A DNA stretch of 64,000 nt, taken from positions 248,001 through 312,000 of the IMG/VR virus record IMGVR_UViG_3300032245_001746; one strand, 5' to 3'. The notes beneath the pieces are model-generated. The model saw only the letters and a program-made list of their open reading frames with translations. It made no database searches and had not been told where the DNA came from. Positions 1 through 64,000 of the stretch are shown here, one piece after another (within the stretch, counting starts at the first letter, position 1; every line of letters starts with the position of its first letter). A program made the position numbers and the translations under genes.

Positions 1-39
1 TCGTGAAATAAATAATTTCACAAAATTAATTGACATGTC

Positions 40-531
40 ATGATTACTTTTAAAGAATGGAACGAAAACAGAAAACCCTACGTTTATCAAACCACTTATT
101 TGATAAACGTAGATTCTATTTTTCAATCAAAATTATTTCCTGCTGCTGGTCAATCGGCTTGGTCTAAACCCGACATCACACGTCATTCTAAAAAAGGTGT
201 GTTTTTTGCTGATAATCCAAATGGAATAAAATATTGGGTTTGGAATTTGATAGAACAATCATATAACAATTCAGATTATCCATATGAAGAAAATTTGATT
301 CCAATTATATTAAAATTTAAACTAAACATAAATAGTTGGGAAAAAGATGATTTGGGAAATTTAGAAACACAAGGAAATTTCTTTACTAAAAGGTCTGTAA
401 ATCCTTTAGGAATAATGTTGTGGAATGGATCGGAATGGAATTCAGACCCAGAAGATGCTTATAATATAAAAAACTATTTTTCTGAAGAAGATTATTCAGA
501 AGACAATTATCCATATCCGAAAGTTTGGTAA
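40..531 (+). CDS. Hypothetical phage protein, possible ADP-ribosyltransferase-like fold
   Basis: YQTT...SIFQSKLFP...GVFFADNP loosely resembles the YHGT/xIxxxGL/GVYF pattern of ART-fold proteins; N-terminus MITFKEWNE resembles a capsid-targeting leader. Confidence 0.35.
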   Translation: MITFKEWNENRKPYVYQTTYLINVDSIFQSKLFPAAGQSAWSKPDITRHSKKGVFFADNPNGIKYWVWNLIEQSYNNSDYPYEENLIPIILKFKLNINSWEKDDLGNLETQGNFFTKRSVNPLGIMLWNGSEWNSDPEDAYNIKNYFSEEDYSEDNYPYPKVW

Positions 532-2390
532 CTATGAATATAGAATTTAAAAATTTATTATCAGAAATAGATTATGAAGATCATGAAGTAATTCATAATT
601 GGATGAAAGAAAACCCCAATAAATTGGCTTTTACCAATCTTTTTAAAGATAAAATTAGAGTGATATTACCACCAACAAATCAAAAAGATGCTATTAATAT
701 ACTTGAAAAAATTAAAAATGCAGGATATAAAATAGACTTTAATGCCGGATTAGTGTCTAAAGATAGACCAATCAAACTTGGAAGATTTGTTTTAAATAAT
801 GACATGTTTACTGATAAAGAAAAAAATTGGTGGAATAAATCTCCAAATCCTATAAAACAACTTGAATCTGTTGATAAAATTAAAAATTATTCAATTATAC
901 TTTCGCGTAGTCCAATAGATGTTCTTAGAATGTCTGATCACAAAGGTTTAAGCTCATGCCACTCACCAGGTGATGATTATTTTAAATGTGCAATTGCTGA
1001 AGCAAAAGGTGAAGGCGCAATTGCATATTTAGTTAATAAACATGATTTAGATCTTCTTGGTGAAGATGAATTGCAAGACAAAGAAATATTTCAAGACTCA
1101 GATAGAAATATTAAAGGTATAAGACCATTAGCTAGAATAAGATTAAGAAGATTTGTTAACAAAAAAGAAGGATATGAATTCGCAGTACCAGAAATCAGAA
1201 CTTATGGAAATAAAGATTTCAATGGATTTTACGATACAATTAGAACTTGGTTATTAGATAAACAAAAAGAAAATACTGAAGGAAAAAGAGTTAGAATGAA
1301 AGATTTTGTTCTAACTGGAGGTACATATTCAGACACATCTGCATCAACATTATTTAATAAAATGTTTGATGATAAATTAGATTCTGGTAATGTTGAATAT
1401 GGCGGAAGTCAAGATGGATATGTTGATATTATTACACAATATAAAAACGAATTACAACAAATTGAAGAAAGATATCCATCAATTAATTGTATATCATATG
1501 ATACACAAGTCCCAGCAGAAGGTTATGATGATAATAATACAGTTTACATTTCTTTCAATGTTTATTTTAAAATAAATCTTCCAGAATATTTATTTAACAA
1601 AGAATCTTTTAAAAAATTTCAAATTAATAATAAACAAGTAAATTATTATTTGCAGTCGGAATTAGGATTCAATTATTTAGAACAAGTAGAAATGGATGAA
1701 AAAGATTATTCTATTAGTTGTTGGTATTCTAATGTTTATGATGATCCACAAAGAATTGAAGAATATCTTTCTTCATTAAATGAAACTTTAAATGAAAATT
1801 ATAATAAATTTTCTTATTCTTTATATAGAAAATTACAAGAGCTAGGAATAGCTATAAATAATGATACAAATAATCTTGTTAATCACAAAGAAGATCAAAA
1901 TTATCCTTTAACTAATTTTGAATGGGAAGTGGATAAAAAAGAACAATTAAGAATAATGGTAATTGATCCAATAAAACTAGGAGTATTAGATAAAGAAAAT
2001 CGATTACATCAAAATCATTTAATGAAAAAAGAAAATTTTAAAAAAGAATTGACATCATTTGTAAATAATTTAGAATATAAATATTTTAATAATATATCAA
2101 ATCGACAAAAATTTCTTTTTGATCCACAAATTCCTAAACATAAAATTTTAACAAAATTAGATTTATCAATTTATCCATTTTTAATAGATAACATCTATTA
2201 TGACTGTTGCAGAATGGAAATAGATTTTGACAATCTATTGTCAAAAGAAGATTTTCAAAAAATATACAAATTTGTTCAGTATATAGATGATAATTTTAAA
2301 CAATTTTGTAATTCAGTTGTAATTATTTACAATAAACATTTTCATAACATACAAAGTAAACAAAATTTAAATCAAATATCTTTCAACTAA
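525..2390 (+). CDS. Large hypothetical phage protein (621 aa)
   Basis: Long open frame with conserved-looking core SRSPIDVLRMSDH...SSCHSPG; no function recognised. Confidence 0.7.
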   Translation: MVTMNIEFKNLLSEIDYEDHEVIHNWMKENPNKLAFTNLFKDKIRVILPPTNQKDAINILEKIKNAGYKIDFNAGLVSKDRPIKLGRFVLNNDMFTDKEKNWWNKSPNPIKQLESVDKIKNYSIILSRSPIDVLRMSDHKGLSSCHSPGDDYFKCAIAEAKGEGAIAYLVNKHDLDLLGEDELQDKEIFQDSDRNIKGIRPLARIRLRRFVNKKEGYEFAVPEIRTYGNKDFNGFYDTIRTWLLDKQKENTEGKRVRMKDFVLTGGTYSDTSASTLFNKMFDDKLDSGNVEYGGSQDGYVDIITQYKNELQQIEERYPSINCISYDTQVPAEGYDDNNTVYISFNVYFKINLPEYLFNKESFKKFQINNKQVNYYLQSELGFNYLEQVEMDEKDYSISCWYSNVYDDPQRIEEYLSSLNETLNENYNKFSYSLYRKLQELGIAINNDTNNLVNHKEDQNYPLTNFEWEVDKKEQLRIMVIDPIKLGVLDKENRLHQNHLMKKENFKKELTSFVNNLEYKYFNNISNRQKFLFDPQIPKHKILTKLDLSIYPFLIDNIYYDCCRMEIDFDNLLSKEDFQKIYKFVQYIDDNFKQFCNSVVIIYNKHFHNIQSKQNLNQISFN

Positions 2391-3149
2391 TTTCAACATG
2401 TAATTTACGGAAGAATTTAAATTATATTCATACAAAATATCAAATGGATTTTGACTATTGTTTAATGAAAAACCTTCATTTTTATAATGATTTTTACTCC
2501 AGTTTGGAGCAAAACCATGTTGGTAATGAATAAAATTATTATTGATTCCATCATGCATTAAAGTTTGTTCTAATGCATCTACTTTAACAGTATATCTTGT
2601 ATTATTAAAATAACCATAATAAGCTTTTAATATTGACTGTAAAAAACAAGTTCTTTTTATTCGTTTTTTTATATAATTATCAATTAAACTATTAAAAAAA
2701 ATTTCTGGAAGTTGATTGAAAATCAAAACGTCACCAATAGGAATTAGTTCTGGATATGAATCTGTTTTTTTAATTATATCTTTAATTTCATTAACAATTA
2801 ATTGCTTGTCAATTTTTAATGTTTCTGGATTATAACTCGTTATAATATTTTCTTCATATGATGAAATGGGATTCTGAATCAACATATCTGGATGTATTAA
2901 ACAAACAGATTTGTTTTTTTCACTAAATTGCTTTAAAATAAAAAGTTTATCATAAAAATAATCTCCACTACTTTTATAATAAACTTTATTTTTATGATTA
3001 GAAATATTTTTCATATAAGAAGATGAATTAAATTTCCCATGATAAAGAAATAAATTATCTTCTAAATTATGATATTTGAAACTTTCAATACATAATTCTG
3101 TTTGCCATCTATGATAATAACTTCCATCAATAATCAATAAATAATTCAT
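2367..3149 (-). CDS. Glycosyltransferase-like protein (resembles peptidyl-serine galactosyltransferase / HPAT GT-A families)
   Basis: YYHRWQTELCIESF resembles the YFDWQT...SF N-terminal motif; HPDMLI at the DxD position; IHYQHG near the C-terminus. Confidence 0.5.
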   Translation of the reverse strand: MNYLLIIDGSYYHRWQTELCIESFKYHNLEDNLFLYHGKFNSSSYMKNISNHKNKVYYKSSGDYFYDKLFILKQFSEKNKSVCLIHPDMLIQNPISSYEENIITSYNPETLKIDKQLIVNEIKDIIKKTDSYPELIPIGDVLIFNQLPEIFFNSLIDNYIKKRIKRTCFLQSILKAYYGYFNNTRYTVKVDALEQTLMHDGINNNFIHYQHGFAPNWSKNHYKNEGFSLNNSQNPFDILYEYNLNSSVNYMLKLVERYLI

Positions 3150-3157
3150 AAACTAAA

Positions 3158-3889
3158 TTAGTAAGTCATTCCCTTTTTTATTGGAATATGAACTATTCTA
3201 GCTGTTCCACCATTATTAATTGGTTGAAATACTCTGTGAAAAATAACTTTCTTTAATTTTCCACCATTTTCTATTCCATATTGATCTATTAACTCTAAAC
3301 CTAATTTAATAAATTCTGAAGCATGATCTTCTCGATCATCCCAAAATTCTACAATTTCTATATTTGAATTCATTTTTTTGTTTTTTATTACATACAATTT
3401 ATGAGCAATAGTTGATGCGTCTGGTTTGCCCTTTAAAGTTTTTGGATAATCATCTTCATAATTATGATCCCCAGAATAATACTCTTCATGTGAATGATCA
3501 TCAACATGTACATCAAGTCCAGATTTAATTTCTGAATCATGTGAATTTTTTGCTTTTAAATTTGAATCTGGAATTACTCTCTTACCATGTAAACCATTTG
3601 TTCTTAGAACGTTTCTGACACCATGTGCAATTACACCACGTCGTCCAGTTAAAAGAATTACATCGGTTTTTGGATCAGTTGTGTCTGATTTAAATGAAGA
3701 AACAACCTCTTGATGAACTGCTCCATCATAATAAGGATGATTTAATGAATCTTTGTGACCCCACCAATCAGAACCAGTCCAATCAGATGGACGCTCTGGG
3801 ACATCAGCAATGGTTCCATCAAAATCATAAACTACCAACCTGTTCTTTAACACAACTGTACTTTCTATAAAATATTGTTTGAAATTCAT
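3158..3889 (-). CDS. HAD-superfamily phosphatase (Swiss Army Knife RNA-repair-like HAD)
   Basis: Motif I YDFDGT, WW...SL, motif II LLTGR, K of motif III, motif IV EFWDDR. Confidence 0.8.
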   Translation of the reverse strand: MNFKQYFIESTVVLKNRLVVYDFDGTIADVPERPSDWTGSDWWGHKDSLNHPYYDGAVHQEVVSSFKSDTTDPKTDVILLTGRRGVIAHGVRNVLRTNGLHGKRVIPDSNLKAKNSHDSEIKSGLDVHVDDHSHEEYYSGDHNYEDDYPKTLKGKPDASTIAHKLYVIKNKKMNSNIEIVEFWDDREDHASEFIKLGLELIDQYGIENGGKLKKVIFHRVFQPINNGGTARIVHIPIKKGMTY

Positions 3890-3893
3890 ATGT

Positions 3894-3901
3894 TATTTAT
3901 A
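3894..3901 (-). promoter_or_regulatory. T4-type late promoter TATAAATA
   Basis: Exact TATAAATA on the minus strand 4 nt upstream of the HAD gene ATG; AT-rich background lowers specificity. Confidence 0.45.
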
Positions 3902-3916
3902 AATTAAAAGGTAAAA

Positions 3917-4597
3917 ATGAAAAATAAATTTGGTAAATTTGGAGGAATTGGTGATTCCTCTATTGTAAAAGATTCTAATGTGCCAAAAGCATTAGAGTAT
4001 GAAAAAAGAATTAAAAAAGCTAAAGTCTTAGAAAACTTGTTTTTTGATAAAATTAAAAAAGAAATAGGATTTATTATAAAAAAGCCAACTGATTTTCAAG
4101 ATATGCATCAAGGAATTGATGGGTTTTTAATTTCAATTAATAATGGAAAATCATTTTTGAAAAATCAAATACCCTTCCAATTAAAAATTAGAAATTCTAA
4201 AGATGAAAGTCAAAATGGAATTTTAATTGAAATGATTAAGCCTTGGTTTCCAAGTTGTGATTTTCAACTTTTAAAAGAAAAAGCTTTCACTGGAAAAGAT
4301 TTTAAATGTAAAGCAGAATTACTTTTTAGTCTTTCTTCAAATGGTAAATCTCTAAGAATGAGAAAAATGAAAGAAGTAATAAGCAATTCAGTTTTATTAA
4401 CAAACGCTTTTCTTAAAAATTTTGAAACAAATAAAACTTTTATGTTTGAAAATCAATACGGACAATGTAGAATCATTCGGGAAAAATTTGAAGAATCAAA
4501 CGCTCATCTTGCTGGAAAAATTCAAAAATTAGTCTGCTTCCTCAATCCAGATGAATTTAAATGGAAAAAAGATGTAGAGTTTCAAACTAAACTTTAA
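3917..4597 (+). CDS. Putative PD-(D/E)xK nuclease-like protein
   Basis: DMHQGIDGF...PFQLKIR pattern (D...QxK variant). Confidence 0.45.
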   Translation: MKNKFGKFGGIGDSSIVKDSNVPKALEYEKRIKKAKVLENLFFDKIKKEIGFIIKKPTDFQDMHQGIDGFLISINNGKSFLKNQIPFQLKIRNSKDESQNGILIEMIKPWFPSCDFQLLKEKAFTGKDFKCKAELLFSLSSNGKSLRMRKMKEVISNSVLLTNAFLKNFETNKTFMFENQYGQCRIIREKFEESNAHLAGKIQKLVCFLNPDEFKWKKDVEFQTKL

Positions 4598-4609
4598 TAG
4601 AAAAAAACA

Positions 4610-6781
4610 ATGGAACTTAAAGAATTAACAAAAGAACAAAATGAAGTTTATGATAATATATTATCATCAATTAAATCTCAACAAATCACAACACTTGGAG
4701 GTTTCGCAGGAACGGGTAAGGCGAATGCAAATAGCTCAATAATTTACACTCCATTTGGTCCTAAAAAAATGGGCGATATTCGTTTGGGAGATCAAGTATC
4801 TAATCCAGATGGATCTGTTGCGAGGGTAATTGCTGTATATCCACAAGGCAAGAAACAAATTTATAAAGTTTCCTTTATCGATGGCAGATCAACAAGAGTA
4901 ACTGAAGATCACTTGTGGCTTTTTAGCATGGCATCCAAAAAATATAAAGCAAATAAAAAATATTTAAATGAATTTCCAAATAAGAAAATTTCTTATGAAA
5001 TTAATACAACAAAATTTTTAATTGATTATTTAAATCAAGAGAAAATTAAAAAAAGACCTTCATGGCCATTAATACCATTATCAAAACCAACACAATTTAC
5101 AATTATAGGCAATAATGAAAGATTATCTGTTGATCCTTATTTGCTTGGCTTGTTGCTTGGAGATGGTGGATTAACTAAAAATTGTTTAATTTTTACATCA
5201 GCAGATGAAGAATTACTTAACGCATTTATAGATAAAGGATATGTATTAAACAAATGCGCCAATTATGGATATGATTACAGACTTGTTGGTGAAAAAGCTA
5301 TAAAATTAAAAAAAGATTTAAAAGATCTTGAATTGCTTGAAACTAAATCACACACGAAGTTTATTCCTAAAGATTATTTGTTTTCATCAAAAGAAAATAG
5401 ATTGAAGATAATTCAAGGACTAATGGATACAGATGGCAGTTTAACCAAAAGTGGAACTTGTGAATATTCTTCTACATCCGAAAGATTAGCACATGAAGTT
5501 CAGTGGATAATCCGAAGTCTTGGTGGCAAAGCAACAATAAGAACTAAAATTGGAAAATACAGATCTAAAAAAACAAAAGAAATTGTTATTTGTAAAAAGG
5601 TTTATAGAGTTTATATTCAATTTGAAAATAAAGAATTATTATTTAATTTAAAAAGAAAAAAAGAAAATTCAAAATTATTTAATGGAGGCAATTCTGTACT
5701 TAAAAATAGAATGATTTCAATAGAAAAAGATGGAATTGAAGATGCTACGTGCATTCAAGTTGATCATCCAAATAGTCTTTATTTAACAGATGATTTTATA
5801 GTTACACACAACACGACTGTTGTTAGCCATTTAATTAACAAACTTCCAAATTGGAAAGTAGCCGCATTTACCGGAAAAGCTTCCAACGTTCTTAGAAAAA
5901 AAGGCGTTTTAGATGCTTCAACAATTCATAGCACAATATATAAACCAAGAACAGATGAATATGGAAATGTAATCGTTGATAAAAATGGAGTGCCAATTTT
6001 TGATCTAGCATCCAGCATAGAATGTGATGGTTTTATTATAGATGAAGCCTCTATGGTTCCAGAAGAATTACAAATTGATTTAAAATCATTTGGACTTCCT
6101 GTCATTTATGTAGGAGATCATGGTCAATTACCACCTATTGGTAAAGATAATTATCTAATGCAACAACCTATGTTTAAATTAGAAAAAATTCATAGAAACG
6201 CAGGAGAAATTGCAATGTTCTGTGAATATATTCGACGTGGATATAGCCCTAGATCTTTCTCTCAATACTCAAAAGGTTCCGTTGAATTTATTTCAAGAAG
6301 ACAAGCAGAAAAGCAATGGAAAAATGCAGATCAAATCATTTGTGCTTTTAATAAAACAAGAGTTGAAATTAATAAAAATATTCGAAAACAATTGGGATTT
6401 GAAGGAAATTGGCCACAAATTGGTGACAAAATTATGTGTCTTAAAAATAATTCTCAAGCAAAATTGTTTAATGGCATGCAAGGAATCGTTAAGTCTTTTT
6501 CTTACAAACATAAAAATAAATTTACATTCGAATCAGACGAAACTTTGTTTGATGTGTTTTTTGATCCAAGTCAGTTTAATAAAGAAAAAATGGAATTCAT
6601 AGGATCAAAAGATGATCCTATGCCATTTGATTTTTGTTATTGTGCAACTTGTCATAAATGTCAAGGTGATGAATTTGATTTAGGATATGTACTCGAACAA
6701 TCTTGTGATCTATGGGAATTTAAAAGATGGGCATACACAGCAGCATCTAGATTTAAACAAAAATTATATTGGGTCATTTAA
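4610..6781 (+). CDS. Dda/RecD2-like SF1B DNA helicase containing an intein
   Basis: Walker A GFAGTGK/TT split by the intein; AFTGKAS, STIHS, IIDEASM, VGDHGQLPP, TCHKCQGDEF, YTAASR motifs. Confidence 0.9.
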   Translation: MELKELTKEQNEVYDNILSSIKSQQITTLGGFAGTGKANANSSIIYTPFGPKKMGDIRLGDQVSNPDGSVARVIAVYPQGKKQIYKVSFIDGRSTRVTEDHLWLFSMASKKYKANKKYLNEFPNKKISYEINTTKFLIDYLNQEKIKKRPSWPLIPLSKPTQFTIIGNNERLSVDPYLLGLLLGDGGLTKNCLIFTSADEELLNAFIDKGYVLNKCANYGYDYRLVGEKAIKLKKDLKDLELLETKSHTKFIPKDYLFSSKENRLKIIQGLMDTDGSLTKSGTCEYSSTSERLAHEVQWIIRSLGGKATIRTKIGKYRSKKTKEIVICKKVYRVYIQFENKELLFNLKRKKENSKLFNGGNSVLKNRMISIEKDGIEDATCIQVDHPNSLYLTDDFIVTHNTTVVSHLINKLPNWKVAAFTGKASNVLRKKGVLDASTIHSTIYKPRTDEYGNVIVDKNGVPIFDLASSIECDGFIIDEASMVPEELQIDLKSFGLPVIYVGDHGQLPPIGKDNYLMQQPMFKLEKIHRNAGEIAMFCEYIRRGYSPRSFSQYSKGSVEFISRRQAEKQWKNADQIICAFNKTRVEINKNIRKQLGFEGNWPQIGDKIMCLKNNSQAKLFNGMQGIVKSFSYKHKNKFTFESDETLFDVFFDPSQFNKEKMEFIGSKDDPMPFDFCYCATCHKCQGDEFDLGYVLEQSCDLWEFKRWAYTAASRFKQKLYWVI
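4721..5812 (+). mobile_element. Class 3-type intein (364 aa) with LAGLIDADG homing endonuclease
   Basis: Begins ANANSSIIYTP directly after GTGK, ends IVTHN before Thr; block B TEDHLW, block F DATCIQV; LAGLIDADG motifs LLGLLLGDG and IQGLMDTDG. Confidence 0.9.
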
Positions 6782-7003
6782 ATGAATTATGAAGAAGTTA
6801 TTGAAAAATTAATACCATGCCCATTTTGTGGAAAAAAAGACAAAATTGAAATTACTTATTGTGATGAATTTTGTTGTGGAGCTAGACCAAGATGGATTAA
6901 TTGTGATTGTGGTTGCCAACTTTATGGAGATTGGTACTCTAATGATGATGTAATCAATTCTTGGAATAATAGAAATTATAATTCATACGATACCACTATA
7001 TGA
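6782..7003 (+). CDS. Lar-family restriction-alleviation-like zinc ribbon protein
   Basis: LIPCPFCG ... CDCGC ... INSWNNR pattern. Confidence 0.65.
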   Translation: MNYEEVIEKLIPCPFCGKKDKIEITYCDEFCCGARPRWINCDCGCQLYGDWYSNDDVINSWNNRNYNSYDTTI

Positions 7004-7043
7004 AAGTTATTAACTATTAATTTAGAATTATGAGAAAATTATT

Positions 7044-7644
7044 ATGAGAAGCAAAATTACAAAATGGTTTACAAATCAACTCAACCTTTCCTTCATAAGT
7101 CTGGGCGTTCCTAAAAATTATTCAATAGCTTTCGCTAAATCAATTAACGAATTAATGAATAACAAATCTCTTTATTACCATAATACTACCCATATTTTTT
7201 CAATAATCGAATTTGCAAAAAAATATAAAATAAAATTAGACAAAAAAGAAAGACATATTGTATTAATGCATGACGCATTTTTCGTTGTTAACTCAAAATT
7301 AAATGAAGATAATTCTGCTAAATTAAACCAAATGTTTCTGGAAAATTTCTGTGATGCCGAAACAGTTTCATTTATTAATCAAGGAATTATGCAAACAAAA
7401 CAACACCTGAATTCTGAAACCTCTAATTATGATCTAATACTAGACCTAGATCTACACTCTCTCTTTTGATTATTATGATTTCCAAAAAATTAATAAAAGT
7501 ATTTGTAAAGAAAATGAAGGAAATTCTACTAATTCAAAAGAATTTCTTAAATGTTTAATAAATAAACCATATATTTATAAAACAAAACTTTTCTTACCAT
7601 TTGAAGAAATTGCAAGAAATAATATAAATAAATATCTAAGTTAA
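7044..7644 (+). pseudogene. HD-superfamily metal-dependent hydrolase with a frameshift near 7458-7469
   Basis: YYHNTTH, MHD, NEDNSA, DLDL in ORF 7044-7469; the expected C-terminus (FLKCLINKPYIYKT...EEIARNNI) continues in another frame to TAA at 7644. Confidence 0.7.
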
Positions 7645-7653
7645 AGGAAATTT

Positions 7654-8145
7654 ATGAATAAAGAAACATTAAAAACTATTGGATTCGTATTGTTATTTCA
7701 AATACTAATATTAATTACTTTTCAAAAAGATATTATGGAATTTGTTAATTTTAAATTCAACCCACCAAATTTACAACAAAATATTCAAATTGAACAAAAT
7801 ATTCCGAAACAACAAAATGAACAATTGTTTGAATATACAACATATATTTCATCAAATTCAAAATTGTTAGATGAAATAGTAAATGATAATTCTAAAATTT
7901 TTACAGTTAAAAAAACATTCTCTGGAAAAAATCCAAATGTTGAAATAACATATAATGGATTCGAACCATGTCACCTTTACTGGAATGTTATTTCAAAAGA
8001 TAAATTCCAATTCTTCTACTTCGAACCAGATCAAACTATTATCTTTTCCTTCAAAGAAATGATGCCAGATACACCTTGTATCCTTCTTAAAAAAGAATCA
8101 AAAGACTACATTCTCATCGAATTGTCAAACATCACTTTACCTTGA
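7654..8145 (+). CDS. Hypothetical protein with N-terminal membrane anchor
   Basis: Hydrophobic IGFVLLFQILILITF; RBS AAGGA upstream. Confidence 0.6.
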   Translation: MNKETLKTIGFVLLFQILILITFQKDIMEFVNFKFNPPNLQQNIQIEQNIPKQQNEQLFEYTTYISSNSKLLDEIVNDNSKIFTVKKTFSGKNPNVEITYNGFEPCHLYWNVISKDKFQFFYFEPDQTIIFSFKEMMPDTPCILLKKESKDYILIELSNITLP

Positions 8146-8164
8146 TAAAAACTGATGGTATAAT
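8136..8164 (+). promoter_or_regulatory. Sigma70-type promoter with extended -10
   Basis: TTTACC-N17-TATAAT with TGG before the -10, upstream of the 8201 gene cluster. Confidence 0.5.
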
Positions 8165-8200
8165 CTAAAATCAAAACAAACTATTTTAGAAAATATTAAC

Positions 8201-8626
8201 ATGATAATAGGGTATAAAGGAACTTACAATTTCACTTGTCTTAGTCATAAATATGAAATTGGTAAATCTTATGAATTACCATACCATCCAATTCCTCGTC
8301 AATATGGATTTCATTATTGTAAAAATCCAAAACATGTTTTAGGTTATTATAATATCACACCTGATTTCAAATTAATTGAAATTGAAGATCTAAGTAAAGA
8401 CACAAAAACAGAATACGATAAACGTGTAACAAATAAATTGCGTGTTATTAGAGAAGTTTTAATAGAAGAATATTGTAAATTATTTAATCAACAAATTGAA
8501 ATTAATGGAAATCAAGTTAAAATCACACGCCCAAATGGATCATGGAATATATGTGAATATCATAATAATATGATAATTAACTATGAAGATTCAAATAAAA
8601 TAGTCCGTAAATATAAAAGAATATAA
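8201..8626 (+). CDS. GYKGT/GFHYC-domain phage protein (DUF7666-like), family B
   Basis: GYKGTYNFTC..KYEIGKSY...YGFHYCKNP...VTNKLRVIRE shared with six or more paralogs in the window. Confidence 0.7.
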   Translation: MIIGYKGTYNFTCLSHKYEIGKSYELPYHPIPRQYGFHYCKNPKHVLGYYNITPDFKLIEIEDLSKDTKTEYDKRVTNKLRVIREVLIEEYCKLFNQQIEINGNQVKITRPNGSWNICEYHNNMIINYEDSNKIVRKYKRI

Positions 8627-9400
8627 TTATGCTATCAAATATGTCAACCTATATGGTAATATGTATTTTTATTATCGGAATAATAAAAATTGTTTGTAAA
8701 AACAAATGCTATATGGATCTAGGTTTCTTCGAATTAGATGAAGAATTTAAAAAAGAACATGAACTTCAAGAAAATATTTACTTCTTCTCCTGTTTAACAA
8801 TGTACATTCTAGCTTTAATGCAATTATTCATGGTAATTCTTACAAGTATATCTCAATTGTTTTTAATAATAATAATCGTTACAATATTCTATGTGAGAAA
8901 TCAAGAAAATTTTAAAAAGGAAACTACAAATGAACCACCCAGCAATAATAATACTTAATGCATTACTAAATGGACAAGAAATCAAAACAAATAATATGAC
9001 ATACGTCATGAGTAATGATGATCAATTTGGAGTAAAAGTAATAGATGAATCTGGAGAAGAATGCGTAATGATCACAGATTACTCCATTAATTGGCTACTT
9101 AAATTCGCTAATTCACTAACTCCAGATGAAATCACACTCATTGCAGCAAACACAGCATTTAATAAAGTAAAATTCAATGAGTCCAGATGATTTGTTAGCA
9201 TATCTAGCCGCTAAACCTAAAAAAGAAAAACCAACTCTCGCAAAATCAGATAAATCCATGTTAAAAGCATGGATCTATCTAAGAAATAATAAATACTTTA
9301 TTAATGATGTTTTATGCAGACATGGTCTTTCAAGTTGCTATCAAATTGATGAAATCGAACATGAACACGCTATCGCAAATGCATGGAGCCATATATCAGA

Positions 9401-10498
9401 TTATCTAGCTAATATTTGACTTAAATCTTTTAACGCCATTCCAAATACAGCATCCATATCTAAATACTTATAACTACCTAATCTGCCTCCAAATAATACA
9501 TTGTCAGATTTACTCTTTTCATAATACTTTTTATATAATTCCTGATTTCTAACACTATTTACAGGATAATATCTCTCTCCACCTAATTTATACTCAATAG
9601 GATATTCCTCAGTTATTATCGTATGTTTTAAATTTAAATTATTAACAAAATGCTTATGCTCAATCACACGTGTATAAGGAATGTTTATGTCTGTATAATT
9701 AACCTGAGCTATCCCCTGATAATCACTAATTTCATGACGATACTCTTTAAAATTTAAACTTCTATATTCTAAAAAACCATAACAATAATTATAATATTCG
9801 TCTATACTTCCACTGTATATCAAATTCTTAGCTATTGATTTCCAGTTTAAATCAAACTCTTCACCTAATTTAACCTCAATACCATCCAACAATCTACTAA
9901 ATATATTGGTATAACTTCCATTCATTGGTATTCCACTATACTTTGAATTATGATAATGATCATTATCGTTATATCTAATTGGTAATCTTTTACCTATAGA
10001 ACAAGGAATATTACTGCAACTCGTTCCCCACTGCTTCTCAGAATATCCCTTGTAAAATTTTAAATATATCTCCTCACCTAATTCATTTAATACATGTTTC
10101 TCTAAATTATCCACTTTATCAAAATGTTTTTTTCTTAATTTTAATTCATTTAATACTTCTTCTTCATTATTACAACCCCATAATTGATTAAATGTTTTTA
10201 AATTTATAGGAAAACTGTAAATCTCGCCCTTATAATTTACTTTCACTTTGTGATTATAATTATTTATAGGATATATTGAATTCACATATTCCCAAATTTT
10301 ATCAGAATTAGTATTAAATATATGAGGTCCATATTTATGAACCTCTATTCCATCTACACTCTCAGTATAACAATTACCACCTATATGACACCTTCTATCA
10401 ATTACCAAACAACTCTTACCAACTTTAGTTAACTCATATGCAAGTACACTTCCATATATTCCACTGCCCACAATCATATAATCATACATGCTTACCAC
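9401..10498 (-). CDS. glf: UDP-galactopyranose mutase
   Basis: IVGSGIYG FAD motif, HIGGNCY, HKYGPHIF, YSEKQWG, RYYPVN, GRLGSYKYLDMD. Confidence 0.95.
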   Translation of the reverse strand: MVSMYDYMIVGSGIYGSVLAYELTKVGKSCLVIDRRCHIGGNCYTESVDGIEVHKYGPHIFNTNSDKIWEYVNSIYPINNYNHKVKVNYKGEIYSFPINLKTFNQLWGCNNEEEVLNELKLRKKHFDKVDNLEKHVLNELGEEIYLKFYKGYSEKQWGTSCSNIPCSIGKRLPIRYNDNDHYHNSKYSGIPMNGSYTNIFSRLLDGIEVKLGEEFDLNWKSIAKNLIYSGSIDEYYNYCYGFLEYRSLNFKEYRHEISDYQGIAQVNYTDINIPYTRVIEHKHFVNNLNLKHTIITEEYPIEYKLGGERYYPVNSVRNQELYKKYYEKSKSDNVLFGGRLGSYKYLDMDAVFGMALKDLSQILAR

Positions 10499-11159
10499 CT
10501 AATAAATTAATTAATCTTAATTTTATATTATCAAAATTGTCCTCTTTATTTAATACAATATACTCATCATTATAGTCTATTGATAAAAAATTAAACATTT
10601 TATTGATATTTTTCTTATTAATTAATTCATCATAATCGAGAATTATAAAATATCGCTCTCCTATGCCATATAAATAATTCTTCCATAAATTATCAAAATA
10701 ACATACTTGATGATAACACTGTATCAACGAATAATCTCCATTTAATCTTTTATTAATGTACATAGATACACTTTGATCTATAATGTTTCTTTTCATTACA
10801 ATGTATTTTTCAACATCATAATTATTATAATCAAAACAACTTATCATTAACGTTATATTGTTGTAATTATATTCACATAATTCATTACTTGTTAATCTGG
10901 ATAAAAAAGGCACACCAGATATTAATTCATAATATTGAATAAAATTCAATTGTAAATTATTGGGCGAATTTGATTTAAAATCATTTATATTCTTGTAAAG
11001 ATAACACCATTTGCCAAAAGCAATATTGTTGATGTTATTATAGCCGCTTACAACTTCCTTGTTCTTATGAATAAAATTATTGTATTTATTTGTACTATTT
11101 AACAAATTACTGACTTCATTGCCACCATCATAATCATTTGATAATATCCAACAACTCAT
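10482..11159 (-). CDS. Sulfotransferase-like protein (Stf0-like C-terminal motifs), possibly degenerate
   Basis: KRNIIDQSVSMY and LDYDELI motifs; the N-terminal PAPS loop is not canonical. Confidence 0.4.
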   Translation of the reverse strand: MSCWILSNDYDGGNEVSNLLNSTNKYNNFIHKNKEVVSGYNNINNIAFGKWCYLYKNINDFKSNSPNNLQLNFIQYYELISGVPFLSRLTSNELCEYNYNNITLMISCFDYNNYDVEKYIVMKRNIIDQSVSMYINKRLNGDYSLIQCYHQVCYFDNLWKNYLYGIGERYFIILDYDELINKKNINKMFNFLSIDYNDEYIVLNKEDNFDNIKLRLINLLGGKHV

Positions 11160-11362
11160 AATAATTATATAGTACTATTTGCTCCAAAAATCAGGATCTG
11201 CTCGCCTCGCAACCCTTAATCCTATTAATCTTTGACAATTATTAATTGATGAAAAAAAATCATTTATATTAGATTCTTTAGTCTCTAACAAAAGATACTT
11301 ATCCCATGCATCAACCAATAAACTTAAAATTTCTTTTTCTTTATCCGTTAAACGCACATCAC

Positions 11363-12001
11363 TCATTCAGAATATCTCCTAACTGTACTAATAAATGCTT
11401 CTAAAGCCGTTAAATCAATGTTTTCATCATTCTTGCAAATAGAACTGGATAACATAAAAATATCTGCATCATATATGTAATCAACAACATTAACAAAATC
11501 TAATCCACTAGCAATTGCTAATATATGAGAACCCAAGTATTCTCTCATTTCCCTTATCTTCTTAATCTCAGGAGCAAAACCAGTAGATGGTCCACTTGTA
11601 GTTACTACATTCATACTTGTAATTGCCGCTTCACACGCACCCTTTAAATCTTTCTCAATCGGCTGATACTTAAATGCTACTCCACCAAAATATAAACCAT
11701 CATATTTAAAACTATCAAATAAATTAAATGCCTGATCTGTCCATAATCCATCCAAAAATAACAAATCACCTAAATCATCAACCGCTCTCACACTCAAATC
11801 ATTAATTCCTAACCAATAATCAGGAAATAATCTTCTACACTCTTTAGCAATTGTTATTAACTCTTCTCTGGAAATTACATGATTAATTAAAAAACATCCA
11901 TCTGCACCCGCAGATATACACGTATTAATGTTTCTAATCGCTTGATCCAAACTCTCAACATGAATTACTGGCAACACAGCTTTTATATTAAATTCTTTCA
12001 T
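11363..12001 (-). CDS. BtpA/SgcQ-like TIM-barrel protein
   Basis: VLPVIHV, GADGCFLINH, GGVAFKYQ, TTSGPSTG, AIASG. Confidence 0.7.
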   Translation of the reverse strand: MKEFNIKAVLPVIHVESLDQAIRNINTCISAGADGCFLINHVISREELITIAKECRRLFPDYWLGINDLSVRAVDDLGDLLFLDGLWTDQAFNLFDSFKYDGLYFGGVAFKYQPIEKDLKGACEAAITSMNVVTTSGPSTGFAPEIKKIREMREYLGSHILAIASGLDFVNVVDYIYDADIFMLSSSICKNDENIDLTALEAFISTVRRYSE

Positions 12002-13056
12002 AATATTCTTTCTAAAATTTGTCCCAAACTTTTAACGCAACATCATCAGAATCATAATCTCCATAATGCATAACTATTTCATAACGCAAACCACATTTAT
12101 TACAACAATGATTACTTGCTCTAATCCAATTCTTACATCTAGGACAAAATTCCCTCACCCATAATGGTATACTTATTACAAATAATGCATATATCCCAAA
12201 TAATACTAAAAATATAGTTGTAATTATATTTATCGCATTTTTAAGTGTTAATAATGCAATTATAGTTAATGGCAAATGAATTATAAAAACAACTATTAAT
12301 GCAAATAAAAATGATTTTTTCCAACTCATACTCTACCTTTTATAATTTGTTTAAAACAATAATAACAAATACATAACATTAATATAATTGCAATTATATC
12401 CTTAATTATATTCATCTTCTTTGTCTTCCTCTACTTGTTTAAAAGTCATTGTATTAAAATCTAATTCAAAAAATTTAATAGGCTCCCAATTATTGCCATA
12501 ATTTAACCTCTCCAACAAATTCTCCTTTATCTCACTATCACGCTGAATAGTAGAACCTAATAACTCAATACAAACATTATTCTTAGAAACTCCAAATCTA
12601 ACCTTGCGATTATATAATGATTTATTTAATACACTCTTATCAGATGGTTTAAATACAAAGTTATCTAAAATAACACCAAGAATAAATCCCAAAATTAAAA
12701 ATATAATGAATATTACAAATAAATTAAATTGAAAATTAGCAAACATAAATTAATAATACCTCTTAATCTCTTTCAAAGTGACTAAATTATCTAAATATTC
12801 AATTTTAATTTTAATAAAACCTTGACATAACTCTTTTTTAACAAAATTAATTACATCAAACAAATTATAAAAAATTCTAGTAGTTATAATCTTATATGGA
12901 TCAACCTCTTTAAGAGTTTCCCAAATTGGAAAAAACAATAAATACCAAGGATTAATCCTTTTATATATTATATAATAAGGCTCAAACTCTTCATCTCTAA
13001 ATTGTATTATACTATATGTTGGAAACACAGTATTGCTCCTTTTAAAAAAACATTCT

Positions 13057-13085
13057 ATTATACCAGCATGGAACCAAAAGTGTAA
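13057..13085 (-). promoter_or_regulatory. Sigma70-type promoter for the leftward 9.4-13.0 kb operon
   Basis: TTACAC-N17-TATAAT with TGG extension; RBS AAGGAG before GTG start at 13028. Confidence 0.55.
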
Positions 13086-13409
13086 TGAAATTACTGCAAA
13101 TTACTTAATAAAAAATTTTGTAACAATTTTTTTGTAATACCCCCATGTTAATTTTAACTCATTTACCTATTACAGATTATGTTATAATTAATCATTAAAC
13201 AATTTTGTAACAATTAATAATTAAATTTGAGTTGAAAACCCTACAAAATAAAAAACAATTTTTAATTGAAAATAAAATGACCGGGTGATAGCTGGTAAGA
13301 GGGGTATGCCCTACCAAACTTTTTTAAAGTTTTTTCAAATTAATTTCTTTATTTTTAATTTTGCAACAATTTATTGTACAATCAAACTTCCTGTTAAGAA
13401 AATGTTAAG

Positions 13410-13437
13410 AAAGGACTGGCACCATTTCCAGTCCTTT
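13410..13437 (-). terminator. Intrinsic terminator-like hairpin at the left end of the array
   Basis: AAAGGACTGG/CCAGTCCTTT inverted repeat after ORF 13460. Confidence 0.6.
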
Positions 13438-14610
13438 CAAACTTCGTCAACCACCTAGATCAACAACGTTTGGCAAGTTTGATGTCGACCTCGTTCGTTC
13501 GAACCCAATGATCGTAGATCTCATTACCAGCCAGTTCGATGATCAGGTCTCGCGTCTTGCCATACAATCCCTGAGAGCTTGCATCGTATGACACGAGCCA
13601 TTCTTCTGCGGGTTCAGGAGAGTCGGCAGTGTTGCATACTGCAATCAATCCGAAAAGTTGAATGATTCTTCTTGCATAATCATTCAATTCGGTCTCACCA
13701 TCACGATAAACAACGAGAACAGAAGGCTTTGACATTGTTATTCCTTTGACAAGAAGTGTTTGACTTACAACAGGATATTGTACAATCAAACTAGGATGTC
13801 CCAGGTCTCACAAAGCGAATCAATTGCTTCGTTAATGGTCAGAACCATTGTCAACCAGTCATCGAAATCGAGAAGTCTTCCGACCAGAGTCTCAGCCTCC
13901 GAATAAAGCTGAGACTCTGCGAATTTCAACTGATCCACTAACTGAACAGCCGTATCGTATTCAGTACAGCGTTCTGCTTCGAACAGAACAGAGATCAGAT
14001 GTGTTATCTCGTTTTTGATTGATGCTATCATTTGTTTTCTCCTGATAGCATCAGATTGTACAATCAAACTGGAATGCTGTTGTACTCTTCAACGGCAAGT
14101 GAAAACGACGTGAATCGTTTTGGTTCCTCGTCATTGTGTTGCACCACATAATTGACGTGATCAAGTCGAGACTTATCGCAATAGTAGGGCTTCACAACAA
14201 CAACCAGGGATTTTTTCCCAATTCCAGAAACCGCACAGGATGCGATTGTTGTTGAGACTTCTTGATCCTTCGTGCTTTCCAGATCGATTTCGTGTTTTCT
14301 CATTGTTTTCTCCAAGTTTGTGGCTGACAACGAGATATTGTACAATCAAACTTGATGGTTCTACTTGGAAAAATAGAACCCAAACAAGCACACAACCGCA
14401 ATTCCAAATGAAATGATCATTGCAGATCGAATCAGGAAAATCATTCCTTCGCCGCCAAAATGATTTGGGTTGGTTTCTTTATGCATTTTGACAGCGAGAG
14501 CCATCAAAAACAAGTTAAAGATGAAAATGAAGACGTAGATCACTTGTTTTCTCCTGTTGTTTGTTTCTCGTATCGTTGTATTGTACAATCAAACTTGTTG
14601 ATTTGTGAAT

Positions 14611-14645
14611 AAAAAAACGGGGATAATTTAATTATCCCCGTTTTA
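14611..14645 (-). terminator. Intrinsic terminator
   Basis: ACGGGGATAAT/ATTATCCCCGT stem with T-run. Confidence 0.85.
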
Positions 14646-14726
14646 CAACACGACTACGTATGGAACATTTATGTCAGCTTAAAGCTGCGTTTTGTTTTTG
14701 GGTCCAATCGAGTCGGGTGTTGTATC
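14644..14726 (-). ncRNA. Putative ~83-nt sRNA, copy 1
   Basis: Between element 14732 and a terminator; no ORF; terminal pairing ACAACAC/GTGTTGT, CGACT/AGTCG, TGGA/TCCA; near-identical copy at 18216-18298. Confidence 0.7.
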
Positions 14727-15779
14727 GTTGAATTGTACAATCAAACTTCAATCGATTTTGAATTCTGATCCGTCTGGAAGTTCAACTTTTGTGACATTTG
14801 GAATAAGTCCTTGTTCGCGACTGTCAAACAGTGCGGAACGCAGATCTTGTTCGTTTGGATTTGGCCAATGAATTGAGTTTGCTCCCTCAGTATGAGAGAT
14901 CAAAATACAAACTCCATCGTCTTCGTAATGAGCCTTCATCAATTCGTCGACGATATCGTCTTCAGAAGTGTAAAGTGTTCCGTCGATTGCAATTAATCGC
15001 ACCATTGATCGTTTCCTTTGAGGTTGACGTGTTTTGTATCAATGGATTGTACAATCAAACTTCAGTCAACAATCCAGACAATTTTGCCAGTGCCTTTAAC
15101 AAAAGCAACCTCTTTGCCATCCTGTTTCACACATACGGGGCATCCGTCCATGCTATTTTCGGCGGTTCGAAGTCCGTCCTGAACGCATTTTTCAACAGCT
15201 TTACGATCAGGCAGATTATTCGTTGGATGTGTGGTTCCGTTGTAATGCACTGAATACATTGCGTTTTCCCCTGGATTACCTGTGATTGTTCTGAGAGGGG
15301 ATTGTACAATCAAACTTCAATCCCAACTTACAAGGTCCCAGCGAACCTCACCTGTATCTCGCAGGATTTCGAGCATTTGAATTGCTTGCAATGGAGTGGC
15401 TTGTTCTACTTTTCCACACATGTATCCATTAAATTCTGGATAAACGACACGTTCAGATTGTCTTACAGGCACACCCGTGAAGTCGGCAAACAAATCAGGA
15501 CTTATGAAATGTTCGTATTGCGGTTTGCAGACGGTTCGAATATGTCCAGCAATACAACGTTCAAGACTCCACATGTCAAATGAGTCTTCATTAACATTCT
15601 TCAAAATGTCAATGGCTTTTTGCACATTTGGATAGATCATTTGCTCATTCCGTTTTGTTTGGGGCTGATATCGATATCGGTTCATTGTACAATCAAAATT
15701 CATTGATTAAGTACAAGAGAAAACGGCAAAGATGGCGTACATCCCTACCGTTTTTCAGTTCTAAAGTTTGGGAGCTTGA

Positions 15780-15851
15780 TCAAACTGAAGAACGATTTCG
15801 ATTTCGAATTTTTCGCAGGACGATTCCTGTCAGCAGGAACAATGAAATCAT
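15780..15851 (-). CDS. 23-aa hydrophobic/cationic peptide MISLFLLTGIVLRKIRNRNRSSV
   Basis: Own element (15890), GGAG RBS, ATG, then terminator at 15721-15755. Confidence 0.5.
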   Translation of the reverse strand: MISLFLLTGIVLRKIRNRNRSSV

Positions 15852-16374
15852 TTGTTTACTCCGTTCGGGTGAAGGGCTGATACGGTTACATTGTACAATC
15901 AAACTTAATTAATTAAGTATAAGAAAAAACGAATGAGGTTCTTACTCTCATTCGTTTTTTCTTTTTTTCATAGAGGAGACTATGCGGCGTAGATTAGTCT
16001 CTCAGCACTCTTATTTCCCTGCAACATTTGGGTTGACCATCACCAAAATTAGGTCTTGTTGTTTAAGTACAACAAGCAAAACTAATTATTTTGTAGTACA
16101 TCAACTCATTGTACAATCAAACTTCAACCGCCAATACTCCAATGAGATGGCTTTGTTGGTTTTTGAATGGTCACATATCGTCTTCCATCAACAATTCTGA
16201 TGGTTTTGACACTTCCATCTGGCAATCTCACCGTTCCAGATCCATTCGAACAACGAGTTTGTGTGTCATGTCTGTCATGTGTGTCGTAATAGCCACCATA
16301 TAGGTTTTTGCTCATGTTTGTTTCCTTCTGACATCGTCATATTGTACAATCAAACTTCATTGATTAAGTATAAG

Positions 16375-16404
16375 AAAAAACAGGAATGTTTCATTCCTGT
16401 TTTT
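16375..16404 (-). terminator. Intrinsic terminator
   Basis: AAACAGGAATG/CATTCCTGTTT stem with T-run. Confidence 0.85.
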
Positions 16405-16509
16405 AGCGATTTTTGGATAAAATTAGTGTTTTACTCGTTACTTATACAGTAGTATATACTAACGTGGTATACCTTTGTATAAGAACATCGCCAAACGCTC
16501 TACACTAAT
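16405..16509 (-). ncRNA. Pseudoknotted RNA motif, copy 1
   Basis: AUUAGUGU-AGAGCGUUU-GGCGAU-hairpin-CGAGUAAA-ACACUAAU-A-rich-AUCGCU; homologs at 32811 and 33386. Confidence 0.75.
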
Positions 16510-16553
16510 CCAGCTTTATCAATACCCTAAAGCTGGAAATCGGGATAAATTAG

Positions 16554-16626
16554 TGGTGCCGGTGGGAATCGAACCCACGACCATCGGATTAAAAGTCCGG
16601 TGCTCTACCAACTGAGCTACGACACC
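16554..16626 (-). tRNA. tRNA-Lys(UUU)
   Basis: GGTGTCG/CGGCACC acceptor stem, TAGCTCAGTTGGTAGAGC D arm, CTTTTAA anticodon loop, GTTCGATTC T loop; CCA not encoded. Confidence 0.95.
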
Positions 16627-16652
16627 AATACTGTCAGATTGTACAATCAAAC

Positions 16653-16892
16653 TTACCAGCCGTAATCGGATGGATCGAAACAAGACATGTCTGGATCTGT
16701 ATCTAGTTCCAGATCTAAATCCTCATCCAGATATTCATCCAAATAGCTGTCATTACAGCAACCACATGGACAATACTGATCATATTCCAGATAGGAAAAA
16801 TACAGATCTTCCAATTCGAGTTCTTCACGAACTTGTTCTTCTCTTTCGAGACGTTGTTCTTCGTTGAATTTTGCTACCAGGTTTTTTGACAT
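16653..16892 (-). CDS. Very acidic small protein with CPCGCC
   Basis: True start likely ATG after AGGAGA RBS (MSKNLV...); D/E-rich C-terminal half. Confidence 0.7.
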   Translation of the reverse strand: MSKNLVAKFNEEQRLEREEQVREELELEDLYFSYLEYDQYCPCGCCNDSYLDEYLDEDLDLELDTDPDMSCFDPSDYGW

Positions 16893-17233
16893 TGTTGTTC
16901 TCCTGAAGCAGGATTGTACAATCAAACTAAATCATAGCAGCATTTCGAGCCGCACATTTTCGTGCATAGTGCAATGATGGAGAATCACGTTTCAGTACAA
17001 TTAAACCCTTTTTCTGAGTTTCATACATCCAGGTAACGCAGATTGCCTGGTTGACTTCTCCATTCTGATTTTCAATTTCCACTTCAGTTTCGCCAACAGG
17101 AATTTCTTCCTGTTCTTTCATGGTGGGAATGTCGTATCCCATGAAATCATTGGCTAACGCATGGAAATAAATCCATGATACTGTGTTTTTTGGAAACGCA
17201 TCGTAATGAAACAATCGCATTTGATTTGATCCT

Positions 17234-17297
17234 ATAGGTGGATATTACAGCAAGGTGTTTCACCTTTGTGTCTTATTTTGCTGTAATATCCACCTAT
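17234..17297 (-). promoter_or_regulatory. 20-bp perfect inverted repeat forming the 5' leader of ORF 16927-17220
   Basis: ATAGGTGGATATTACAGCAA ... TTGCTGTAATATCCACCTAT between element 17304 and the RBS. Confidence 0.75.
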
Positions 17298-17905
17298 CAT
17301 CAGATTGTACAATCAAACTAAGTGGTATCCCAATTTTCTTTCCAGAAAAGTGGCCAGGATTCTTCTGAATACCACGCTTCCCCCCACGATGGAGAGTCGT
17401 TTTCGTTGACTTCTTTCACTTTATCAGGATATTTTTCACATGCCTGATCAAATGAAATTGATGTTTCATAAACGGCATCGTGCCATTTCATGGTTTGATG
17501 ATCGATTTTGTTTCCAGGCAGAACCTTAGAACCGTTCGGAAAATAATATCCTCCCGGCTTGACTTCTGTCATTGCATCAGTCAATTCCTTTTCAGGATAA
17601 CTACCTTGAGGCACAAGCAGAATTTTCATTGTGTATTCCTTGTGAAGTGATAAATCTCAATTGTACAATCAAACTTCATCGATCGGACTGATCTGGACCG
17701 TTTCCATATGGACCAACATATTTTGTTGATTCTGGTTTAGAAACGGGATCTGTCAAAGCTACACCGTTGCCGTATGGACCAACGTAATCAGATTTTTTCT
17801 TTTCGTCAACCTGAACGTCGATTTTAATTGTGATTGTCATGATTGTTCTCTTTGAGATTGTGATATCACTACATTGTACAATCAAACTTCATTGATTAAG
17901 TACGA

Positions 17906-17940
17906 CAAAAAATGCATGGATTTATTTCCATGCATTTTTT
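17906..17940 (-). terminator. Intrinsic terminator
   Basis: AAATGCATGGA/TCCATGCATTT with T-runs. Confidence 0.85.
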
Positions 17941-18183
17941 GTTTTTCAATATAGGAGAAGAAATCAGATTTCAGGGGGAGCACGATTATTAATCATGGAT
18001 GTGTCCAATATTGGATCGGGCTGCGGCGAATATTAGAGATGAAAAGAAAGAAATTTATGTTTTAGGTCATGTCCTCATGGTAGTTTCTCCTTGACTAGTG
18101 GTTTTTGTTTTAGTTAAGTTTAACTTTTCTAACGTTCGTTGCATCGCAACATTGTACAATCAAACTTCATTGATTAAGTACAT

Positions 18184-18215
18184 AAAAAAACAGAGATAAA
18201 TTAATATCTCTGTTT
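18184..18215 (-). terminator. Intrinsic terminator
   Basis: AAACAGAGATA/TATCTCTGTTT. Confidence 0.85.
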
Positions 18216-18298
18216 TACAACACGACTACGTATGGAACATTTATGTCAGCTTATTTGCTGGTATTGTTTTTGGGTCCAATCGAGTCGGGTGTTGTATC
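18216..18298 (-). ncRNA. Putative ~83-nt sRNA, copy 2
   Basis: Near-identical to 14644-14726; differences fall in the loop and small hairpin. Confidence 0.7.
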
Positions 18299-18626
18299 AA
18301 TGGATTGTACAATCAAACTCACTTCGTGAAGCTCAAAAGTGAAGCTACAAATCCAACAAAACACCACAAAATCAACCAAATATGAGCCAATTTGATTGAA
18401 ATTGGCAGTTTTTCTTTTTCTACCCAATGACCAATTGAGATGAAAATCACGAGAGAAGTCACCAACATTGCAAAAATAGCTTGGAATGTTGTCATGTTTG
18501 TTTCCTTGTTTGATTTTTGATTCACTTCGATATCGGTTCATTGTACAATCAAACTTTTTATTGTTTTAACAAAAAAAACAGGGATATTTCTATCCCTGTT
18601 TAATCGATTCTCTGAGATTTCTCAGA

Positions 18627-19037
18627 TTATGCAGCTTCTGCCGTTGTCGTCGGTTCCAGAACAACAGTTTCGACGGTTTCTTCTGCCGTTTCCGTTGTTT
18701 CGAGGACAACAGTTTCAGTTTCTTCGTCCGTTGGCAGTTCGACGTTCAGGTGTTCGCAGATCAGTTCGAGCATATCTGCGTTCTTGTCCGTCTTCGCGTC
18801 AACAATCGTGTCGATCAGAGAGGTAACAATTGTTCCCTTGAGGAACTGGAGAAGATAGTAACAGGCGAGTTCTGCGTCAGAACCCTGTTCCAGTGTCGCC
18901 ATGAACTTGGCAAATACTTTTGCCATTGTCTTGTCGATTGTGCCGCCCTGTGAGTTCTTATTCTTAGAACCCTTCGGGCGTCCACGTCCACGCTTAGGAG
19001 CTTCGACGTTTACAGTTGTTTCGGCTGAATTTCCCAC
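18627..19037 (-). CDS. AT-hook protein with acidic tail, paralog 1
   Basis: KRGRGRPKGSKNK AT-hook; E/T-rich C-terminus; terminator at 18571-18601. Confidence 0.75.
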   Translation of the reverse strand: MGNSAETTVNVEAPKRGRGRPKGSKNKNSQGGTIDKTMAKVFAKFMATLEQGSDAELACYYLLQFLKGTIVTSLIDTIVDAKTDKNADMLELICEHLNVELPTDEETETVVLETTETAEETVETVVLEPTTTAEAA

Positions 19038-19111
19038 GGCAGTAACCCTTTCAGAATTGTTTTTGACTTGTCAACACCGTTGTTGACATCGTCATATTGT
19101 ACAATCAAACT

Positions 19112-19190
19112 TCAAAGCCCTTCTCAACTTAGAGAAGGAAGTTTGACCTGACTCTTCCGAGTCATCTTTGAGTCATCCTTATGAGGAATC
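19112..19190 (-). ncRNA. Two-hairpin non-coding cassette upstream of the AT-hook gene, copy 1
   Basis: GACTC/GAGTC and CCTTCTC/GAGAAGG stems between elements 19191 and 19096; homolog at 34086-34154. Confidence 0.5.
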
Positions 19191-19262
19191 ATTGTACAAT
19201 CAAACTTAATTGATTTAAGGAATAAAAAAAGCAGAGATGTATTATCTCTGCTTTATAATAAA

Positions 19263-19336
19263 TGTCCCCATCAGGGATCGAACCTGAAACCTACTGCTTA
19301 GAAGGCAGTTGCTCTATCCAATTGAGCTACGAGGAC
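19263..19336 (-). tRNA. tRNA-Arg(UCU)
   Basis: GTCCTCG acceptor, ACTGC-CTTCTAA-GCAGT anticodon arm, GTTCGATCC T loop. Confidence 0.93.
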
Positions 19337-21195
19337 AAAAGAAACAGACCGATTCAGCATTTCACTATCAATCAGGTGATACGCCCTTACTGGAACTGAT
19401 ATCCAATATTGAATATCAAAAGACGTTTTAAAGTGAAATTTTTTATTAATCCAGTTTATCAGAATTGCTCAGTCTGTTTCTAACTTCAAATTGTACAATC
19501 AAACTATGCTGCGAGTCCAATTCGTTGATTCAATGAATTGAAGACACTTTCAACAAGTTGCTGTCCTGGAATCGGAAGATATTGCAACGTGAGAAGTCCA
19601 TCGGTTTCAAGATCAAAAACAGACCCTACGTCTTCCATTTTGAATTCATAGGATTTCTGATTTGTGCATCTGACATAAAGTTCAACTCCTTTTTCAAAGG
19701 AAAGAAGTTTTGAACTTGTAGAATCATTTGTCAACAGAACGAAAAAAAACATGTTTGTTTCCTTGTGTTGTTTGAACCGACATCAACACATTGTACAATC
19801 AAACATCACCAGCCGAATTCGATTTTTGACCGAACTTCATCAGACAATCCAGCTACAAAAACGGTCAAAGAAAAATCTTTGATCAATTTTCTGTAAACTT
19901 TGACACAATCAACAAAAGTTTTACAATCAATGTGAAAATCACGGAAATTGTCATTGTAGCCAAAAACATAGAATTCTGTTTTTGGTTTTGGTCTGGATTC
20001 GACACAGCCGCATTTTTCGCCATCAACACACAATGCGTCCAAAAATCCTTTTTTTGCACGCCGATGTGCTTGCCACCATAGTGGACTTTTGTACTTTGGT
20101 GAAAAAACATCACCACAACTTTCACAAACAACATTGTACAGTGGAAGGTTCATCAGTGTTCTCCTTGATGACGAATCATTGTACAATCAAACTTTTTTGA
20201 TTTAATCAATAAAAAAGGAGGGTTTCCCCTCCTAGTAGTTTTAAATTGTAGAACGCTGTTTGCTAGAGTCCGAATTGATCCAGCAATTCTTCCAGACGAC
20301 GCAATTCTCGTCGGTTCAAGCGATATCCAACAGACTTCAATCCGATAAGTCGGTCGAGTTCTTCCATTTTTCTTTTTTCCAGAAGGGAGTGAAACAAATT
20401 GAACAACGTCACATTGTACAATCAAACTTCTTCAGTTGAAACAACTGTAAATGAGTTGTCAACATATTGATTGTCTGAATTGTCTGGAATTTCAATGTCT
20501 TCAATGAGATCTTCTACAGTCTCACCGTCCTGGACAGTCAATTCGGTTTCAAATTTCACCGAATATGTGACACGAATTTTCTTTGGCATTTTTGTTTTCC
20601 TGAGATTCACTAGATCAGAGATATGAGTACATTGTACAATCAAAAACCAGAAAACGCATCGTAGTATTTACTGAATGGTTGAGTTGTAGCAATTTCTTCA
20701 AGATTTTCGTTGGAAATCCAGCGAGAAAACGTTGAGTCGATATCGGTTGTGAATCTGATTAAACTGCGATCTTCATCGCGATAAATCAAAACTCCCACAT
20801 GATTTAACAAAGTTTCCTGATCTTCCACTTCTTCTTTTTTCATATTGTCATCAAAATCAAAAACTGGTGCTTTTTTGATTTTGACATAAACAACATTATT
20901 TTTTGGCATGAAAGATCTCCGATAAGTAGAGATAGATATTAAGACACAAAGCCCGCATTTTGTTTTGTTATTAGGTACATTACATGTGTCTTAACACTTA
21001 TCCCTCGATATGAGTACATTGTACAATCAAACTTTATTGATTAAGTATAAATAAAAAACGTGAATCGTCTGGTAACGATTCACGTTTTAATTTTAATTTT
21101 ATTTAAAAATCTGAATACGCTCACATAATTCATTTTTGGTTGATTAGTCCAAAAATTGCTTTAGGAAGTCCAACCCTACTTAGACTCCTGCTAAA

Positions 21196-21363
21196 TTATG
21201 TGAGCCACCTGGGCAGTGATATAGAACACCAACGGTACTTGGCGAATTCCCGTTGGGTCTTGCTGTATTTTTCAACAGCTTCTTGAGATTCAAAATTAAG
21301 AAAGGGTTTTTCTTCAATGAATCCTACAACCACTGCCAGGATGATGAAAACCATCCTGAACAT
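21196..21363 (-). CDS. 55-aa membrane-anchored peptide (not in ORF track), paralog 1
   Basis: MFRMVFIILAVVVGFIEEKPFLNFESQEAVEKYSKTQREFAKYRWCSISLPRWLT; AAGGAG RBS; homolog at 39014-39184. Confidence 0.7.
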   Translation of the reverse strand: MFRMVFIILAVVVGFIEEKPFLNFESQEAVEKYSKTQREFAKYRWCSISLPRWLT

Positions 21364-21669
21364 TTCTTTTTCTCCTTGATTGAGATATCAGAGAATTGTA
21401 CAATCAATCTTCGATAACGCCCGTACTGAATGTGTAAACGTTATCGGCATCTTCGTCATTGTAGATCTCAAATTCATTTTCAAGAGATTCAATCTCTTCA
21501 GTATTCAACGGACGTTGAAATTGATTTTCAGCCAATTCTTTCAAGCGAATTTTTGCTTCATCCCAAGATGAAACCGCTGTACAAGCACCCAATGAATTGT
21601 TGTGAATTACACAAACAAACAACATTTCTTTTTCTCCTTGATTGAGATATCAGAGAATTGTACAATCAA
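21359..21669 (-). repeat. Identical ~49-bp leader (element+RBS+ATG) at 21359-21407 and 21621-21669
   Basis: AACATTTCTTTTTCTCCTTGATTGAGATATCAGAGAATTGTACAATCAA twice, ahead of unrelated genes. Confidence 0.9.
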
Positions 21670-23316
21670 ACTCAGAGTTCTTCCAATCCAAGACAATCAA
21701 CAAAAGCCTTGACCAAATCACCATGAACACCACAATGAAGAACCTTGCCATCTGGATTGGTAAGATCAAATCCGTCACCATCGAGACATGGAAGAATGGA
21801 AAGAACGTGATTTTCCTGTCGATCGTAAATCCGAACAACATTGTTCTGAGGAATAACCTCAGTTGCGATATCAAATCGCTCATTAGAATCAGCAGCAGAT
21901 TCCAGACGGTCCTGAACAGAATTGGAATTACACATTTTTTTGTTCCTTTGAGTTGTGTGTTGTTCCGATATCGGAAGATTGTACAATCAAACTTCTTCAA
22001 GTGGCATTTCTCGTCCATATTGTTTAACATAATTAAACATATGAACATTAAAAATCATAGATGGATCAAATGGTGTTTCATTCCATTTTATGATTTTGTA
22101 GTTTGATCTAACAGGACGATAAATACCAAGATCAATCCAACGTGATGTATCTCGATTTTCGATATTTGCTGAAATCCAATTTCCAACCACAACTCCATCC
22201 ACCGCTACGAAAAAGCAATTTGGATTTATTGTGCTTTCAAGATATTGAATTTTCATTTCGTCTCGGTAATAGAGTTTCTGCCACTGGCATTGAAACAGAA
22301 TCAATTCCTTCGCCCAATGTTCCAATAGTAAACAATTTGATTCCAGTTGGAGACATTACATCCCAATCACGACGATTGTCTGAGTTTTTCAGACAAATCA
22401 GCCCGCTGCGTTTTTCAAAACGCCGAATTGAATCTGGTTTTTGTATTGGTTTTTTCCCGGAAAATTTAGATAGCAAGTAAGTTCGGATCATTGTCTCTCC
22501 AGTGTTGTTCCGATATCGAAGGATTGTACAATCAAACTTTATCAATTGATTTTGAAGAACGCAATACGATACGTTTCAATCAAAATCAAAGATACAAATC
22601 CAGAAAGCACAACCATTGAAAGAGATTTAAAGTTGACTTCTGGATTCATTACCATGTTGTTAAAGAAAACTACAATCATGCCAATGAAAAAACTCATCAG
22701 AATTTGAAGAAATCGCAAAAATCGACTCATGATTTTTTATGTTCCTGCATTGAAGGAATTGTACAATCAAACTTCCCAAGAGCACTCTGTTTCATGAAAT
22801 TGATTCAGGCATTCTCTTGAACAAAAAGATGGATCATCAGCAAATTCTGATTTAATCCTACCATCAAGAATATGTTTTCCACAAATATGACAACAAAACA
22901 TTTCTTTCAAATGATCAAGAATTGCTTGTTCAAGATTAGCAAAATGAGAAATCAGATTGCAAGTTTCAATTCCGCCACCAGAAAAGCAACTGGAAGCTAT
23001 TTCTTCAGCTTGTTTTTCAAGAGTATTGTGTCTTTTTACTTTTGACAAAGTCAATTGAAATTGTACAAAAGTATCAAGCAAAGCTCTAGCTTGAATATCG
23101 TTCATGTTGTTCTCCTAAGAGGAGATTGTACAATCAAACTTCAATTAACTGAAATCCATTTTCTCCAACCAATCAATGAAAACAACCAGAGCCAAGCTGA
23201 AAGCAAGAATGATTGGAAATCCAAGACAAATCAGATAATATGCAAATCCAACCCATACTGTGGAATATGCCAAAAGAGCTTTTTTCATTGTTTTCTCCTG
23301 AAACAGGATTGTACAA

Positions 23317-23691
23317 TCAAACTTCATCAATTGATTTCAAATGATCATTAAATTGTTGCATGAGTGAACGAATGTTCTCTCTTCCAACTGTATTTGCTGA
23401 ATGAACATAGAAATCAAAAGGTTTTGTGATATTTTTAACAATCCAATTGGCAACATCTTTGCCGGTTTTTGAGTTTTCACCAAGATCATGATCAAAAAAG
23501 ATAAGATCATATACATTTGACGAAAGATATGCAATTGCTTCGTCATAATTGCGAGCAATATGAACGTTTCGTCGATTTGCAGCAATGTATCTTCTTTGAT
23601 CTTCATTGAAATTGGGAAGCATTGCCTTTTCGCGATATCGAAAAGAACAAACATAACTAAAATCACGTTCATCATCAATGAAAAGAATCAT
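23317..23691 (-). CDS. Cyclic-phosphate-processing receiver-like domain protein
   Basis: LFIDDER, FFDHDLG, TGKDVANWI, VHSANTVGRENI. Confidence 0.75.
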   Translation of the reverse strand: MILFIDDERDFSYVCSFRYREKAMLPNFNEDQRRYIAANRRNVHIARNYDEAIAYLSSNVYDLIFFDHDLGENSKTGKDVANWIVKNITKPFDFYVHSANTVGRENIRSLMQQFNDHLKSIDEV

Positions 23692-23920
23692 TGTTAGCTT
23701 CCAAATTTAAGAAGATTAAGTAGAAATTGATTCAATGAATTCTTGTTCGAATTCTTTGAATGACAATTCATGAACAAAAACAATTGTGCCTTTATCGATA
23801 GGCACAATTTCATATTTAGTTTTTATTCTTTGAATCAAATTCACATAATCTTCTTCGTGATCATAAATCGCAACAACGACAACATTGCTTCGAATTAACA
23901 TGGTTTTTATCCAAAAATAA

Positions 23921-24006
23921 TGTCGGAGACGGGAATCGAACCCGTACGCCCCTTCCAGGACCCAGGATTTTAAGTCCTGTGCGTCTGCCTATTTCGCCAC
24001 TCCGAC
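23921..24006 (-). tRNA. tRNA-Leu(UAA)
   Basis: GTCGGAG/CTCCGAC acceptor, CAGGA-CTTAAAA-TCCTG, long variable arm, GTTCGATTC. Confidence 0.95.
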
Positions 24007-24332
24007 GCATTTAATCATTGTACAATCAAACTTCAGGGTTTGTTAATGGCCAAACAGAATATAACCATCTCAAACCCATTACATCAAATGCATCATCAAG
24101 TGATTTTCGAATTTTGTCAACATGCATAAAGGCTTCAGCCTCATTGAAAAATGGACCGTAAATTTGATGCACTCCATAGGGCTTTTCGACATAAATGATA
24201 AGAGTGTATTGCATGATCAGTCCATTTTGTTTGTTGACTTCTGACATCGTCACATTGTACAATCAAACTTCATTGATTAAGTGTAATAAAAAACAGGGAT
24301 GTTTCCACCCCTGTTTCTCAGATCAATTGCCC

Positions 24333-24536
24333 TTAACCATTATGATCAAAATCGAACTCAAATTCGTATTCGTCTTCAGACAAAAAGCAATCGAATTCTT
24401 CTTGAAGAATTTCATCAAAAAGAAGAATTTCTTCAATGTAATCATCAAGAAGAAGTTCGTCAAACAATTCGATTTCTTCTTCTCGATCTTCTTCAGTTGC
24501 TTCGAAGAAGTCGGGCAATGTGCTGGTACGAATCAT
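24333..24536 (-). CDS. Extremely acidic small protein (DNA-mimic candidate)
   Basis: MIRTSTLPDFFEATEEDREEEIELFDELLLDDYIEE...; start after AAGGA RBS; terminator downstream. Confidence 0.65.
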   Translation of the reverse strand: MIRTSTLPDFFEATEEDREEEIELFDELLLDDYIEEILLFDEILQEEFDCFLSEDEYEFEFDFDHNG

Positions 24537-27391
24537 TGGAAATTCCTTGAAGTTTTGATTGAATTGAACCAACATCAGTCAATTGTACAATCAAACTAAT
24601 GTGGCACCTTCCGGAATTTGCCATTTTTCATTTTCTGATGGTTTTGGCTTAAACCATGTTGATTCAATAGCATCAGAAGATGATTTTGCCATTGAACAAA
24701 TGGCATTTAATTGCCACATTGCTTCTTTCAAATCATTCCGAGCAGACAAAAATAATCGAATCAATGTCTCAACATTATCTCGATTCGATACAATTTCATC
24801 AATAATGTGTTCAGGTACTTCATCACATTTCTCTGCTTCATCAAGCAGAGATAAAATGTTTTGATTTGACACTTTTACTCTCCAGGTGGATACTTAGGAT
24901 CAGGGGCGGGTAAATGTTCTGATGATTTTTCTTTTTTTGGCCAATCATTTTTGGCATATCCGATATGTTGAGCCTGACCGCTTTGAATATCGGTAATGTC
25001 AATGATGTTTGACCATGTTCCTGAAATGTGTTTTCTTTCAAAACCAAATTCTTCAGCGTAATGATCAAGAATCTGGTTTAATGAAAGAAACTCGATTCTA
25101 TGGACAACAAGGACTGTAAATACCTGATTGTCATAAAATACTACAATGCCATTTTCCATTGAATTCTCTCATTGGAGACAGATTGTACAATCAAACTCTT
25201 ACCACCAGAAAACGATTTTGTGTGGAATCTTTTTTGTGGGAAGAATGATTTCAAATTTATCGTATCGAACACGAAACAATTCAACCTCAAAATCCATACT
25301 TACAGGATTTACAGGCAAATTTAATGGAGATTCCGTGTTTTTAGCTTTGTATCTTACTAATACTCCACGGGGTCCACTGGAGACAGATTCGACTTGATCA
25401 ATACAATTTTGATCAAATGATCTTCTGAAAGCATCAAGTTTGTCAAAATCTTCTGATGTTTTTGCAATAATGCTGATTTTTTCAAAACTCATGTGCAACT
25501 CAGCCTTTTAATTGAGAATCGCCAATTACTGTCAATCCATTTTGATTTTTTGAGGGTTTCCATTTCGGATTGAAAAACGCCATTTTGCGCCAGCCCAAGA
25601 AACCACCCAACCTGATTCTGAAATCACTTTACGATTTTCATCGTAAATTTTACCTCCAATCAAATGTTGTTCCACATAAAGAAAACCCTCTGGATCACAT
25701 TTTTCATGAAAATTTTCAAGTTGCTTTGCGATTTTTGATAATTGAGATGAAATCTCAAGTTTTAGTTCAGCAAGTTTTCTTGCTTCAACCAAAGTGGTAT
25801 AATCATTTGCTTGTGGAAATTTGTTCATTTGTTAGGCTTTCGACAACAAGAGATTGTACAATCAAACATTCTTTTCGTCTTGAGGCAAACCCCATGCTCT
25901 TTCAATATCAAATTCGTCAAATTGCCAGAGTTCTTCTGGAGAATGTTGCTTTAACAATTGATGATTAGCAAAATGACGGTTTTTGATACTAATTGCTGCT
26001 CTCAAACCATTTTTCAAGCCTTGCAAATAGGCTTTTTGCCGTTCTTCTTCAATCAATTCAAGAATTGTTTTGTTTTGATTGACAGATTCTTCAAATGGTG
26101 GTGAAAATCTTGCATCATTCAAATCGAAAAGTCGTGCATTTACAATACTTCCATCATGATTTGCAACATGAAATCCATTTTGCTTTTCGAAAGTATCAAC
26201 AATACGACCCGAACTAATCAGTTTTCTGAACATCGTTTTCCCCTTACCAGTTTGAGTTTGATCCGAACACTGATCAATTGTACAATCAAACTGTAAATCC
26301 TGCAAATCTCATCAGATAGATAAATTTACGTTTGATTTTAATCCATAAATAATTCAGATTAGATCTGAAATTATTTCTTTGGACCACAGAGAAAGGACTT
26401 AATTGAGTTAACACATTTGTTCTCAAGTTAACAGCCCAAAATCGTCCTAGATTTTGAAATGCATCTCTTGATGATGGAATGTAAAACACTTCACCAACAG
26501 AAAGTTGGTTAAGCGTGAAATCAAATCCATGCTTTTTACTGTTTTTTGTGAAAACTTCATTCAATTTTTGAAGGCTGTTTGATTTCATCTTGAAATTCCA
26601 TGAATTGGAAGGTGTTTGTACACAAACATTGTACAATCAAACTTTATTTTCGTTCGATTTCTACACAATAAATTATCGAACTTCCAGAAGATCCTTGTTC
26701 AGAAAACAACCAACCTGCTTTTTCCAACTTTACTTCATTAGCCACATGAAGTTTTTCTTTCAAATAGATCGTCATTCTTGCATTTTCATCTGCTTTGATA
26801 TAAAAATCTTTCAAATGAAGAGCAATTTCAGCCAATTGTTCTTCTTCATTTTTCCTTGTCCGGTTCATGAACCAATTGAATTGTTCATTCGATGACGGAA
26901 TATTCACCGATTTTTTCATTGTTCGTTGCTCAGAAGTTGTAGAACTTGTTTTCCTGACCATTTTGTTTTCCTTCAAACAGAAACCGCAGTTTCTGTAGCA
27001 TGTGCAACATAAATTGTTGAATTTGGATCTTTTGGATCTTTTGGAAACTGGAAACTCATGCCAACTTTAGTGGTTTTTGGATAAAAACCAAACTTGGTCT
27101 GAAACTTTTCCGGAGAAAGAGCACAAACTGGAATTCCATTTTCCAATACAACGATAGCAACTTCGCCTGACATCGTAAGAACCATGACGATTTTCCTTTG
27201 ATTTTTTTTGGAAGCTAACCGATGTTGATCAATTGTACAATCAAACTAAAAAAGACAGATTTCCACGTTGCCCTTCGAAAGATAATTATCTTGATTAGTT
27301 ACCAATCAAAATAATTATCTTTTCTTCTCACAGCTTCCGTTTCTTTTTAAAGTCGGTCGCATCTCTGCTTCTATCCAACTTCTGTCTTTTT

Positions 27392-27880
27392 TTAGATCAT
27401 ATTTGCACCAAATTCAGGATATTCAGTACCTCTCATTTCTGAAGGACCGCCATCATATTTTGTGTGATGTGGATTTTTCAACAAATGAAATGCAAAATTC
27501 CACAACCAATTTCGTTGAAGTTTTGACATTCTTTCATGAAAAGAATGGAATCTTGCATAAATGATTCTTTGTGCTTTTTCTTTCAATTCAGCACATTGAA
27601 CCAACTGAATGTCAAAATGCGTTTTGCCAACAAATTTTCTTAACACACAAACAACTTGTTGGTCAACATATGTTGCTGGTGCAGCAATGGTTGAATAACC
27701 ATTTGACAGTAAATCCGAATGTGTTTTTTCTGTGAATTCGACAAAAAAGTCGTAATCATTTGGGTTTTTACTTCCAAAGTATCTTGACCCAGTCAGATAA
27801 AACAAGACGTTCATCTTATCCAATTCAGCTAATTCAGCTTTAATTGGATCGCACTCAGCAATTGAGCTTCCACGAATCAT
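27392..27880 (-). CDS. Pol-beta superfamily nucleotidyltransferase
   Basis: LTGSRYFG...NDYDFF and a downstream DIQL acidic residue. Confidence 0.7.
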   Translation of the reverse strand: MIRGSSIAECDPIKAELAELDKMNVLFYLTGSRYFGSKNPNDYDFFVEFTEKTHSDLLSNGYSTIAAPATYVDQQVVCVLRKFVGKTHFDIQLVQCAELKEKAQRIIYARFHSFHERMSKLQRNWLWNFAFHLLKNPHHTKYDGGPSEMRGTEYPEFGANMI

Positions 27881-28059
27881 CTGAAATTTCCTTGTTTTTT
27901 CGCTTTGAATCTCTCGACATCAACACATTGTACAATCAAACTCTGTGAAACCAATCTTTGATTTTCCAATAACCCGAATGTAAACAAACAAACGGAACGA
28001 AAATCAAGAAGAAATAAAAAACCCAACCAGCATGTTTCAAACTTTTAATCATAAACCCT

Positions 28060-28635
28060 CTATTCATAGATTGAAAAGATTGCATTATATGCCTTCATTT
28101 CATAGGCAAGTGCATCACTTTCCACCAGAGAATCATTTCCTTCGTTGTAGATCAGAAAAGAAAGTGTATATTTAATGAATTTTGTGTAATTCTGTCTGCT
28201 ATGACGATATTCATGTGCTAATGTAACAGCAATGATACCATCAGATTCAGAAAAAACAGATTTGTTAACATACAACTTTTTGCTGATAAAGTCGTATTTT
28301 GCAAAATACCCCTTATCGTCATTGGTAAATACCAATTCCTTGTTTTCAATCTTTTCCTTAATCCAAATTGCAATTTTTGGATTAACCTCTTCCAAAATTT
28401 GGATAGCATTTTGGAGAGATTCCAGTCTTACCGAATCTGGAGTATTGGTGAAAATACTGTATTTGTTTGAAACAATGTGTGGATCAATGTTAATCAAACT
28501 TTTGAAGTCATCAATTTCTGAGTCTTTTTTGCAATCAAAAAGAATGAAAGCCAAAAGACTCAGACAAATTGTTGCCAACACACTTTTCTTGCAAAAAAAT
28601 TCAAACATGATTGTTCTCTTCATAAGAGTTTTCAC
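28060..28635 (-). CDS. Zincin-like metallopeptidase with N-terminal signal/anchor
   Basis: LAHEYRH (HExxH) and downstream ESDA; hydrophobic N-terminus. Confidence 0.65.
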   Translation of the reverse strand: MKTLMKRTIMFEFFCKKSVLATICLSLLAFILFDCKKDSEIDDFKSLINIDPHIVSNKYSIFTNTPDSVRLESLQNAIQILEEVNPKIAIWIKEKIENKELVFTNDDKGYFAKYDFISKKLYVNKSVFSESDGIIAVTLAHEYRHSRQNYTKFIKYTLSFLIYNEGNDSLVESDALAYEMKAYNAIFSIYE

Positions 28636-30386
28636 CTTGATTCATATGAAGAGATTGTACAATCAAACTTTAGTTTGTCAAAATTGACTGAATTTCAGGT
28701 GCAAACAAATTGGCATTAGTTTCTGGCAAAGTCTCAACAATATGTTTGACAAGCATTGTTTTTGCTTCTGTCAACATAAGAGACAAATATTCTTGTGTAG
28801 CCAGAAAAGAAAAATCGTCTGCAAATCTGTTGAGAAATGCCTGTTTCAGAATTAACGATGGAAGCTGATCAGCAATAATGTGTGCAATATTAATCACCAA
28901 AATAGGTGAAATAAGCGTGAATTTTGATGATCTTGACCAACTCCAAGTAGCAACACGACTGTTCATTCTTGGATTTTTAGTATCCAACATTTCAGTGAAT
29001 TGATCACATTTTTCATCTCTTGAAATGACAATATATTCAGTTTTCAGAGTGTTTTCTCCATTATCATGTTGTAAACGCTGTGTTGGAAAAAAATACTTTG
29101 AAGTAATTGGTTTCAATGTAAGAAACTCTGAAAGCGTCATGTTTTTATTCCTAAAAGAGTTAGTAAAGACACATTGTACAATCAAACTGAATCAAATTCT
29201 AAGATTTGTTTGACTCAATAATATCCTGCATTTTTTTGTTGTAAATATCAACTAATTGTTGATATTCTGTGTTGAAACAATGTTGATTAATTGCGGACGG
29301 CATGTTGACCAACACAACCGCCAAACAAATAATAACAATTATTCCATAGATGTGTGTGAACATGGTTGGTGATCCAAATCAATCGCAGTCAAAATTTTAT
29401 TCAAGTGAATCCCACAAGAATTGACATATGGTAACACAAAAACTGTGCCAGATTCACAATTCAATAACTCTTCTTGCAATTGACTATACCAATTCAGAGT
29501 TCTGAATTTATGATCTTCTTTAGAAGCTGATTCCAATTCATCCAAAGCTTCCAACAAATTCAGTTCTTTTGAAATTGAAAGATTTTCATCTATCAAAATG
29601 AAAAAACGCTTTGTCATGTGAAATCATTTCTTGAAAAAAAAGAATAAAAAACAGTGGTTCGGAATCGTTTTGTTTTTTACCTAATGTCAATATTATTTTA
29701 GACTCAGGTGATTCGTTCCACTGTTTTTAGTTTTTCAACGAATAGTTCTCTGAAGAAAAGTCAAATCAAGTTGATTTCTTTCATTCAATCCAACTGCACG
29801 AATCAAATCAATTGTTTGAAAACACAACTTGACCGCTTTGAACACTTCCCAAGGATTCATACAATTATTCAAAATTTCAACCAACGCATCAGTACGTGGA
29901 AGAATCATTCCCATACACACAACAGTTTCACCTGTTTCATCAATAACCATTTTGATCGCATGATTTCCTGGAAGCTTTTCAATTCCAATCATCGTTCCAA
30001 AAATGACATTGTTGTCAGAATCAATGTGAATAATCTGCACTTGAATTACCTTTTGTTGAAAGAATTGTTAGTTCGATGTGAAGGAATTGTACAAGCAAAC
30101 TCAAAACAAGTTTGTGTAAAAATACTTTGCCAAATTTACACCAGCATATCCCAACACTGAACAAAGGAACACAATTACAATCGTTGCAATTACGAAAGCA
30201 ATTCGATCTTGAATCCAATAATTCTTTGGTTTTTCAAGAAAGATTCTTACCTTATCAGTTAAAGTAAAAAATGAAGCTGCAATTAACATTCCAATTACAG
30301 CATAAAAGAAAATTGAAGTAATCGTGGTCAACATGAAAATCTCCTGAGTTTTGTAAACTAACATACACTCATTGTACAATCAAACT

Positions 30387-30692
30387 TCAATCCAGTCTAA
30401 TTGTATTTCCTTTTAAAAATCCACTTGTTACCGCACCAGTAACAATATGTCCACTTGGTGATTTTGCCTTGAAACCAGTAGAAAATGTATCGCTTTTTGA
30501 TTTCATCCAAGGACGCCAACCAGTAATTTCAATTTCAGTGTAACCCTGTTCAGATAATACTCTTTTTGTATTATCAGGATCAATTGCACCACCATTTGCA
30601 ATCAAAATAACAAAAAAGAGTATTATCCCACAAAAGATCATTTCAATCAAACTAATTCTTTTCATTTCACTTTTCCTTTTAAAAACAGACAA
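30387..30692 (-). CDS. Conserved phage membrane-anchored protein
   Basis: TM segment then LSEQGYTEIEITG...DTFSTGFKA...GAVTSG, a pattern common in myophages. Confidence 0.55.
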   Translation of the reverse strand: MSVFKRKSEMKRISLIEMIFCGIILFFVILIANGGAIDPDNTKRVLSEQGYTEIEITGWRPWMKSKSDTFSTGFKAKSPSGHIVTGAVTSGFLKGNTIRLD

Positions 30693-30698
30693 TCAGAG

Positions 30699-31109
30699 TT
30701 AAATGAAAGTTTTCCGAATATTTCCCGTTGATACTTTCCAAGTATAACCCGAATCCTGACTGTTTTGAGTATCTGAAAATAACTCAAGAATTATTTCGCT
30801 CTCATCACATGATTTAATTAACTCTGTTTCAGTTAATAAATCACGAATGGAATTCGTCTTATTCATTTCATCTTCATCATCCCAACCCATATTTTGCAGG
30901 GCTTGACCAAAAATACAACCCTTACAATCTGGTCCAGCCAATTTATTACCATCTATTGCTGGTCCATTCCAGGAACAAAGAACAACATGGTCAGAAGTGT
31001 TATAACGAAAATCAGGGTTTTCGTCTGCCAAACGAACAACTTCTTTTCTCAATTTCTCAAAAAAATCAAGTTGAGTACCATTACTCAGAATCACTTCTGA
31101 AATCTTCAT
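30699..31109 (-). CDS. Family A (CKGCIFGQALQNMGW) protein
   Basis: ENPDF.Y, GPDCKGCIFGQALQNMGW, QDSG.TW. Confidence 0.8.
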   Translation of the reverse strand: MKISEVILSNGTQLDFFEKLRKEVVRLADENPDFRYNTSDHVVLCSWNGPAIDGNKLAGPDCKGCIFGQALQNMGWDDEDEMNKTNSIRDLLTETELIKSCDESEIILELFSDTQNSQDSGYTWKVSTGNIRKTFI

Positions 31110-31168
31110 GTTGTATCCTTGTTATTAAGAGTTGGAGTGGAATCAATTATTCCACACGTTAATGCTAT

Positions 31169-31330
31169 TTATTCTAAAGTGCGACTCAAAAATGAATGAA
31201 TAACTACATTTCCACTTTTTCGTGTTTCATAGCAATTCAAACATTCAAATAATCCAACACTACATGTTCGAATTAACGTACCAGCCCTTCCATTTCCTGC
31301 CTTGCAGGTTTCACACTGATTAAATGTCAT
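31169..31330 (-). CDS. 53-aa CxxC...CxxC zinc-finger-like protein (not in ORF track)
   Basis: MTFNQCETCKAGNGRAG...ECLNCYETRK...; ATGA overlap with the upstream stop. Confidence 0.55.
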   Translation of the reverse strand: MTFNQCETCKAGNGRAGTLIRTCSVGLFECLNCYETRKSGNVVIHSFLSRTLE

Positions 31331-31773
31331 GGATTTTTACTTGTTTCTTGAAGCAATTTTGAAATTCTTTCAATTGCTTTACCCCAGGATGCTCCATTAT
31401 CCTGATCAACTTGTGTATCCCTAAAAGATACAATCCATTTGTGAGTTCGAGGAGTTAAAATATCAGCATATTCTGTACACAGTATTTCTGATATATTGTG
31501 TCCACAATTCATTTCGTTTTCATCATCCCAACCCATATTTTGCAGGGCTTGACCAAAAATACAACCCTTACAATCTGGTCCAGCTTGAATTGGTGTCACA
31601 GATAAAGATGTTTTCAAAGTTGCTGGACCATTGTAATGGCAAGAAGCAAGCCTTTCAGAAGTATTATACTGAAAATCAGGATTTTCCGTTCCCAATTTAA
31701 CTACTTCTACTGCCACTTGCTTTACAAACTCAAGTTCAGAATTGAACTTGGCAATAATTTCTTTTAAATTCAT
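31327..31773 (-). CDS. Family A protein
   Basis: Same motifs as 30699-31109. Confidence 0.8.
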   Translation of the reverse strand: MNLKEIIAKFNSELEFVKQVAVEVVKLGTENPDFQYNTSERLASCHYNGPATLKTSLSVTPIQAGPDCKGCIFGQALQNMGWDDENEMNCGHNISEILCTEYADILTPRTHKWIVSFRDTQVDQDNGASWGKAIERISKLLQETSKNP

Positions 31774-32810
31774 GATGTTATCCTTGTGGTTGATGTCACT
31801 CTATTGTACAATCAAACTTGATTTGATTTTACCACCATTCAGGTATTTCTTGATTTTTTTGATCTTCTTGATTTACATCAGAAATAACAAAAACTGGTGT
31901 TAGATTACCGTTTTGTTTCAATTTGATGTACATGCCTTTTACGATATATTTAATTTCACCTTGATACAACAAAACTGTATCACCTGTCTGAAGAATAACG
32001 TTTGACATGATTTTTATCTCAAATGGACTATAACAGAATTGAACTGTTTCTAATCACTATTATCGTGATCGTGCTCCGTACACTAATAATCCAGAGTTTT
32101 CAACCAACCAAATGAATTACCAGCGAAATGATACTGGAAATTGCACAAACAATTGTTGAAATCCAAAGACCAATAGTAACATAAAACTTCTCGAAACCAA
32201 TCGAATGCAATTTGTGAGAATTCAACTTATTCAAATCCATCTTGGATACATTTCCAAAAATAGATCGCACAGCAAAAACATGCCATGCCACAGTTGCAAC
32301 AAACAAAACCACAGCAGAAACAGCAAAAATAACAAACAAATTCATTGCCGTCATTTTCTCAACTCCAAAAAGAAATTCAAAACATCAATCGTAAAATAAA
32401 TGGGTTCATTTTTTTGATCAACACCCGTTGTGTGACCATGAATCCATTTTTCAAATTGATCAACAAGACCAAATCCATCCAAATAATCAAACAGAAATTT
32501 CTGTGTATATCCCAACGCAGTGTTGGGAAGAATATGAATTTGTGATTTGATCCGCTCAATTGCAGTATCAACAACCAAATATTTCAATTCTTCAAGAGAA
32601 ATGTTGCCATGAACTGGATGGGTATATGGCTTGTTGTCTCGAAAACAAGCCAATGCAGCCTGAACTTCTTTCAAAGCTGAAAAGGAAATTGAAGACAATT
32701 GTTCTTTTTTGCTCATCTTATAACTCCAGAAAAGATTGATATTAACACATTGTACAATCAAACTTCATTGTATTAAAACAAAAAAAGAACAGGAAAATTT
32801 CCTGTTCTTT

Positions 32811-32896
32811 AGCGATTTTTTAATAATTAGTGTTTTACTCGTCATTAACTAGAAAGTTAATTCTAATTAATACACCGCCAAACGCTCCACACTAAT
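32811..32896 (-). ncRNA. Pseudoknotted RNA motif, copy 2
   Basis: Same conserved core; followed directly by terminator 32780-32810. Confidence 0.75.
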
Positions 32897-33182
32897 GTTC
32901 TACTTTATACTATTGTGAGTATTAAATCCTAATCAATAAGTAGAAAAATGATTAGGTCAAAAATATGATTAACAGAACAGTTGTTCCATTGCTTTGTCAA
33001 ATTCTTTTTCTGACATAGAACTCAAAACACCAATTTCAGGTGCCTTAGAAACAAACTTATTCTGATTTGTCTGCAAATTCGTAATGGTAAATCCACCATT
33101 CTCAGATCGAATTCTGTATTTTTTACTTTGAACGTTCATCATTTCTCACAATCCTTCATTGTACAATCAAACTTCATGAAGT

Positions 33183-33297
33183 TGAACAATTAACTAATTA
33201 CCTAATAAAAGTGGCACAATTCTAATTAAATAAGTTGTACTAGGCAGATATTTTGTACCTATTAGGTAATCCACCCTGATAATTAGTTAGTTGCTCA
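33183..33297 (-). ncRNA. Rod-like non-coding cassette between two elements
   Basis: Nested inverted repeats CAATTAACTAATTA/TAATTAGTTAGTTG and ATTACCTAATA/TATTAGGTAAT; no ORF. Confidence 0.5.
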
Positions 33298-33385
33298 AAC
33301 TCACAATTCTCGTATTGTACAATCAAACTTCATTAGAAGTAAATAAATAAAACAGGGAATAAGAATTCATCATTCCTATTCCCCG

Positions 33386-33463
33386 AGCGATTTTTTAATA
33401 CTTAACGTTTTACTCGTACGTTTGTAATAAATACAAACACATCGCTAAACGCTCCACGTTAAG
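33386..33463 (-). ncRNA. Pseudoknotted RNA motif, copy 3
   Basis: P1 changed to CUUAACGU/ACGUUAAG (compensatory), core conserved; terminator follows. Confidence 0.75.
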
Positions 33464-33568
33464 ATAATTGACCCCCAACATCATGGTCAATTGGACTAAT
33501 TTTATCTGTAATAATTACCTCAAAACAACAACAAAAATTAGTTAAAAACCATTGTTTTGAGTGATGTA

Positions 33569-34009
33569 TTAAGCCGCTACGGAAACCTCAACCGGCTCAG
33601 GAGTCAGCAAATCAATATATGTCTGACCCTTTGCGTCAACGTGCTCAGAAACCATTGCGAGCAATTTCGCAGTGATATCTACACCACGGGTGAGATCAGA
33701 ATAAAGATCCACCAATTCCGGCTTTGTACAAGAAGCACGAAGCTTTTCCATAATAACTCGGTGAGTCTTATCAACAACTGCCGTTGCTGAATTCTTATTC
33801 TTAGAACCCTTCGGACGACCACGACCAGGCTTTTCAGCCTTAATCGGAGTAAGATCCAAAACAATTCCGTACTCCACAATCTTATCAGCAATATAACTTG
33901 CTGACAAATTCGTAGAACGTGCAACCGCATTGATCAACTGCAATTCATCCTTGCAGTTTTCAAAAGATCGCACTGACAAAATTGCTGCTTCGAGACGTGT
34001 CTTTTCCAC
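33569..34009 (-). CDS. AT-hook protein, paralog 2
   Basis: KPGRGRPKGSKNKNS; likely GTG start after GGAG; shares ~120 nt of upstream sequence with paralog 1. Confidence 0.7.
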   Translation of the reverse strand: MEKTRLEAAILSVRSFENCKDELQLINAVARSTNLSASYIADKIVEYGIVLDLTPIKAEKPGRGRPKGSKNKNSATAVVDKTHRVIMEKLRASCTKPELVDLYSDLTRGVDITAKLLAMVSEHVDAKGQTYIDLLTPEPVEVSVAA

Positions 34010-34888
34010 TGTACTAAACTCCAAAAAAAACTGTTTTTGACTTGTCAACACCGTTGTTGACATCGTCATATTGTACAACCAAACTTCAAAGCCCTTCTCA
34101 ACTCTGAGAAGGAAGTCTGGTTTCGACTCTCCTGAGTCTTCTTCACATCACCTCATTGTACAATCAAACTTCCTGTTAAAGAAGTATGTTTCAATTACAA
34201 ATATGATTTTACCTTGTGAATTTGTCCAATGGTCTTTTGATCATTAAAATCCATAATAATTAACTTATCAGCAGTAACATAAACAGATTTTGCTGATGAA
34301 AATGACGCCTTCATATCCTCAATATTGTGAAATACTCCATTGTCTTCTGGACCAATGAATGTTTCATTGTTTGTCTGGAAAATTACAACATATTTTGTTT
34401 GACGATTCATGATATTTTTCCAATTGCATTAGAGATCATTTCTTTTACCGTTTTTCGTCCACTTTTCTCTCCAATATTGTAAAATGTATTAGCAAATATG
34501 GAAAGAAATGAAATCAATTGTCCTGATTCCACAATTTTCGTTAAAGCAACTTTGAACAATCTCTCTTCCAAAACATTAGTCAATAATGTCTCTTCTGTTT
34601 CTGTTTTGTTGATAACTCCAATTACAGTTGGATCTGTAATTTCAATTCGAAGTTTCAATCCCAAATTGGAAAAAACAATTGCACTATCCTTCGATTGATC
34701 AGAATCTCGAAAGAAAATTTCACTTTCATTAAAATCAACTGGTTTCCAAACAACAGAACGAGTCAAAATCAAATCTGAATAATCTTCACCAATACAAATT
34801 GTGATTGAATCATTGTTGTCTTTTGTGATGTTAACTCGTGTCATTTTAACCATCCAAAAAAATCTTTTACTTCAACACCATTGTACAA

Positions 34889-35311
34889 TCAAACTTCAAG
34901 AAGTGGTTTAATTGCTTCACCCCAAGAAGCACCAAAATCTTGTTTGCTTTGAATTTCCTGCAAAATATTAAGTTTTTGACGATCAATACCTCTGTTTTTC
35001 AGAACATAAATAATTGGACCAGCCATTTCCTCTTCAGAATTCCAACCCATATTCTGAAATGCCTGTCCAAAAATACAACCCTTGCATTCCGGTCCAATCT
35101 GGACTTTTTCAAATCCTAACTTGTCAGACCATGTTTCATTATATGATGGTCCAGAATATGAACAATAACGACCACCATTTTTAAGATTGTAAATAAAATC
35201 AGGATTTTCTGTTCCTAATTTAATTACTTCCGTCTTCAATACAGAAAGAAATTCATCTTCTGATGAATACTTTGCAATTAATTCACTCAGTTTCATTTTA
35301 TTATCCTTCAA
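34889..35311 (-). CDS. Family A protein
   Basis: GPECKGCIFGQAFQNMGW; stop codon is the TGA inside element 34880. Confidence 0.8.
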   Translation of the reverse strand: MKDNKMKLSELIAKYSSEDEFLSVLKTEVIKLGTENPDFIYNLKNGGRYCSYSGPSYNETWSDKLGFEKVQIGPECKGCIFGQAFQNMGWNSEEEMAGPIIYVLKNRGIDRQKLNILQEIQSKQDFGASWGEAIKPLLEV

Positions 35312-35339
35312 AATTACTTGATATCATCGTATTGTACAA

Positions 35340-35795
35340 TCAAACTACTTTTCTAAAAAGTGGTTTAATTGCTTCACCCCAACTAAGCCCTTTATCTTGA
35401 TCGTTTTGAATTTCCTGAAAAACATCAAGCTTTGTATAATGAAATTCATGATTTCTCAAAACTGTGGAAATTGAACCAATTAATTCCTCTTCAGGATTCC
35501 AACCCATATTTTGTAGGGCTTGACCGAAAATACAACCCTTACATTCCGGTCCAACTGTTTTCTTTATAGGATTTAACCAATCAGTATTGTTAGTACGATA
35601 TGCTGGTCCATTGTAAGAACAAAGACCAAGATTTCCAGGATTGTAAATAAAATCAGGATTTTCTGTTCCTAATTTAATTACTTCTGATTTCAATGCAGAA
35701 AGAAATTCATCTTGAGATGAATACTTTGCAATTATTTCACTCAGTTTCATTTTACTATCCTTCAAAAGTGTTTTACGAACGCTTCGGATTTCCAC
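35340..35795 (-). CDS. Family A protein (tandem duplicate of 34889; true start probably MKLSE)
   Basis: Near-identical N-terminus to neighbour; stop codon inside element 35331. Confidence 0.8.
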   Translation of the reverse strand: MEIRSVRKTLLKDSKMKLSEIIAKYSSQDEFLSALKSEVIKLGTENPDFIYNPGNLGLCSYNGPAYRTNNTDWLNPIKKTVGPECKGCIFGQALQNMGWNPEEELIGSISTVLRNHEFHYTKLDVFQEIQNDQDKGLSWGEAIKPLFRKVV

Positions 35796-38174
35796 CGAAT
35801 TAACATGGAACTAATTTGTCACAGTAGTTAATCGGCAGGTCTTTAAGGTGACATTCCTCTACCCACCTAGTTTCATTCCATGATACTCATTCGTTCTCAT
35901 TAAATAACTTATTTTTGATCATTTCACGCAATTGTGCAAATTCAACATTTTCCAAATTTACTGTAACCATCTTCAATATCTCGCCAGTAATTGTAAATAA
36001 ATCAGCGAGTTCCTTTGTTGCTTTCAAAGATCCTTGATATGGAATTATAGCAATGCAAAGATCGTTATACTTATCTGCATTTGGTTTTTGTACAACCCAA
36101 TTTCCATCAATACGACATTTGCTCTGTACATCTTGAAAAAATGTAGCAATTCGATTCATTTCTTCTTCAAGCTTTGTTTCTGCCATTTGAATTGTCCTCA
36201 TTCGTTCTCATTAAATAATTTAATTGTGGCTGGCTTATCAGTCTCAGGCTGAGAAAAAATAGGCTGAGAAAGAAATGAAAAGAAATGAAGAGATAACAAT
36301 TCCCCCTCATTAATTTTAAGAACCAACCCATTATCCTCATTGGTAAAACCAACGTCAATTCCAACCGTTTTTACATATAGGTTGTAGCCAGTAACAAAAT
36401 CAAGAACTCTTGACTTTGTCAAATTGTCCGTTACATGTGTCCAAAATGCAAACATTATTCCGTTTCCTTAACAGCATTTAATAACGCATCTTCAAGTTTG
36501 TTCAATGCTTCCATGATTTTCGCATGCTTTTCATCATACCAATTTTCATCAATTGGTTCTCTTTTAAAGAGAACTGTATTGTCCACAATACAAGAAACCC
36601 AAGCAGCATTGACATTAATTTTCAATTTACGATTTTTATCGTGAATTTCAATGTTTGCAAGCATTATTCTGCTTTCTGAGAAAGAATTGCTTCAACTTTT
36701 CTGGATTGTTTGGAATGAAATAATAAACCTTGTAATCTATCTTTCCGTCAAATTCAAACTCAAAATCCAATCTTCCAGAAATTAAAACCCTTTTCTTGCC
36801 AAGTTTCAAACTCAAAGTCAACTTGACAGTATTCGGAATTCTCTTATTAGAAAATCCCCAGGAACTAATATTATAACCATTTGAACTAAATGTCAAATGA
36901 TCACATAAGTATTTTGAATCAAACTTTAAAATCATTGTTGTTTCCTTGATTGTATAGCCATTGTTGTTTCCTTGATTGTATAGCCATTGTACAATCAAAC
37001 TTCAATTACCATTCTTGATGGTATAAAGCATCTTCAATTTTAAGCTCTTCATTTAGCATTAACCACAAAATGATTGTAGTTAAACTAATTTCAACATATT
37101 TAAACTCACCTTGGTGAATTCTTTCTGTTGTAAACAATTTGAGCGAATCAACATATATGCTCATGTTCTTGTAACGTCCAAAACTCAAATACTCTTCTGG
37201 ATTTTTAAGAAGATAAGCATATTTGGATTCACCTGACAATACATGACCATCTGCATTTGTTGGATATGTCACGTCAAAAACAGGTTTGGTAAATTTAACA
37301 TTGTAAATCCCATCTTTTGTGGATTCCCAACCTGTTAATTCACAAAATACACTTATCACCTCATTAATGTCAATGTATTTCAATGTTTCAGCAATAATCA
37401 TTGTTGTTTCCTTGATTATACATTGTACAATCAAATTTCAAGACCACTAAATAATCCCTCTTCAATTGAACCTTCATCACGAATTACTCGTGCTTTAGTA
37501 AGTTCAATGAATTTAGGTCTGTTCTTTAACCTGTTCCTAATAGGATTTGTAGCAACAATTAATCCTAACATCATTTCAATGCAAATTGTATCAATTTCAA
37601 ACAAAGTTAATAACTGATCAATTTCATCAAACTTTCTTTCACACATCATGTTATTAATCAAGATATACATCTTGTCAATTCCACGATCCCTGCTCTCCAA
37701 ACAAATATTGTTTGATGAAATTATTTCATCATAATATTGATTCATTTTGATTGCTCAGAATACTCTTGTGTTACTTGCTTCTCAACAGGCATTGAATCAA
37801 ATGCCCACATAAACAAAATAAGGGCAGCAAAAAACAAATCCTGAAATCGAATTCGAAAAGTGTAGTAATCTCGCTCGAAAACAAAAATCAAAAATCCAAC
37901 CACAATCAATGAAATCGATGCCGTCTGAAAAAGATAACTCATTTTCAAATCCTAATCTTTTTTAAAGATTCCCTTAATAAACCCCTTCGCAAAATTCTTA
38001 CTCTGCTTTCCAGTAAATTCACCCACATCCTCAGTTGTAGGTAAATTAATTCTTTTTGGTTCCTTATATGGCTTTTCAGAACTGGTGAGAATTAAACTGG
38101 TAAGCCACCAAGTTACAACTCCAAAAAGAATTAAACAAATTCCACTAAGAATGATTTTACAAATCTCTACAACT

Positions 38175-38840
38175 TCATTCTTTTTCATAAACCAATTCCC
38201 CATTACACATATTAATTGTTTTTGTTTCCAATTCAGCCAAACAAATAAATTCACATGATCGATATACAAATGATCTGGAAACGTGATGATGACCAAATAC
38301 CCATAAATCCGGAACATGATCTCCTAACATCCACTGAAGCATATTTCTTGTAGATGTATTGTCATATACCATTTCTCGCTTCAAAAAACGAAGAATTTCT
38401 GTAGGACAATCATGAGATATAACTACTTTCGGTTTCGTTTTTTGATATAAATCAAATGCAGCAAATTGCTGTAATGTACTTAATTCCTCTTCCTGAAACC
38501 AATCTATTCGATCAATTAATCCAGGCTTATTAATCGAATATGCTCCACGTACATAATAAATACCATCCTCTGTTACTCCATAATCACCTAGAGAATATGG
38601 AGAATTTGGGTAGATATTATAATCATCATGATTGCCACCAAGAATTTTGTGATTATTGGAATCAACATTTGATTCATCTAATCTTAACCAAGCATTGGTT
38701 TCAGTTTTAAATGAATAATGTCCAAAATCACCTAATTGAATTGTTTTCGCAGCTTTTGTTGGTGAAGAGGATTCGTAATTAACAATTGATCGCCAAGCAT
38801 CAAAATTGTTATGAGAATCACCAATTAATGTGATATACAT
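38175..38840 (-). CDS. Calcineurin-like metallophosphoesterase
   Basis: GDSH, LGDFG, GGNHD, SHDCP, FGHHH. Confidence 0.9.
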   Translation of the reverse strand: MYITLIGDSHNNFDAWRSIVNYESSSPTKAAKTIQLGDFGHYSFKTETNAWLRLDESNVDSNNHKILGGNHDDYNIYPNSPYSLGDYGVTEDGIYYVRGAYSINKPGLIDRIDWFQEEELSTLQQFAAFDLYQKTKPKVVISHDCPTEILRFLKREMVYDNTSTRNMLQWMLGDHVPDLWVFGHHHVSRSFVYRSCEFICLAELETKTINMCNGELVYEKE

Positions 38841-38898
38841 GTTTTTTCCTTTGGTAACATCATCACATTGTACAATCAAACTTATATAAGTGTTTATG

Positions 38899-38937
38899 TA
38901 AAAAAAAGAGCGTGATTGTTATTATCACGCTCTTTTT
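38899..38937 (-). terminator. Intrinsic terminator
   Basis: AGAGCGTGAT/ATCACGCTCT stem with T-runs; related to the terminator at 21054-21088. Confidence 0.85.
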
Positions 38938-39013
38938 ATTTATTTATTTAGAAATTCATAAGTAGCTACTGGTTCACACATTTAATTAGTCAGGGCTTTA
39001 GCTAACTAATCTT

Positions 39014-39184
39014 TTAAAAATGTGCGAGCCAACTAGATCGTGAACTCTTAGACCAACGAAAAATTGCGAATTTTCGTTGTACTAGACTATATTTTTCAAT
39101 AGCCGTCCAGATTTTATTAAAAACAAAAGAGGGTTTTTCAACAAAACAGAGAATTACAATCAACATAATGAATATATTGAACAT
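39014..39184 (-). CDS. 56-aa membrane-anchored peptide (not in ORF track), paralog 2
   Basis: MFNIFIMLIVILCFVEKPSFVFNKIWTAIEKYSLVQRKFAIFRWSKSSRSSWLAHF; AAGGAG RBS. Confidence 0.7.
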   Translation of the reverse strand: MFNIFIMLIVILCFVEKPSFVFNKIWTAIEKYSLVQRKFAIFRWSKSSRSSWLAHF

Positions 39185-40758
39185 GATTTTCTCCTTACAT
39201 AAGAAATTTCTTATTCTTATGTGTAAAAATTATGTAAGACTAAATCGGGATGGATCAGGACATGTCCTTCTTATTTTTTATTAATCAAATAATTATTAAT
39301 TATTAATTAAAAAATTAATAATTAATAATTTGGCGCACATGGATTTGATTTAAAATCCTGATGAAATGAGATCAGAGTTTGGTTTATTTGGTTTAAGTAC
39401 AATATCTGAGTCGATATCGTTAATAACTGTTGAATTTTTTGGATTTAGTTTCATTTTTCACATTTTTCTTTATTCAGTTGATTTTTTACTGTGAAGATTT
39501 GTTGTACAACAAGAATCATTGCTTCGTGAGCATCTTCTTGAAAATCAAAAACTATTGAAGAGAACGAGACATTTTTGAATTTCAGAGTGAATCTGAATTT
39601 AGATGAATCTTTATACAGATATGATTGATTAAGTTCAATCATATCTGTAACTTGCATAATATGATTTGTGTATGGAATTCTGACCATACTTTCCATTGGA
39701 TTTTTTTCATCATGAAGAAACTTCAGTGTTTCAACACTTTTTGGTTTTTCAGCAATTGAAATAACATCATCATGAAGAGAATAGGTTCCATTTTCAAGAG
39801 ATTTGAGTGTATTTTGAGAAATATTGTTTAAATTCATTAGAAGTTGAATTAGGCTAAGAGCCTGATCCAGTTCAATTGGTTCTGAGTAGAAATCAGCCAG
39901 ATTATTTCCTGTATAAACATGTACATTATATTTTCCGGGTTCAACAAGACTTGATGAGTAGTCAATTTTGGTAATTTCTTGTAATTTAGAAATTACGATT
40001 GAGGTATTAACCTTTGGAAAGGTTAGAAAGTTTCCAGTTTTGGCAAAAGTGGCGATAGTTGTCATTGTTAATAATTTCTTGAAATTGAAAGGAGTTGATA
40101 TCGTTGTATTGTACAATCAAACTTGGTTTTACTTTTTCATTTGATTGAGATCATCAATAAAGCTTTGTATCATAGCGTATACAACCCAGATTGGACCGAG
40201 AAGTGTAGGAATGATATCTTTTCCAAGAAAAGCGAGAGCCATTGAAAATGCGAGCCAGAACAATCCGATGAAATACAGTATATCGATCATGAAATGATAC
40301 CTCCGTTATTAATTCCCAGTTCATTTTGAATTTTTCTCAATTTACTTTTTTCACCTTCTTGAAAGGAAAGAAGGTGTCTCATTTCTTGAAAATCGGATAA
40401 GAAATTTCGAATTTGTTGTCCATTCATATTTTTGAATGTAGATTCTAAAATAAGATCTGGTGTATTTCTTTTTTCTGACAATCCAAGAATTTCAATTACG
40501 AGATTTTGGTTTGTTACCATAAAAACGCAATTTGTTGCTCTTTCGTTCATGGAAAAGAGTTTAATTTTTTGGTTATCAACATGAGTTTGTCCAAAAAAGA
40601 TGGATGTTGTATCTGATTCGAAATATGGATTTCCGGACCAATTTTTGACTTTTGGACCGAGCCACACAGTAATGGAGGTTGCATTATTTTGAATTGTTAT
40701 TTCCACAGTAAAACTCCAGAATTTAGTTTATTTGGATTAACATGTTTACATTGTACAA

Positions 40759-41319
40759 TCAAACTTTGTGATCATTTTGAATAATTTCGTCATATTGTAT
40801 TAAGCAACCATTTGAATCTTCAATAAAGATCAGGTTATTATTTTGATCATATTTGCGTTTTTCCCACCAACCATTTGAATCTTCAATAAAGATCAGATTA
40901 TTATTTTGATCATAATCATATTTTACTGAATAATCATTTGAATTTTTATAAAGAATTAGATTATTATTTTGATCATATTTGTGTTTCATGTGAAACGAGT
41001 ATGATCGTTTAATCGTCAGTTCGTTATTAACAATTCCAAATAGTTGATAATATTCTTCTTTTGGAATTTCTCTGATGACACGTAGTTTATTTGTTACAGA
41101 TTTATCACAAGAATGGATACATTCGCCTAAATCTTCAATTTCGAGTAATTTGAAATTATGTTGAATTGAATAATGGTTCAATACGTTAATTGGATTTTTA
41201 CAATAGTGGAATCCATATTTGCACATAACTGGAGTTCTTGGTAATTCGTAGGTTTTTCCGATTTCGAATTTATGATTTAGACAAATGAAATCATAGGTTG
41301 CTTTGAATCCGGTTTTCAT
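40759..41319 (-). CDS. Family B (DUF7666-like + YD-like repeats)
   Basis: MKTGFKATYDF..GFHYC; C-terminal ~21-aa repeats YDQNNNLIFIEDSNG. Confidence 0.8.
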   Translation of the reverse strand: MKTGFKATYDFICLNHKFEIGKTYELPRTPVMCKYGFHYCKNPINVLNHYSIQHNFKLLEIEDLGECIHSCDKSVTNKLRVIREIPKEEYYQLFGIVNNELTIKRSYSFHMKHKYDQNNNLILYKNSNDYSVKYDYDQNNNLIFIEDSNGWWEKRKYDQNNNLIFIEDSNGCLIQYDEIIQNDHKV

Positions 41320-41346
41320 TTGTTACTTTCCTTTATTTGTTAATAA

Positions 41347-41862
41347 CTATTTTTGACCAAATTTGGCATCGATTAACTTATTATTTTGATCATATTCATA
41401 TTTTGACCACAAGCCATTTGCGGATTCACAATAAGTTTCATTATTATTTTCATTAAATTCGTATTTGGTCCAATCACCAAATGAATCTTCATAACGAATA
41501 CGATTATTATTTTCATCAAATGTTTGTTTTGTCCAATAACCAGCTTCATAATTAGTTGTCAATTGATTGTTAATAATTCCAAATAGTTGATAATATTCTT
41601 CTTTTGGAATTTCTCTGATGACACGTAGTTTATTTGTTACAGATTTATCGTATTTGGTGATTGATATGCCAAGATCTTCAATTTCGAGCAAACGAAAAGT
41701 GTGTTTAATTGGATAATAACCAAGAACATCGATTGGATTTTTACAATAATGAAATCCATATTTACAAGGAATTGGAGTTCCTGATAATTCGTAGGTTTTT
41801 CCGATTTCGAATTTATGATTTCTGCAAGAGAAATCGTAGGTTGCTTTGAGTCCAGTTTTCAT
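41347..41862 (-). CDS. Family B protein
   Basis: Same domain and repeats. Confidence 0.8.
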   Translation of the reverse strand: MKTGLKATYDFSCRNHKFEIGKTYELSGTPIPCKYGFHYCKNPIDVLGYYPIKHTFRLLEIEDLGISITKYDKSVTNKLRVIREIPKEEYYQLFGIINNQLTTNYEAGYWTKQTFDENNNRIRYEDSFGDWTKYEFNENNNETYCESANGLWSKYEYDQNNKLIDAKFGQK

Positions 41863-41865
41863 TTG

Positions 41866-42396
41866 TTACTTTCTATCTTTTTGTTTGTGATAAGAGAAAT
41901 AACTAGTTACATTGTTATTTTGATCATATGTACGAATTGAATGATAACCAGATGAATCTTCAATATATGTTAGATTATTTCTTTCATCATATTCATATTT
42001 TAGCCAAGCACCATATGAGTTTTCAAGATAAATCAGATTATTATTTTGATCATATTTGTGTTTTACCCAAATACCATTTAGTCCATTAATAGTCAGTTCA
42101 TTATTAATCATACCAAATAATTCATAATATTCTTCTTTTGGAATTTCTCTTACAACACGTAATTTATTTGTTGCAATTTTATCTTCATGATAGATTGATA
42201 TGCCAATATCTTCAATTTCCAATAGATGGAAATCATTTTGAATTGGATAATATCCAAGAACATCAATTGGTTTGACGCAATAATGAAAACCATATTCGCA
42301 AGGAATTGGAGTTCCTGGTAATTCATAGGTTTTTCCGATTTCGAATTTGTGATCTCTGCAATAGAAATCGCGTGTAGCTTTGAATCCGATTTTCAT
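41866..42396 (-). CDS. Family B protein
   Basis: MKIGFKATRDF...; same repeats. Confidence 0.8.
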   Translation of the reverse strand: MKIGFKATRDFYCRDHKFEIGKTYELPGTPIPCEYGFHYCVKPIDVLGYYPIQNDFHLLEIEDIGISIYHEDKIATNKLRVVREIPKEEYYELFGMINNELTINGLNGIWVKHKYDQNNNLIYLENSYGAWLKYEYDERNNLTYIEDSSGYHSIRTYDQNNNVTSYFSYHKQKDRK

Positions 42397-42975
42397 GATT
42401 TTTTCTTTACTGCATTTAGACAATGGTGGAAATTATTTGCATCACAGCGTTTATTTGGATTCGGATAATATTTTTCGAACCAATTTTCAATCATTTTATG
42501 ATCAATGAGTTCTGATGTTGGATTCCAAAAACAAACGACACAACCGTCTAAAATGCACCAATTAAGGGAGATACAAACTGATCTATCGTCATATTTTCCT
42601 ACAGTTATTAGGAATCCATTAATTTGGTCCCAATTTTCAATTTCTGGATATTGGCAATAACTGCTTTTTTTGCAAAATTTTGACCATAATTCATGGTAAG
42701 CAAAATCATCTGCTTCAACAAGAAATTGTGTAACAGCAATACGACTTTCTGGGTTATTATATTTTTCAAAAAATTCGCGATTCATAATTTTCCCTTTAAA
42801 TCGAATTTAGTTGCAAGATTGAATTTCGAAATATGAAGAGCAGCAATCGCAACCTGGTTCAATTCTTACAACTTGTACTTTTCTGAGTTTAGATCTTTTT
42901 GATCCATGAGGTTTATAGGATTGGACGAATTTTTTTCTTCCGAATTTTTCCAGAGCATCCCAGGGATGATCAATT

Positions 42976-43098
42976 TTAGAAATTGGAAGATTTTTTGGAT
43001 TTACAGCACCTGGAATTCCGTAGTCGATAAGTTTTACCAATTTCAAACTTATAACCTCGGCACACGAAATTATAAGTGGCTTTAAATCCTGTTTTCAT
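42976..43098 (-). pseudogene. Truncated family B 5' fragment fused out of frame to a different gene
   Basis: MKTGFKATYNFVCRGYKFEIGKTY then unrelated sequence overlapping ORF 42807-43046. Confidence 0.75.
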
Positions 43099-43567
43099 TT
43101 GAAATGCTTTCATGTTTAGGCAGCTTTTTGCTCATAAGAGCAAGTTAGACAATATTTATTGTCATTAATAGATATTGTCCAGTCAACACCAACTTTGTTA
43201 TTTCTTGGAGAAAAGAAACAAACTGAATCTGTCAAATGGTTGTCATTAATTCCAGCGTGAATTAATAATCCTTTTAGAGTTCTTGGACCTTGACCAAAAT
43301 AACCCCAACAAACGCCATCGAAAATGCAAAATCCATTTTCTCCAACGAATTTAACTCTTTCATGAAAGTTAGAATAAGTTACACCATTAGATGTTCTTTT
43401 GCTATACCATCGGTATCCAATAATTTCATGAATTTTTCCGAGACGATCAATATGTTTTGGAGCATTTTCTTCAACTTTTGAAGAAGATCCATATTCGTAG
43501 CGATATTTAACCATTATTAAATACTCCAAAAACACAATAAAAGTGAAGACGTATTTATATTGTACAA

Positions 43568-43591
43568 TCAAACTTTGAATCCAGTTTTCAT
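43568..43591 (-). pseudogene. Family B start (MKTGFK) cut off at the element
   Basis: ATG AAA ACT GGA TTC AAA G|TT TGA: six family B codons run directly into element 43559. Confidence 0.7.
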
Positions 43592-43616
43592 GATGTATTT
43601 TCTTTGTTTGATTATA

Positions 43617-44189
43617 CTATAGATCAGTAAAAACTATTCCATCAGGATTAATTTTCAAGTTTGCCAGATTTGATGATGGATGTTTGAAATAAAACATTTC
43701 CCACAAATTATTGTTAAACACTAATTTCATGATTAGTTCTTTATTTTCATTATAGAAATATTCTTGGCATGGTTTTCCTTCGTAAAAAACTTTACGATTT
43801 AAGATATTTCCGTTTTCAAAATAAATTGAGATTTCCATTATCTCAATTTCATTTCGAATAATAAGTGTTCGATTTGATGAATCATAAGAAAAATTTCTTC
43901 CCAATAGATTCATGATTTCATCAGGATTAGTTATTTCTCTTACAATTCGAATGTGATTAGAAAAAGAATAAGATTGATAATGTTCAGTAACTTTGGATAA
44001 GTCTTCGATTTGTAACAATTTAAATGTTGGACAAATCGAGACATAATTAAACATATCTTTTGGATTACGAAAATAAAGTAATCCATTTTTAAATCGTTCA
44101 ATTTTACCTGATACTTGATATTCTTTTCCAATTGACCATTTTGATTCAAAACATTCTTCATTTACTGTTGCTAAATAACCTTTTGACAT
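43617..44189 (-). CDS. Divergent family B protein
   Basis: KGYLAT, FKLLQIEDL, NHIRIVREI. Confidence 0.6.
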   Translation of the reverse strand: MSKGYLATVNEECFESKWSIGKEYQVSGKIERFKNGLLYFRNPKDMFNYVSICPTFKLLQIEDLSKVTEHYQSYSFSNHIRIVREITNPDEIMNLLGRNFSYDSSNRTLIIRNEIEIMEISIYFENGNILNRKVFYEGKPCQEYFYNENKELIMKLVFNNNLWEMFYFKHPSSNLANLKINPDGIVFTDL

Positions 44190-44218
44190 AATTTTCTCAG
44201 TTTGAAAAATTTTGTTGA

Positions 44219-44752
44219 TTACATTTTCCTATTAATGCCATTTAAAGCATCTTGCCAATAAGAAAGTGAGGTGGTTAATCTTTTGTTTTCTGTAGAACAG
44301 ATTAATTTGTTTAGAAAATCAAACAATTTTTGAGCAAGTTTTTCTTGACCAAGAATTGTAGCAGAAGCTAAAAATCTTGTAATTCTTAGTGAATTGTGAT
44401 TAAATTCTGCCCATGTGTATAATTGTTTATCCAAATTTGGAAGAATTTGAATGTTGTCATTTTCAAATGAAAGACCAAGAAATTTCAAAAATCTTTTTGA
44501 TGCTTTTTCGAAATTTCGAATTAATTCAAGATCTGTTCGAAATAGTTCGATAGTTTCTCGATCTAACAATGGAGCATCTTTATTAAAAGCGCTTGCTTTT
44601 TCTAAAGGAAAAATAACTTGAATGAAGTTATGGCATTCTTCGAACCAATCATCATTTTGATTCAAAACTTGATCAAAAGTTAAGTTGTAAACTTGTTCAT
44701 TTTTATAAAATGAAATCAATCTTTTATTCAAGCTATTCTCCTTTTTCTTCAA
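44219..44752 (-). CDS. Opioid growth factor receptor (OGFr)-like conserved domain protein
   Basis: HNFIQVIFPL..S.FN..APLL and NHNSLRITRFL. Confidence 0.75.
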   Translation of the reverse strand: MKKKENSLNKRLISFYKNEQVYNLTFDQVLNQNDDWFEECHNFIQVIFPLEKASAFNKDAPLLDRETIELFRTDLELIRNFEKASKRFLKFLGLSFENDNIQILPNLDKQLYTWAEFNHNSLRITRFLASATILGQEKLAQKLFDFLNKLICSTENKRLTTSLSYWQDALNGINRKM

Positions 44753-47343
44753 TACATGAGTTCTTCATTTTTTTCTTCTTCTGCAAATTTAGATAAGCAT
44801 CTAGGGCAATCTGCATGTGCTTTAATATGCAAAGAATCAATAATTGAACAAATTTGTTCAATTATTGATTCTTCAACGCCTTCTTTTTCCAATATTGCCC
44901 AAGCTTTTTCTGCATCGGGACTCATTACATTATCTTCTGGTGGACCAGAGCAACCGGGAGGATATGACCAGCCAAACATTCCTGACATTTTTAATATTCC
45001 TGTTTTTTAGTAAAGTTTTTCAATTTCTCTGTATACTCCAGTAATAATGTTATTGTTTTTCAATTTCAAACTGTCATGAACTAGATCAGCAAGTTCTTTT
45101 GTTTCAAACTTCAAAACAATTGAATGAATTGCATTGCCAGATTTATGAGTCGTTGTTACGAAAATTTGATACATTGTTTGACTTTCTGAAAAGAGAGAAT
45201 ACTTGTATATCATTGGTAATTACTGTTGTAATGACCAACCATTCACTATAACAGCATAGTTACTTTACAAGTGTTGATTTTCGTGTCGTTTAATTTAGAC
45301 ACTGCTTTCTCAACACTAATAAGTGTGTTGAGTTTTGCCTGTTAGTTCACATTGTTAGTAGCATGTGGCTTTGATCGCCATGAAGGAATTTTCTTCATAG
45401 CAATTCCTTCATTCATTGCTTGGCGATCAAATTCATCCAGTACAATTGTTGCATTTGCTGGAATCGTTCCATATCCGCCACCAGAAGTTCTTGCAATTGG
45501 TTTACGTCTTACTGTATTACGATTGCGAGGCATCATTAATCTCCAAAGAATTATTGTTTAGAACCAACACTCACAGATTGTACAATCAAACTTCTGGACG
45601 GATTGTTGAAAACGATACTGGTATAATTTCCTGAAAACAAAGTATCCAATTTTCACTTATAGCTTGTTCAAGCACATCATAATGAACAAGTGCTTGTTCA
45701 GCTTCCGAAACCGTATTAAAAATAAAATCAAACGCAAATTCGTAAACTTCAGGATCGGAGTTTGGAACAATCAGTCTTTTATTTTTGCTTTCATCTTCAA
45801 CAAGAATTCGCCACACATAATTCTTTTCTGAACTTAATTCCATTATGTGGAATTCATTAATTTTTTTAAGCATGTTGTTTTTCTTAAAAAGTTGGAAGAA
45901 AAAAAAGACATAACACTTATGTCATCAATGATCAATTGTTAAGGAATGTTTTTCATAAGCTTCCAGACTTGTAATTCTACAAATCCAGATGCAATTCGTT
46001 TTTGTGTATCACGAAAAACATCAGGAAGCAAATTCAGCAATTGGAGAACCCATTCATTTTCTGAATGAACTTTTACAATAATTTCATTCTCTTCGAGAGG
46101 AATTTCTGGCACATTAACTGTAACCTTTCCCCAAGATTCAATTAATTGATTATCTTCAACAACATAAGCGATAATACACAATCGTTTAGATTGATGATAA
46201 AGATCGGTCTTCAACTCAATTTCAACATTTTCATTAAATGCTTTAATTGTTGTTCTCATTTTATGATCCAAAAAAGAAAGTTTTGTTTCAACATCAACAC
46301 ATTGTACAATCAAACTTAAAAAGCTTGAATGTTTTCAGAGTTATTATTTCTCCAATGAGCCAAGCAAAAATGTTGTTTTAATTCTGCATTATAACCAATT
46401 ACGGCACAAGGAGAATTTTCTTGAATATTGTTGGGATACAAAATCGCAACATATTCAAATGGATTATCTGTAGTGTGGAAATTAACAATTTCTCGTACAG
46501 TTTTTGGTAAAAGAACAAATGTTGTTGGAATATATTTTTCATCTTCTTCAATATGAAAGATAACTCCAGATCTGAAGTTTGAATACGTATTTTTGTAACA
46601 TGGAATTTTATAAACTCCAAATTCATTAATTGAGTGTTCTGTTAGAACAAAGTGTGGATTTACCAATGACCATTTTGGTAAACCATCATTATTCTTCATT
46701 GAGAGCAACAATTGCAAATTAATTAATTTGCCATTAAATTTTAGAACGCCACCACTACTTGCTTTTAACAAAGCAGCATATTGCATTTCAGCAATAGTTC
46801 CAGATTCAAGTTGATCAATTAATTTTTGATTAATTGATGCTTTGGTTTCTTCTGAAACCAAAGCATCAACAATTGGATTTTCTGAATTTTGCAGTGGATG
46901 TACAGATTTAGTATGACGCTTAAAGAGATTAAACATAAATTGCTTTACTTTCTTTATCAAAATTTATTTTAAGGTCAGTGAGACATTTGTACAAATTTTA
47001 CAACATTTTGTTGTGCAATATACAGAGAATACAAAAGTGTGAAATTGTGATCTCCATAACGGCAACGTGCAATAATTCTGTTTTCAGGAACTGTCAAAAC
47101 GGCTTCATTTAGTGCTTGTGGATGACGATATTTAACTTGTTCTACAACAGAAAGAACAAGTTCAACTTCACCAAATCCAACTACTTCTTTTTCATTTGAT
47201 GAAATGTGAAATCCAAGAATATTTCCATATCCAACAGGATTTTCCATTGAATTAACAAAGGCACATGGAATGAAATTTTCAGTCATTTTGTGATCCAAAA
47301 AAGAAAGTTTTGTTTTACATCATTACATCAACACATTGTACAA

Positions 47344-47856
47344 TCAAACTTTACTTACATATTTGCGGTCAATTTCATTATTGTTTTCATCAAATTTTTG
47401 CCAATAGCCATTCGAGTTTTCAAAATAAATTTCATTATTATTTTCATCATATTCGTATTTCATCCAATAATTATCTGAATCTTCATAACGAATACGATTA
47501 TTTCTTTCATCAAATGTTCGTTTTGCCCAATAACCAAATTCATCAGTAGTTGTTAATTGATTATTAACAATTCCAAACAAAGAATAATATTCTTCTTTTG
47601 GTACTTCTCTTACAATTCGGATTTTATTTGTTACTGTTTTATTTCCTTCGGTGATTGATTCACCCAAATCTTCAATTTCCAATAATCGAAAATTATGTTT
47701 AATTGGGTAATAACCAATAACATCAATTGGTTTGATGCAATAATGAAAACCATAATTGCAAGGAATTGGAGTTCCTGGTAATTCGTAAGTTTGACCAATT
47801 TCAAACTTATGATCTATACACATAAAATCGTAGGTAGCTTTAAATCCGGTTTTCAT
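47344..47856 (-). CDS. Family B protein
   Basis: Same domain and repeats; stop inside element 47335. Confidence 0.8.
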   Translation of the reverse strand: MKTGFKATYDFMCIDHKFEIGQTYELPGTPIPCNYGFHYCIKPIDVIGYYPIKHNFRLLEIEDLGESITEGNKTVTNKIRIVREVPKEEYYSLFGIVNNQLTTTDEFGYWAKRTFDERNNRIRYEDSDNYWMKYEYDENNNEIYFENSNGYWQKFDENNNEIDRKYVSKV

Positions 47857-48331
47857 TCTCTTTTAAGAGTTAAGTTCACAAGATAAAATCCATCTAGATT
47901 TTCATCAAAATTAGACGTATCCATTGGAATTGCATAAAATGTTGGAATATCGTTAATAACTTCGCCAATGCAAGCGAATGCAACTTTTCCATTAAAAATG
48001 GAAGGAATTGTTGCAGAAAAACCATTTCCACCATCTTTATCAGATCTTACATACAAATGATTTTTGTATGAAATCAATTTATTACATGGAACGTCTTTGC
48101 ACAACATTATTGTAATTTACCTTTAAAGAATCTTGAAAAGATAATTTTGGTTACTTTTTTAGAACCAGAATTATAAGAATCACCAAAAATGGATTTTCCC
48201 CAAAATTTGTTTTCTTTAATGCTACTTGGACAGACAGTGAGCATTTCTCCATTATGCTCAACTGTATCTCCAATTACAATTTCATTAATGTTAACTTGTT
48301 TTTTAATCATTTTTGATCTTATCAGTAATTT

Positions 48332-48928
48332 TCAATTAACCCAAATTTGGTTATTTACTACATGAACAACACAAGGAACTTTGCCTTTTACGCCTGTTTC
48401 TGTTTCTGTAACAAATGATCTTTCGCCCACAGAAAATTTTACTTCAAAGCTTGACCAAACTCCAGGATATTTTCCGTCTGGAATAGGATTTGGATTGGTT
48501 TCTACAAATTCTCTTGTGTTTACGCATTTTTTCATTTGTTTATTTCCTTTATGGAGATTGACAATCAAACTAAAACTTGGATAAATTTTAAGTAATCTTT
48601 CTTTCCGCCAATCAGGTTTTTCATTATACCAAATACAAATGTATTCTTTTGTAGCGTTATCAATTTCAATATTTCTGTGATACGGACGTTCAATTCCTGT
48701 ATCGCCATTGCAATAATTAATAAGCTTGTACCCGCATTTTTTCAATTGATTAGCAATTGAATCCCAGTAAATTCCATTAATTACTCGAACGGATCTGTAA
48801 TCTGAATAACGGCATAATTCAAGTTCCATAATGAAATTAGGCAGTTCGGCAATTTGCCATTTTTCTTCTCGACCCCAATAAACATTACAACTTTCTAGTA
48901 GAAACGAATCACTATCAATTTTGAACAT
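48332..48928 (-). CDS. Fusion of two cassettes through a mutated element
   Basis: Internal AGTTTGATTGTCAAT (one A missing), then AAGGA RBS and internal ATG (MKKCVN). Confidence 0.65.
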   Translation of the reverse strand: MFKIDSDSFLLESCNVYWGREEKWQIAELPNFIMELELCRYSDYRSVRVINGIYWDSIANQLKKCGYKLINYCNGDTGIERPYHRNIEIDNATKEYICIWYNEKPDWRKERLLKIYPSFSLIVNLHKGNKQMKKCVNTREFVETNPNPIPDGKYPGVWSSFEVKFSVGERSFVTETETGVKGKVPCVVHVVNNQIWVN

Positions 48929-48947
48929 TTTTAATATTCCTAAAAAG

Positions 48948-49020
48948 TGGTGCGGGTGGGAATTGAACCCACGACCAATAGATTAAAAGTCTAGTGCTCT
49001 ACCAACTGAGCTACCACACC
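48948..49020 (-). tRNA. tRNA-Lys(UUU), second copy
   Basis: GGTGTGG/CCGCACC acceptor, CTTTTAA loop, GTTCAATTC. Confidence 0.93.
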
Positions 49021-49026
49021 ATTTAT

Positions 49027-49278
49027 TTACTTAATATTAGCAATTGCTTTCAATTCTTTTTTCAATCGTTTAGCTGAATCACCACGAAATGATGATGCGT
49101 TACTCAAAAAATACAAAATAATAGATTTTGCACTATCCATTAGATAGTTATCATTAATTGAATTCAGTGAAAACATTGCCGAAAGATATGGTGCGGCAGC
49201 GAAATTGACATTTTTCCATTCTTTTTGAATTTCGCGTGCAACTTCACAAATTGGACGTGTTGAAATTACTTCAGCCAT
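49027..49278 (-). CDS. Conserved hypothetical phage protein
   Basis: RPICEVAREIQKEW..AAPYLSAM..SIILYFLSNASSFRG resembles a small phage protein family; function unknown. Confidence 0.55.
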   Translation of the reverse strand: MAEVISTRPICEVAREIQKEWKNVNFAAAPYLSAMFSLNSINDNYLMDSAKSIILYFLSNASSFRGDSAKRLKKELKAIANIK

Positions 49279-52200
49279 TGCGGAAATCCTTTTTAATTTT
49301 TTTAAGTTATCACTAACTAACATTGTACAATCAAACTTAAACAAGTAATTATTTATTGTTTAATACTGTTTGAATATATCTTTTTGCATCGTCATAAGAC
49401 CAAGCATGAATAAGATGTTTTTCTTTTGTAACATCTTCATTTGGGAATATCTGTCTGGCATCTGGTGGATTAGATATATTTTCCCATTCAATTGAAATAA
49501 CTCTTTTTCTCCATCCAATAACAAAATATCCTCTTGGTGTTTTTACTTTAATCCAAGGCGAACTTAGATAAACTGGATGGTTTGAATATTGGTTTGGCAT
49601 TTCTTGAAAAGAAATGTATTCAGAAAAACATTCCAGTAAGTTTTGAATTACTTGTTTTTTCTGAATTTCTACATTTGGATCTTTTGCTTTTTCTGATCTC
49701 AATAATTCTTCTACAATTTGAGAACAATGTTGTGAAATACGATTTTGTTGTTCGTCATTAAATTCTTCAATCCCTGCCACATCAATTTTAACAGAGATAT
49801 TCATTCCCATAGTACATACTGAATGAATAGCAACATTTTTAAAATTTTTATTAAACATTTAATTTTCTTTGTTAAATTTTAGAATTGTTTATTGAGCTTT
49901 TGGAATTGGACCTTTTCCTTCGATCCATTGTTCTAATTCTTCGACAGTAAACCATCCGTAATTATTTTTATTTTGATTAATTGGATTTAGCCAGAATACA
50001 ACATCATATTTTGATGTTTGATTTTTCTTCCATGCTGGTGATAGAGCATAGTATGGTTTAAAAAAATCAGTTTTGATATTTTCACAAATTTTCTTTTCAA
50101 TACCTGTTTCTTCGGCAGTTTTAACAAGTTTAAGACAATCTTCGTCTGCTTCTTTCATTTCTGTTGCACTTTTTTCTGGAAAAGTATCAAGAAGTGCAAC
50201 GATTAATCCTGAATTGCGATAGGATCTTTTTCCTTCGGTTGAGCAATTACCTAGAAATACAGCGACATTATTTGACTTAATTGCTTCATGAATCATGCTC
50301 AATTTATTGATGTTTTCTTGACCTTTAACAAGGATACCGAAATCTTTTTCGGACCAAGCAGATGTGATAAAATCATTATCATTATTTTTTTTAGAATAAT
50401 ATTTCAGTTCGCTCGGAATAGAGTCAAACAATCCTTTATCACTATAATAAATTCGGTATCCTATCGTTAGGATAGCCATATTGTCTTTTTGTTCATAACG
50501 AAGAGAAGTTGGAACATTTCTTGCTGTTCTTGCTTCAATTCCAACAAGATTTTCGTGTTGAATTCCAAATGAATTTGTTAGAGTTTTAATGCCCCATTCA
50601 TGTTCTGCACAAAAATCAGCAGCCATGAAAATTCCATAGAAAACATTATTATCATCAACAACAAATTGTGTTTCACTACTACGTCGCATTGTATTTTTCC
50701 TTTGTTTGAACCTTATTGTACAATCAAACTACTTTTTTTCATTATTCATTATCAAAAATATTTCTTAGTGTTTCAATATCGAAAGGAACTACGCGATTTT
50801 CAACGTGAATTCCATATTCTGGACCCCAGCCCATATCTCTTTCTTCATTTGAGCACATGATATTTGCTACTTTGATTGCATCATCTTTATTATCTGCAAC
50901 AATTGGATCAAATGCACACATACTGGAATCTTCCAGAAATGTTTCCATTGAGATTGGACTATAATTACGAATAAAGTATCTGTAAATTGCATTTAAGTTG
51001 TAATAACATTCAGATCCATTTACTGGAACAACATTTGGCTCAAATGTTAGATTTTCTGCCGCTTGAACGTTTTTAACATAGAATTTTCCATTTACACATG
51101 GAATTACAATGACCGTATTATCTTTTGACATATTTTATCCTTTAGTAATCATAGAAATGAATAATACCAACCAAAACACAAATGTTGAAATAGCAACAGC
51201 TAATGTTTCAAATATTTGTCGATTTTTGCTAATTCGAACACTTGGTATATCACAAGTGATGCAAATTGCACAAAATGAAAAGATATACATCATGATAAAT
51301 ATAGCGATTTCTTCCATGATTTGTTATCTTTTAGAATAATTCTGATTGTTTGGATGCGTGAATATGGGTTTTGATTTTTGGATTTTTTGCTGAGTTCAAT
51401 ATAGTTTCAGCAATATTTTTAGCATGTTCGTGATTTGTAATTCCTTGAATATCTTCATTTAGAATGAATGTTGGAATTTGTCGAGTGATAGATCCATCTT
51501 CTGTTTCTTCGGTAACAGAAGCAGTAATTACATAAAACATTTTTTTTGTTTTCCGTTAAATTTTAGTTTAATTGATTCAGTTTAATACTATTGTACAATC
51601 AAACTTTGTAATATTATTGGTGTGCAAGAAACCAAATAATAATTCCGAAAAAGACAAACATTGCGATAAAATAAACAGCACAACCAGCAGCTTGCTGTGC
51701 ATTAATTGGTTCTTTTTCGCATTTTTCGCACAAAATGCCTAATGGACCATAATCGTTTGTTGCGAATTTACCACATCTTGTGCATGAATTTTTCATAAAT
51801 TATTTATTCCTTTTCATTAAAGAGGTGTCAGTCATGATCCCTGTAAATTTATCTCCAAAAGCATTACATTTTCGACAAACAAATGTAATTTGCAAACTAA
51901 TTCCAACTTTCACCAATTTGGATTATACTCATTTTCGCCTTCTCTTTCAACTATTTTAAGGTATCCAGCTTCTTTCAATCTTTGTGCCGATTTTCTTTCT
52001 GAGATATTTAAACTTGAAATACTTATGAAACATAAATTGTATGCTAGTTGTCTAAGTAACACTTTCATATTATGAATAATATCATTTGAAGAAGCAGCAG
52101 CAAATCCTTGCCACGCTGAAACAAATGATTTCCAATCCCACGTTGCATCATCGCCTTGACGAATAATCTCCAATACTTGGTCTCTATTGACTTTTTCTAC

Positions 52201-52779
52201 TTCATCAGTCAATAAATTTTTAAGAATCATTCCATCGGCAATTTTCAATTCATATTTTTGGTGCGTAAAATTCGTTTCAAAAACGATTGAACCAGTCATG
52301 AGACATGAAGTGGCACTATGAATTTTAATGTTACCAGTCATATTTGAATCCTTTTTGGATCATTGTACAATCAAACACTGACTATTATCTTGAGAACTTT
52401 GAACTTCTCTTAATAAGAAAAAATATTCATTGTCTTTATTGGAATCTTTATTTTTAAGAAACTTGTTGATTCCAAATATTTTTATTTTGTTTTTCTTTTT
52501 TAATTGAATTAAATTTTCGATAGTAATTTACCACTTCATCTCCGATACATACTGGAATTATGTAGAAAATTAAAGTGAGTAAAAAAAATATAATAGCACA
52601 AACCAAAACAACAAGTACACAAGAAGTAACTAGGTAAAATCCAATAATGGGATATTCAATTAAATCTGGAATTGAATCAAACTCTGGCATAATTGCCGAG
52701 TAATAATTCATTAACATTCCTAGCAAACCAAGAAAAACAATGAACACTGTCAGAATAATTGCTCCAATAGACCATGATT

Positions 52780-53181
52780 TCATTTTAATTTTCCTGACAA
52801 AAGTGTTTTAATTGCTTCACCCCAAGAATGACCTTCATCTTGTAGTTGCTGAACAACCAAAAAATGACTATCATATGTAATGATGTTATCAGATATGAGG
52901 TTTGTAAATAATCGAACCAAATTCATTTCAATGAATAATTCGTATTTATCATCCCAACCCATATTTTGGAGTGCTTGACCAAAGATACATCCTTTGCATC
53001 CTGGTCCTGTATCTGATCCGCGATTATAATAACACCGCCCAACACCACTGGTGTTATACACAAAATCAGGATTTTCCGTTCCTAATTTAATTACTTCTTG
53101 CTTTAGTGCATCAAAAAACGCATCAGCATTTTCGTTGTATTTTTTATAAACATCAATTAATTTCATGATTAATTGCTCCAT
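52780..53181 (-). CDS. Family A protein
   Basis: GCKGCIFGQALQNMGW. Confidence 0.8.
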   Translation of the reverse strand: MEQLIMKLIDVYKKYNENADAFFDALKQEVIKLGTENPDFVYNTSGVGRCYYNRGSDTGPGCKGCIFGQALQNMGWDDKYELFIEMNLVRLFTNLISDNIITYDSHFLVVQQLQDEGHSWGEAIKTLLSGKLK

Positions 53182-53570
53182 CTATTTAGTGGTTCAATTG
53201 CTTCTTGCCATGATTTTCCATGATCTTGATTAGTTTGAACTTCGCTCAAAATATTTAAGTATATACTGTTTTCTGTTTTTGAAACACAACCTTTTACGTT
53301 AGCATCTACGTCAAGAATGTAAGCGATAGAATCGCGACTTTCTAATTCATCTGAATCATTCCAACCCATATTTTGGAGTGCTTGACCAAAAATGCATCCT
53401 TTACTTTCTTTGCCACCTTCTGGACCTCGATTATAATAGCACTGACCAATGCTATTTGAATTGTAAATAAAATCGGGATTTTCAACAGCAAGTGTTTGAA
53501 CTTTTTCTTTAATCTTTGTAAGAAAAGAAAGATCAGATTCAAATTGACTACGAATTTCAGCAAGTTTCAT
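53169..53570 (-). CDS. Family A protein
   Basis: SKGCIFGQALQNMGW. Confidence 0.8.
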   Translation of the reverse strand: MKLAEIRSQFESDLSFLTKIKEKVQTLAVENPDFIYNSNSIGQCYYNRGPEGGKESKGCIFGQALQNMGWNDSDELESRDSIAYILDVDANVKGCVSKTENSIYLNILSEVQTNQDHGKSWQEAIEPLNRWSN

Positions 53571-53945
53571 ATTTGTTTTTCCTTTATTGTATCATTGTGC
53601 AATCAAACTTAGATTTCTTACTTCAAGTTAAGGCATTTTCGAAAAATGGAGTATTAATCCATTTTAAATATTCAGCACAGCCGAAAAGTTCTTGAGATAC
53701 CATGCCAATTCCAGATTGCCAAACTTGAAATTTTACAACAGATTTACTGTCTTCAAAAAAGCTTGACCAAAAATCAATATCAGAAACAACTACTTCTTGA
53801 ACTTTTTGTCTATCACACAGCAATCGAATTGTGTACATTTTTATACCTAATAAAAAAAATTGTCACACCTGATAGCTCCATGCTACCTATGCTTTTTACA
53901 CCAAACTTAAATTAAAGTCCCACTCAACTTTAATTTAAGTTGTGA

Positions 53946-54320
53946 CTAAGTGGTTTCGAATAATGGCTGAATTGCTTTTCCCCAAGTAAATCCACTATCT
54001 TGATAAGCTTGAACAGTAATAAACGCACTATCTTCAGACATAAAGTCTGATCTAATCAGACTATTAAACAAATCATCAACAGTTGATTTATTTGCCAATT
54101 CATCTGGATCATTCCACCCCATATTTTGGAGGGCTTGACCAATAATACATCCTTTACATTCTGGACCATTTTCTACACCAGAATTGTAATGACACATTTG
54201 TTGATTAGGATTGTAAACAAAATCGGGATTTTCCGCTCCCAATTTAACTAGTTGATATCTGAATGAATCAAAAAATTCAACTTCATTTTTGTATTTTTTT
54301 ACAACATCATTTAATTTCAT
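53946..54320 (-). CDS. Family A protein
   Basis: ECKGCIIGQALQNMGW; start MKLNDV. Confidence 0.8.
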   Translation of the reverse strand: MKLNDVVKKYKNEVEFFDSFRYQLVKLGAENPDFVYNPNQQMCHYNSGVENGPECKGCIIGQALQNMGWNDPDELANKSTVDDLFNSLIRSDFMSEDSAFITVQAYQDSGFTWGKAIQPLFETT

Positions 54321-54362
54321 GTTTAAATCCCATTTAGAGGTTGATGACTCATCATTGTACAA

Positions 54363-54521
54363 TCAAACTTGATTTAGGTGTTTAATTGCATTTCCCCAAG
54401 AATGACCTGAATCTTGACTATTTTGAACTCTTGACAAAGACTGAATTATTTCGCTATAAATGCCATAATTGTGAAACATAGTTGTTACTCCAATTTGTTT
54501 TTTAAGTTCAATTAAATTCAT
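54363..54521 (-). pseudogene. Internally deleted family A remnant (52 aa)
   Basis: MNLIELKKQ...VQNSQDSGHSWGNAIKHLNQV; lacks the Cys core; ends at the element TGA. Confidence 0.65.
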
Positions 54522-54536
54522 GATTTAATCCTTTGA

Positions 54537-55082
54537 TTAGACTGGCAATTCAATACCCAGAAATTTAATTATTTCTGATAATTCAATAACGGCAGATGAT
54601 TTGAAATTATGTTTCAAAATCTGATTAATTCCCATATCATTTTTAAAATGAGCTAATTGTAATGCAAATAATCCTTGTGTTTCAGATAAAAAGTGTGGTG
54701 AATCAACAGAATCAGAAATAATATTTCTGATTTCTTGTTCGGAACTTTCGATTCTATATGAGTGAATATTTCTGGAATTTCCATCCGTTAAAGATACTAG
54801 ATGTTCAAATCTATGTTTTTGACAATGAAAATTAATTTCTTCAATTAATTCTCTTTGCAATGCATCAACGAGATTTTCGCCAGGATCAACATTTCCTCCT
54901 GGAAATCCCAAACAACCATCCCATCTTGTTAACATTAAAACCAGAGGAATATTAATTCCTCTTTGTTCTTTTTCAACATGAGTATAACTAACATATGGTT
55001 TTGCGTTTGGTGTGTAAATTACACCAAAAACCATTTGTCTCATATTTGGTTGAATTTCACATGGTTCTATTTTAGAGTACAT
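54537..55082 (-). CDS. Nudix hydrolase, NUDT16-like
   Basis: LMLTRWDGCLGFPGGNVD plus Nudix box GENLVDALQRELIEEI. Confidence 0.85.
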   Translation of the reverse strand: MYSKIEPCEIQPNMRQMVFGVIYTPNAKPYVSYTHVEKEQRGINIPLVLMLTRWDGCLGFPGGNVDPGENLVDALQRELIEEINFHCQKHRFEHLVSLTDGNSRNIHSYRIESSEQEIRNIISDSVDSPHFLSETQGLFALQLAHFKNDMGINQILKHNFKSSAVIELSEIIKFLGIELPV

Positions 55083-57048
55083 AAAAAACTTTCAATTATT
55101 TTTGACAAAAGATTCAGCAAATTCTTTTACTTTTTGATGTGTTGTTTGTAAAATTGGGTTAATTATTTGATATAAAGCTTCCAATTTTGGTGGACGTGTC
55201 CAAAGTTTATCTTCATGAAACATGATAATATAATCATTCTCATAAAATGCAATTTCAAATATTGCGTTTTCTTTTTCATATGGAAATCGATTGATTGGCA
55301 ATTCTACATTGCCATAAACAATTTTACCATCAATTAATTTAGCAATTACACAATACGCAATTCCGCTTTCTATGTTGGATATTCTTCCTGGATTCCATTG
55401 AGTTATTTTGGAGTTATTCCATTGTTTTGGAAAAGATAAATGTGGACCATTCCACCAATTTCTGTATGGTACAATTAATGGAAAAATTCCATAGAAATTA
55501 TTTGCTTCCATTACTGCTTGATAAAAATCATTTAGACACAGATAAGTTTCATCATTTTTATTATCGCACATATTCATTAGTTGTTCTGCTTTTTCAAGCA
55601 TTACAAAATGAATATGATAGCATATTAATGGATAATGAATTTCTGGATCAAATTTGATTTGAATCAATTTATGAAAAAGTTCATTTATATCTTTTCCAGA
55701 TTGATTTTTGCAGTAAATATTAATTATTTCTTCGATTTTCATCACAAATACCATGAAGCATTGAATGGTTGAGTAAGTTTCTCAGATTTAAACTTTTCAA
55801 TTCTTCTCAAGGTTTCAATATCTTTTAAAACAGATTCTACGTGGTTGTGAATTTGCAGATAGGCTTTTGTACTTAATGTGATATGACCATCTACAAATAA
55901 AGAACTATTTCCATTCAAAGAATGGTATAGAATTCTTTCTCCACCGTATTTTTGATTATCATTTTTGTAAAGATTAGAAGTTTGAACATCAAAATATTCT
56001 GAATGTGTTTTATCGTTTACTACGATTGTTTCATAATAAATAAATATTGCAGAACCTGCATCCATTCTGGAATGAGTCGACCATTCTTCGTATTCATGAA
56101 GATTTTCTCTATCAATTGGAATGCAACATAGAAATTTATGTTTAGTTCCTGGTTTTTTATCAAATGTTTCATAAGGTTCAAATTTGTAGTATGTTTGCAC
56201 ATAGAATTTGTTTAAAACAAACTCATCTTTAAACGCTTCAGACAAATAAAACATTACTTCTGCACACGTTCGAGTAAAATTACTTAATCGAACATCAATA
56301 ATTGGTTCAAGTTTTGCCTCTGTGATATTCATTTTTATCTCCAGTTGTTTTTAACAACATTGTACAATCAAACTTAATATTGTTTATTCTTGTTTTTCTA
56401 CAACAAAGAATTTATGATGTCCATTTGGATTTTCCTCAAGATATTGTTGTTCACAAAAATCTTTCCAATCATCACATTGTTGTTTTTCCTTTATTCCTCT
56501 GGACATTACTTTCCACAATTGTTGTTTATCTGTATGACTGTGCGTTCGAATTACATAAAACATTTTTACACCTGATTATTAACAAGCATATTTAACAACA
56601 CCATAAATAATTTGAATATCAAACCATTGTTTCATGTATTCAATTTCATCTTTGAATAAAGTTTCAAATTGATCTAAAGATTTTTGAATCTTTTCTGGAG
56701 TAATTTCAAATTTAAGATAATCATCACAAGAATCTATGAATGAAATTTCATTTTGAAATTTGTTTGGAAAGTAGAATTGTAATGATTTTTCTTTTGAAGC
56801 ATATTCAATGTGATGATTAGGTAACAAAAAATCATCTAAATGACCTTTTGGATAATCTTCTTCCCAAAAATCTGGAGTGTCAGATACGGTTTGTTTCACA
56901 TATCTTTGACTTTTACTTCTTCCACATTTTGGGCAAAAATTCGCATCTTTTGGAAAATTATGCTTTTCACACAAATCAGTTTCAACTTCTTTGATATTTA
57001 CTGTTGCGATAATATATGGACCAATATAAGTATATTTATCACTCATTT

Positions 57049-57507
57049 TCAAACACTTTCTAATAGATTTTCTACGCAATTACTCCAGGAGTTTCCAGAA
57101 TCTTGTAAATTTTGTGTTTCTCGAAAAGAAGATAATAAAACATCAATTTGGTCATCAACAAATTCTAGTTGAAAAACTCCAGCAAAATTTCTTAAAATAG
57201 TCTTAATATTGTAAGTCACATTCATTTGTTGTGAATCAGTCCAGCCCATATTTTGGAGTGCTTGACCAAAAATGCAGCCTTTACAATCTGGACCTACAAC
57301 TTCTTGAATTTTATTTTCTTTATCAACTGAAACAACTGGACCATTATATTTACATTTTGTTCTTATTTTTAACGCTTTATTTTGTTCATAGTTTGGATTA
57401 TAAACAAAATTTGGATTTTCACTTGCTAGTTTCAAAACTTGTTTTTTAAGTTCAATTAAAAAATCTTGATGTGATTCGAATTTATTAACAATTTGTTTTA
57501 AGTTCAT
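57049..57507 (-). CDS. Family A protein
   Basis: GPDCKGCIFGQALQNMGW. Confidence 0.8.
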   Translation of the reverse strand: MNLKQIVNKFESHQDFLIELKKQVLKLASENPNFVYNPNYEQNKALKIRTKCKYNGPVVSVDKENKIQEVVGPDCKGCIFGQALQNMGWTDSQQMNVTYNIKTILRNFAGVFQLEFVDDQIDVLLSSFRETQNLQDSGNSWSNCVENLLESV

Positions 57508-57891
57508 GAATGTTCCTCTAATTTTCCAATACAAAATCTTACAAATGACTGTTCTGTTTCATAGTCTAGAACCAATCCAGTAGTTTTATCAAATATCTTA
57601 CGATATTCTGGCGTTCCGTAGAAATCATCATAATATAGATTGTGAGAAGTTATTAGGTTCAGTTCAATTAGTGGCAATAAATGTTTTTCAAAAGAATATT
57701 CTTCTCCAACAAATTTTTCGAATTTTTCTTTTTCAATGTGAAATGGACGAACATATTCCACGAAACATTTTAGAGAAATTTTGTCTTCACCACTGATAAA
57801 ATCATTTGCGGCTTTTTCAATTTCTCCATCAGTAGTTTCTGATTCATAATAGAAACAGTTTCTTACCATCCAATTAAATAATTCATCTGGA

Positions 57892-58302
57892 TTAACCATT
57901 GTTTACTCTCAAAAGTTTAATGCAATCACCCCAAGATGGTCCAACATCTTGTGTTCTTTGAACTAAAAGAAGTTGTTCAGGCACTTTTAATTCTTCGCTA
58001 ACACAAGAATATAACAAATCTTCTATATCTACTCTTAACTTCATTTCTTTTTCATCATCCCACCCCATATTTTGTAGGGCTTGACCAAAAATACAACCCT
58101 TACATTCTGGACCTGTGATTTCATATTCTTGAGTTGAATTATTATAAACCTTTGCAGGACCGTTATAAAAGCATACTGATGCTGCTGAATTTGTATATTT
58201 AAAATCAGGTTTTTCTTTTCCAAGTTTAATGACTTCTTGAATTAAAGCTTTTACAAAATCATCACAAGATGGAAATTGACTGGCTATTTGTTGCAAATTC
58301 AT
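57892..58302 (-). CDS. Family A protein
   Basis: GPECKGCIFGQALQNMGW. Confidence 0.8.
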   Translation of the reverse strand: MNLQQIASQFPSCDDFVKALIQEVIKLGKEKPDFKYTNSAASVCFYNGPAKVYNNSTQEYEITGPECKGCIFGQALQNMGWDDEKEMKLRVDIEDLLYSCVSEELKVPEQLLLVQRTQDVGPSWGDCIKLLRVNNG

Positions 58303-58332
58303 TTTTTAATTCTTTATAAGTTTTTTAGTAAA

Positions 58333-58406
58333 TGGGACTTCTCGGACTTGAACCGAGAACCAACGAATTATGAGTTCGCTGCTCTAACCTATTGAGCTAA
58401 AGTCCC
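58333..58406 (-). tRNA. tRNA with CAU anticodon, probably tRNA-Ile2 (lysidine type)
   Basis: GGGACTT/AAGTCCC acceptor, GGTTAGAGCAG D arm, CTCATAA loop; lacks initiator features. Confidence 0.85.
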
Positions 58407-58416
58407 TTAAAATTAT

Positions 58417-58974
58417 TCATCTTACAGACATTACTGTTCCGTCGCTGTTTAAATATTCTGTTGTTTTGCTTGTAAGACAACCACTCGAACAATATTCCAT
58501 TGTGGTGCGAAATCCAGAAGAACATTCTTCATAAGTCATGTCGTTATTTTCATTAAACTTGCGTTTAACCCATCTTCCTGTTGAAGATTCAAAGTAAATT
58601 CTATTTCTTTGTTTATCAAATTGATGTTTTTCCCAGTGACCATCTGGGTCTGTAATTTTAACTTCATTTTCAAAAATTTCAATTTGTTTATTAAATATTT
58701 TTTCGCATTCTTCTATTGGAACTTCTCGAATAACTCTCAATTTGTTTGTTACTGACTTATTCCATCTTGAATAAGATTCACCTAGATCTTCAATTTCCAA
58801 TAACTTGAAGTCAGGCATAATTGGATAATAAGTTAAAACATTAATTGCATTAGTGCAATAATGAAATCCATAATGGCACATAATTGGTATGCCTGGTAAT
58901 TCATAAGTTTCTCCAATTTCGAATTTATGATTAATACAAGTAAAATTGTAAGTGCCTTTATATCCAATAATCAT
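58417..58974 (-). CDS. Family B protein
   Basis: MIIGYKGTYNFTC..GFHYC plus repeats; closest to 8201-8626. Confidence 0.8.
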   Translation of the reverse strand: MIIGYKGTYNFTCINHKFEIGETYELPGIPIMCHYGFHYCTNAINVLTYYPIMPDFKLLEIEDLGESYSRWNKSVTNKLRVIREVPIEECEKIFNKQIEIFENEVKITDPDGHWEKHQFDKQRNRIYFESSTGRWVKRKFNENNDMTYEECSSGFRTTMEYCSSGCLTSKTTEYLNSDGTVMSVR

Positions 58975-58989
58975 TTTTATTCCTTAAAA

Positions 58990-59349
58990 TTACATCATTG
59001 TACATTGTTTTTGTGTTCCTTTAAAGAACACAAGTGATTTTAAGTTGTTGAAAGGAAACTTATCATCTGCTTTCATTTTTATTTCATTTATTTCAACATG
59101 ACCGTCATTCAATGTTCTTCTTCTTTCTGAATTAGAAGAAAACATTCCTTTTACACAAAGATTTTCGATCATCCACTCTAACACTGAATCTTCTTTAATG
59201 GAAAGATCATCTTTCAAAAATACTGGCTTTTCTCCAGTATTTTTGAAATGTTCAATTTGTTCTTGACTCCATGTTTTGGAGTTTTTCAAAATTTCTCCAA
59301 CTTTTTTGCCAGAGAAACCGTGTTTCATTACATCTTGTGCTGAAAGCAT
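58990..59349 (-). CDS. Small protein with S4-like (TyrRS C-terminal-like) RNA-binding domain
   Basis: FSSNSERRRTLNDGHVEINEIK resembles S4 SxSEARRLIxxGxVxIN; N-terminus LSAQDVMKHGFSGKKVGEIL resembles CCA-enzyme tails. Confidence 0.45.
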   Translation of the reverse strand: MLSAQDVMKHGFSGKKVGEILKNSKTWSQEQIEHFKNTGEKPVFLKDDLSIKEDSVLEWMIENLCVKGMFSSNSERRRTLNDGHVEINEIKMKADDKFPFNNLKSLVFFKGTQKQCTMM

Positions 59350-62300
59350 TTTACACCACATTGTTGAAATAAGTTTGTTTTCAACAAATTGTACAATCAA
59401 ACTTGTTGAAGTTTTGTGCAAATATCTTTCATAGATGATCTTTCCATCAAAGAATCATTTAGTTCATATGAATGAACTTCAAGTTTTGAATCATAAGTAC
59501 ACATATAACTGTGTAATATGATTTTTTTTCCAAAAATTTCAACCAAACTCCACGATTCATAAATCCAGCAATCATTTCCTTCTCTGGATTCATCAATTTG
59601 ATTAATAATTTTCATTTGATTCCTTAATCATTCCGTAAAAAGTTCGAACAATTTCAGTAATTGTCAAATTACTAATTGGTAACTCGCCAAGATAAATTTT
59701 AAACTTATTAAGAACTTCATTTTCTCTCAAAGAATCATCTGCGATAACAATAAATTTTGGAATTCCATTTTCAGAAATAACAAATCGATTTTGTCGAGAA
59801 TAATCAATATCCTTAAAGCAGATGCCAATAACAATACCATCAATATTCATTACGAATTCCACTTGTTTCTCCTAAATTACTTCTCGGTAAATAATAAAGT
59901 GATCAACAAGTTGCAATAATTCCTCATCGTTTGATGTTGTATTGCTGGAAATAAGCAGATCAGTTAATTGTTGACGATTTACATTGCACAATTTAATAAA
60001 TTTTTTAATTGTTACAATGTTAGTTTGTTCATCTGACCAATCAATTTTAACCATGCTTGATTTGGGAAACTTAATTTGCCAAGCATTTTCAAAAATATGA
60101 AGAGTAACATCAATTTCAAATTCAGACAAATCGCCATCGTTTTCTTTGTTAAACGAAGTGTATACAGCATTTGGAAGTTTTGCAACCAATCGAAGATTGA
60201 CTTTTTTTGATCTTGTATATTTTCCGGTTGAAAGAATATCTTCTTCTGAAATTACATGATTTTTTCCAGAAACAAAATAAAGTTCTTTTGTTACTATTTT
60301 TGTGATAGTATGTTCAACAAGCATCAGGTTATCGTCAATTGTGAATACTTTTTGACCAACTTTGAATTTTGACATTTCAAAAATCCTTTTTGAGTTTAAA
60401 AAACCAGATACAATCACACTGTACAATCAAACTTGGTTGTAATGTCTTTTAAACCAAAAATTCTTTAATATCTTTTAATTCAGGAAAAAATTCTATGATT
60501 TTATCTAAATTATTAGATTCTAATGCGGAAATTCGAGCCAACTTTGTTTCTTCCACTGAATAATCTGCTCTTGGAATATAAATTGCAATTGATCCAACAT
60601 TATCAGATTTTAATGTTGGATCAAATTTATAACTAAATAAACCATAGCATTTTACTCCAATTGCATAAGCGGTACGTTGTTCTATAAGATCATTAAAATC
60701 ATGAAGGATTCTAGATTTTGTTTGAATAGAATTCAAAGTACAAGAATGAACCAAGCCTTGACCTACAATTTGTCCATAATAGAACGATCTTTTTTTAAGA
60801 TTTTTTGCAACAATAAGACCGTTTGATTTTATATCTGCATAATAATATGGAGTAAGCAATCTGCCACTAACATATTTAAGATATTTTTTTACTTTAAGAG
60901 TAATGTTGTTTTCAGTTGGTACATGAGTTACAAACATACACATAACATAAGCCTTTCAATTTTCTCGCACATATGGCATTTTATAAGTGCGATAAGGAAG
61001 CAAATCTTGAATTTTCAATATCAAACAAAGTGAAAAAATAAAAATTCCAAAACAAAAAACCAATATTATAATTGCAATTTCAAATAAATTTTCGAAAATC
61101 TTTTCAAGATAATACAACATTTCTATCTCCTGTTGGAATTTGAATTTCTGTTGAATCTACTTCGAATTTTTTATTTTCTTGGATACATTTAAGTCCAGCA
61201 CTAATCATCATTTCTTCGATTTGTAATTTATACATTGGAATAAATGAGCGATTCATACTAATTGCATTTTTTATTCTTGGAATATGCTCCTCAACAACCA
61301 CCTTTATTCTTTCCTTCATCGTTGGAGATTTCCATTCCCAACGTTTGAATAAGAATAATATATAATCAATTCTCCACGAACAACACATCATTCCACTTTT
61401 ATCAGAATAATGTTTTTCTATTTTAGGAATTATTTCATAAGCTTGCATGTTTGTTTTCTTTATTTTACAAAAATGACGCATTAAACTTTAATTAATTTTG
61501 AATAATTTTCAAGTGCTATGCTCGCTTCATAGCTTGATTTATATTTTTCTTTTTCGTTAATAATCAAAACTTTTGATTTTTTGTTAACATCATAATTAAG
61601 AATTATAAAACTATCCTCGGTTTTAATTATTTTTGATGTATTCCTAATAGACATTGATCTACCAATAAGTTTGTCATTCCTTCCAAATGCGAAATATTGG
61701 TATTCTACATAATGGTTGTTACCATCTGTCCATTTATCTGGACCTCTTTGATTTATTGGCGTCCAAATATTGATTCCAGATATTGATGTGTATCCATCAA
61801 TATAGCCGTTAATCATTTTGTCATAAAAATCATCTGAGTTCATATGATCGCTTTATATCAGAGACCGGAAATGTGTTTTGCCATTAATTCAAGGTCGGAA
61901 TAATTATTTCTTCTTTTGATGAAATCAGGAAGTGTTCCAAATTCTGTTATTGGATCAATTGAGACAATCTCTCGCCACCATGTTTCTTTTTCAACTAAAG
62001 AAATAGATTCTGTTTCTTTTCTTGTAACTGGTTCTAGATTTCGTCTTATTAGTTTAAAGTAAAGTGAATTATATTCACCTCCAAATATTCTTGTGTTAAA
62101 TCCGTTTCCACCATGTCCAGCAAAAAAGGCAATAACTGTCGAATTAACAGGAGGACCATTTTCTCCAAATTGTTCGAAAGAAGCTTTTGCTAATTGATAA
62201 TAAGCTAACCAAGAAGTAGCTTTCATCAATTTAATTGTGAATTTATCTTGATTTTCTTGAATCAAGAATTGTTCTAAAGATGGAAATTTTTTCATTATTA

Positions 62301-62617
62301 GTTCTTTTTAAATAAGTCAATTAATACAGCGCCATATTTTTTTGCTGCTTCTTGTGCTTTTAATTTTTCTCTTTCTGTGAAATATAATGGAGTGTGACTA
62401 ACCCATGCTGGTAAATGTTCTGGTTTTGGCGTATTTACCACATATCTCATATATACCGAATTACTTTTTGTCATGACCACTCCAGTTTAAAAAAATCGTT
62501 TCCGTGCTTTTTACGTTCCCACCAAACGATAAAAGTAAACGTCTGGCACCGAATTAATTGCAGGGTTAATTCCTGTGGCAGATAACTTTTACATTGTACA
62601 ATCAAACTAAAAGTATT

Positions 62618-63400
62618 TTAAATGAGAAGTCCATGATCATTATAATCTGTATCATCTTTTGATGATGATTTAATCAAACGATTGTTTTCGTCATATATGT
62701 TCTTTTGCCAATAACCGTCTGAACTCTTATAATAGGTCACATTTCCAAACATGTTATATTCAACATAAAATCCAATAAGATTCAACAATTCATTTTGATC
62801 AGTAATTTCTCTTACAATACGAATTTTATTTGTTACTGTTTTATCATATTCTGTTTCTGAATCGCCCAAATCTTCAATTTCAAGCAATTTAAAGTTATAT
62901 TGATGAGGGTAATATTTCAACACATCTTTAGCATTTTTGCAATAATGAAAGCCATAAAAACATGGAAGTGGCTTTCCTGATAATTCATAAGTTTCCCCGA
63001 TTTTAAACTCATGTCCACGACAAACATAGTTATATGTACCTTTATATCCTTTTTTTTCTTCTTTATAATTTGTCACTTGATTATCTAGCAATTTTTGCAT
63101 TTTATTTGTTGTTTCGATTGCATCTTGTTTTGCTAAATTCATAGCTTTTTCATCGGTTCCATAAAACACTTCTGTATTTGACATAGAACCAGATGAAAGT
63201 TTAAATCTCACACAACCCATAAAACCTTTGCCGTGAAATGCACGAACATGTGCAATAAAAGCATAATAATATTCTGTTTCGTAAAAAACAGAACCTTTGT
63301 GATGATAAACCACTGTGTTAATTGTTGGATGTTCATTCATTTTTTCAGGATGAAGAGTGTTTTGCCACAAATTTTCATTATCATAGAAGTTGTCAGACAT
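62618..63400 (-). CDS. Fusion protein with C-terminal family B domain
   Basis: Unrelated N-terminal half, then KGYKGTYNYVC..GFHYC..VTNKIRIVRE and a YD-like repeat. Confidence 0.75.
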   Translation of the reverse strand: MSDNFYDNENLWQNTLHPEKMNEHPTINTVVYHHKGSVFYETEYYYAFIAHVRAFHGKGFMGCVRFKLSSGSMSNTEVFYGTDEKAMNLAKQDAIETTNKMQKLLDNQVTNYKEEKKGYKGTYNYVCRGHEFKIGETYELSGKPLPCFYGFHYCKNAKDVLKYYPHQYNFKLLEIEDLGDSETEYDKTVTNKIRIVREITDQNELLNLIGFYVEYNMFGNVTYYKSSDGYWQKNIYDENNRLIKSSSKDDTDYNDHGLLI

Positions 63401-64000
63401 TTTATTTTACCTTCATGTTAAACAGCCAGTTTCTACTTGCTTATTTTTTCAACTCAACAAATAATTAATATTGTAAAGAATACATGAAACTATAATAAGA
63501 CTAGTAATTAAAAATGACCAAGCGGTTATTTTACCGATGTTTTTACTTGTTCCAGTAAACATAATAATTAATACATTAAAAGCAAGATATGCAAAAACAA
63601 ATGAGAAATAATTTGAAACCGAGTTCCAGAATAGATTCCAATTCATGATTGTGCTTTCTACAAAAATTTTAGAAAATTGTATTTTGTCTGTTTTCAGATA
63701 ATAGAAATTGCCAACACTTCATTTGCTTGTGGAGAATAATCATCTGCTTTATCTCCAACGATTGTGCCACACATATCAATGTAAACCACATTTAACATAT
63801 TTACTTCATCAATAAACTGAACATCTTTTGAATCATTATCATTTTGATGAAGACCAATATATGTGTTTTCGCCATATTTTTCAATTAACAAATTGACTGC
63901 ATCTCTTAGAGTTCTAAGAGTGTTGAAATTATAGTGCATGTTTTTGATCTTTCAATTTTTGAAGAATAGTCAATTCGCTATATGTGAATAAAAAATATAA

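What the first reader, a model, noticed from the sequence alone, without database searches (positions are those of the whole stretch)
15672..47350. Families of leaders travel with the element but front unrelated genes
Seen (plus strand): identical 49 bp at 21359/21621; CGATATCGGTTC+element at ~15672/18528; GACATCGTCA(T/C)+element at ~16330/19085/24243/34060; CATCAACAC+element at ~19781/27918/46292/47326; TCTCCTGAA.CAGG+element at ~16899/23294; GATATGAGTAC+element at ~20620/21007; GTGTTGTTCCGATATCG at ~21957/22502; ~55-nt shared leader at 46257-46316/47283-47350. Downstream ORFs usually differ. Inference: expression modules (element to ATG) are copied or swapped independently of coding sequences.
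Basis: seen in the sequence. Interest (0 to 1): 0.65.

Follow-up and report, generated by a model that had tools for sequence, protein, structure and literature searches.

The report
Repeated promoter cassettes shuffling megaphage genes
About 80 near-identical copies of a 17-base promoter-like signal head small genes in one arm of a ~531-kb uncultivated phage. Exchange between these copies has mixed promoter flanks, leaders and genes, much like the known "PeSL" cassettes of T4-type phages.

Summary
All eight shared-flank families sit at the stated coordinates, on the minus strand just downstream of an almost invariant 17-mer, AAGTTTGATTGTACAAT. The contig holds 73 exact copies of its 12-mer core, all in one orientation. 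Thirteen pairs share at least 10 nt after the core, against 0.11 expected.

- The first ~11 nt after the core belong to an extended promoter with consensus GTGTTGAT(A/G)TC. Several "leader families" are therefore promoter sub-variants. The CATCAACAC family is the consensus itself.
- Sharing that truly reaches the start codon exists in about five pairs. One is 49 nt at 100% ending at ATGTT. Another is a 78-nt terminator-to-ATG cassette pasted in front of a different gene. These pairs front unrelated ORFs.
- One pair (19108/34082) is a whole-unit duplication with diverged paralogues.

Close relatives show unit insertions, deletions and replacements whose junctions lie at the core. They also show block swaps of the 5 nt that follow it. 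The phage encodes a UvsX-like recombinase.

Best reading: an insulated early-promoter array whose repeats act as recombination or gene-conversion sites. This is a new variant of the PeSL system. The transcription start site and the polymerase remain unverified.

The parts
13373..62609 (-). Window part of an array of 76 promoter-like cores (AAGT-TTGATTGTACAAT, then a weaker GAT(A/G)TC box 6 nt later). All share one orientation. Density falls from about 31 per 10 kb to 3 per 10 kb.
21359..21407 (-). Core plus leader plus ATGTT. 49 nt identical to 21621-21669. Fronts a 55-aa membrane-like ORF (21196-21363).
21621..21669 (-). Second copy of the 49-nt module. Fronts an unrelated acidic 73-aa ORF (21404-21625).
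46256..46317 (-). Core plus full leader shared with 47283-47351 (87%, one 7-nt indel). Similarity ends one base after the ATG. The 106-aa ORF is unrelated to its partner's.
47283..47351 (-). Partner of 46256-46317. Fronts a 103-aa ORF. The core's TGA is the stop codon of the upstream DUF7666-family ORF.
16315..16392 (-). Complete intergenic cassette: terminator hairpin, then cttatacttaatcaatg, core, leader, Shine-Dalgarno sequence and ATG. 92% identical to 24228-24305.
24228..24305 (-). Copy of the same cassette in front of a different gene. The cassette's ATG opens a 2-codon ORF and the real start lies 11 nt downstream (24214).
19058..19142 (-). Promoter plus conserved leader, 96.5% identical to 34032-34116. 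Part of a tandem two-promoter region (cores at 19203 and 19108) ahead of an AT-hook-like ORF (18627-19037).
34032..34116 (-). Partner of 19058-19142. Its ORF (33569-34009) is a diverged paralogue of 18627-19037, so this pair is a whole-unit duplication.
21957..21994 (-). Core plus a leader sharing CGATATCGGAACAACAC with 22502-22539, while the 5 nt after the core differ. The ORFs (87 and 84 aa) are unrelated.
15671..15700 (-). Core plus GAACCGATATCGA, shared with 18527-18556. The upstream flanks belong to different families.
18182..18319 (-). Promoter-driven unit of about 125 nt with no ORF: a long closing stem plus a terminator. 90% identical to 14609-14747 and conserved in two relatives. Only the 5 nt after the core vary.
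16553..16654 (-). Core fused directly to tRNA-Lys, which starts 11 nt after the core. In the relative L149 the same upstream flank and core front two protein genes instead.
36935..37438 (-). Two adjacent units (cores at 36998 and 37434) sharing the leader TA(C/T)AATCAAGGAAACAACAATG. The 36998 leader holds a 25-nt tandem duplication. The ORFs (95 and 131 aa) are unrelated.

Best explanation
The element is the core of a clade-specific promoter, most likely for early genes. It is a 17-nt nearly invariant block, AAGTTTGATTGTACAAT, that contains a -10-like TACAAT. A variable 5-nt word follows, then a semi-conserved GAT(A/G)TC box where transcription probably starts. About 80 copies, all in one orientation, head small and mostly orphan genes, tRNAs and short non-coding units in one arm of a ~531-kb T4-related megaphage.

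Many copies directly abut or supply the stop codon of the preceding ORF. Some are preceded by an intrinsic terminator. Each gene is therefore an insulated expression unit.

The copies are long, identical direct repeats in a phage that encodes its own UvsX-type recombinase. I infer that they act as sites of ectopic homologous recombination and short-tract gene conversion. Exchange points fall in three places: the core, the GAT(A/G)TC box, and the conserved Shine-Dalgarno-to-ATG block. The pieces between these blocks (upstream terminator cassette, 5-nt word, leader body, ORF) then reassort semi-independently. That would produce 'leader families' in front of unrelated genes.

Shown: the repeat architecture, the statistical excess, the mosaic junctions in relatives, and the unrelatedness of the ORFs. 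Inferred: promoter function, start-site position, early timing, the polymerase involved, and the recombination mechanism.
For: Architecture:
- 73 exact 12-mer cores, all minus-oriented, confined to 261-318 kb of the contig.
- Eleven more cores on the 102-kb fragment G001, which lies on the same 530,789-bp scaffold.
- The logo shows 17 invariant positions plus the downstream box.
- Cores sit 15-60 nt ahead of start codons that carry Shine-Dalgarno sequences, and 10-11 nt ahead of tRNA 5' ends.
- 49 of 78 cores abut or contain the stop codon of the preceding ORF, and 14 follow a terminator-like hairpin.

Flank families:
- Both flanks form families far beyond a column-shuffle null.
- Upstream and downstream families are not congruent. 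One terminator cassette pairs with six different downstream words.
- Similarity has sharp borders at the core and at the ATG.
- Leader-sharing pairs have unrelated ORFs.

Relatives:
- In L149 (89-96% identical), 12 of 24 cores are mosaic junctions. One is a clean one-unit deletion. One is a unit insertion that carries its own terminator. One unit has relocated 33 kb.
- Identity of adjacent units ranges from 83.5% to 99.3%.
- At four orthologous promoters the 5-nt word is replaced as a block while the flanks stay about 95-100% identical. Each replacement is a word used at another promoter (PWM-based chance 0.147 per event).

Context:
- The genome encodes a UvsX-like recombinase, a Dda-like helicase, topoisomerase II and a small sigma-like protein.
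- Published PeSL cassettes in T4-type phages behave in the same way (PMC2839356, PMC4122927).
Against: - No RNA data could be obtained, so promoter activity, start site and timing are untested.
- There is no conserved -35 element. The TG abuts the TACAAT hexamer without the usual spacer base, so this is not a canonical sigma-70 promoter.
- Only 14 of 78 copies have the stem-loop that defines PeSLs.
- The block-swap evidence rests on four events.
- Unequal divergence between units could partly reflect different selective constraint rather than different histories.
- Leader-sharing pairs are not clustered along the genome, so simple local unequal crossing-over does not explain them.
Confidence: 0.65

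Rival explanations
1. Whole-unit duplication followed by fast divergence of the small ORFs. Leaders stay alike because they are constrained, while the coding parts drift beyond recognition.
For: The 19108/34082 pair fits. The 85-nt promoter plus leader is 96.5% identical while the proteins are 34.5% identical over 84 aa. The orthologue of that ORF in L149 is only 74% identical in protein, while its flanks are about 97% identical.
Against: - Identity drops from 100% to background within a few bases of the ATG at 21407/21669 and 46313/47347. Gradual divergence does not make such a step.
- The proteins differ in kind: a hydrophobic membrane-like 55-mer against an acidic soluble 73-mer.
- The true paralogue of the 21363 ORF, at 39014-39184, has a different upstream region.
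- The cassette at 24228-24305 keeps a vestigial ATG ahead of the real start.
- Upstream and downstream families are incongruent.
Confidence: 0.1
2. Functional promoter or leader classes. A small repertoire of post-core words and leaders is kept by selection because each sets a particular strength, timing, mRNA stability or translational control. Similarity then reflects shared regulation, not copying.
For: - The post-core box is conserved in its own right. The commonest family (GTGTTGATGT, 5 copies) equals the consensus and recurs in a more distant relative before an unrelated gene.
- Several short leaders are hairpins pairing a complementary stretch with the Shine-Dalgarno sequence, such as TCCTGnttCAGGA and TCTCCTcttAGGAGA. 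These could arise by convergence.
Against: - Selection on function does not explain 49 nt at 100% that runs into the coding sequence, or a 78-nt cassette that includes the terminator.
- Best perfect-stem hairpins after the core are no better than at control offsets: mean 3.62 against 3.33-3.74.
- The block swap GTTGC to ACAAC in an orthologue destroys the hairpin GTTGCgatGCAAC.
Confidence: 0.15
3. A site-specific cassette system of integron type, in which the palindrome-containing core is the recombination site of a dedicated recombinase.
For: The layout resembles a cassette array: same-orientation small ORFs, each bounded by a conserved site that contains the 10-bp palindrome ATTGTACAAT. Whole units are gained and lost at that site.
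Against: - No tyrosine recombinase was found in the 422 kb examined.
- The one serine recombinase lies 170 kb away, next to a 400-aa ORF of unknown function.
- Junctions are spread over the core, the downstream box and the ATG block rather than one fixed crossover point.
- The site sits where a promoter should, including directly ahead of tRNAs.
Confidence: 0.04
4. Assembly artefact. Short repeats led the assembler to build chimeric or mis-ordered units.
For: The region is repeat-rich and comes from a metagenome.
Against: - Another assembly holds the same phage (ENA scaffold of 530,789 bp), and a Logan contig covers part of it. Both are 100% identical to the window over 6.2 kb, 6.3 kb and 2.7 kb, and these stretches include both long shared-leader pairs.
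- The repeats are 17-85 nt long.
- Colinear blocks are reproduced in contigs from two other projects.
Confidence: 0.02

Closest known systems
PeSL (promoter-early stem-loop) regulatory cassettes of T4-type phages (Arbiol et al. 2010, PMC2839356; Comeau et al. 2014, PMC4122927)
   Same: - A repeated early-promoter motif is concentrated in an orphan-gene-rich plastic region, usually immediately upstream of a small ORF.
- Some copies are combined with a terminator stem-loop.
- Insertions, deletions and replacements between close relatives are bounded by the cassette.
- The phage has T4-like recombination genes.
- The cassette runs through to the Shine-Dalgarno sequence and start codon.
   Different: - The core is a 17-nt nearly invariant block without a conserved -35 element, not a sigma-70 consensus promoter.
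- Only 14 of 78 copies have a stem-loop.
- About 90 copies share one orientation over roughly 240 kb of a ~531-kb genome.
- Exchange also occurs on both sides of a 5-nt word and at the ATG, giving mosaics below the cassette level.
- The core supplies a stop codon for upstream ORFs.
- Mini-circles were not tested.
Early-promoter motifs of jumbo phages that carry a virion RNA polymerase (phiKZ, AR9; review PMC7598289)
   Same: A highly conserved, phage-specific motif centred near -10 upstream of early operons that can be found by sequence analysis alone.
   Different: - No multisubunit polymerase signature (DFDGD motif, Rpb2 domain) was found in the 422 kb of this genome examined.
- The rest of the gene set is T4-like.
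- The motif is longer and is not simply AT-rich.
Promoters of single-subunit phage RNA polymerases (T7, SP6 type; from my own knowledge)
   Same: About 17 nt are almost invariant. A G often follows the block: 30 of 45 copies in distant relatives and the sparse region.
   Different: No T7-like polymerase was detected, but that search had no positive control. The base after the block is not strictly G in the dense region.
Integron gene-cassette arrays and lambdoid 'morons' (from my own knowledge)
   Same: Same-orientation small accessory genes behave as movable units. Morons bring their own promoter and terminator.
   Different: There is no attC-like site and no integron integrase. Here the repeated promoter itself is the exchange site.

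Membership tests
PeSL cassettes (T4-type phages) | Repeated early-promoter motif concentrated in a plastic, orphan-gene-rich region, mostly immediately upstream of small ORFs | tested here: met
   78 cores lie in 58 kb and none in the other 260 kb of the contig. The ORFs behind them are small and mostly lack family matches.
PeSL cassettes (T4-type phages) | Promoter matches the host sigma-70 consensus (-35, -10, AT-rich upstream region) | tested here: not met
   A -10-like TACAAT is invariant, but no position is conserved where a -35 would lie, and the TG abuts the hexamer. The host and its consensus are unknown.
PeSL cassettes (T4-type phages) | A stem-loop (terminator or attenuator) is part of the cassette | tested here: inconclusive
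   It is present in a subset. 14 of 78 cores have a terminator-like hairpin within 75 nt upstream. Seven of these share one cassette, hairpin plus cttatacttaatcaatg. 49 of 78 cores instead abut the upstream stop codon.
PeSL cassettes (T4-type phages) | Insertions, deletions and replacements between closely related phages are bounded by the cassettes | tested here: met
   L149 against the window: 12 of 24 cores are mosaic junctions, and unit deletion, insertion and relocation are all seen.
PeSL cassettes (T4-type phages) | The phage belongs to the T4 superfamily | tested here: inconclusive
   T4-like topoisomerase II, UvsX-like recombinase, Dda-like helicase, tail sheath, portal and a small sigma-like protein are present. 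The portal is only 25-30% identical to T4-like cyanophage portals and 50% to an uncultured 595-kb phage.
PeSL cassettes (T4-type phages) | Excised mini-circles carrying one chimeric cassette | not testable with these tools
   This needs reads or PCR.
Promoters of phage-encoded RNA polymerases | The phage encodes its own RNA polymerase | tested here: inconclusive
   No Rpb2 domain. No DFDGD motif in the contig or in G001. The T7-type search had no working control. About 109 kb of the genome was not available.
Integron cassette array | A tyrosine recombinase (IntI) and attC sites | tested here: not met
   No Phage_integrase domain in G000 or G001, and the control search worked. The repeat is a 17-nt promoter-like block, not an attC-type imperfect inverted repeat.

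The most novel reading that the evidence does not exclude
The ~30-nt extended promoter may be more than a passive substrate for homologous recombination. It could be a purpose-built joint for a recombinase-independent gene-cassette system, with four features:
- a stop codon built into the core;
- a hyper-exchangeable 5-nt word between two homology blocks;
- a second joint at the Shine-Dalgarno-to-ATG block;
- recognition by an as yet unknown clade-specific transcription factor or polymerase.
Such a system would let a half-megabase phage continually re-deal its early host-takeover and anti-defence genes, and retune each promoter by templated patch conversion.
Probability: 0.2. Interest if true: 0.7.

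Novelty: new variant of a known kind. Interest (0 to 1): 0.45.

Why it matters
- One 17-mer annotates about 90 transcription units of an uncultivated ~531-kb phage. It marks which half of the genome is under one promoter class.
- The comparison with relatives shows that promoter-mediated modular shuffling, described so far for classical T4-type phages of 170-250 kb, also operates in a huge phage. It works at a finer grain there: promoter word, leader and ORF move separately.
- This offers a concrete way for megaphages to turn over their large stock of small orphan early genes.
- The promoter matches no described consensus found in the literature searches. It is absent from the nearest sequenced huge phage. 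Identifying what reads it, host holoenzyme or a phage factor, is therefore a defined open question.

Tried and rejected
- **5'-terminal hairpin rule.** Many leaders looked like hairpins starting at the core. The best perfect-stem length (mean 3.62) is within the range of control offsets (3.33-3.74), and an orthologous swap destroys one hairpin. Not a general rule.
- **Restriction or nuclease target.** TGTACA is not avoided elsewhere in the genome, 49 observed against 54 expected.
- **Local tandem duplication.** Leader-sharing pairs lie a median of 18 promoters apart. Only adjacency is marginally enriched, 2 against 0.36, P about 0.05.
- **Known RNA families.** Only tRNAs were found.
- **Literature search for the motif.** Nothing relevant. 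Accession searches gave no description of the sample.
- **More of the metagenome record behind L149.** The record is not held.
- **Nearest phage record, LR756511.1.** Only chance-level matches to the core.
- **A second hyper-conserved motif in the other 260 kb.** None found.
- **Phage RNA polymerase.** Not found in 422 kb.
- **Integrase.** Absent.
- **Large protein searches and structure prediction.** Not used, because no claim here rests on them.

Full report
**What the element is**

Genes in this part of the window run on the minus strand. The "leaders" are the bases that follow it.

The 12-mer TTGATTGTACAA with up to one mismatch occurs 82 times in the window, against 2.1 expected. The window is bases 248,001-312,000 of a single 319,857-bp virus contig. 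That contig holds 73 exact copies. All are minus-oriented and all lie between 261,374 and 317,652. Density falls from 31 to 3 per 10 kb.

A logo of 81 copies shows 17 almost invariant positions. Next come five variable bases, then a weaker box G-A-T-(A/G)-T-C-A at +18 to +24. The purine at +21 is present in 78 of 81 copies. The consensus of the whole downstream stretch is GTGTTGAT(A/G)TC.

**Why it is read as a promoter**

- The cores lie 15-60 nt ahead of start codons that carry good Shine-Dalgarno sequences.
- tRNA-Lys and tRNA-Leu begin only 10-11 nt after the core. A start site must therefore lie within about 10 nt of the block.
- TACAAT followed by six to eight bases and then A or a purine fits a -10 element plus discriminator plus start.
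- No -35 position is conserved, and the TG abuts the hexamer.
- 49 of 78 cores abut or contain the stop codon of the preceding ORF. In 23 of these the core's own TGA is the stop. Fourteen cores follow a terminator-like hairpin.

All of this is inference.

**The genome**

PHROG and Pfam scans of the largest ORFs find:
- a DNA polymerase in two separate ORFs;
- T4-type topoisomerase II;
- a UvsX-like recombinase interrupted by a LAGLIDADG element;
- Dda-like helicases;
- a tail sheath, a portal and a tape measure protein;
- a 174-aa ORF with a sigma-70 region 2 match.

The portal is 50% identical to an uncultured 595-kb phage and 25-30% identical to T4-like cyanophage portals.

Exact-protein look-ups show that the same phage was assembled elsewhere as a 530,789-bp scaffold. 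That scaffold is 100% identical to the window over the stretches compared. The 102-kb record G001 carries eleven more cores on one strand and lies on the same scaffold. The promoter class therefore spans roughly 240 kb of a ~531-kb genome.

No Rpb2 domain and no DFDGD motif was found in the 422 kb available. The nearest sequenced huge phage lacks the motif. No other hyper-conserved motif exists in the remaining 260 kb of the contig.

**Checking the observation**

All eight items are at the stated places. I used a null that shuffles each alignment column, so it keeps the position-specific composition.
- Downstream flank: 13 pairs share an exact run of at least 10 nt anchored at the core, against 0.11 expected. 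Seven pairs share at least 12 nt, against 0.01 expected.
- Upstream flank: 11 pairs share at least 12 nt beyond AAGT, against 0 expected.

Run lengths cluster at 10-13 nt, which is the end of the downstream box, and at 36-38 nt, which is the start codon.

**Are the genes behind shared leaders related?**

All-against-all BLASTP of every minus-strand ORF of at least 30 aa finds two large paralogue families. One is a DUF7666 family with 8 copies. The other is a ~135-160 aa family with 11 copies. None of the leader-sharing pairs is linked, with one exception. That exception is 19108/34082, where AT-hook-like proteins are 34.5% identical over 84 aa.

The reverse also holds. Four members of the 135-160 aa family that sit directly behind cores all have different leaders.

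Pairwise alignments show step-like borders.
- 21407/21669 is 100% identical from the first base of the core to ATGTT, and unrelated on both sides.
- 46313/47347 is alike from AAGT to one base past the ATG.
- 16315-16392 and 24228-24305 share everything from the terminator hairpin to the ATG. At 24266 that ATG opens a two-codon ORF, and the real gene starts 11 nt later.

The true paralogue of the 21363 ORF, at 39014-39184, has a different upstream region. These facts rule out gradual divergence of duplicated units as the general cause. It does apply to 19108/34082.

**What the short families are**

It also occurs in a more distant relative in front of an unrelated gene.

In the duplicated ORF-less unit (18182-18319 and 14609-14747) and in the unit at 18163, everything from about +18 onward is conserved between phages while the five bases before it vary. 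This suggests that the 5-nt word lies outside the functional transcript. Several "leader families" are therefore sub-variants of the promoter itself.

**Relatives**

A pattern scan of metagenome contigs found close relatives.
- L149 has 24 cores in 10.6 kb and is 89-96% identical to window 10,135-19,253.
- L092 has 8 cores in 1.9 kb.
- L151 and L077 cover other parts of the region.

At 12 of the 24 L149 cores, the upstream flank is orthologous to one window promoter and the downstream flank to another or to nothing in this genome. Examples:
- L149:5466 joins the upstream flank, core and CCATT word of w15058 to the leader of w14744. This is a one-unit deletion whose crossover lies inside the shared GATACAA. 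L092 still has both units.
- L149:5860-6389 is an extra unit. It carries a third paralogue of the AT-hook gene plus its own terminator cassette.
- The core orthologous to w16650 drives two protein genes in L149, while here it is fused to tRNA-Lys. The second of those genes is 94% identical to the window gene at 49030-49278, 33 kb away.

Identity of adjacent units ranges from 83.5% to 99.3%.

At orthologous promoters the 5-nt word is either identical (10 of 13) or replaced as a block:
- GTTGC to ACAAC;
- CCATT to ACAAC;
- TCAAC to CCATT;
- GAACC to GATTC.

Each replacement is a word used at another promoter. The PWM-based chance of that is 0.147 per event. Four events is a small sample.

**Mechanism proposed**

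The upstream and downstream families are not congruent. Junctions fall in the core, in the downstream box and at the Shine-Dalgarno-to-ATG block. I therefore infer ectopic homologous recombination and short-tract conversion among about 80-90 direct repeats. A phage with its own UvsX-type recombinase is well placed to do this.

This matches the published PeSL model for T4-type phages. There, composite early-promoter and stem-loop cassettes in hyperplastic regions bound the insertions, deletions and replacements between close relatives, and can excise as mini-circles (PMC2839356, PMC4122927).

The differences are:
- a non-canonical, far more uniform promoter;
- a stem-loop in only a minority of copies;
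- a stop codon built into the repeat;
- mosaicism below the level of the cassette.

Jumbo-phage early promoters read by virion polymerases are an alternative analogue (PMC7598289). No polymerase gene was found to support that reading.

**Rejected ideas**

- A general 5' hairpin rule.
- Restriction-site avoidance at TGTACA.
- Clustering of leader-sharing pairs along the genome.
- An integron-like system: no tyrosine recombinase is present, and the one serine recombinase is 170 kb away.
- An assembly artefact.

**Verdict**

This is a new variant of a known kind of system, in an unusually large phage and with an undescribed promoter. The promoter function, the start site and the polymerase remain to be shown by experiment.

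Noticed in passing
window 14000-64000 (G000 260-320 kb): GC content falls smoothly from about 0.40 to 0.29, in step with promoter density (31 to 3 cores per 10 kb). The rest of the genome is about 0.27. The cause is unknown. Candidates are different codon use in small early genes and a recombination-linked bias.
   Followed up: no
window 18182-18319 and 14609-14747; L149:1286-1425 and 5466-5605; L092:1497-1636: A promoter-driven unit of about 125 nt without an ORF is present twice per genome and is almost invariant across three phages. It has a long closing stem (ACAACAC...GTGTTGT) and a terminator, so it is a candidate small RNA. It matches no Rfam family.
   Followed up: partly
whole contig G000: Strong avoidance of some palindromes: GGATCC 0 observed against 36 expected, GGCC 14 against 96, GCGC 23 against 84 in the first 260 kb. 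This suggests pressure from host restriction systems.
   Followed up: no
window 16553-16626, 48947-49020; G000 about 317,565-317,641: There are three paralogous tRNA-Lys(UUU) genes, 89-96% identical. Two have a core directly ahead of them. One follows a small gene that, in the relative L149, sits in front of a different tRNA-Lys copy.
   Followed up: partly
window 40759-47856, 58417-58974, 62618-63400 and beyond: Eight or more copies of a DUF7666-domain gene family and eleven copies of a ~135-160 aa family (for example 34889-35311, 31327-31773, 53169-53570) fill the sparser part of the array. Several of these ORFs end in the TGA of the next core.
   Followed up: partly
window 18627-19037 and 33569-34009: A fast-evolving protein family with an RGRPKG (AT-hook-like) motif sits behind two tandem promoters and a highly conserved structured leader. 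A relative has a third copy.
   Followed up: partly
window 4610-6781; G000 60772-63108; G000 18627-21260 and 33042-35666: A RecD/Dda-like helicase and the UvsX-like recombinase each carry a LAGLIDADG insert that looks like an intein. The DNA polymerase is encoded as two ORFs about 12 kb apart.
   Followed up: no
G000 90359-91970: A small serine recombinase (Resolvase domain, 206-aa ORF) lies directly next to a 400-aa ORF whose function was not examined. It is about 170 kb from the promoter array.
   Followed up: no
window 36935-36998: The leader behind the core at 36998 contains a perfect 25-nt tandem duplication that includes the Shine-Dalgarno sequence and ATG.
   Followed up: no
window 9401-10498: A UDP-galactopyranose mutase gene (GLF domain, E 2e-63) lies just outside the promoter array, in the low-GC part of the window.
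   Followed up: no
window 17960-18150 (unit behind the core at 18163): A strong Shine-Dalgarno sequence and ATG are followed by a stop after three codons. The 60-nt leader is 100% conserved in L149. This may be a decayed gene or a non-coding or regulatory unit.
   Followed up: no

What the first reader, a model, noticed from the sequence alone, without database searches (positions are those of the whole stretch)
16554..24032. The element looks like an unusual promoter: TACAAT -10 with a fixed AGTTTGATTG extension and no -35
Seen: tRNA-Lys (5' end 16626), tRNA-Leu (24006) and both sRNA copies begin about 5-11 nt after TACAAT, the spacing expected after a -10 box. Sequence upstream of the 16-mer is whatever gene precedes it, so no -35 is conserved. 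Promoters in the left 13 kb are ordinary TGGTATAAT types. Inference: recognition by a phage-encoded or alternative host sigma factor or activator. The palindromic core could also be an operator for one regulator controlling all cassettes.
Basis: partly seen in the sequence, partly recalled or inferred. Interest (0 to 1): 0.7.

Follow-up and report, generated by a model that had tools for sequence, protein, structure and literature searches.

The report
Repeated huge-phage promoter lacking a -35
A 16-base sequence repeated about 80 times, always pointing the same way in front of small genes, tRNAs and small RNAs of an uncultivated huge phage, is almost certainly a phage-specific transcription start signal without the usual -35 box; which protein reads it is unknown.

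Summary
AGTTTGATTGTACAAT occurs 78 times (66 exact) on the minus strand of a 57-kb array: 75 copies in the window and 3 beyond it. One further copy lies on the plus strand elsewhere. All 79 point at the gene downstream.

The contig is 320 kb, a T4-related huge phage from wastewater. No -35 is conserved. Strong intrinsic terminators sit 20-25 nt upstream of at least nine copies. Three tRNAs start 10-11 nt after TACAAT. A pyrimidine-purine step 8-9 nt after TACAAT occurs in 68/78 copies, and Shine-Dalgarno sites and RNA helices begin there.

A distant 595-kb relative has a sister motif (AGCTGTAC, more than 100 copies). Leaderless start codons there sit 11-12 nt after the C, which is the same inferred start point.

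So this is a promoter class with a conserved TGTAC core and a lineage-specific upstream extension. It is distinct from a TATATAA late-like class. No phage RNA polymerase was found, so host core polymerase is implied.

The specificity factor is unresolved: host sigma with or without a delivered factor, or a divergent phage sigma of about 330 aa seen in relatives. The repeats also mark cassette-shuffling breakpoints, as PeSLs do in T4-type phages. No direct start-site data could be obtained.

The parts
13373..62608 (-). Array of 75 copies of the 16-mer AGTTTGATTGTACAAT in the window, all on the minus strand. Three more lie beyond the window end. Spacing is 95-700 bp up to about w30000 and wider beyond.
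   Evidence: Copies inside the finding's range have low coordinates 16638, 16913, 17304, 17660, 17873, 18151, 18304, 18540, 19096, 19191, 19490, 19790, 20178, 20413, 20631, 21018, 21395, 21657, 21978, 22523, 22758, 23125, 23308 and 24017.
16638..16653 (-). Promoter copy in front of tRNA-Lys(UUU). The inferred start is at 16629, giving a 3-nt leader.
   Evidence: The tRNA 5' end is at 16626. T/A fall at motif positions 23/24.
16553..16626 (-). tRNA-Lys(UUU), transcribed from the copy at 16638.
24017..24032 (-). Promoter copy in front of tRNA-Leu(UAA). The inferred start is at 24008, giving a 2-nt leader.
23921..24006 (-). tRNA-Leu(UAA), transcribed from the copy at 24017.
18304..18319 (-). Promoter copy in front of sRNA copy 2.
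18180..18295 (-). sRNA copy 2, about 116 nt. Its closing helix starts at the inferred +1 and it ends in an intrinsic terminator.
   Evidence: MFE -35, z -7.35; terminator 18216-18187.
14732..14747 (-). Promoter copy in front of sRNA copy 1.
14607..14723 (-). sRNA copy 1, about 117 nt. It has the same fold as copy 2 and a terminator at 14644-14614.
   Evidence: MFE -39.8, z -6.8. It is nearly identical in the relative L156.
19490..19505 (-). Promoter copy in front of a structured 144-nt leader followed by tRNA-Arg(UCU).
19338..19481 (-). Structured leader RNA. Its outer helix runs from the inferred +1 to the base before the tRNA-Arg 5' end.
   Evidence: first paired base is motif position 24.
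16376..16404 (-). Intrinsic terminator followed by the spacer TACTTAATCAATGA and the promoter copy at 16341. This is an example of the composite terminator-promoter cassette.
   Evidence: Similar terminators lie at 14614-14644, 15921-15963, 18187-18216, 18576-18601, 19228-19254, 20216-20233, 21055-21088 and 32784-32810.
23308..23323 (-). Promoter copy with the shortest type of leader. The AGGAG of the next gene begins exactly at the inferred +1 (23299).
   Evidence: The same holds at 23125, 16913, 37422 and 52362.
21018..21033 (-). Promoter copy preceded by a terminator (21088-21055) and followed by a structured leader of about 108 nt, before the ORF at 20640-20909.

Best explanation
The 16-mer is a phage-specific promoter. 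Each copy starts a short transcription unit: one or a few small ORFs, a tRNA or a small RNA.

Transcription most likely begins at the purine 9 nt downstream of TACAAT. That is motif position 24, 12 nt after the C of the TGTAC core.

The enzyme is most likely the host's multisubunit RNA polymerase, because no phage polymerase is detectable here or in a 595-kb relative. The A/T-rich part (TACAAT) would serve as the melting or -10-like element. The invariant upstream decamer AGTTTGATTG (about -24 to -15) would replace the -35 as the specificity determinant.

Who reads that decamer is inferred, not shown. I consider it slightly more likely that the class is early, read by host holoenzyme and possibly helped by a virion-delivered factor. 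The alternative is that it is read by the divergent phage sigma of about 330 aa seen in relatives, whose own gene sits behind such a promoter.

The repeats have two secondary effects. They supply stop codons for upstream genes, and they act as homology patches at which gene cassettes are exchanged between related phages.
For: Shown directly:
- There are 78 minus-strand copies and 1 plus-strand copy, all pointing the same way as the next gene. The only plus-strand copy lies in a divergent intergenic region 33 nt before a plus-strand gene block.
- No -35 is conserved.
- Terminator-like sites are enriched, 41 against 10.8 expected. Strong ones lie 20-25 nt upstream of at least 9 copies, so a new start is needed there.
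- Start codons lie a median of 40 nt after TACAAT.
- Three tRNAs begin at motif position 26-27, so the start must be at or before position 26.
- The pyrimidine/purine step at positions 23/24 occurs in 68/78 copies. The next best position has 42. It occurs in 49/51 copies of a related contig.
- Shine-Dalgarno sites pile up at position 24 as a lower bound.
- The closing helices of two sRNAs, the tRNA-Arg leader and other leaders begin at position 23-26.

Comparative evidence:
- The identical 16-mer occurs in at least 5 other contigs whose proteins are only 30-70% identical.
- In a 92%-identical relative the 16-mers are invariant, while the 8-15 nt after them are the most divergent stretch.
- The 595-kb relative LR756511.1 (portal 50% identical) has arrays of AGCTGTAC, 57 on the plus strand and 77 on the minus strand, with the same anatomy. 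There, SD-less start codons sit exactly 11-12 nt after the C (16 cases), then none until 26 nt or more.

Other:
- No RNAP beta or beta' domain, DFDGD motif or T7-type polymerase was found in either genome.
- A separate TATATAA class lies before large structural ORFs in both genomes. TTGACA-N16-TAAGAT sites occur in the relative.
Against: - No transcription start has been measured. The only RNA libraries that hold relatives are kept as assembled contigs, unstranded and without read ends.
- With a start at position 24, TACAAT lies at -14 to -9, two bases further than the canonical -12 to -7.
- The relative's hexamer (TACTAA or TACAAA) lacks the T that sigma70-type factors need at -7. Reading TACAAT as a true -10 may therefore be partly coincidental.
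- Short inverted repeats starting at motif position 14-16 are in excess: 47 sites against 34 +/- 3.6. If they act at RNA 5' ends, they would point to an earlier start.
- No reader protein is identified.
- The contig is only about 63% complete and the host is unknown.
Confidence: 0.68

Rival explanations
1. The promoter is read by a phage-encoded sigma that amplifies its own synthesis. The candidate is the divergent sigma70-family protein of about 320-335 aa (regions 2-3) found in relatives. Its regions 2 and 3 would read the TGTAC/A-T part and the upstream decamer, making a -35 unnecessary.
For: - The relatives G001 and LR756511.1 each encode such a protein. A profile of the two hits only sigma factors in the PDB, over regions 2-3 (E 2e-4).
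- The two proteins are only 23% identical, and the upstream part of the motif also differs between these lineages.
- By contrast, the well-conserved small sigma goes with the well-conserved TATATAA motif.
- A promoter made only of a -10-like element and an extension suits recognition by sigma regions 2 and 3.
Against: - The gene was not found in this 320-kb contig.
- In G001 the gene lies in a divergent intergenic region. The 16-mer is the only promoter candidate there, which creates a bootstrapping problem unless the protein is packaged or the host gives basal transcription.
- The co-variation argument rests on two lineages only.
Confidence: 0.3
2. These are ordinary strong early promoters read by the host primary sigma alone. 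The 16-nt identity is kept by recent duplication and gene conversion between cassettes, not by a dedicated reader.
For: - TACAAT keeps the key A and T of a -10 hexamer.
- The cassettes are clearly duplicated and exchanged.
- PeSL promoters of T4-type phages are host sigma70 promoters (PMC2839356).
Against: - The identical 16-mer persists in phages whose proteins are 30-70% identical.
- There is no -35, and the TG is not in extended -10 register.
- The relative's version lacks the -7 T, yet that same relative carries canonical TTGACA-N16-TAAGAT sites.
Confidence: 0.2
3. The promoter belongs to an unrecognised phage RNA polymerase, either single-subunit or virion-packaged. The conserved block would then run up to the start site, as in T7-type promoters.
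For: - Near-invariant 16-17 nt promoters are typical of phage-encoded polymerases.
- Hairpins begin at position 14-16 in 38 sites.
- Several large ORFs have no family assignment.
Against: - No T7-type, beta/beta' or DFDGD signature was found here or in the 595-kb relative.
- Position 16 is G in only 38/78 copies.
- The pyrimidine-purine step, the SD lower bound and the leaderless ATGs all point to a start 8-9 nt later.
- The 1661-aa ORF looks like a tail fibre.
Confidence: 0.08
4. The motif is an RNA-level signal, such as an endonuclease processing site or a translational signal in long polycistronic transcripts, and not a DNA promoter.
For: It is intergenic, in the same orientation as the genes, and overlaps stop codons. 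All of this would also fit a processing site.
Against: - Canonical terminators lie directly upstream of at least 9 copies.
- The plus-strand copy and the G001 sigma-gene copy sit in divergent intergenic regions with no upstream same-strand transcript.
- The start-site-like pyrimidine-purine step and the leaderless ATGs at fixed distance are not expected for a cleavage site.
Confidence: 0.05
5. The palindrome ATTGTACAAT is additionally, or instead, an operator for one dimeric regulator that switches the whole array off or on together.
For: - It is a perfect 10-bp palindrome overlapping the melting region.
- TGTACA cores are used by known dimeric regulators, for example YefM-YoeB operators (PMC1802561, found).
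- 28 bits of conservation exceed what a polymerase contact usually needs.
Against: - The relative's motif AGCTGTAC(T/A)AA is not palindromic in the same way.
- The sequence that would complete a longer palindrome (CAAACT) is not conserved downstream.
- No candidate regulator has been identified.
Confidence: 0.15

Closest known systems
PeSL (promoter-early stem-loop) cassettes of T4-type phages (Arbiol et al. 2010, PMC2839356; Comeau et al. 2014, PMC4122927)
   Same: - Both are composite units in the order upstream stop codon, stem-loop terminator, promoter, SD, start codon.
- Both are repeated tens of times in front of ORFans in plastic regions of T4-related myoviruses.
- In both, differences between related phages have their breakpoints at the repeats (paper section read).
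   Different: - PeSL promoters match the host sigma70 consensus with both -35 and -10. Here there is no -35.
- Here the conserved block is a 16-nt invariant -10-proximal element.
- Only a minority of copies here carry the terminator.
- The array is one 57-kb unidirectional block with raised G+C.
T4 late promoters read by the phage sigma gp55 (TATAAATA, no -35). This rests on established knowledge of T4.
   Same: - The promoter consists of one conserved block near -10 without a -35.
That logic may apply here.
- The phage has a small sigma of gp55-like size.
   Different: - The motif differs and lies before small early-type genes, tRNAs and sRNAs, not structural genes.
- A separate TATATAA class sits before structural genes.
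- The small sigma is only weakly comparable to gp55.
Extended -10 (TGn) promoters of bacteria
   Same: They work without a -35 because of contacts just upstream of the -10 hexamer.
   Different: - Here TG abuts the hexamer (TTGTACAAT) instead of TGnTATAAT.
- Conservation extends 10 nt upstream.
- The inferred start is 9 nt after the hexamer.
Promoters of jumbo-phage multisubunit polymerases (AR9, phiKZ; PMC5312081, PMC7598289) and of T7-type polymerases
   Same: They are short, highly conserved, -35-less promoter blocks repeated before early genes of large phages.
   Different: Those systems need phage-encoded polymerases. None is detectable here or in the 595-kb relative.

Membership tests
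Bacterial sigma70-type (housekeeping) promoter | A -35 hexamer (TTGACA-like) lies 16-18 bp upstream of the -10. | tested here: not met
   Information content is below 0.13 bit at all positions -45 to -4 relative to the motif.
Bacterial sigma70-type (housekeeping) promoter | A -10 hexamer TAnnnT lies with its 3' end 5-8 nt before the start site. | tested here: inconclusive
   TACAAT fits TAnnnT. However, the inferred start is the 9th nt after it, and the relative has TACTAA or TACAAA. No measured start exists.
Extended -10 promoter | TG lies at -15/-14, one base before the hexamer (TGnTATAAT). | tested here: not met
   The sequence is TTG directly followed by TACAAT in all copies.
PeSL cassettes of T4-type phages | A promoter combined with a stem-loop terminator, between the upstream stop codon and the downstream SD and start codon. 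| tested here: met
   At least 9 strong terminators lie 20-25 nt upstream. The stop codon lies inside or next to the motif in 50 of 78 copies, and SD plus ATG follow a median of 40 nt downstream. Most copies lack the stem-loop.
PeSL cassettes of T4-type phages | The promoter part matches the host sigma70 consensus, including the -35. | tested here: not met
PeSL cassettes of T4-type phages | Insertions, deletions and replacements between related phages have their breakpoints at the repeats. | tested here: met
   Joints lie at motif copies in contigs of relatives. Homology to L156 begins at a motif. Cassette order is mosaic in G005:C241.
T4 late (gp55) promoters | TATAAATA near -10, in front of late structural genes, read by gp55. 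| tested here: not met
   The motif is different and lies before small ORFs, tRNAs and sRNAs. TATATAA-type sites lie before structural ORFs instead.
T4 middle promoters (MotA/AsiA) | A MotA box centred at -30, plus MotA and AsiA genes. | tested here: not met
   Nothing is conserved near -30. There are no MotCF or AsiA matches, though the contig is incomplete.
Promoters of phage-encoded RNA polymerases (T7-type, phiKZ/AR9-type) | The genome encodes the cognate polymerase. | tested here: not met
   No Rpb2_6, Rpb1_5 or DFDGD motif was found in this contig, no DFDGD motif in LR756511.1, and no T7-type polymerase above cut-off in either. The T7-type model rang in no control genome, so that single test is weak.
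Integron attC-type cassette sites | A tyrosine integrase and long imperfect inverted repeats at cassette ends. | tested here: not met
   No Phage_integrase match. The repeat is 16 nt with only a 10-nt palindrome.

The most novel reading that the evidence does not exclude
A lineage of T4-related huge phages uses a previously undescribed promoter family. It has a TGTAC core plus an A/T-rich stretch, a start 11-12 nt after the C, and no -35. Its lineage-specific upstream decamer co-evolves with a fast-evolving phage sigma of about 330 aa that has regions 2-3.

The same element would serve three purposes at once. It is the promoter and the upstream gene's stop codon. It is the homology patch for cassette exchange. 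Through hairpins that span the start site, it is also a gate that lets only promoter-initiated (not read-through) RNA expose its Shine-Dalgarno site.
Probability: 0.3. Interest if true: 0.65.

Novelty: new variant of a known kind. Interest (0 to 1): 0.55.

Why it matters
Transcription programmes of uncultivated huge phages are essentially unknown. This work gives a sequence-defined promoter class with about 80 copies, a predicted start site to the nucleotide, a sister motif in a 595-kb relative, and two further putative promoter classes. Gene-expression timing in these phages could therefore be annotated from sequence.

It also offers a testable pairing of candidate phage sigma factors with promoters. 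A compact 16-nt element that works without a -35 could be a useful orthogonal expression part. Finally, it extends the PeSL idea, in which regulatory repeats drive cassette shuffling, beyond classical T4-type phages.

Tried and rejected
- **Start-site mapping from public RNA data.** Four wastewater metatranscriptome runs hold 90-95% relatives, but only as assembled contigs. No read ends or strand are available.
- **Host identification.**
  - The Glf look-alikes were uninformative.
  - The MAG carrying a motif-rich contig is a mixed bin with a Firmicute-like RpoB and a eukaryote- or giant-virus-like RPB2, so no host can be inferred.
- **Literature search for the motif.** Nothing relevant was found.
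- **Rfam.** Only tRNAs were found.
- **Fixed-register hairpin after the motif.** There is no covariation at fixed positions, and only a modest excess of stability.
- **Co-variation test with relatives of the small sigma.** Only two 35-kb fragments without arrays were found.
- **Relatives through the 488-aa structural protein.** Only G001 was found.
- **Structure of the small sigma.** The model has pLDDT 61, too poor for a fold search.
- **sigma54-type, ECF-type and Bacteroidetes-type promoter layouts.** I compared these by eye with the motif and rejected them, because the required GG/GC, AAC/CGT or TAnnTTTG elements are absent.
- **Complex prediction.** I did not use it. No candidate reader was specific enough for the result to mean anything.

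Full report
**What the window is.** The window is bases 248001-312000 of a single 319,857-bp viral contig. It has 28% G+C and is classed as linear and about 63% complete.

The contig encodes GyrA, an intein-containing GyrB, an intein-containing PolIII alpha, a UvsX-like recombinase, a Dda-like helicase, a tail sheath and a T4 gp20-like portal. It is therefore a T4-related huge myovirus. Near-identical DNA is found in wastewater, river and activated-sludge data sets. The host is unknown.

**The observation.** AGTTTGATTGTACAAT occurs 66 times exactly and 12 more times with 1-2 mismatches. All of these are on the minus strand, between genome positions 261373 and 317651. That makes 75 copies in the window, from 13373 to 62608. 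The only other copy, with one mismatch, is on the plus strand at genome 94064. It is by far the most over-represented word in the genome.

A per-position profile shows 1.2-2.8 bit at all 16 positions. There is a weak tGA just upstream and nothing (below 0.13 bit) from -45 to -4. So there is no -35.

**Anatomy around the copies.**
- Upstream ORFs end in or beside the motif. In 23 of 50 clear cases the stop codon is the TGA inside it.
- A Shine-Dalgarno site and a start codon follow. The start codon lies a median of 40 nt after TACAAT, and within 15-59 nt in 55 of 66 cases.
- Terminator-like hairpins are enriched fourfold, 41 against 10.8 expected. Strong minus-strand terminators lie 20-25 nt upstream of at least nine copies, usually joined to the motif by the spacer TACTTAATCAATGA.
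- Three tRNAs start 10-11 nt after TACAAT.
- Several units contain no ORF but a strongly folding RNA that ends in a terminator.
- The single plus-strand copy lies in a divergent intergenic region, 33 nt before a plus-strand gene block.

All 79 copies therefore point at what lies downstream. In several places the motif is the only possible source of transcription.

**Where transcription probably starts.** I number the first A of the motif as position 0, so TACAAT occupies positions 10-15. Five observations bear on the start.
- Position 23 is a pyrimidine in 70/78 copies and position 24 a purine in 75/78. The pyrimidine-purine step is present in 68/78 copies, against at most 42 at any other position. 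It is present in 49/51 copies of a related contig.
- The tRNA 5' ends at positions 26-27 require a start at or before position 26.
- In the genes with the shortest leaders, AGGAG or AAGGA begins exactly at position 24, and essentially never earlier.
- Folded from position 24, both sRNA copies and the 144-nt leader of tRNA-Arg have their closing helix starting at nucleotide 1 (z-scores -6.8, -7.4 and -3.9). In free folds from position 16, five of eight strongly structured units begin pairing at positions 23-26.
- All this is indirect. It converges on the purine 9 nt after TACAAT.

**Comparative evidence.** The identical 16-mer occurs in several other sequences:
- 13 times, all on one strand, in a 102-kb viral contig (G001) whose proteins are only 30-70% identical to this phage;
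- in several metagenome contigs;
- 56 times in a 25.7-kb contig that was binned into a mixed MAG.

Against a 92%-identical relative (L156), the 16-mers are invariant. The 8-15 nt that follow them are the most divergent and indel-rich stretch.

The closest record with a full-length portal match (50% identity) is LR756511.1, an uncultured phage of 595 kb and 42% G+C. It lacks the 16-mer but has its own repeated word, AGCTGTAC.
- On the plus strand there are 57 copies, 55 of them within 0.7-19 kb.
- On the minus strand there are 77 copies, 49 of them within 19-101 kb.
- The copies lie after terminators and stop codons and before small ORFs, again without a -35.

The two motifs share TGTAC followed by A/T-rich sequence. 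They differ upstream (AGTTTGAT against tATAAAGC). The final T of TACAAT is A in the relative.

In that genome, start codons without any Shine-Dalgarno site sit exactly 11-12 nt after the C of TGTAC in 16 cases. Almost none follow until 26 nt or more. That is the signature of leaderless mRNAs. It places the start at the same relative position as inferred here.

**Other promoter classes and the polymerase.** Outside the arrays, both genomes are enriched for (A/C)TATATA(A/T) within 80 nt upstream of start codons.
- In this genome there are 50 such sites against 14 expected.
- In the relative, TATATA occurs 40 times against 5.9 expected.
- The sites include those before large structural ORFs. This looks like a T4-late-type class.

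The relative also has TTGACA-N16-(G)TAAGAT sites.

Neither genome shows an RNA polymerase of its own. Searches for Rpb2_6, Rpb1_5, the DFDGD motif and T7-type polymerase were all negative. The 1661-aa ORF looks like a tail fibre. Host core polymerase is therefore implied.

**Candidate readers.** This contig encodes one sigma-family protein. It is 174 aa and has region 2 only. It is well conserved in the 595-kb relative and is collinear with T4 gp55, although the match is not significant. I assign it tentatively to the equally conserved TATATAA class.

The relative encodes two more sigma-like proteins. One, of 333 aa, lies directly behind an AGCTGTAC site. G001 has its 23%-identical counterpart (320 aa) directly behind a 16-mer, in a divergent intergenic region. 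A profile of the two hits only sigma factors, over regions 2-3.

Either this sigma is an early product of the array, or it reads the array promoters including its own. The parallel divergence of this sigma and of the motif's upstream half favours the second. It was not found in the present contig. MotA and AsiA are absent.

**Cassette exchange.** Contigs of 90-95% relatives in RNA libraries align in pieces. Their ends and internal joints fall on motif copies, for example 16627>18148, 16934>21655, 18319>19096, 14719>15034 and 15065>16329. Homology with L156 starts at a motif, and the cassette order in the MAG contig is mosaic. No integrase is present.

This matches what was described for PeSL cassettes in T4-type phages (PMC2839356, read; PMC4122927). 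The promoter part here, however, is not a host-consensus promoter.

**Unexplained.** Short inverted repeats beginning at position 14-16 are more frequent than in shuffles: 47 sites against 34 +/- 3.6. In genes with short leaders they would pair the Shine-Dalgarno site in read-through RNA, but not in RNA started at position 24. That would resemble the known T4 lysozyme-gene arrangement. This is a reading, not a result.

The dense part of the array has 33-40% G+C against 26-28% elsewhere. The relative's dense array is likewise richer, 51% against 42%.

**Verdict.** The element is real and highly non-random, and it is best explained as a phage-specific -35-less promoter. Its start site is predicted but not measured. 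The class appears to be a new variant of known phage promoter and regulatory-cassette systems. Its reader is unresolved.

Noticed in passing
window 14607-14723 (-) and 18180-18295 (-): Two copies of an sRNA of about 117 nt with no ORF. They fold very stably (z -6.8 and -7.4), each between a 16-mer promoter and an intrinsic terminator. The sRNA is nearly identical in the relative L156. No Rfam family matches.
   Followed up: partly
window 15913-16099 (-): A non-coding unit of about 190 nt between the promoter copy at 16108 and the terminator at 15921-15963. It is about 99% conserved in L156, which is more than the neighbouring ORFs.
   Followed up: partly
window 19338-19481 (-): A structured 144-nt leader whose outer helix joins the inferred transcript start to the base before tRNA-Arg(UCU). 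It may be a processing or stability element for the tRNA.
   Followed up: partly
window 13000-30000 against the rest of the genome: The dense part of the array has 33-40% G+C against 26-28% in the rest of the phage. The relative LR756511.1 shows the same contrast, 51% against 42%.
   Followed up: partly
genome-wide, for example genome 86628-89558, 141143-146128 and 209845-213171 (outside the window): A second putative promoter class, (A/C)TATATA(A/T), lies 20-40 nt before start codons of large structural ORFs. It is enriched in this phage and in the 42% G+C relative, and it resembles the T4 late TATAAATA.
   Followed up: partly
genome 121428-121952 (+), locus L015:1252-1776: A 174-aa sigma-family protein with region 2 only. 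It sits next to tail-tube-like genes, is of T4 gp55-like size, and is conserved in LR756511.1.
   Followed up: yes
L092:16468-17430 (G001) and L244:12574-13575 (LR756511.1): A fast-evolving sigma70-family protein of 320-333 aa with regions 2-3. In both relatives it is placed directly behind an array-type promoter. It was not found in this contig.
   Followed up: yes
window 4610-6781 (+); also genome 24232-27498, 33042-35528 and 60772-63108: LAGLIDADG inteins or homing-endonuclease domains lie inside a RecD-like helicase, GyrB, PolIII alpha and the UvsX-like recombinase.
   Followed up: no
window 40759-41862, 47344-47856, 58417-58974 and 62618-63400 (-): At least five paralogues of a DUF7666 protein lie inside the array. 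They are among the proteins best conserved with G001. The word TTATTTTGATCATA is repeated six times at 40838-42054 (+ strand) among the paralogues there.
   Followed up: no
genome 96434-96847 (+), locus L005:16434-16847: An SmpB-like ORF lies in the gene block downstream of the only plus-strand copy of the motif. G001 carries an array of 31 tRNA genes after its first motif copy.
   Followed up: no
genome 319758-319857 (contig end) and 220802-220971: The contig ends in an (AATC)n tandem repeat, which probably explains why the assembly stops inside the array. Six tandem 30-bp repeats with the core GGTGGTGGGTCCCATGTAAC lie at 220.8 kb.
   Followed up: no
window 16913-16928, 23125-23140 and 23308-23323, among others: Short inverted repeats start at the last bases of TACAAT and span the inferred start site. 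In genes with short leaders they would sequester AGGAG in read-through RNA only.
   Followed up: partly

What the first reader, a model, noticed from the sequence alone, without database searches (positions are those of the whole stretch)
43559..43600. Gene amputated exactly at the element (MKTGFK|V*)
Seen: ATG AAA ACT GGA TTC AAA G matches the start of family B genes (ATG AAA ACC GGA TTC AAA GCA...). It continues straight into the element at a shared AAG, giving a 7-codon stub. Inference: a fossil recombination/deletion junction at the element's 5' edge using only ~3-4 nt of identity, which points to a crossover near AAG|TTTG.
Basis: partly seen in the sequence, partly recalled or inferred. 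Interest (0 to 1): 0.75.

Follow-up and report, generated by a model that had tools for sequence, protein, structure and literature searches.

The report
Deletion scar of a phage gene
A seven-codon mini-gene in a huge, uncultured phage is the leftover start of a multi-copy gene whose body was lost in a roughly 500-base deletion that ends right in front of a promoter-like repeat; relatives still carry the whole gene, so this is ordinary gene-family turnover, though well documented here.

Summary
On the minus strand, ATGAAAACTGGATTCAAAG (43591-43573) matches the start of the family B (DUF7666) genes 19/19. It runs into the invariant 17-mer AAGTTTGATTGTACAAT and stops at the TGA inside it (MKTGFKV*).

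Two riverine-metagenome relatives, 94% identical, have the same upstream gene and the same 25-nt spacer. There the ATG continues as an intact B reading frame. A third relative has an intact 168-aa B gene ending 29 nt before the same element copy and gene X, and the last 8 nt of that gap are ATTCAAAG. So the stub is a deletion scar of about 517 bp.

The crossover most likely used a 7-8 nt direct repeat, ATTYAAAG (B nt 12-19 and the 8 nt in front of the element).

A second amputated B gene lies 475 nt downstream. It keeps 72 nt and is fused out of frame into another gene. Its junction is not at an element: that deletion removed an element copy.

The element behaves like a promoter: 78 copies on one strand, often behind terminators, and directly in front of two tRNA genes. 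It resembles the PeSL cassettes of T4-type phages. Interest is modest.

The parts
43568..43591 (-). Stub ORF MKTGFKV*: the first 19 nt of a family B gene, then GTT TGA supplied by the element
43592..43616 (-). 25-nt spacer with the ribosome-binding region between the stop of the upstream gene and the stub ATG; orthologous to the spacer before the intact B gene in L093/L094 (22/25 identical)
43573..43580 (-). ATTCAAAG: the retained copy of the short direct repeat at the deletion junction; homology of L090 to the window begins here
43559..43575 (-). Copy of the invariant 17-mer AAGTTTGATTGTACAAT (promoter-like element) in front of gene X
43116..43514 (-). Gene X (132 aa, no known family), first gene downstream of this element copy; single copy, used as the anchor for orthologous loci
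43617..44189 (-). Divergent family B member (190 aa, DUF7666) upstream of the stub; the same gene precedes the intact B start in L093/L094 and is frameshifted in L089
43027..43098 (-). Second amputated family B gene: the first 72 nt (24 codons), fused out of frame at 43027/43026
42807..43026 (-). 3' remnant (from about codon 55) of gene Y, which is 127 aa and has its own element copy in relatives L100-L105
40759..42396 (-). Tandem array of three intact family B genes (41866-42396, 41347-41862, 40759-41319). The last one ends ..KV* using the TGA inside the next element copy
47344..47856 (-). Another intact family B gene, also ending ..KV* inside an element copy

Best explanation
The stub is the scar of a deletion of about 517 bp that removed the body of a family B (DUF7666 plus YD-like repeats) gene. 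That gene once lay between the divergent B gene (43617-44189) and the promoter-like element of gene X. The ancestral order was divB, 25-nt spacer, B (about 168 aa), 29-nt gap ending in ATTCAAAG, 17-mer element, gene X. A slip or illegitimate recombination between the direct repeat ATTYAAAG at B nt 12-19 and the ATTCAAAG just before the element left one repeat copy. This fused B codon 6 to the element, whose internal TGA closes the frame (MKTGFKV*). Deletions that ran into the 17-mer would have removed the signal in front of gene X, which would explain why the surviving junction sits exactly at its edge (inference). The stub is most likely functionless: relative L089 lacks its ATG and ribosome-binding site. 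Shown: an intact B 5' end at the stub's position, and an intact B 3' end next to the same element copy, in relatives. Inferred: that both belonged to one ancestral gene, the repeat-mediated mechanism, and the role of selection.
For: Left side: L093/L094 (94% identical to the window over 1295 nt) read divB stop, CATAATCAAGCAAAGAAAATACATT, ATGAAAACCGGATTTAAAG, then CTACTTATGATTTCATGTGC..., that is MKTGFKATYDFMCRGHKFEIGKTY in frame to the contig end. Right side: L090 has a 168-aa B ORF (124-630), then TGA ATTTTTTAATTCCAGTCCTAAATTCAAAG, then the element, gene X and the next B gene. Its homology to the window starts at 43580. The B genes of L090 and L093 are 96% identical over their first 73 nt. 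The repeats in L090 lie 517 nt apart (positions). Read laying on sample X2 shows one contig leaving the window sequence at 43578 and another at 43580, as expected for an undeleted allele. B genes are repeatedly inactivated nearby: a second deletion scar, an R83* nonsense mutation in L100 and a frameshifted divB in L089.
Against: The two ends of the undeleted allele come from different relatives, so no single contig shows divB-B-element-gene X. In L090 the gene upstream of B is another B gene, not divB, so that lineage is rearranged too. In both relatives the B start reads ATTTAAAG, not ATTCAAAG, so the repeat may have been 7/8. L089 groups with L093 on the left (97%) and with L090 on the right (93%) yet lacks B. 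This requires either two independent deletions or recombination between lineages. Its CTGAATTCAAAG matches the stub (11/12) and the L090 gap (10/12) almost equally well. The ATTCAAAG in L090 and L089 could itself descend from an older stub, in which case the homology actually used is unknown.
Confidence: 0.78

Rival explanations
1. Element-mediated recombination of the PeSL type. The conserved 17-mer itself is the exchange point, and the stub arose when a promoter-gene X cassette was joined to a B gene by recombination in or at the element, possibly through a mini-circle intermediate.
For: The stub is followed by the cassette and then by another B start (B 5' / element-gene X / B 5'), which is what integration through B-start homology would produce. 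Of 27 pairs of element copies that share flank homology, 25 share it on one side only, with the boundary inside the invariant 17-mer. At least 14 copies form terminator-plus-element composites like PeSLs. PeSL exchange and mini-circles are documented in T4-type phages (PMC2839356, PMC4122927).
Against: There is no element copy at B codon 7, so element-by-element exchange cannot make this junction. L090 has a complete B gene upstream of the same cassette, and L089 and L090 share the same downstream spacer and B start, so the cassette sits between B genes without any insertion. No other stub was found at any of the 78 copies. The neighbouring scar is not at an element.
Confidence: 0.12
2. The 7-codon ORF is a functional leader or upstream mini-ORF, kept because its translation into the element modulates expression of gene X.
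For: It keeps the same ribosome-binding spacer as the intact B gene of L093, an ATG and an in-frame stop. Twenty-three other ORFs also terminate at the TGA inside the element.
Against: L089, the collinear relative, has lost 24 nt including the ribosome-binding site and the ATG. The sequence is simply the B start. No other element copy has such a mini-ORF derived from a gene start.
Confidence: 0.04
3. Chance resemblance or assembly chimera at a repeated element.
For: The 17-mer is a repeat that breaks de Bruijn graphs: Logan contigs of other samples end at 43575-43580.
Against: The match is 19/19, and the 25-nt spacer is orthologous as well (E 4e-16). Three independent assemblies agree (IMG/VR record, ENA scaffold of 530,789 bp, Logan contig of 2577 nt with no differences).
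Confidence: 0.02

Closest known systems
Deletions between short direct repeats (slipped mispairing or illegitimate recombination), classically mapped in the phage T4 rII region and in bacteria (from my own knowledge, not checked in a paper here)
   Same: One copy of a short repeat (ATTCAAAG) is retained at the junction. The undeleted state has a copy at each end, about 517 nt apart. No special sequence machinery is needed.
   Different: The two ends of the undeleted state were seen in two different metagenomic relatives. The repeat is 7/8 in those relatives. The event is inferred, not observed.
PeSLs (promoter-early stem-loops) of T4-type phages: Arbiol et al. 2010 (PMC2839356), Comeau et al. 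2014 (PMC4122927)
   Same: A dense array of highly conserved promoter-like motifs, on the coding strand, in a region of small, variable ORFs of a phage with a T4-type capsid protein. Many copies are combined with a stem-loop terminator. [quoted passage not shown] Flank homology switches at the motif.
   Different: The motif here is a single invariant 17-mer with no sigma-70 -35/-10 pair at standard spacing. The hairpin lies upstream of the motif rather than inside it, and only in a minority of copies. The junction studied is not an exchange between two motifs. Promoter and terminator activity were not tested.
Birth-and-death turnover of tandem paralogue arrays in large viruses and phages
   Same: Family B gives 11 matches in this record and 34 matches in the related 102-kb contig G001, partly in tandem. 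Copies have been lost by deletion, nonsense mutation and frameshift in different lineages.
   Different: The function of the family (DUF7666 plus YD-like repeats) is unknown, so what drives the turnover is unknown.

Membership tests
Short-direct-repeat deletion scar | Close relatives carry the undeleted sequence at the same locus | tested here: met
   L093/L094 show an intact B 5' end after the same upstream gene and spacer. L090 shows an intact B gene upstream of the same element copy and gene X.
Short-direct-repeat deletion scar | The undeleted form has a direct repeat at both deletion ends, and the deleted form keeps exactly one copy | tested here: inconclusive
   ATTTAAAG at B nt 12-19 (L093, L090), ATTCAAAG just before the element (L090, L089), and a single ATTCAAAG in the window. 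Both copies occur together in one molecule only in L090, whose upstream context differs, and the repeat there is 7/8.
PeSL (promoter-early stem-loop) cassettes | Sigma-70 consensus -35 and -10 boxes | tested here: not met
   The sigma-70 scan does not call the element. The 17-mer contains TACAAT, but there is no conserved -35 hexamer 16-18 nt upstream.
PeSL (promoter-early stem-loop) cassettes | A stable stem-loop (terminator or attenuator) forming part of the motif | tested here: inconclusive
   All 14 copies picked for T-rich or shared upstream flanks have an 11-17 bp hairpin plus a T-run about 20 nt upstream. The copy at the stub and two others folded for comparison do not.
PeSL (promoter-early stem-loop) cassettes | Clustered in variable regions of small ORFs of a T4-type phage | tested here: met
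   All 78 copies lie in one 56-kb stretch of small minus-strand ORFs. The major capsid protein matches phrog_138, a T4-type major head protein, at E 4e-86.
PeSL (promoter-early stem-loop) cassettes | Indels between close relatives have their end points in two motif copies | tested here: not met
   For this junction one end is in B codons 4-7, where no motif exists. The neighbouring deletion also has neither end in a motif. Elsewhere, 25 of 27 homologous copy pairs share only one flank, which is consistent with such exchange but is not proof.
Promoter (functional) | Transcripts start just downstream of the motif | not tested
   Indirect evidence only: strand and position in front of ORFs, terminators upstream, and two tRNA genes starting at +24/+25.
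Pfam DUF7666 family (family B) | Match above the curated Pfam cut-off | tested here: met
   40759-41319: 61.6 bits. 43617-44189: 35.2 bits. The cut-off is 27. The 6-residue stub itself is too short to score.

The most novel reading that the evidence does not exclude
The invariant 17-mer is more than a promoter. It may be the preferred exchange point that sets gene boundaries across the early region of a phage of about 530 kb, a PeSL-like shuffling system with a non-sigma-70 motif. Under this reading the stub is one by-product of very frequent recombination at or next to these sites. The high share of upstream ORFs that end inside or against the motif would then reflect repeated joining at it. 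Of 59 upstream ORFs of at least 35 aa, 39 end there, and 23 use its internal TGA.
Probability: 0.2. Interest if true: 0.55.

Novelty: new member of a known kind. Interest (0 to 1): 0.3.

Why it matters
This is a clean case, supported by relatives, of how huge phages lose copies of an expanded gene family. Within 600 nt, two B genes were amputated by separate deletions, and the same genes are hit by a nonsense mutation and a frameshift in sister lineages. It also corrects the idea that the repeated element cuts genes. The position of the junction is better explained by a short flank repeat, together with the need to keep the downstream promoter-like signal. The wider setting may deserve its own study: a 17-nt invariant motif in 78 copies, terminator-motif composites, and gene ends pressed against or inside the motif in an uncultured phage of about 530 kb.

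Tried and rejected
- **GenBank phage collection.** Searches in near and distant DNA modes around the locus gave no match. tblastn with a B protein found only remote DUF7666 relatives.
- **IMG/VR scan for the 16-mer.** It found one related contig with 9 exact copies of the searched 16-mer, G001 (102 kb; 12 copies of the 14-mer with at most one mismatch). G001 shares only family B genes with this region, so it gives no orthologous locus.
- **Scans for this particular element copy.** Exact-pattern scans of JGI metagenome contigs and IMG/VR found nothing.
- **Nearest named record by capsid protein.** LR756511.1 (595 kb, 67% aa identity) does not carry the element.
- **RNA polymerase searches in the record (63% complete).** There was no T7-type polymerase, although that control search matched nothing in any genome. 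There was no beta-subunit domain either. One small ORF has a sigma-70 region 2 match. The polymerase that reads the element remains unknown.
- **Sigma-70 consensus scan.** It does not recognise the element, and the number of hits equals the shuffled expectation.
- **Rfam around the stub.** Nothing relevant.
- **Literature search for the motif string.** No paper.
- **X2 contig upstream of gene X.** This 592-nt contig could not be fetched, because no matching protein record exists, so the right-hand junction in that sample is inferred only from where its alignment stops.
- **Cassette insertion into a B gene.** Considered and judged unlikely; see the rival explanations.

Full report
**Setting**

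The window is G000:C1:248001-312000 of a 319,857-bp IMG/VR virus record (28% G+C; CheckV completeness 63%). An ENA scaffold of 530,789 bp carries the same locus with identical sequence. The major capsid protein is of the T4 type (phrog_138, E 4e-86). Its nearest named record is LR756511.1, an uncultured phage of 595 kb, at 67% amino-acid identity. Genes around the finding are on the minus strand.

**The observation**

Minus strand 43591-43568 reads ATG AAA ACT GGA TTC AAA GTT TGA. The first 19 nt match the pattern ATGAAAACNGGATTYAAAG exactly. That pattern has six hits with up to 3 mismatches in the window (0.56 expected by chance), and the other five hits are the starts of family B ORFs. Family B proteins are 170-190 aa, with a DUF7666 domain (61.6 bits; cut-off 27) followed by YD-like repeats. 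A family B protein gives 11 matches in this record and 34 in a related contig. Similarity also extends into the ribosome-binding region upstream of the ATG.

**The element**

- TTTGATTGTACAAT has 72 exact copies, or 78 with one mismatch. All are on the minus strand, and all lie within a 56-kb stretch.
- With the three preceding bases it forms a near-invariant 17-mer, AAGTTTGATTGTACAAT, followed five bases later by a weaker GATAT.
- It lies 14-185 nt upstream of ORF starts.
- All 14 copies chosen for T-rich or shared upstream flanks have an 11-17 bp hairpin plus a T-run about 20 nt upstream.
- Two tRNA genes begin at +24/+25 of a copy.
- It is therefore best read as a promoter whose start site lies before +24. 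This is inferred: transcript ends were not mapped.
- It does not fit the sigma-70 consensus. The partial record shows no phage RNA polymerase and only one small sigma-like ORF.
- Of 59 upstream ORFs of at least 35 aa, 39 stop inside or within 6 nt of the 17-mer, and 23 use its internal TGA. These 23 end in ..V*, as the stub does.

**Relatives at the stub**

Gene X (43116-43514) is single-copy and served as the anchor.

- **L093/L094** (Logan contigs from two riverine runs; 94% identical to the window over the OGFr-like gene and the divergent B gene). After the same stop codon come the same 25-nt spacer and ATGAAAACCGGATTTAAAG. The sequence then continues CTACTTATGATTTCATGTGC..., an intact B frame of 24 codons up to the contig end.
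- **L090** (JGI contig, 1200 nt). It has an intact 168-aa B gene, then 29 nt ending in ATTCAAAG, then the same element copy, gene X and the next B gene. Homology to the window starts at 43580, the first base of ATTCAAAG.
- **L089** (collinear Logan contig, 91% identical). It lacks the B gene and also lacks 24 nt that include the stub's ribosome-binding site and ATG. It keeps CTGAATTCAAAG before the element.
- The read-laying output agrees. In sample X2, one contig leaves the window sequence at 43578 and another at 43580. The source-sample contig spans the stub without a difference.

**Mechanism**

The simplest history is a deletion of about 517 bp between ATTYAAAG at B nt 12-19 and ATTCAAAG in front of the element, which leaves one copy. 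These positions are 135-142 and 652-659 in L090.

However, the homology used is probably 7-8 nt, and only its last three bases belong to the element. The junction most plausibly sits at the element's edge because longer deletions would destroy the signal in front of gene X (inference).

Caveats:
- The two ends of the undeleted form come from different relatives.
- The B gene in L090 is preceded by another B gene, not by divB.
- L089 is closest to L093 on the left (97%) and to L090 on the right (93%). This means either two independent losses or exchange between lineages.

**Do junctions cluster at the element?**

- BLAST of the 70 nt upstream of every copy, against this genome and all fetched relatives, found no second case of a gene start or body running up to the element.
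- A second amputated B gene lies just downstream. Its first 72 nt (43098-43027) are fused out of frame to about codon 55 of a 127-aa gene.
- In relatives L100-L105 that 127-aa gene is intact and has its own element copy. About 668 nt were lost in the window, including that element copy, and the microhomology at the join is at most 1-2 nt.
- In L100 the orthologous B gene carries an R83* nonsense mutation. In L089 the divergent B gene is frameshifted.
- B copies are thus lost often and by several routes, and the element is not required.
- On the other hand, of 27 pairs of element copies with flank homology, 25 share only one flank. This is what exchange within the motif would give, as described for PeSLs in T4-type phages (PMC2839356, PMC4122927). 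It could also reflect conservation of terminator modules.

**Comparison and verdict**

The stub is a new example of a known kind: a short-repeat deletion scar in a paralogue array. The element array works like PeSLs, but it fails the sigma-70 criterion and the stem-loop criterion is only partly met, so it should not be filed as a PeSL. The motif string was not found in the literature searched. Interest in the stub itself is modest. The element array is the more unusual feature.

Noticed in passing
window 13386-62606 (G000 261386-317664), minus strand: There are 78 copies of a near-invariant 17-mer, AAGTTTGATTGTACAAT, each followed five bases later by a weaker GATAT. All are on one strand. Of 59 upstream ORFs, 23 use the TGA inside the motif as their stop and so end in ..V*, and 16 more stop within 6 nt of it.
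   Followed up: partly
window 16553-16626 and 23921-24006 (minus strand): tRNA-Lys and tRNA-Leu genes start 24-25 nt after the first T of an element copy (16651, 24030). The motif therefore serves RNA genes as well, and any transcription start must lie before +24.
   Followed up: partly
window 14593-38880, for example upstream of 24267, 16354, 18164, 15903, 21031 and 17886: Composite modules: a GC-rich hairpin of 11-17 bp, a T-run, TACTTAATCAATGAAG, then the element. This terminator-then-promoter layout resembles PeSLs.
   Followed up: partly
window 42807-43098: A second deletion scar. The first 72 nt of a B gene are fused out of frame to the 3' part of a 127-aa gene. That gene is intact in relatives L100-L105 and gives a weak Pfam ArenaCapSnatch hit there. 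An element copy was lost with the deletion.
   Followed up: yes
window 44219-44752 (minus strand): A 177-aa ORF matches Pfam OGFr_N, the conserved region of the opioid growth factor receptor (59 bits; cut-off 22). This is an unusual domain for a phage. It is conserved in relatives L089, L093 and L094.
   Followed up: no
window 21408/21670, 14745/18317, 46314/47348: Pairs of element copies share an identical or near-identical 5' leader, in one pair up to and just past the ATG. They have unrelated upstream flanks and, in the 46314/47348 pair checked, different ORFs. Leaders appear to have been shuffled relative to genes.
   Followed up: partly
G000:C1:1-269 and G001:C1:55900-56114: The first 166 nt of the window's record are 97% identical to an internal stretch of the otherwise very divergent related contig G001. 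This may be a conserved terminal or regulatory sequence.
   Followed up: no
L100 2063-2311: In this relative the B gene upstream of gene Y carries a CGA to TGA nonsense change at codon 83, within otherwise near-identical sequence (2 differences in 577 nt compared with L103).
   Followed up: yes

What the first reader, a model, noticed from the sequence alone, without database searches (positions are those of the whole stretch)
48520..48580. A 1-nt deletion in the element fuses two cassettes into one ORF
Seen: inside ORF 48332-48928 is AGTTTGATTGT-CAAT followed by CTCCATAAAGGAAATAAACAAATG. Restoring the missing A gives ...S L I V Q S P stop, ending the upstream gene and leaving a normal RBS+ATG for the downstream one. 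Inference: decay of an element creates a new fusion protein and removes a promoter.
Basis: partly seen in the sequence, partly recalled or inferred. Interest (0 to 1): 0.6.

Follow-up and report, generated by a model that had tools for sequence, protein, structure and literature searches.

The report
One-base deletion fuses two phage genes
In a huge-phage genome from a metagenome, losing one base from a repeated promoter-like signal between two small genes has joined them into one 198-residue reading frame; this is a real but ordinary mutation, seen so far in one sample only.

Summary
The window is part of a 28% GC huge-phage genome. One arm of it carries about 80 co-oriented copies of an invariant 17-nt element, AAGTTTGATTGTACAAT, each lying ahead of a small gene or a tRNA.

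Inside ORF 48332-48928 (-) lies the only copy with a 1-nt deletion: the A of TACAAT is missing at 48557-48571. The deletion shifts the upstream frame past its TAA, and the frame runs on into the downstream ATG.

- **Relatives.** The two halves have separate relatives of 125 aa (87% identity) and 67 aa (79% identity). On 13 metagenome contigs these are adjacent genes separated by the intact element, a stop, an RBS and an ATG. An exhaustive HMMER search of 1.84 billion proteins found no protein that spans both halves. The C half belongs to a family of stand-alone proteins of roughly 65-75 aa.
- **Assembly.** Raw reads were not available.

Three things are inferred and not shown: that the element is a promoter, that it is now dead, and that a fusion protein is made. 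Neither half has a known function. This is an ordinary frameshift fusion of modest interest.

The parts
48332..48928 (-). Fused ORF of 198 aa (stop codon included).
   Evidence: The identical protein is present in a 530,789-bp ENA scaffold and in a Logan contig.
48557..48928 (-). N-terminal part. It is the ortholog of the stand-alone 125-aa protein P0001 (87% identity), whose reading frame runs through the element.
   Evidence: dN/dS against the relative is 0.23.
48557..48571 (-). Decayed copy of the repeated element, AGTTTGATTGT-CAAT. The A of TACAAT is missing between 48561 and 48560.
   Evidence: Alignment A1 shows the A present in all 12 contigs of the relative in that alignment.
48549..48551 (-). 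TAA that would end the upstream gene if the A were present. It is now out of frame.
   Evidence: Read from the sequence. The relative stops 3 nt earlier, at its own TAA.
48543..48550 (-). Retained Shine-Dalgarno-like AAAGGAAA ahead of the internal ATG. It is now translated as part of the linker NLHKGNKQ.
   Evidence: The sequence is identical in the relative.
48332..48535 (-). C-terminal part, the former separate gene. It is the ortholog of the stand-alone 67-aa protein P0002 (79% identity) and a member of a family of small all-beta proteins.
   Evidence: AlphaFold2 pLDDT is about 96 over this part. dN/dS is 0.58.
49322..49338 (-). Nearest intact element upstream. It is presumably now the only promoter for the whole 49.3-47.35 kb stretch.
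48947..49020 (-). tRNA-Lys(ttt), lying between that element and the fused ORF.
47344..48310 (-). Three downstream genes (67 aa, 84 aa and a 170-aa DUF7666-like protein). In the relative they follow the 67-aa gene, with no element copy found before them in L002, L003 or L001.
47335..47351 (-). Next intact element downstream.
13373..62606 (-). Array of about 75 co-oriented element copies within the window (about 80 in the genome). Each lies ahead of a small gene or a tRNA.

Best explanation
The window belongs to a huge phage assembled from a metagenome. The record is a 320-kb fragment; a 531-kb scaffold carries the same gene.

**The array.** An arm of about 57 kb is built of small-gene and tRNA cassettes that all point the same way. 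Each is headed by an invariant 17-nt element, AAGTTTGATTGTACAAT. I read this element as a compact promoter: a TACAAT -10-like hexamer inside a 10-bp palindrome, an invariant upstream extension, and no -35 box.

**The ancestral state.** It is still seen in a relative about 7-12% diverged. A 125-aa gene reads through one such element and stops 1-4 nt after it. A 67-aa gene starts 16 nt further on, with its own RBS.

**The change.** In this lineage the A of TACAAT was lost. That single deletion has two effects:

- It shifts the upstream frame so that it misses the TAA and enters the downstream ATG in frame. The result is one ORF of 198 aa: the N domain, an 8-residue linker from the former intergenic DNA, and the C domain.
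- It very probably cripples the promoter. The 67-aa gene and the three genes after it would then depend on read-through from the element at 49322-49338.

The internal RBS and ATG are untouched, so free C protein could still be made beside the fusion.

**Shown:** the deletion, the fused frame, the separate orthologs, and the absence of fused homologs. **Inferred:** promoter function, promoter loss, and production and fitness effect of the fusion protein.
For: - **Site.** The sequence and the ORF are as described.
- **Element copies.** There are 72 exact copies, all on one strand; this copy is the only one with a 1-nt deletion.
- **Element logo.** 17 invariant positions, with no information at -35.
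- **Position of the element.** It lies 15-60 nt ahead of an SD plus ATG. It lies 10-11 nt ahead of the mature 5' ends of tRNA-Lys 16553-16626 and tRNA-Leu 23921-24006, and of tRNA-Lys in the relative.
- **Separate relatives.** P0001 (125 aa) and P0002 (67 aa) are stand-alone. They are adjacent on 13 contigs from several studies, with the intact element between them.
- **No fused relatives.** The exhaustive search gave 34 hits, none spanning both halves; 32 distant relatives of the C half are 63-130 aa.
- **Assemblies.** The same protein is on a 530,789-bp ENA scaffold.
- **Structure model.** The C domain is confident and the linker is disordered in the AlphaFold2 model.
- **Terminators.** No terminator-like site was found on the minus strand between 49.3 and 47.35 kb.
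Against: - No raw reads could be laid, only contigs, so a minority intact allele cannot be excluded.
- All records with the deletion may come from one sample.
- Nothing shows transcription starts. The element lacks a -35 box and is not picked out by a sigma-70 two-hexamer scan, so it might be an operator or an RNA-processing site instead.
- Metatranscriptome contigs of the relative end at element positions. This fits a processing or termination role as well as a promoter.
- dN/dS of the C half (0.58) is higher than that of the N half (0.23) but within the range of neighbouring genes, so selection on the fusion cannot be judged.
Confidence: 0.85

Rival explanations
1. The missing A is a sequencing or assembly error, or a minority variant. 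The real phage population has two separate genes.
For: All records with the deletion (the IMG/VR record, an ENA scaffold and a Logan contig) may rest on one sample. Contigs drop rare variants, and raw reads were not available.
Against: An independent assembler gives the same sequence at k-mer depth about 35 with 0 differences. The site (GTACAA) is not a homopolymer.
Confidence: 0.07
2. The fused 198-aa gene is ancestral, and the relative split it by gaining an A.
For: With only two lineages, the comparison alone does not give the direction of change.
Against: The intact form matches an element consensus that is invariant in 72 other copies. An insertion would have had to create a perfect element, a stop codon and a correctly spaced RBS plus ATG all at once. 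All 32 distant relatives of the C half are short stand-alone proteins, and none carries the N half.
Confidence: 0.02
3. The deletion and the fusion are real, but the element is not a promoter. It could be an operator for a dimeric DNA-binding regulator, or an RNA processing or termination site that separates cassettes in a long transcript. What was lost would then be a regulatory or processing site, and transcription of the downstream genes would be unaffected.
For: The core ATTGTACAAT is a perfect palindrome. No -35 box is present. Sigma-70-type sites are not enriched. RNA contigs of the relative end at 48576 and at 49322/49338, next to element copies, and depth drops after the element. TGTACA palindromes are known operators of YefM-YoeB (PMC1802561, found); this is a resemblance only.
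Against: The element sits 10-11 nt ahead of mature tRNA 5' ends and at a variable 15-60 nt ahead of start codons. It always points the way the genes point, and it contains a 5-of-6 match to TATAAT with the key A2 and T6. Contig ends cannot show RNA ends, as the tool itself cautions.
Confidence: 0.2

Closest known systems
PeSL (promoter-early stem-loop) regulatory cassettes in the hyperplastic regions of T4-type phages (Arbiol et al. 2010, PMC2839356; Comeau et al. 2014, PMC4122927)
   Same: - Dozens of near-identical short regulatory motifs sit ahead of small ORFan genes in a variable genome region.
- The upstream gene's stop codon lies at or in the motif, and an SD plus ATG follows.
- Cassette gains and losses between close relatives occur next to the motifs. 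The relative has an extra DUF7666 gene next to the element copy at window 50715-50731, and the window has an extra 300-nt ORF behind the element at 49322-49338.
   Different: - PeSLs are sigma-70 promoters with -35 and -10 boxes plus a stable stem-loop terminator. Here there is no -35 conservation and no stem-loop.
- The conserved block here is one contiguous, invariant 17-mer.
- The phage is not T4-like: it has a DnaE-like polymerase whose best match is a 595-kb uncultured huge phage.
- Mini-circles were not tested.
Gene fusion by frameshift or stop-codon loss between adjacent co-oriented genes
   Same: One indel removes the stop from the frame and joins two formerly separate coding regions. 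The former intergenic spacer becomes the linker.
   Different: The indel lies inside a repeated regulatory element that overlaps the 3' end of the upstream gene. Coding and regulatory changes are therefore coupled in one mutation.
Compact promoters read by phage-specific transcription machinery (T4 late TATAAATA with gp55; contiguous T7-type promoters). This comparison rests on my own knowledge, not on a tool result.
   Same: A single short, highly conserved block without a -35 box, repeated many times in one phage.
   Different: No phage RNA polymerase was found in the 63%-complete record. Only a weak small sigma-like ORF was found. Which polymerase or sigma factor reads the element is unknown.

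Membership tests
Frameshift/stop-loss gene fusion | Each half is homologous to a separate, complete gene in relatives. | tested here: met
   P0001 (125 aa, 87% identity) and P0002 (67 aa, 79% identity) are stand-alone. The 32 distant relatives of the C half are 63-130 aa.
Frameshift/stop-loss gene fusion | The separate genes are adjacent and co-oriented in relatives, and one mutation explains the join. | tested here: met
   13 contigs show the order 125-aa gene, 16-nt gap, 67-aa gene. In the 12-contig junction alignment the only indel at the junction is the single A.
Frameshift/stop-loss gene fusion | The mutation is real and not an assembly artefact. | tested here: inconclusive
   The independent Logan assembly of the probable source run is identical at depth about 35, and the same protein is on an ENA scaffold. 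All may rest on the same sample, and raw reads were not available.
Frameshift/stop-loss gene fusion | The fusion protein is produced. | not testable with these tools
   No RNA or proteome data exist for this strain. The RNA contigs belong to the relative.
PeSL regulatory cassettes (T4-type phages) | Sigma-70-like promoter with both -35 and -10 boxes. | tested here: not met
   A TACAAT -10-like hexamer is present, but information content is about 0 bits at the -35 position. The two-hexamer scan is not enriched: 105 sites against 90.6 +/- 9.6 in shuffles.
PeSL regulatory cassettes (T4-type phages) | Stable stem-loop that acts as a terminator or attenuator. | tested here: not met
   No terminator-like hairpins were found at the elements. 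The palindrome could give only 4 base pairs with a 2-nt loop.
PeSL regulatory cassettes (T4-type phages) | Many copies ahead of ORFans in a variable region, with indels between relatives at the motifs. | tested here: met
   About 80 copies in 57 kb. The neighbouring genes that were scanned have no named function. Cassette indels lie next to element copies.
Sigma-70-type bacterial promoter | Transcription starts 5-9 nt downstream of the -10 hexamer. | not testable with these tools
   Only contigs of RNA runs were available. Indirect support: the element lies 10-11 nt ahead of mature tRNA 5' ends.
Any Pfam / PHROG / PDB family for the two halves | Significant profile or fold match. | tested here: not met
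   No Pfam or PHROG hits. Nothing significant in PDB sequences. Fold search gave no Foldseek match at E <= 0.001 and a best Z of 4.4. The Atlas search gave no usable hit.

The most novel reading that the evidence does not exclude
The invariant 17-nt element defines a previously undescribed, lineage-specific promoter or operator system of a huge phage of about 0.5 Mb. It has about 80 copies, no -35 box, and a -10 hexamer embedded in a palindrome. It doubles as the junction of gene cassettes: in one frame it supplies the stop codon of the upstream gene. Because coding ends and regulatory signals overlap, single-base changes in the element can weld neighbouring ORFans into new two-domain proteins. 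The 198-aa ORF would then be a caught-in-the-act example of how such phages build larger genes from cassettes.
Probability: 0.25. Interest if true: 0.55.

Novelty: new member of a known kind. Interest (0 to 1): 0.3.

Why it matters
It is a clean natural example, documented at a single base, of two ORFan genes becoming one reading frame. The ancestral state is preserved in a close relative. It also shows that coding and regulatory change are coupled when a promoter-like repeat overlaps a gene's 3' end.

The wider context may be the more useful lead. The array of about 80 invariant elements is a ready-made set of candidate promoters for an uncultured huge phage, and a candidate substrate for cassette shuffling.

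The fusion itself is a one-off mutation seen in one sample, in proteins of unknown function, so its biological weight is small.

Tried and rejected
**Searches that found nothing**
- Pfam and PHROGs on the fusion and on each half gave no hits. The same libraries run on every member of the C-half family also gave nothing useful.
- A PDB sequence profile search gave nothing significant.
- Fold search of the AlphaFold2 model: Foldseek against the PDB found nothing at E <= 0.001. VIA-align wide gave a best Z of 4.4, which is within noise.
- The ESM Atlas feature search gave no usable hit.
- The phage collection gave no match by megablast or by tblastn of the fused protein.
- tblastn of both halves against the phage's own genome found no paralogs.
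- A literature search for the element core found only unrelated uses, such as the YefM-YoeB operator and primers.
- No multisubunit or T7-like RNA polymerase was found in the record. The record is only 63% complete, and the T7-like control rang nowhere, so absence is not shown.
- No other viral contig holds the deleted form.

**Readings considered and set aside**
- A Bacteroidota-type -7 box (TAnnTTTG) in the 5' half of the element. I think it unlikely, because most cassettes have clear Shine-Dalgarno sequences, which that phylum rarely uses. That last point is my own knowledge.
- dN/dS as a test of selection on the fusion was uninformative: 0.23 and 0.58, against 0.21-1.03 for neighbouring genes.

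**Not run**
- Complex prediction, because I make no claim that the two halves bind each other.

Full report
**What the window is**

The window is G000:C1:248001-312000 of a single 319,857-bp contig with 28.1% GC. The record is an IMG/VR virus record, classed as linear and estimated at 63% complete. A 530,789-bp ENA scaffold carries the same 198-aa gene, so the phage is probably about 0.5 Mb.

Its large genes include a DnaE-like DNA polymerase and topoisomerase II subunits. The polymerase's best match among deposited phages is a 595-kb uncultured huge phage at 41% identity. No deposited phage matches the region studied here, by DNA or by protein.

**The element**

The 14-mer TTTGATTGTACAAT occurs 72 times exactly, always on the minus strand, between genome positions 261 and 318 kb. 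About 80 copies are found if one or two changes are allowed. In the window, allowing up to 2 mismatches gives 95 matches on both strands, against 4.3 +/- 2.2 in shuffles.

A position-by-position count over 76 copies gives these features:
- An essentially invariant 17-nt block, AAGTTTGATTGTACAAT.
- No information where a -35 box would lie.
- A weak GAT(A/G)TC 6-11 nt downstream.

Copies point the same way as the genes and lie 15-60 nt ahead of a Shine-Dalgarno sequence and a start codon. They also lie 10-11 nt ahead of the mature 5' ends of tRNA-Lys 16553-16626 and tRNA-Leu 23921-24006. In the relative a copy lies ahead of tRNA-Lys in the same way. A signal that serves tRNAs as well as proteins acts on transcription or RNA, not on translation.

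The last six bases, TACAAT, match the bacterial -10 consensus in five of six positions, including the second-position A and the final T. I therefore read the element as a compact promoter without a -35 box. It may be read with a phage factor: a weak, small sigma-like ORF exists at genome 121428-121952. This reading is inference, because no transcription start data exist.

A two-hexamer sigma-70 scan is not enriched in the region, and no terminator hairpins accompany the elements.

In one reading frame the element contains TGA. Many upstream genes use that TGA as their stop: 25 of the 36 copies with at least 40 open codons upstream have the stop inside the element.

The exact 17-mer is otherwise found in multiple copies on only one other IMG/VR contig (102 kb, 27-28% GC). 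Single matches elsewhere are at a level chance could give.

**The observation**

On the minus strand, 48571->48557 reads AGTTTGATTGTCAAT. This is the element with the A of TACAAT missing between 48561 and 48560. It is followed by CTCCATAAAGGAAATAAACAAATG, with the ATG at 48535-48533.

It is the only copy in the genome with a one-base deletion. ORF 48332-48928 (198 aa) reads through it. With the A present the frame would read S L I V Q S P and stop at the TAA at 48551-48549. That would leave AAAGGAAA plus ATG as a normal start for a 67-aa gene.

**Test 1: are the halves separate genes elsewhere?**

Yes.
- The N part finds one relative, P0001: 125 aa, 87% identity, ending ...SLIVQS.
- The C part finds P0002: 67 aa, 79% identity over its full length.
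- The look-ups listed 10 places for each protein, 13 different contigs in all. They come from ENA, JGI and Logan assemblies of several studies; the runs that hold the relative are wastewater and river metagenomes. Where both genes lie on a contig they are adjacent: the 125-aa gene, a 16-nt gap, then the 67-aa gene.
- Twelve of these contigs were aligned across the junction, and all twelve are identical to each other there. The window differs by a few substitutions and by exactly one gap, the missing A. The relative reads AGTTTGATTGTACAATCTTAATAAAGGAAATAAACAAATG.
- An exhaustive HMMER search of 1.84 billion representative proteins with the full 198 aa gave 34 hits. P0001 covers residues 1-124, P0002 covers 132-198, and 32 distant proteins of 63-130 aa match only residues about 125-198. 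None spans both halves.
- The C part thus belongs to a family of small stand-alone proteins with the motif PDGxYxGxWSGY...GVRG...PC. The N part is known only from this phage lineage.
- The genome holds no paralogs of either half.

The direction of change is clear. The intact state matches a consensus kept in 72 other copies. The fused state requires only the loss of one base.

**Test 2: is it an assembly error?**

The run that holds all sampled words of the stretch is the probable source (X1). Only Logan's contigs of it could be laid, not raw reads.
- A 5,436-nt contig of mean k-mer depth 35 lies on 47548-50500 with 0 differences and 0 gaps.
- The same protein is called on a 530,789-bp ENA scaffold from sample SAMEA4981813, which may or may not be the source sample.
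- The site is not a homopolymer.

An error is therefore unlikely (about 7%). These assemblies may share their reads, and contigs hide minority variants. The other runs (wastewater, river, and a wastewater metatranscriptome) hold the relative, about 7% diverged over this stretch. The deleted form was not found on any other viral contig.

**Consequences (inferred)**

- *Coding.* The fusion consists of the N domain, the linker NLHKGNKQ (translated from the former stop-to-start spacer and RBS), and the C domain. In an AlphaFold2 model built on alignment A3, the C domain is confident (pLDDT about 96, all beta). Residues 117-128, at the end of the N part just before the linker, fall below pLDDT 50. 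The N part is poorly modelled because it has only one homolog.
- *Internal start.* The internal RBS and ATG are unchanged, so the free 67-aa protein may still be made by internal initiation.
- *Transcription.* In the relative, the element is followed by the 67-aa gene and at least three more genes (67 aa, 84 aa and a DUF7666 protein), with no element copy before them. If the deletion kills the promoter, these four genes in the window now depend on read-through from the element at 49322-49338, across an 83-aa ORF, tRNA-Lys and the N part. No terminator-like site lies on that strand in between.
- *Selection.* dN/dS against the relative is 0.23 for the N part and 0.58 for the C part, within the range of neighbouring genes (0.21-1.03). 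Nothing can be said about selection since the fusion.

**Function of the two proteins**

Unknown. There is no match in Pfam, PHROGs or PDB sequences, and no convincing fold or Atlas match. As short genes in a promoter-dense arm they resemble the early, host-directed ORFans of other large phages. That is an analogy, not a result.

**Comparison with what is known**

The closest described system is the PeSL regulatory cassette of T4-type phages. PeSLs are many near-identical promoter motifs ahead of ORFans in hyperplastic regions, with gene gain and loss by recombination between them (PMC2839356, PMC4122927).

The array here behaves similarly. The relative has an extra DUF7666 gene next to the element copy at window 50715-50731. 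The window has an extra 300-nt ORF between the element at 49322-49338 and tRNA-Lys, where the relative has the element directly ahead of the tRNA.

It is not a PeSL by definition, because it has no -35 box and no stem-loop. The phage is also not T4-like. The fusion itself is an ordinary frameshift or stop-loss fusion.

**Verdict**

It is a new instance of a known kind of event, of modest interest (0.3). The element array is the more interesting by-product.

Noticed in passing
window 13373-62606 (-); genome 261-318 kb: About 80 co-oriented copies of the invariant 17-mer AAGTTTGATTGTACAAT form a promoter-dense arm of small genes and tRNAs. The core ATTGTACAAT is a perfect palindrome, no -35 box is conserved, and a weak GAT(A/G)TC lies 6-11 nt downstream.
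   Followed up: partly
window, many element copies, e.g. 47343, 45585, 40758, 35339: The TGA inside the element (AGTT-TGA-TTG) serves as the stop codon of the upstream gene at 25 of the 36 copies that have at least 40 open codons upstream. Coding ends and the regulatory motif overlap systematically.
   Followed up: partly
window 50706-50744 versus L002:1770-2421: The relative carries an extra 211-aa DUF7666 gene just upstream of this element copy. Its own copy there has one mismatch (AAGTTTGACTGTACAAT). This is a cassette indel next to an element.
   Followed up: partly
window 49021-49322 versus L002:3832: The window has a 300-nt insert with an ORF of about 83-105 aa between the element and tRNA-Lys. 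In the relative, and at the second tRNA-Lys copy (16553-16626), the element lies 11 nt ahead of the tRNA. Contigs in X1 and X10 show a joint that skips these 300 nt.
   Followed up: partly
window 40800-43100 and 47344-47856: Several diverged paralogs of a DUF7666-like gene (phrog_14105) lie in the array. They cause many cross-matches and apparent joints when contigs are laid.
   Followed up: no
window 48576, 49322, 49338 (RNA run X10): Metatranscriptome contigs of the relative end next to element copies, and depth falls from about 14 to about 1 across the element at 48557-48571. This could reflect transcript boundaries or processing, but contigs cannot show RNA ends.
   Followed up: no
window 36940-36994 (-): Directly after an element copy, a 26-nt unit containing an RBS and ATG (GGCTATACAATCAAGGAAACAACAAT) is tandemly duplicated.
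   Followed up: no
genome 18627-21260 (L014) and 33042-35528 (L015): The DnaE-like DNA polymerase appears to be split into two ORFs about 12 kb apart, matching phrog_405 positions 441-1050 and 85-406. Topoisomerase II genes lie between them. The second ORF also has a stretch similar to an anaerobic ribonucleotide reductase.
   Followed up: no
L029 (ENA scaffold, 530,789 bp): A much longer scaffold (ENA sample SAMEA4981813) carries the identical 198-aa gene. This suggests the 320-kb record is a fragment of a phage of about 0.53 Mb, consistent with CheckV's estimate of 63% completeness.
   Followed up: no
L032, L038, L041, L051, L053 (IMGVR_UViG_3300032245_001763, 102 kb): This is the only other IMG/VR contig with multiple exact copies of the 17-mer (at least 9; 27-28% GC), and is probably another member of this phage lineage. 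The held parts do not include the locus studied here.
   Followed up: partly
window 30640-30653 (-): A second decayed-looking copy, AGTTTGATTGAAAT, two bases short. It lies just after the stop of ORF 30699-31109, so it is intergenic and fuses nothing.
   Followed up: no
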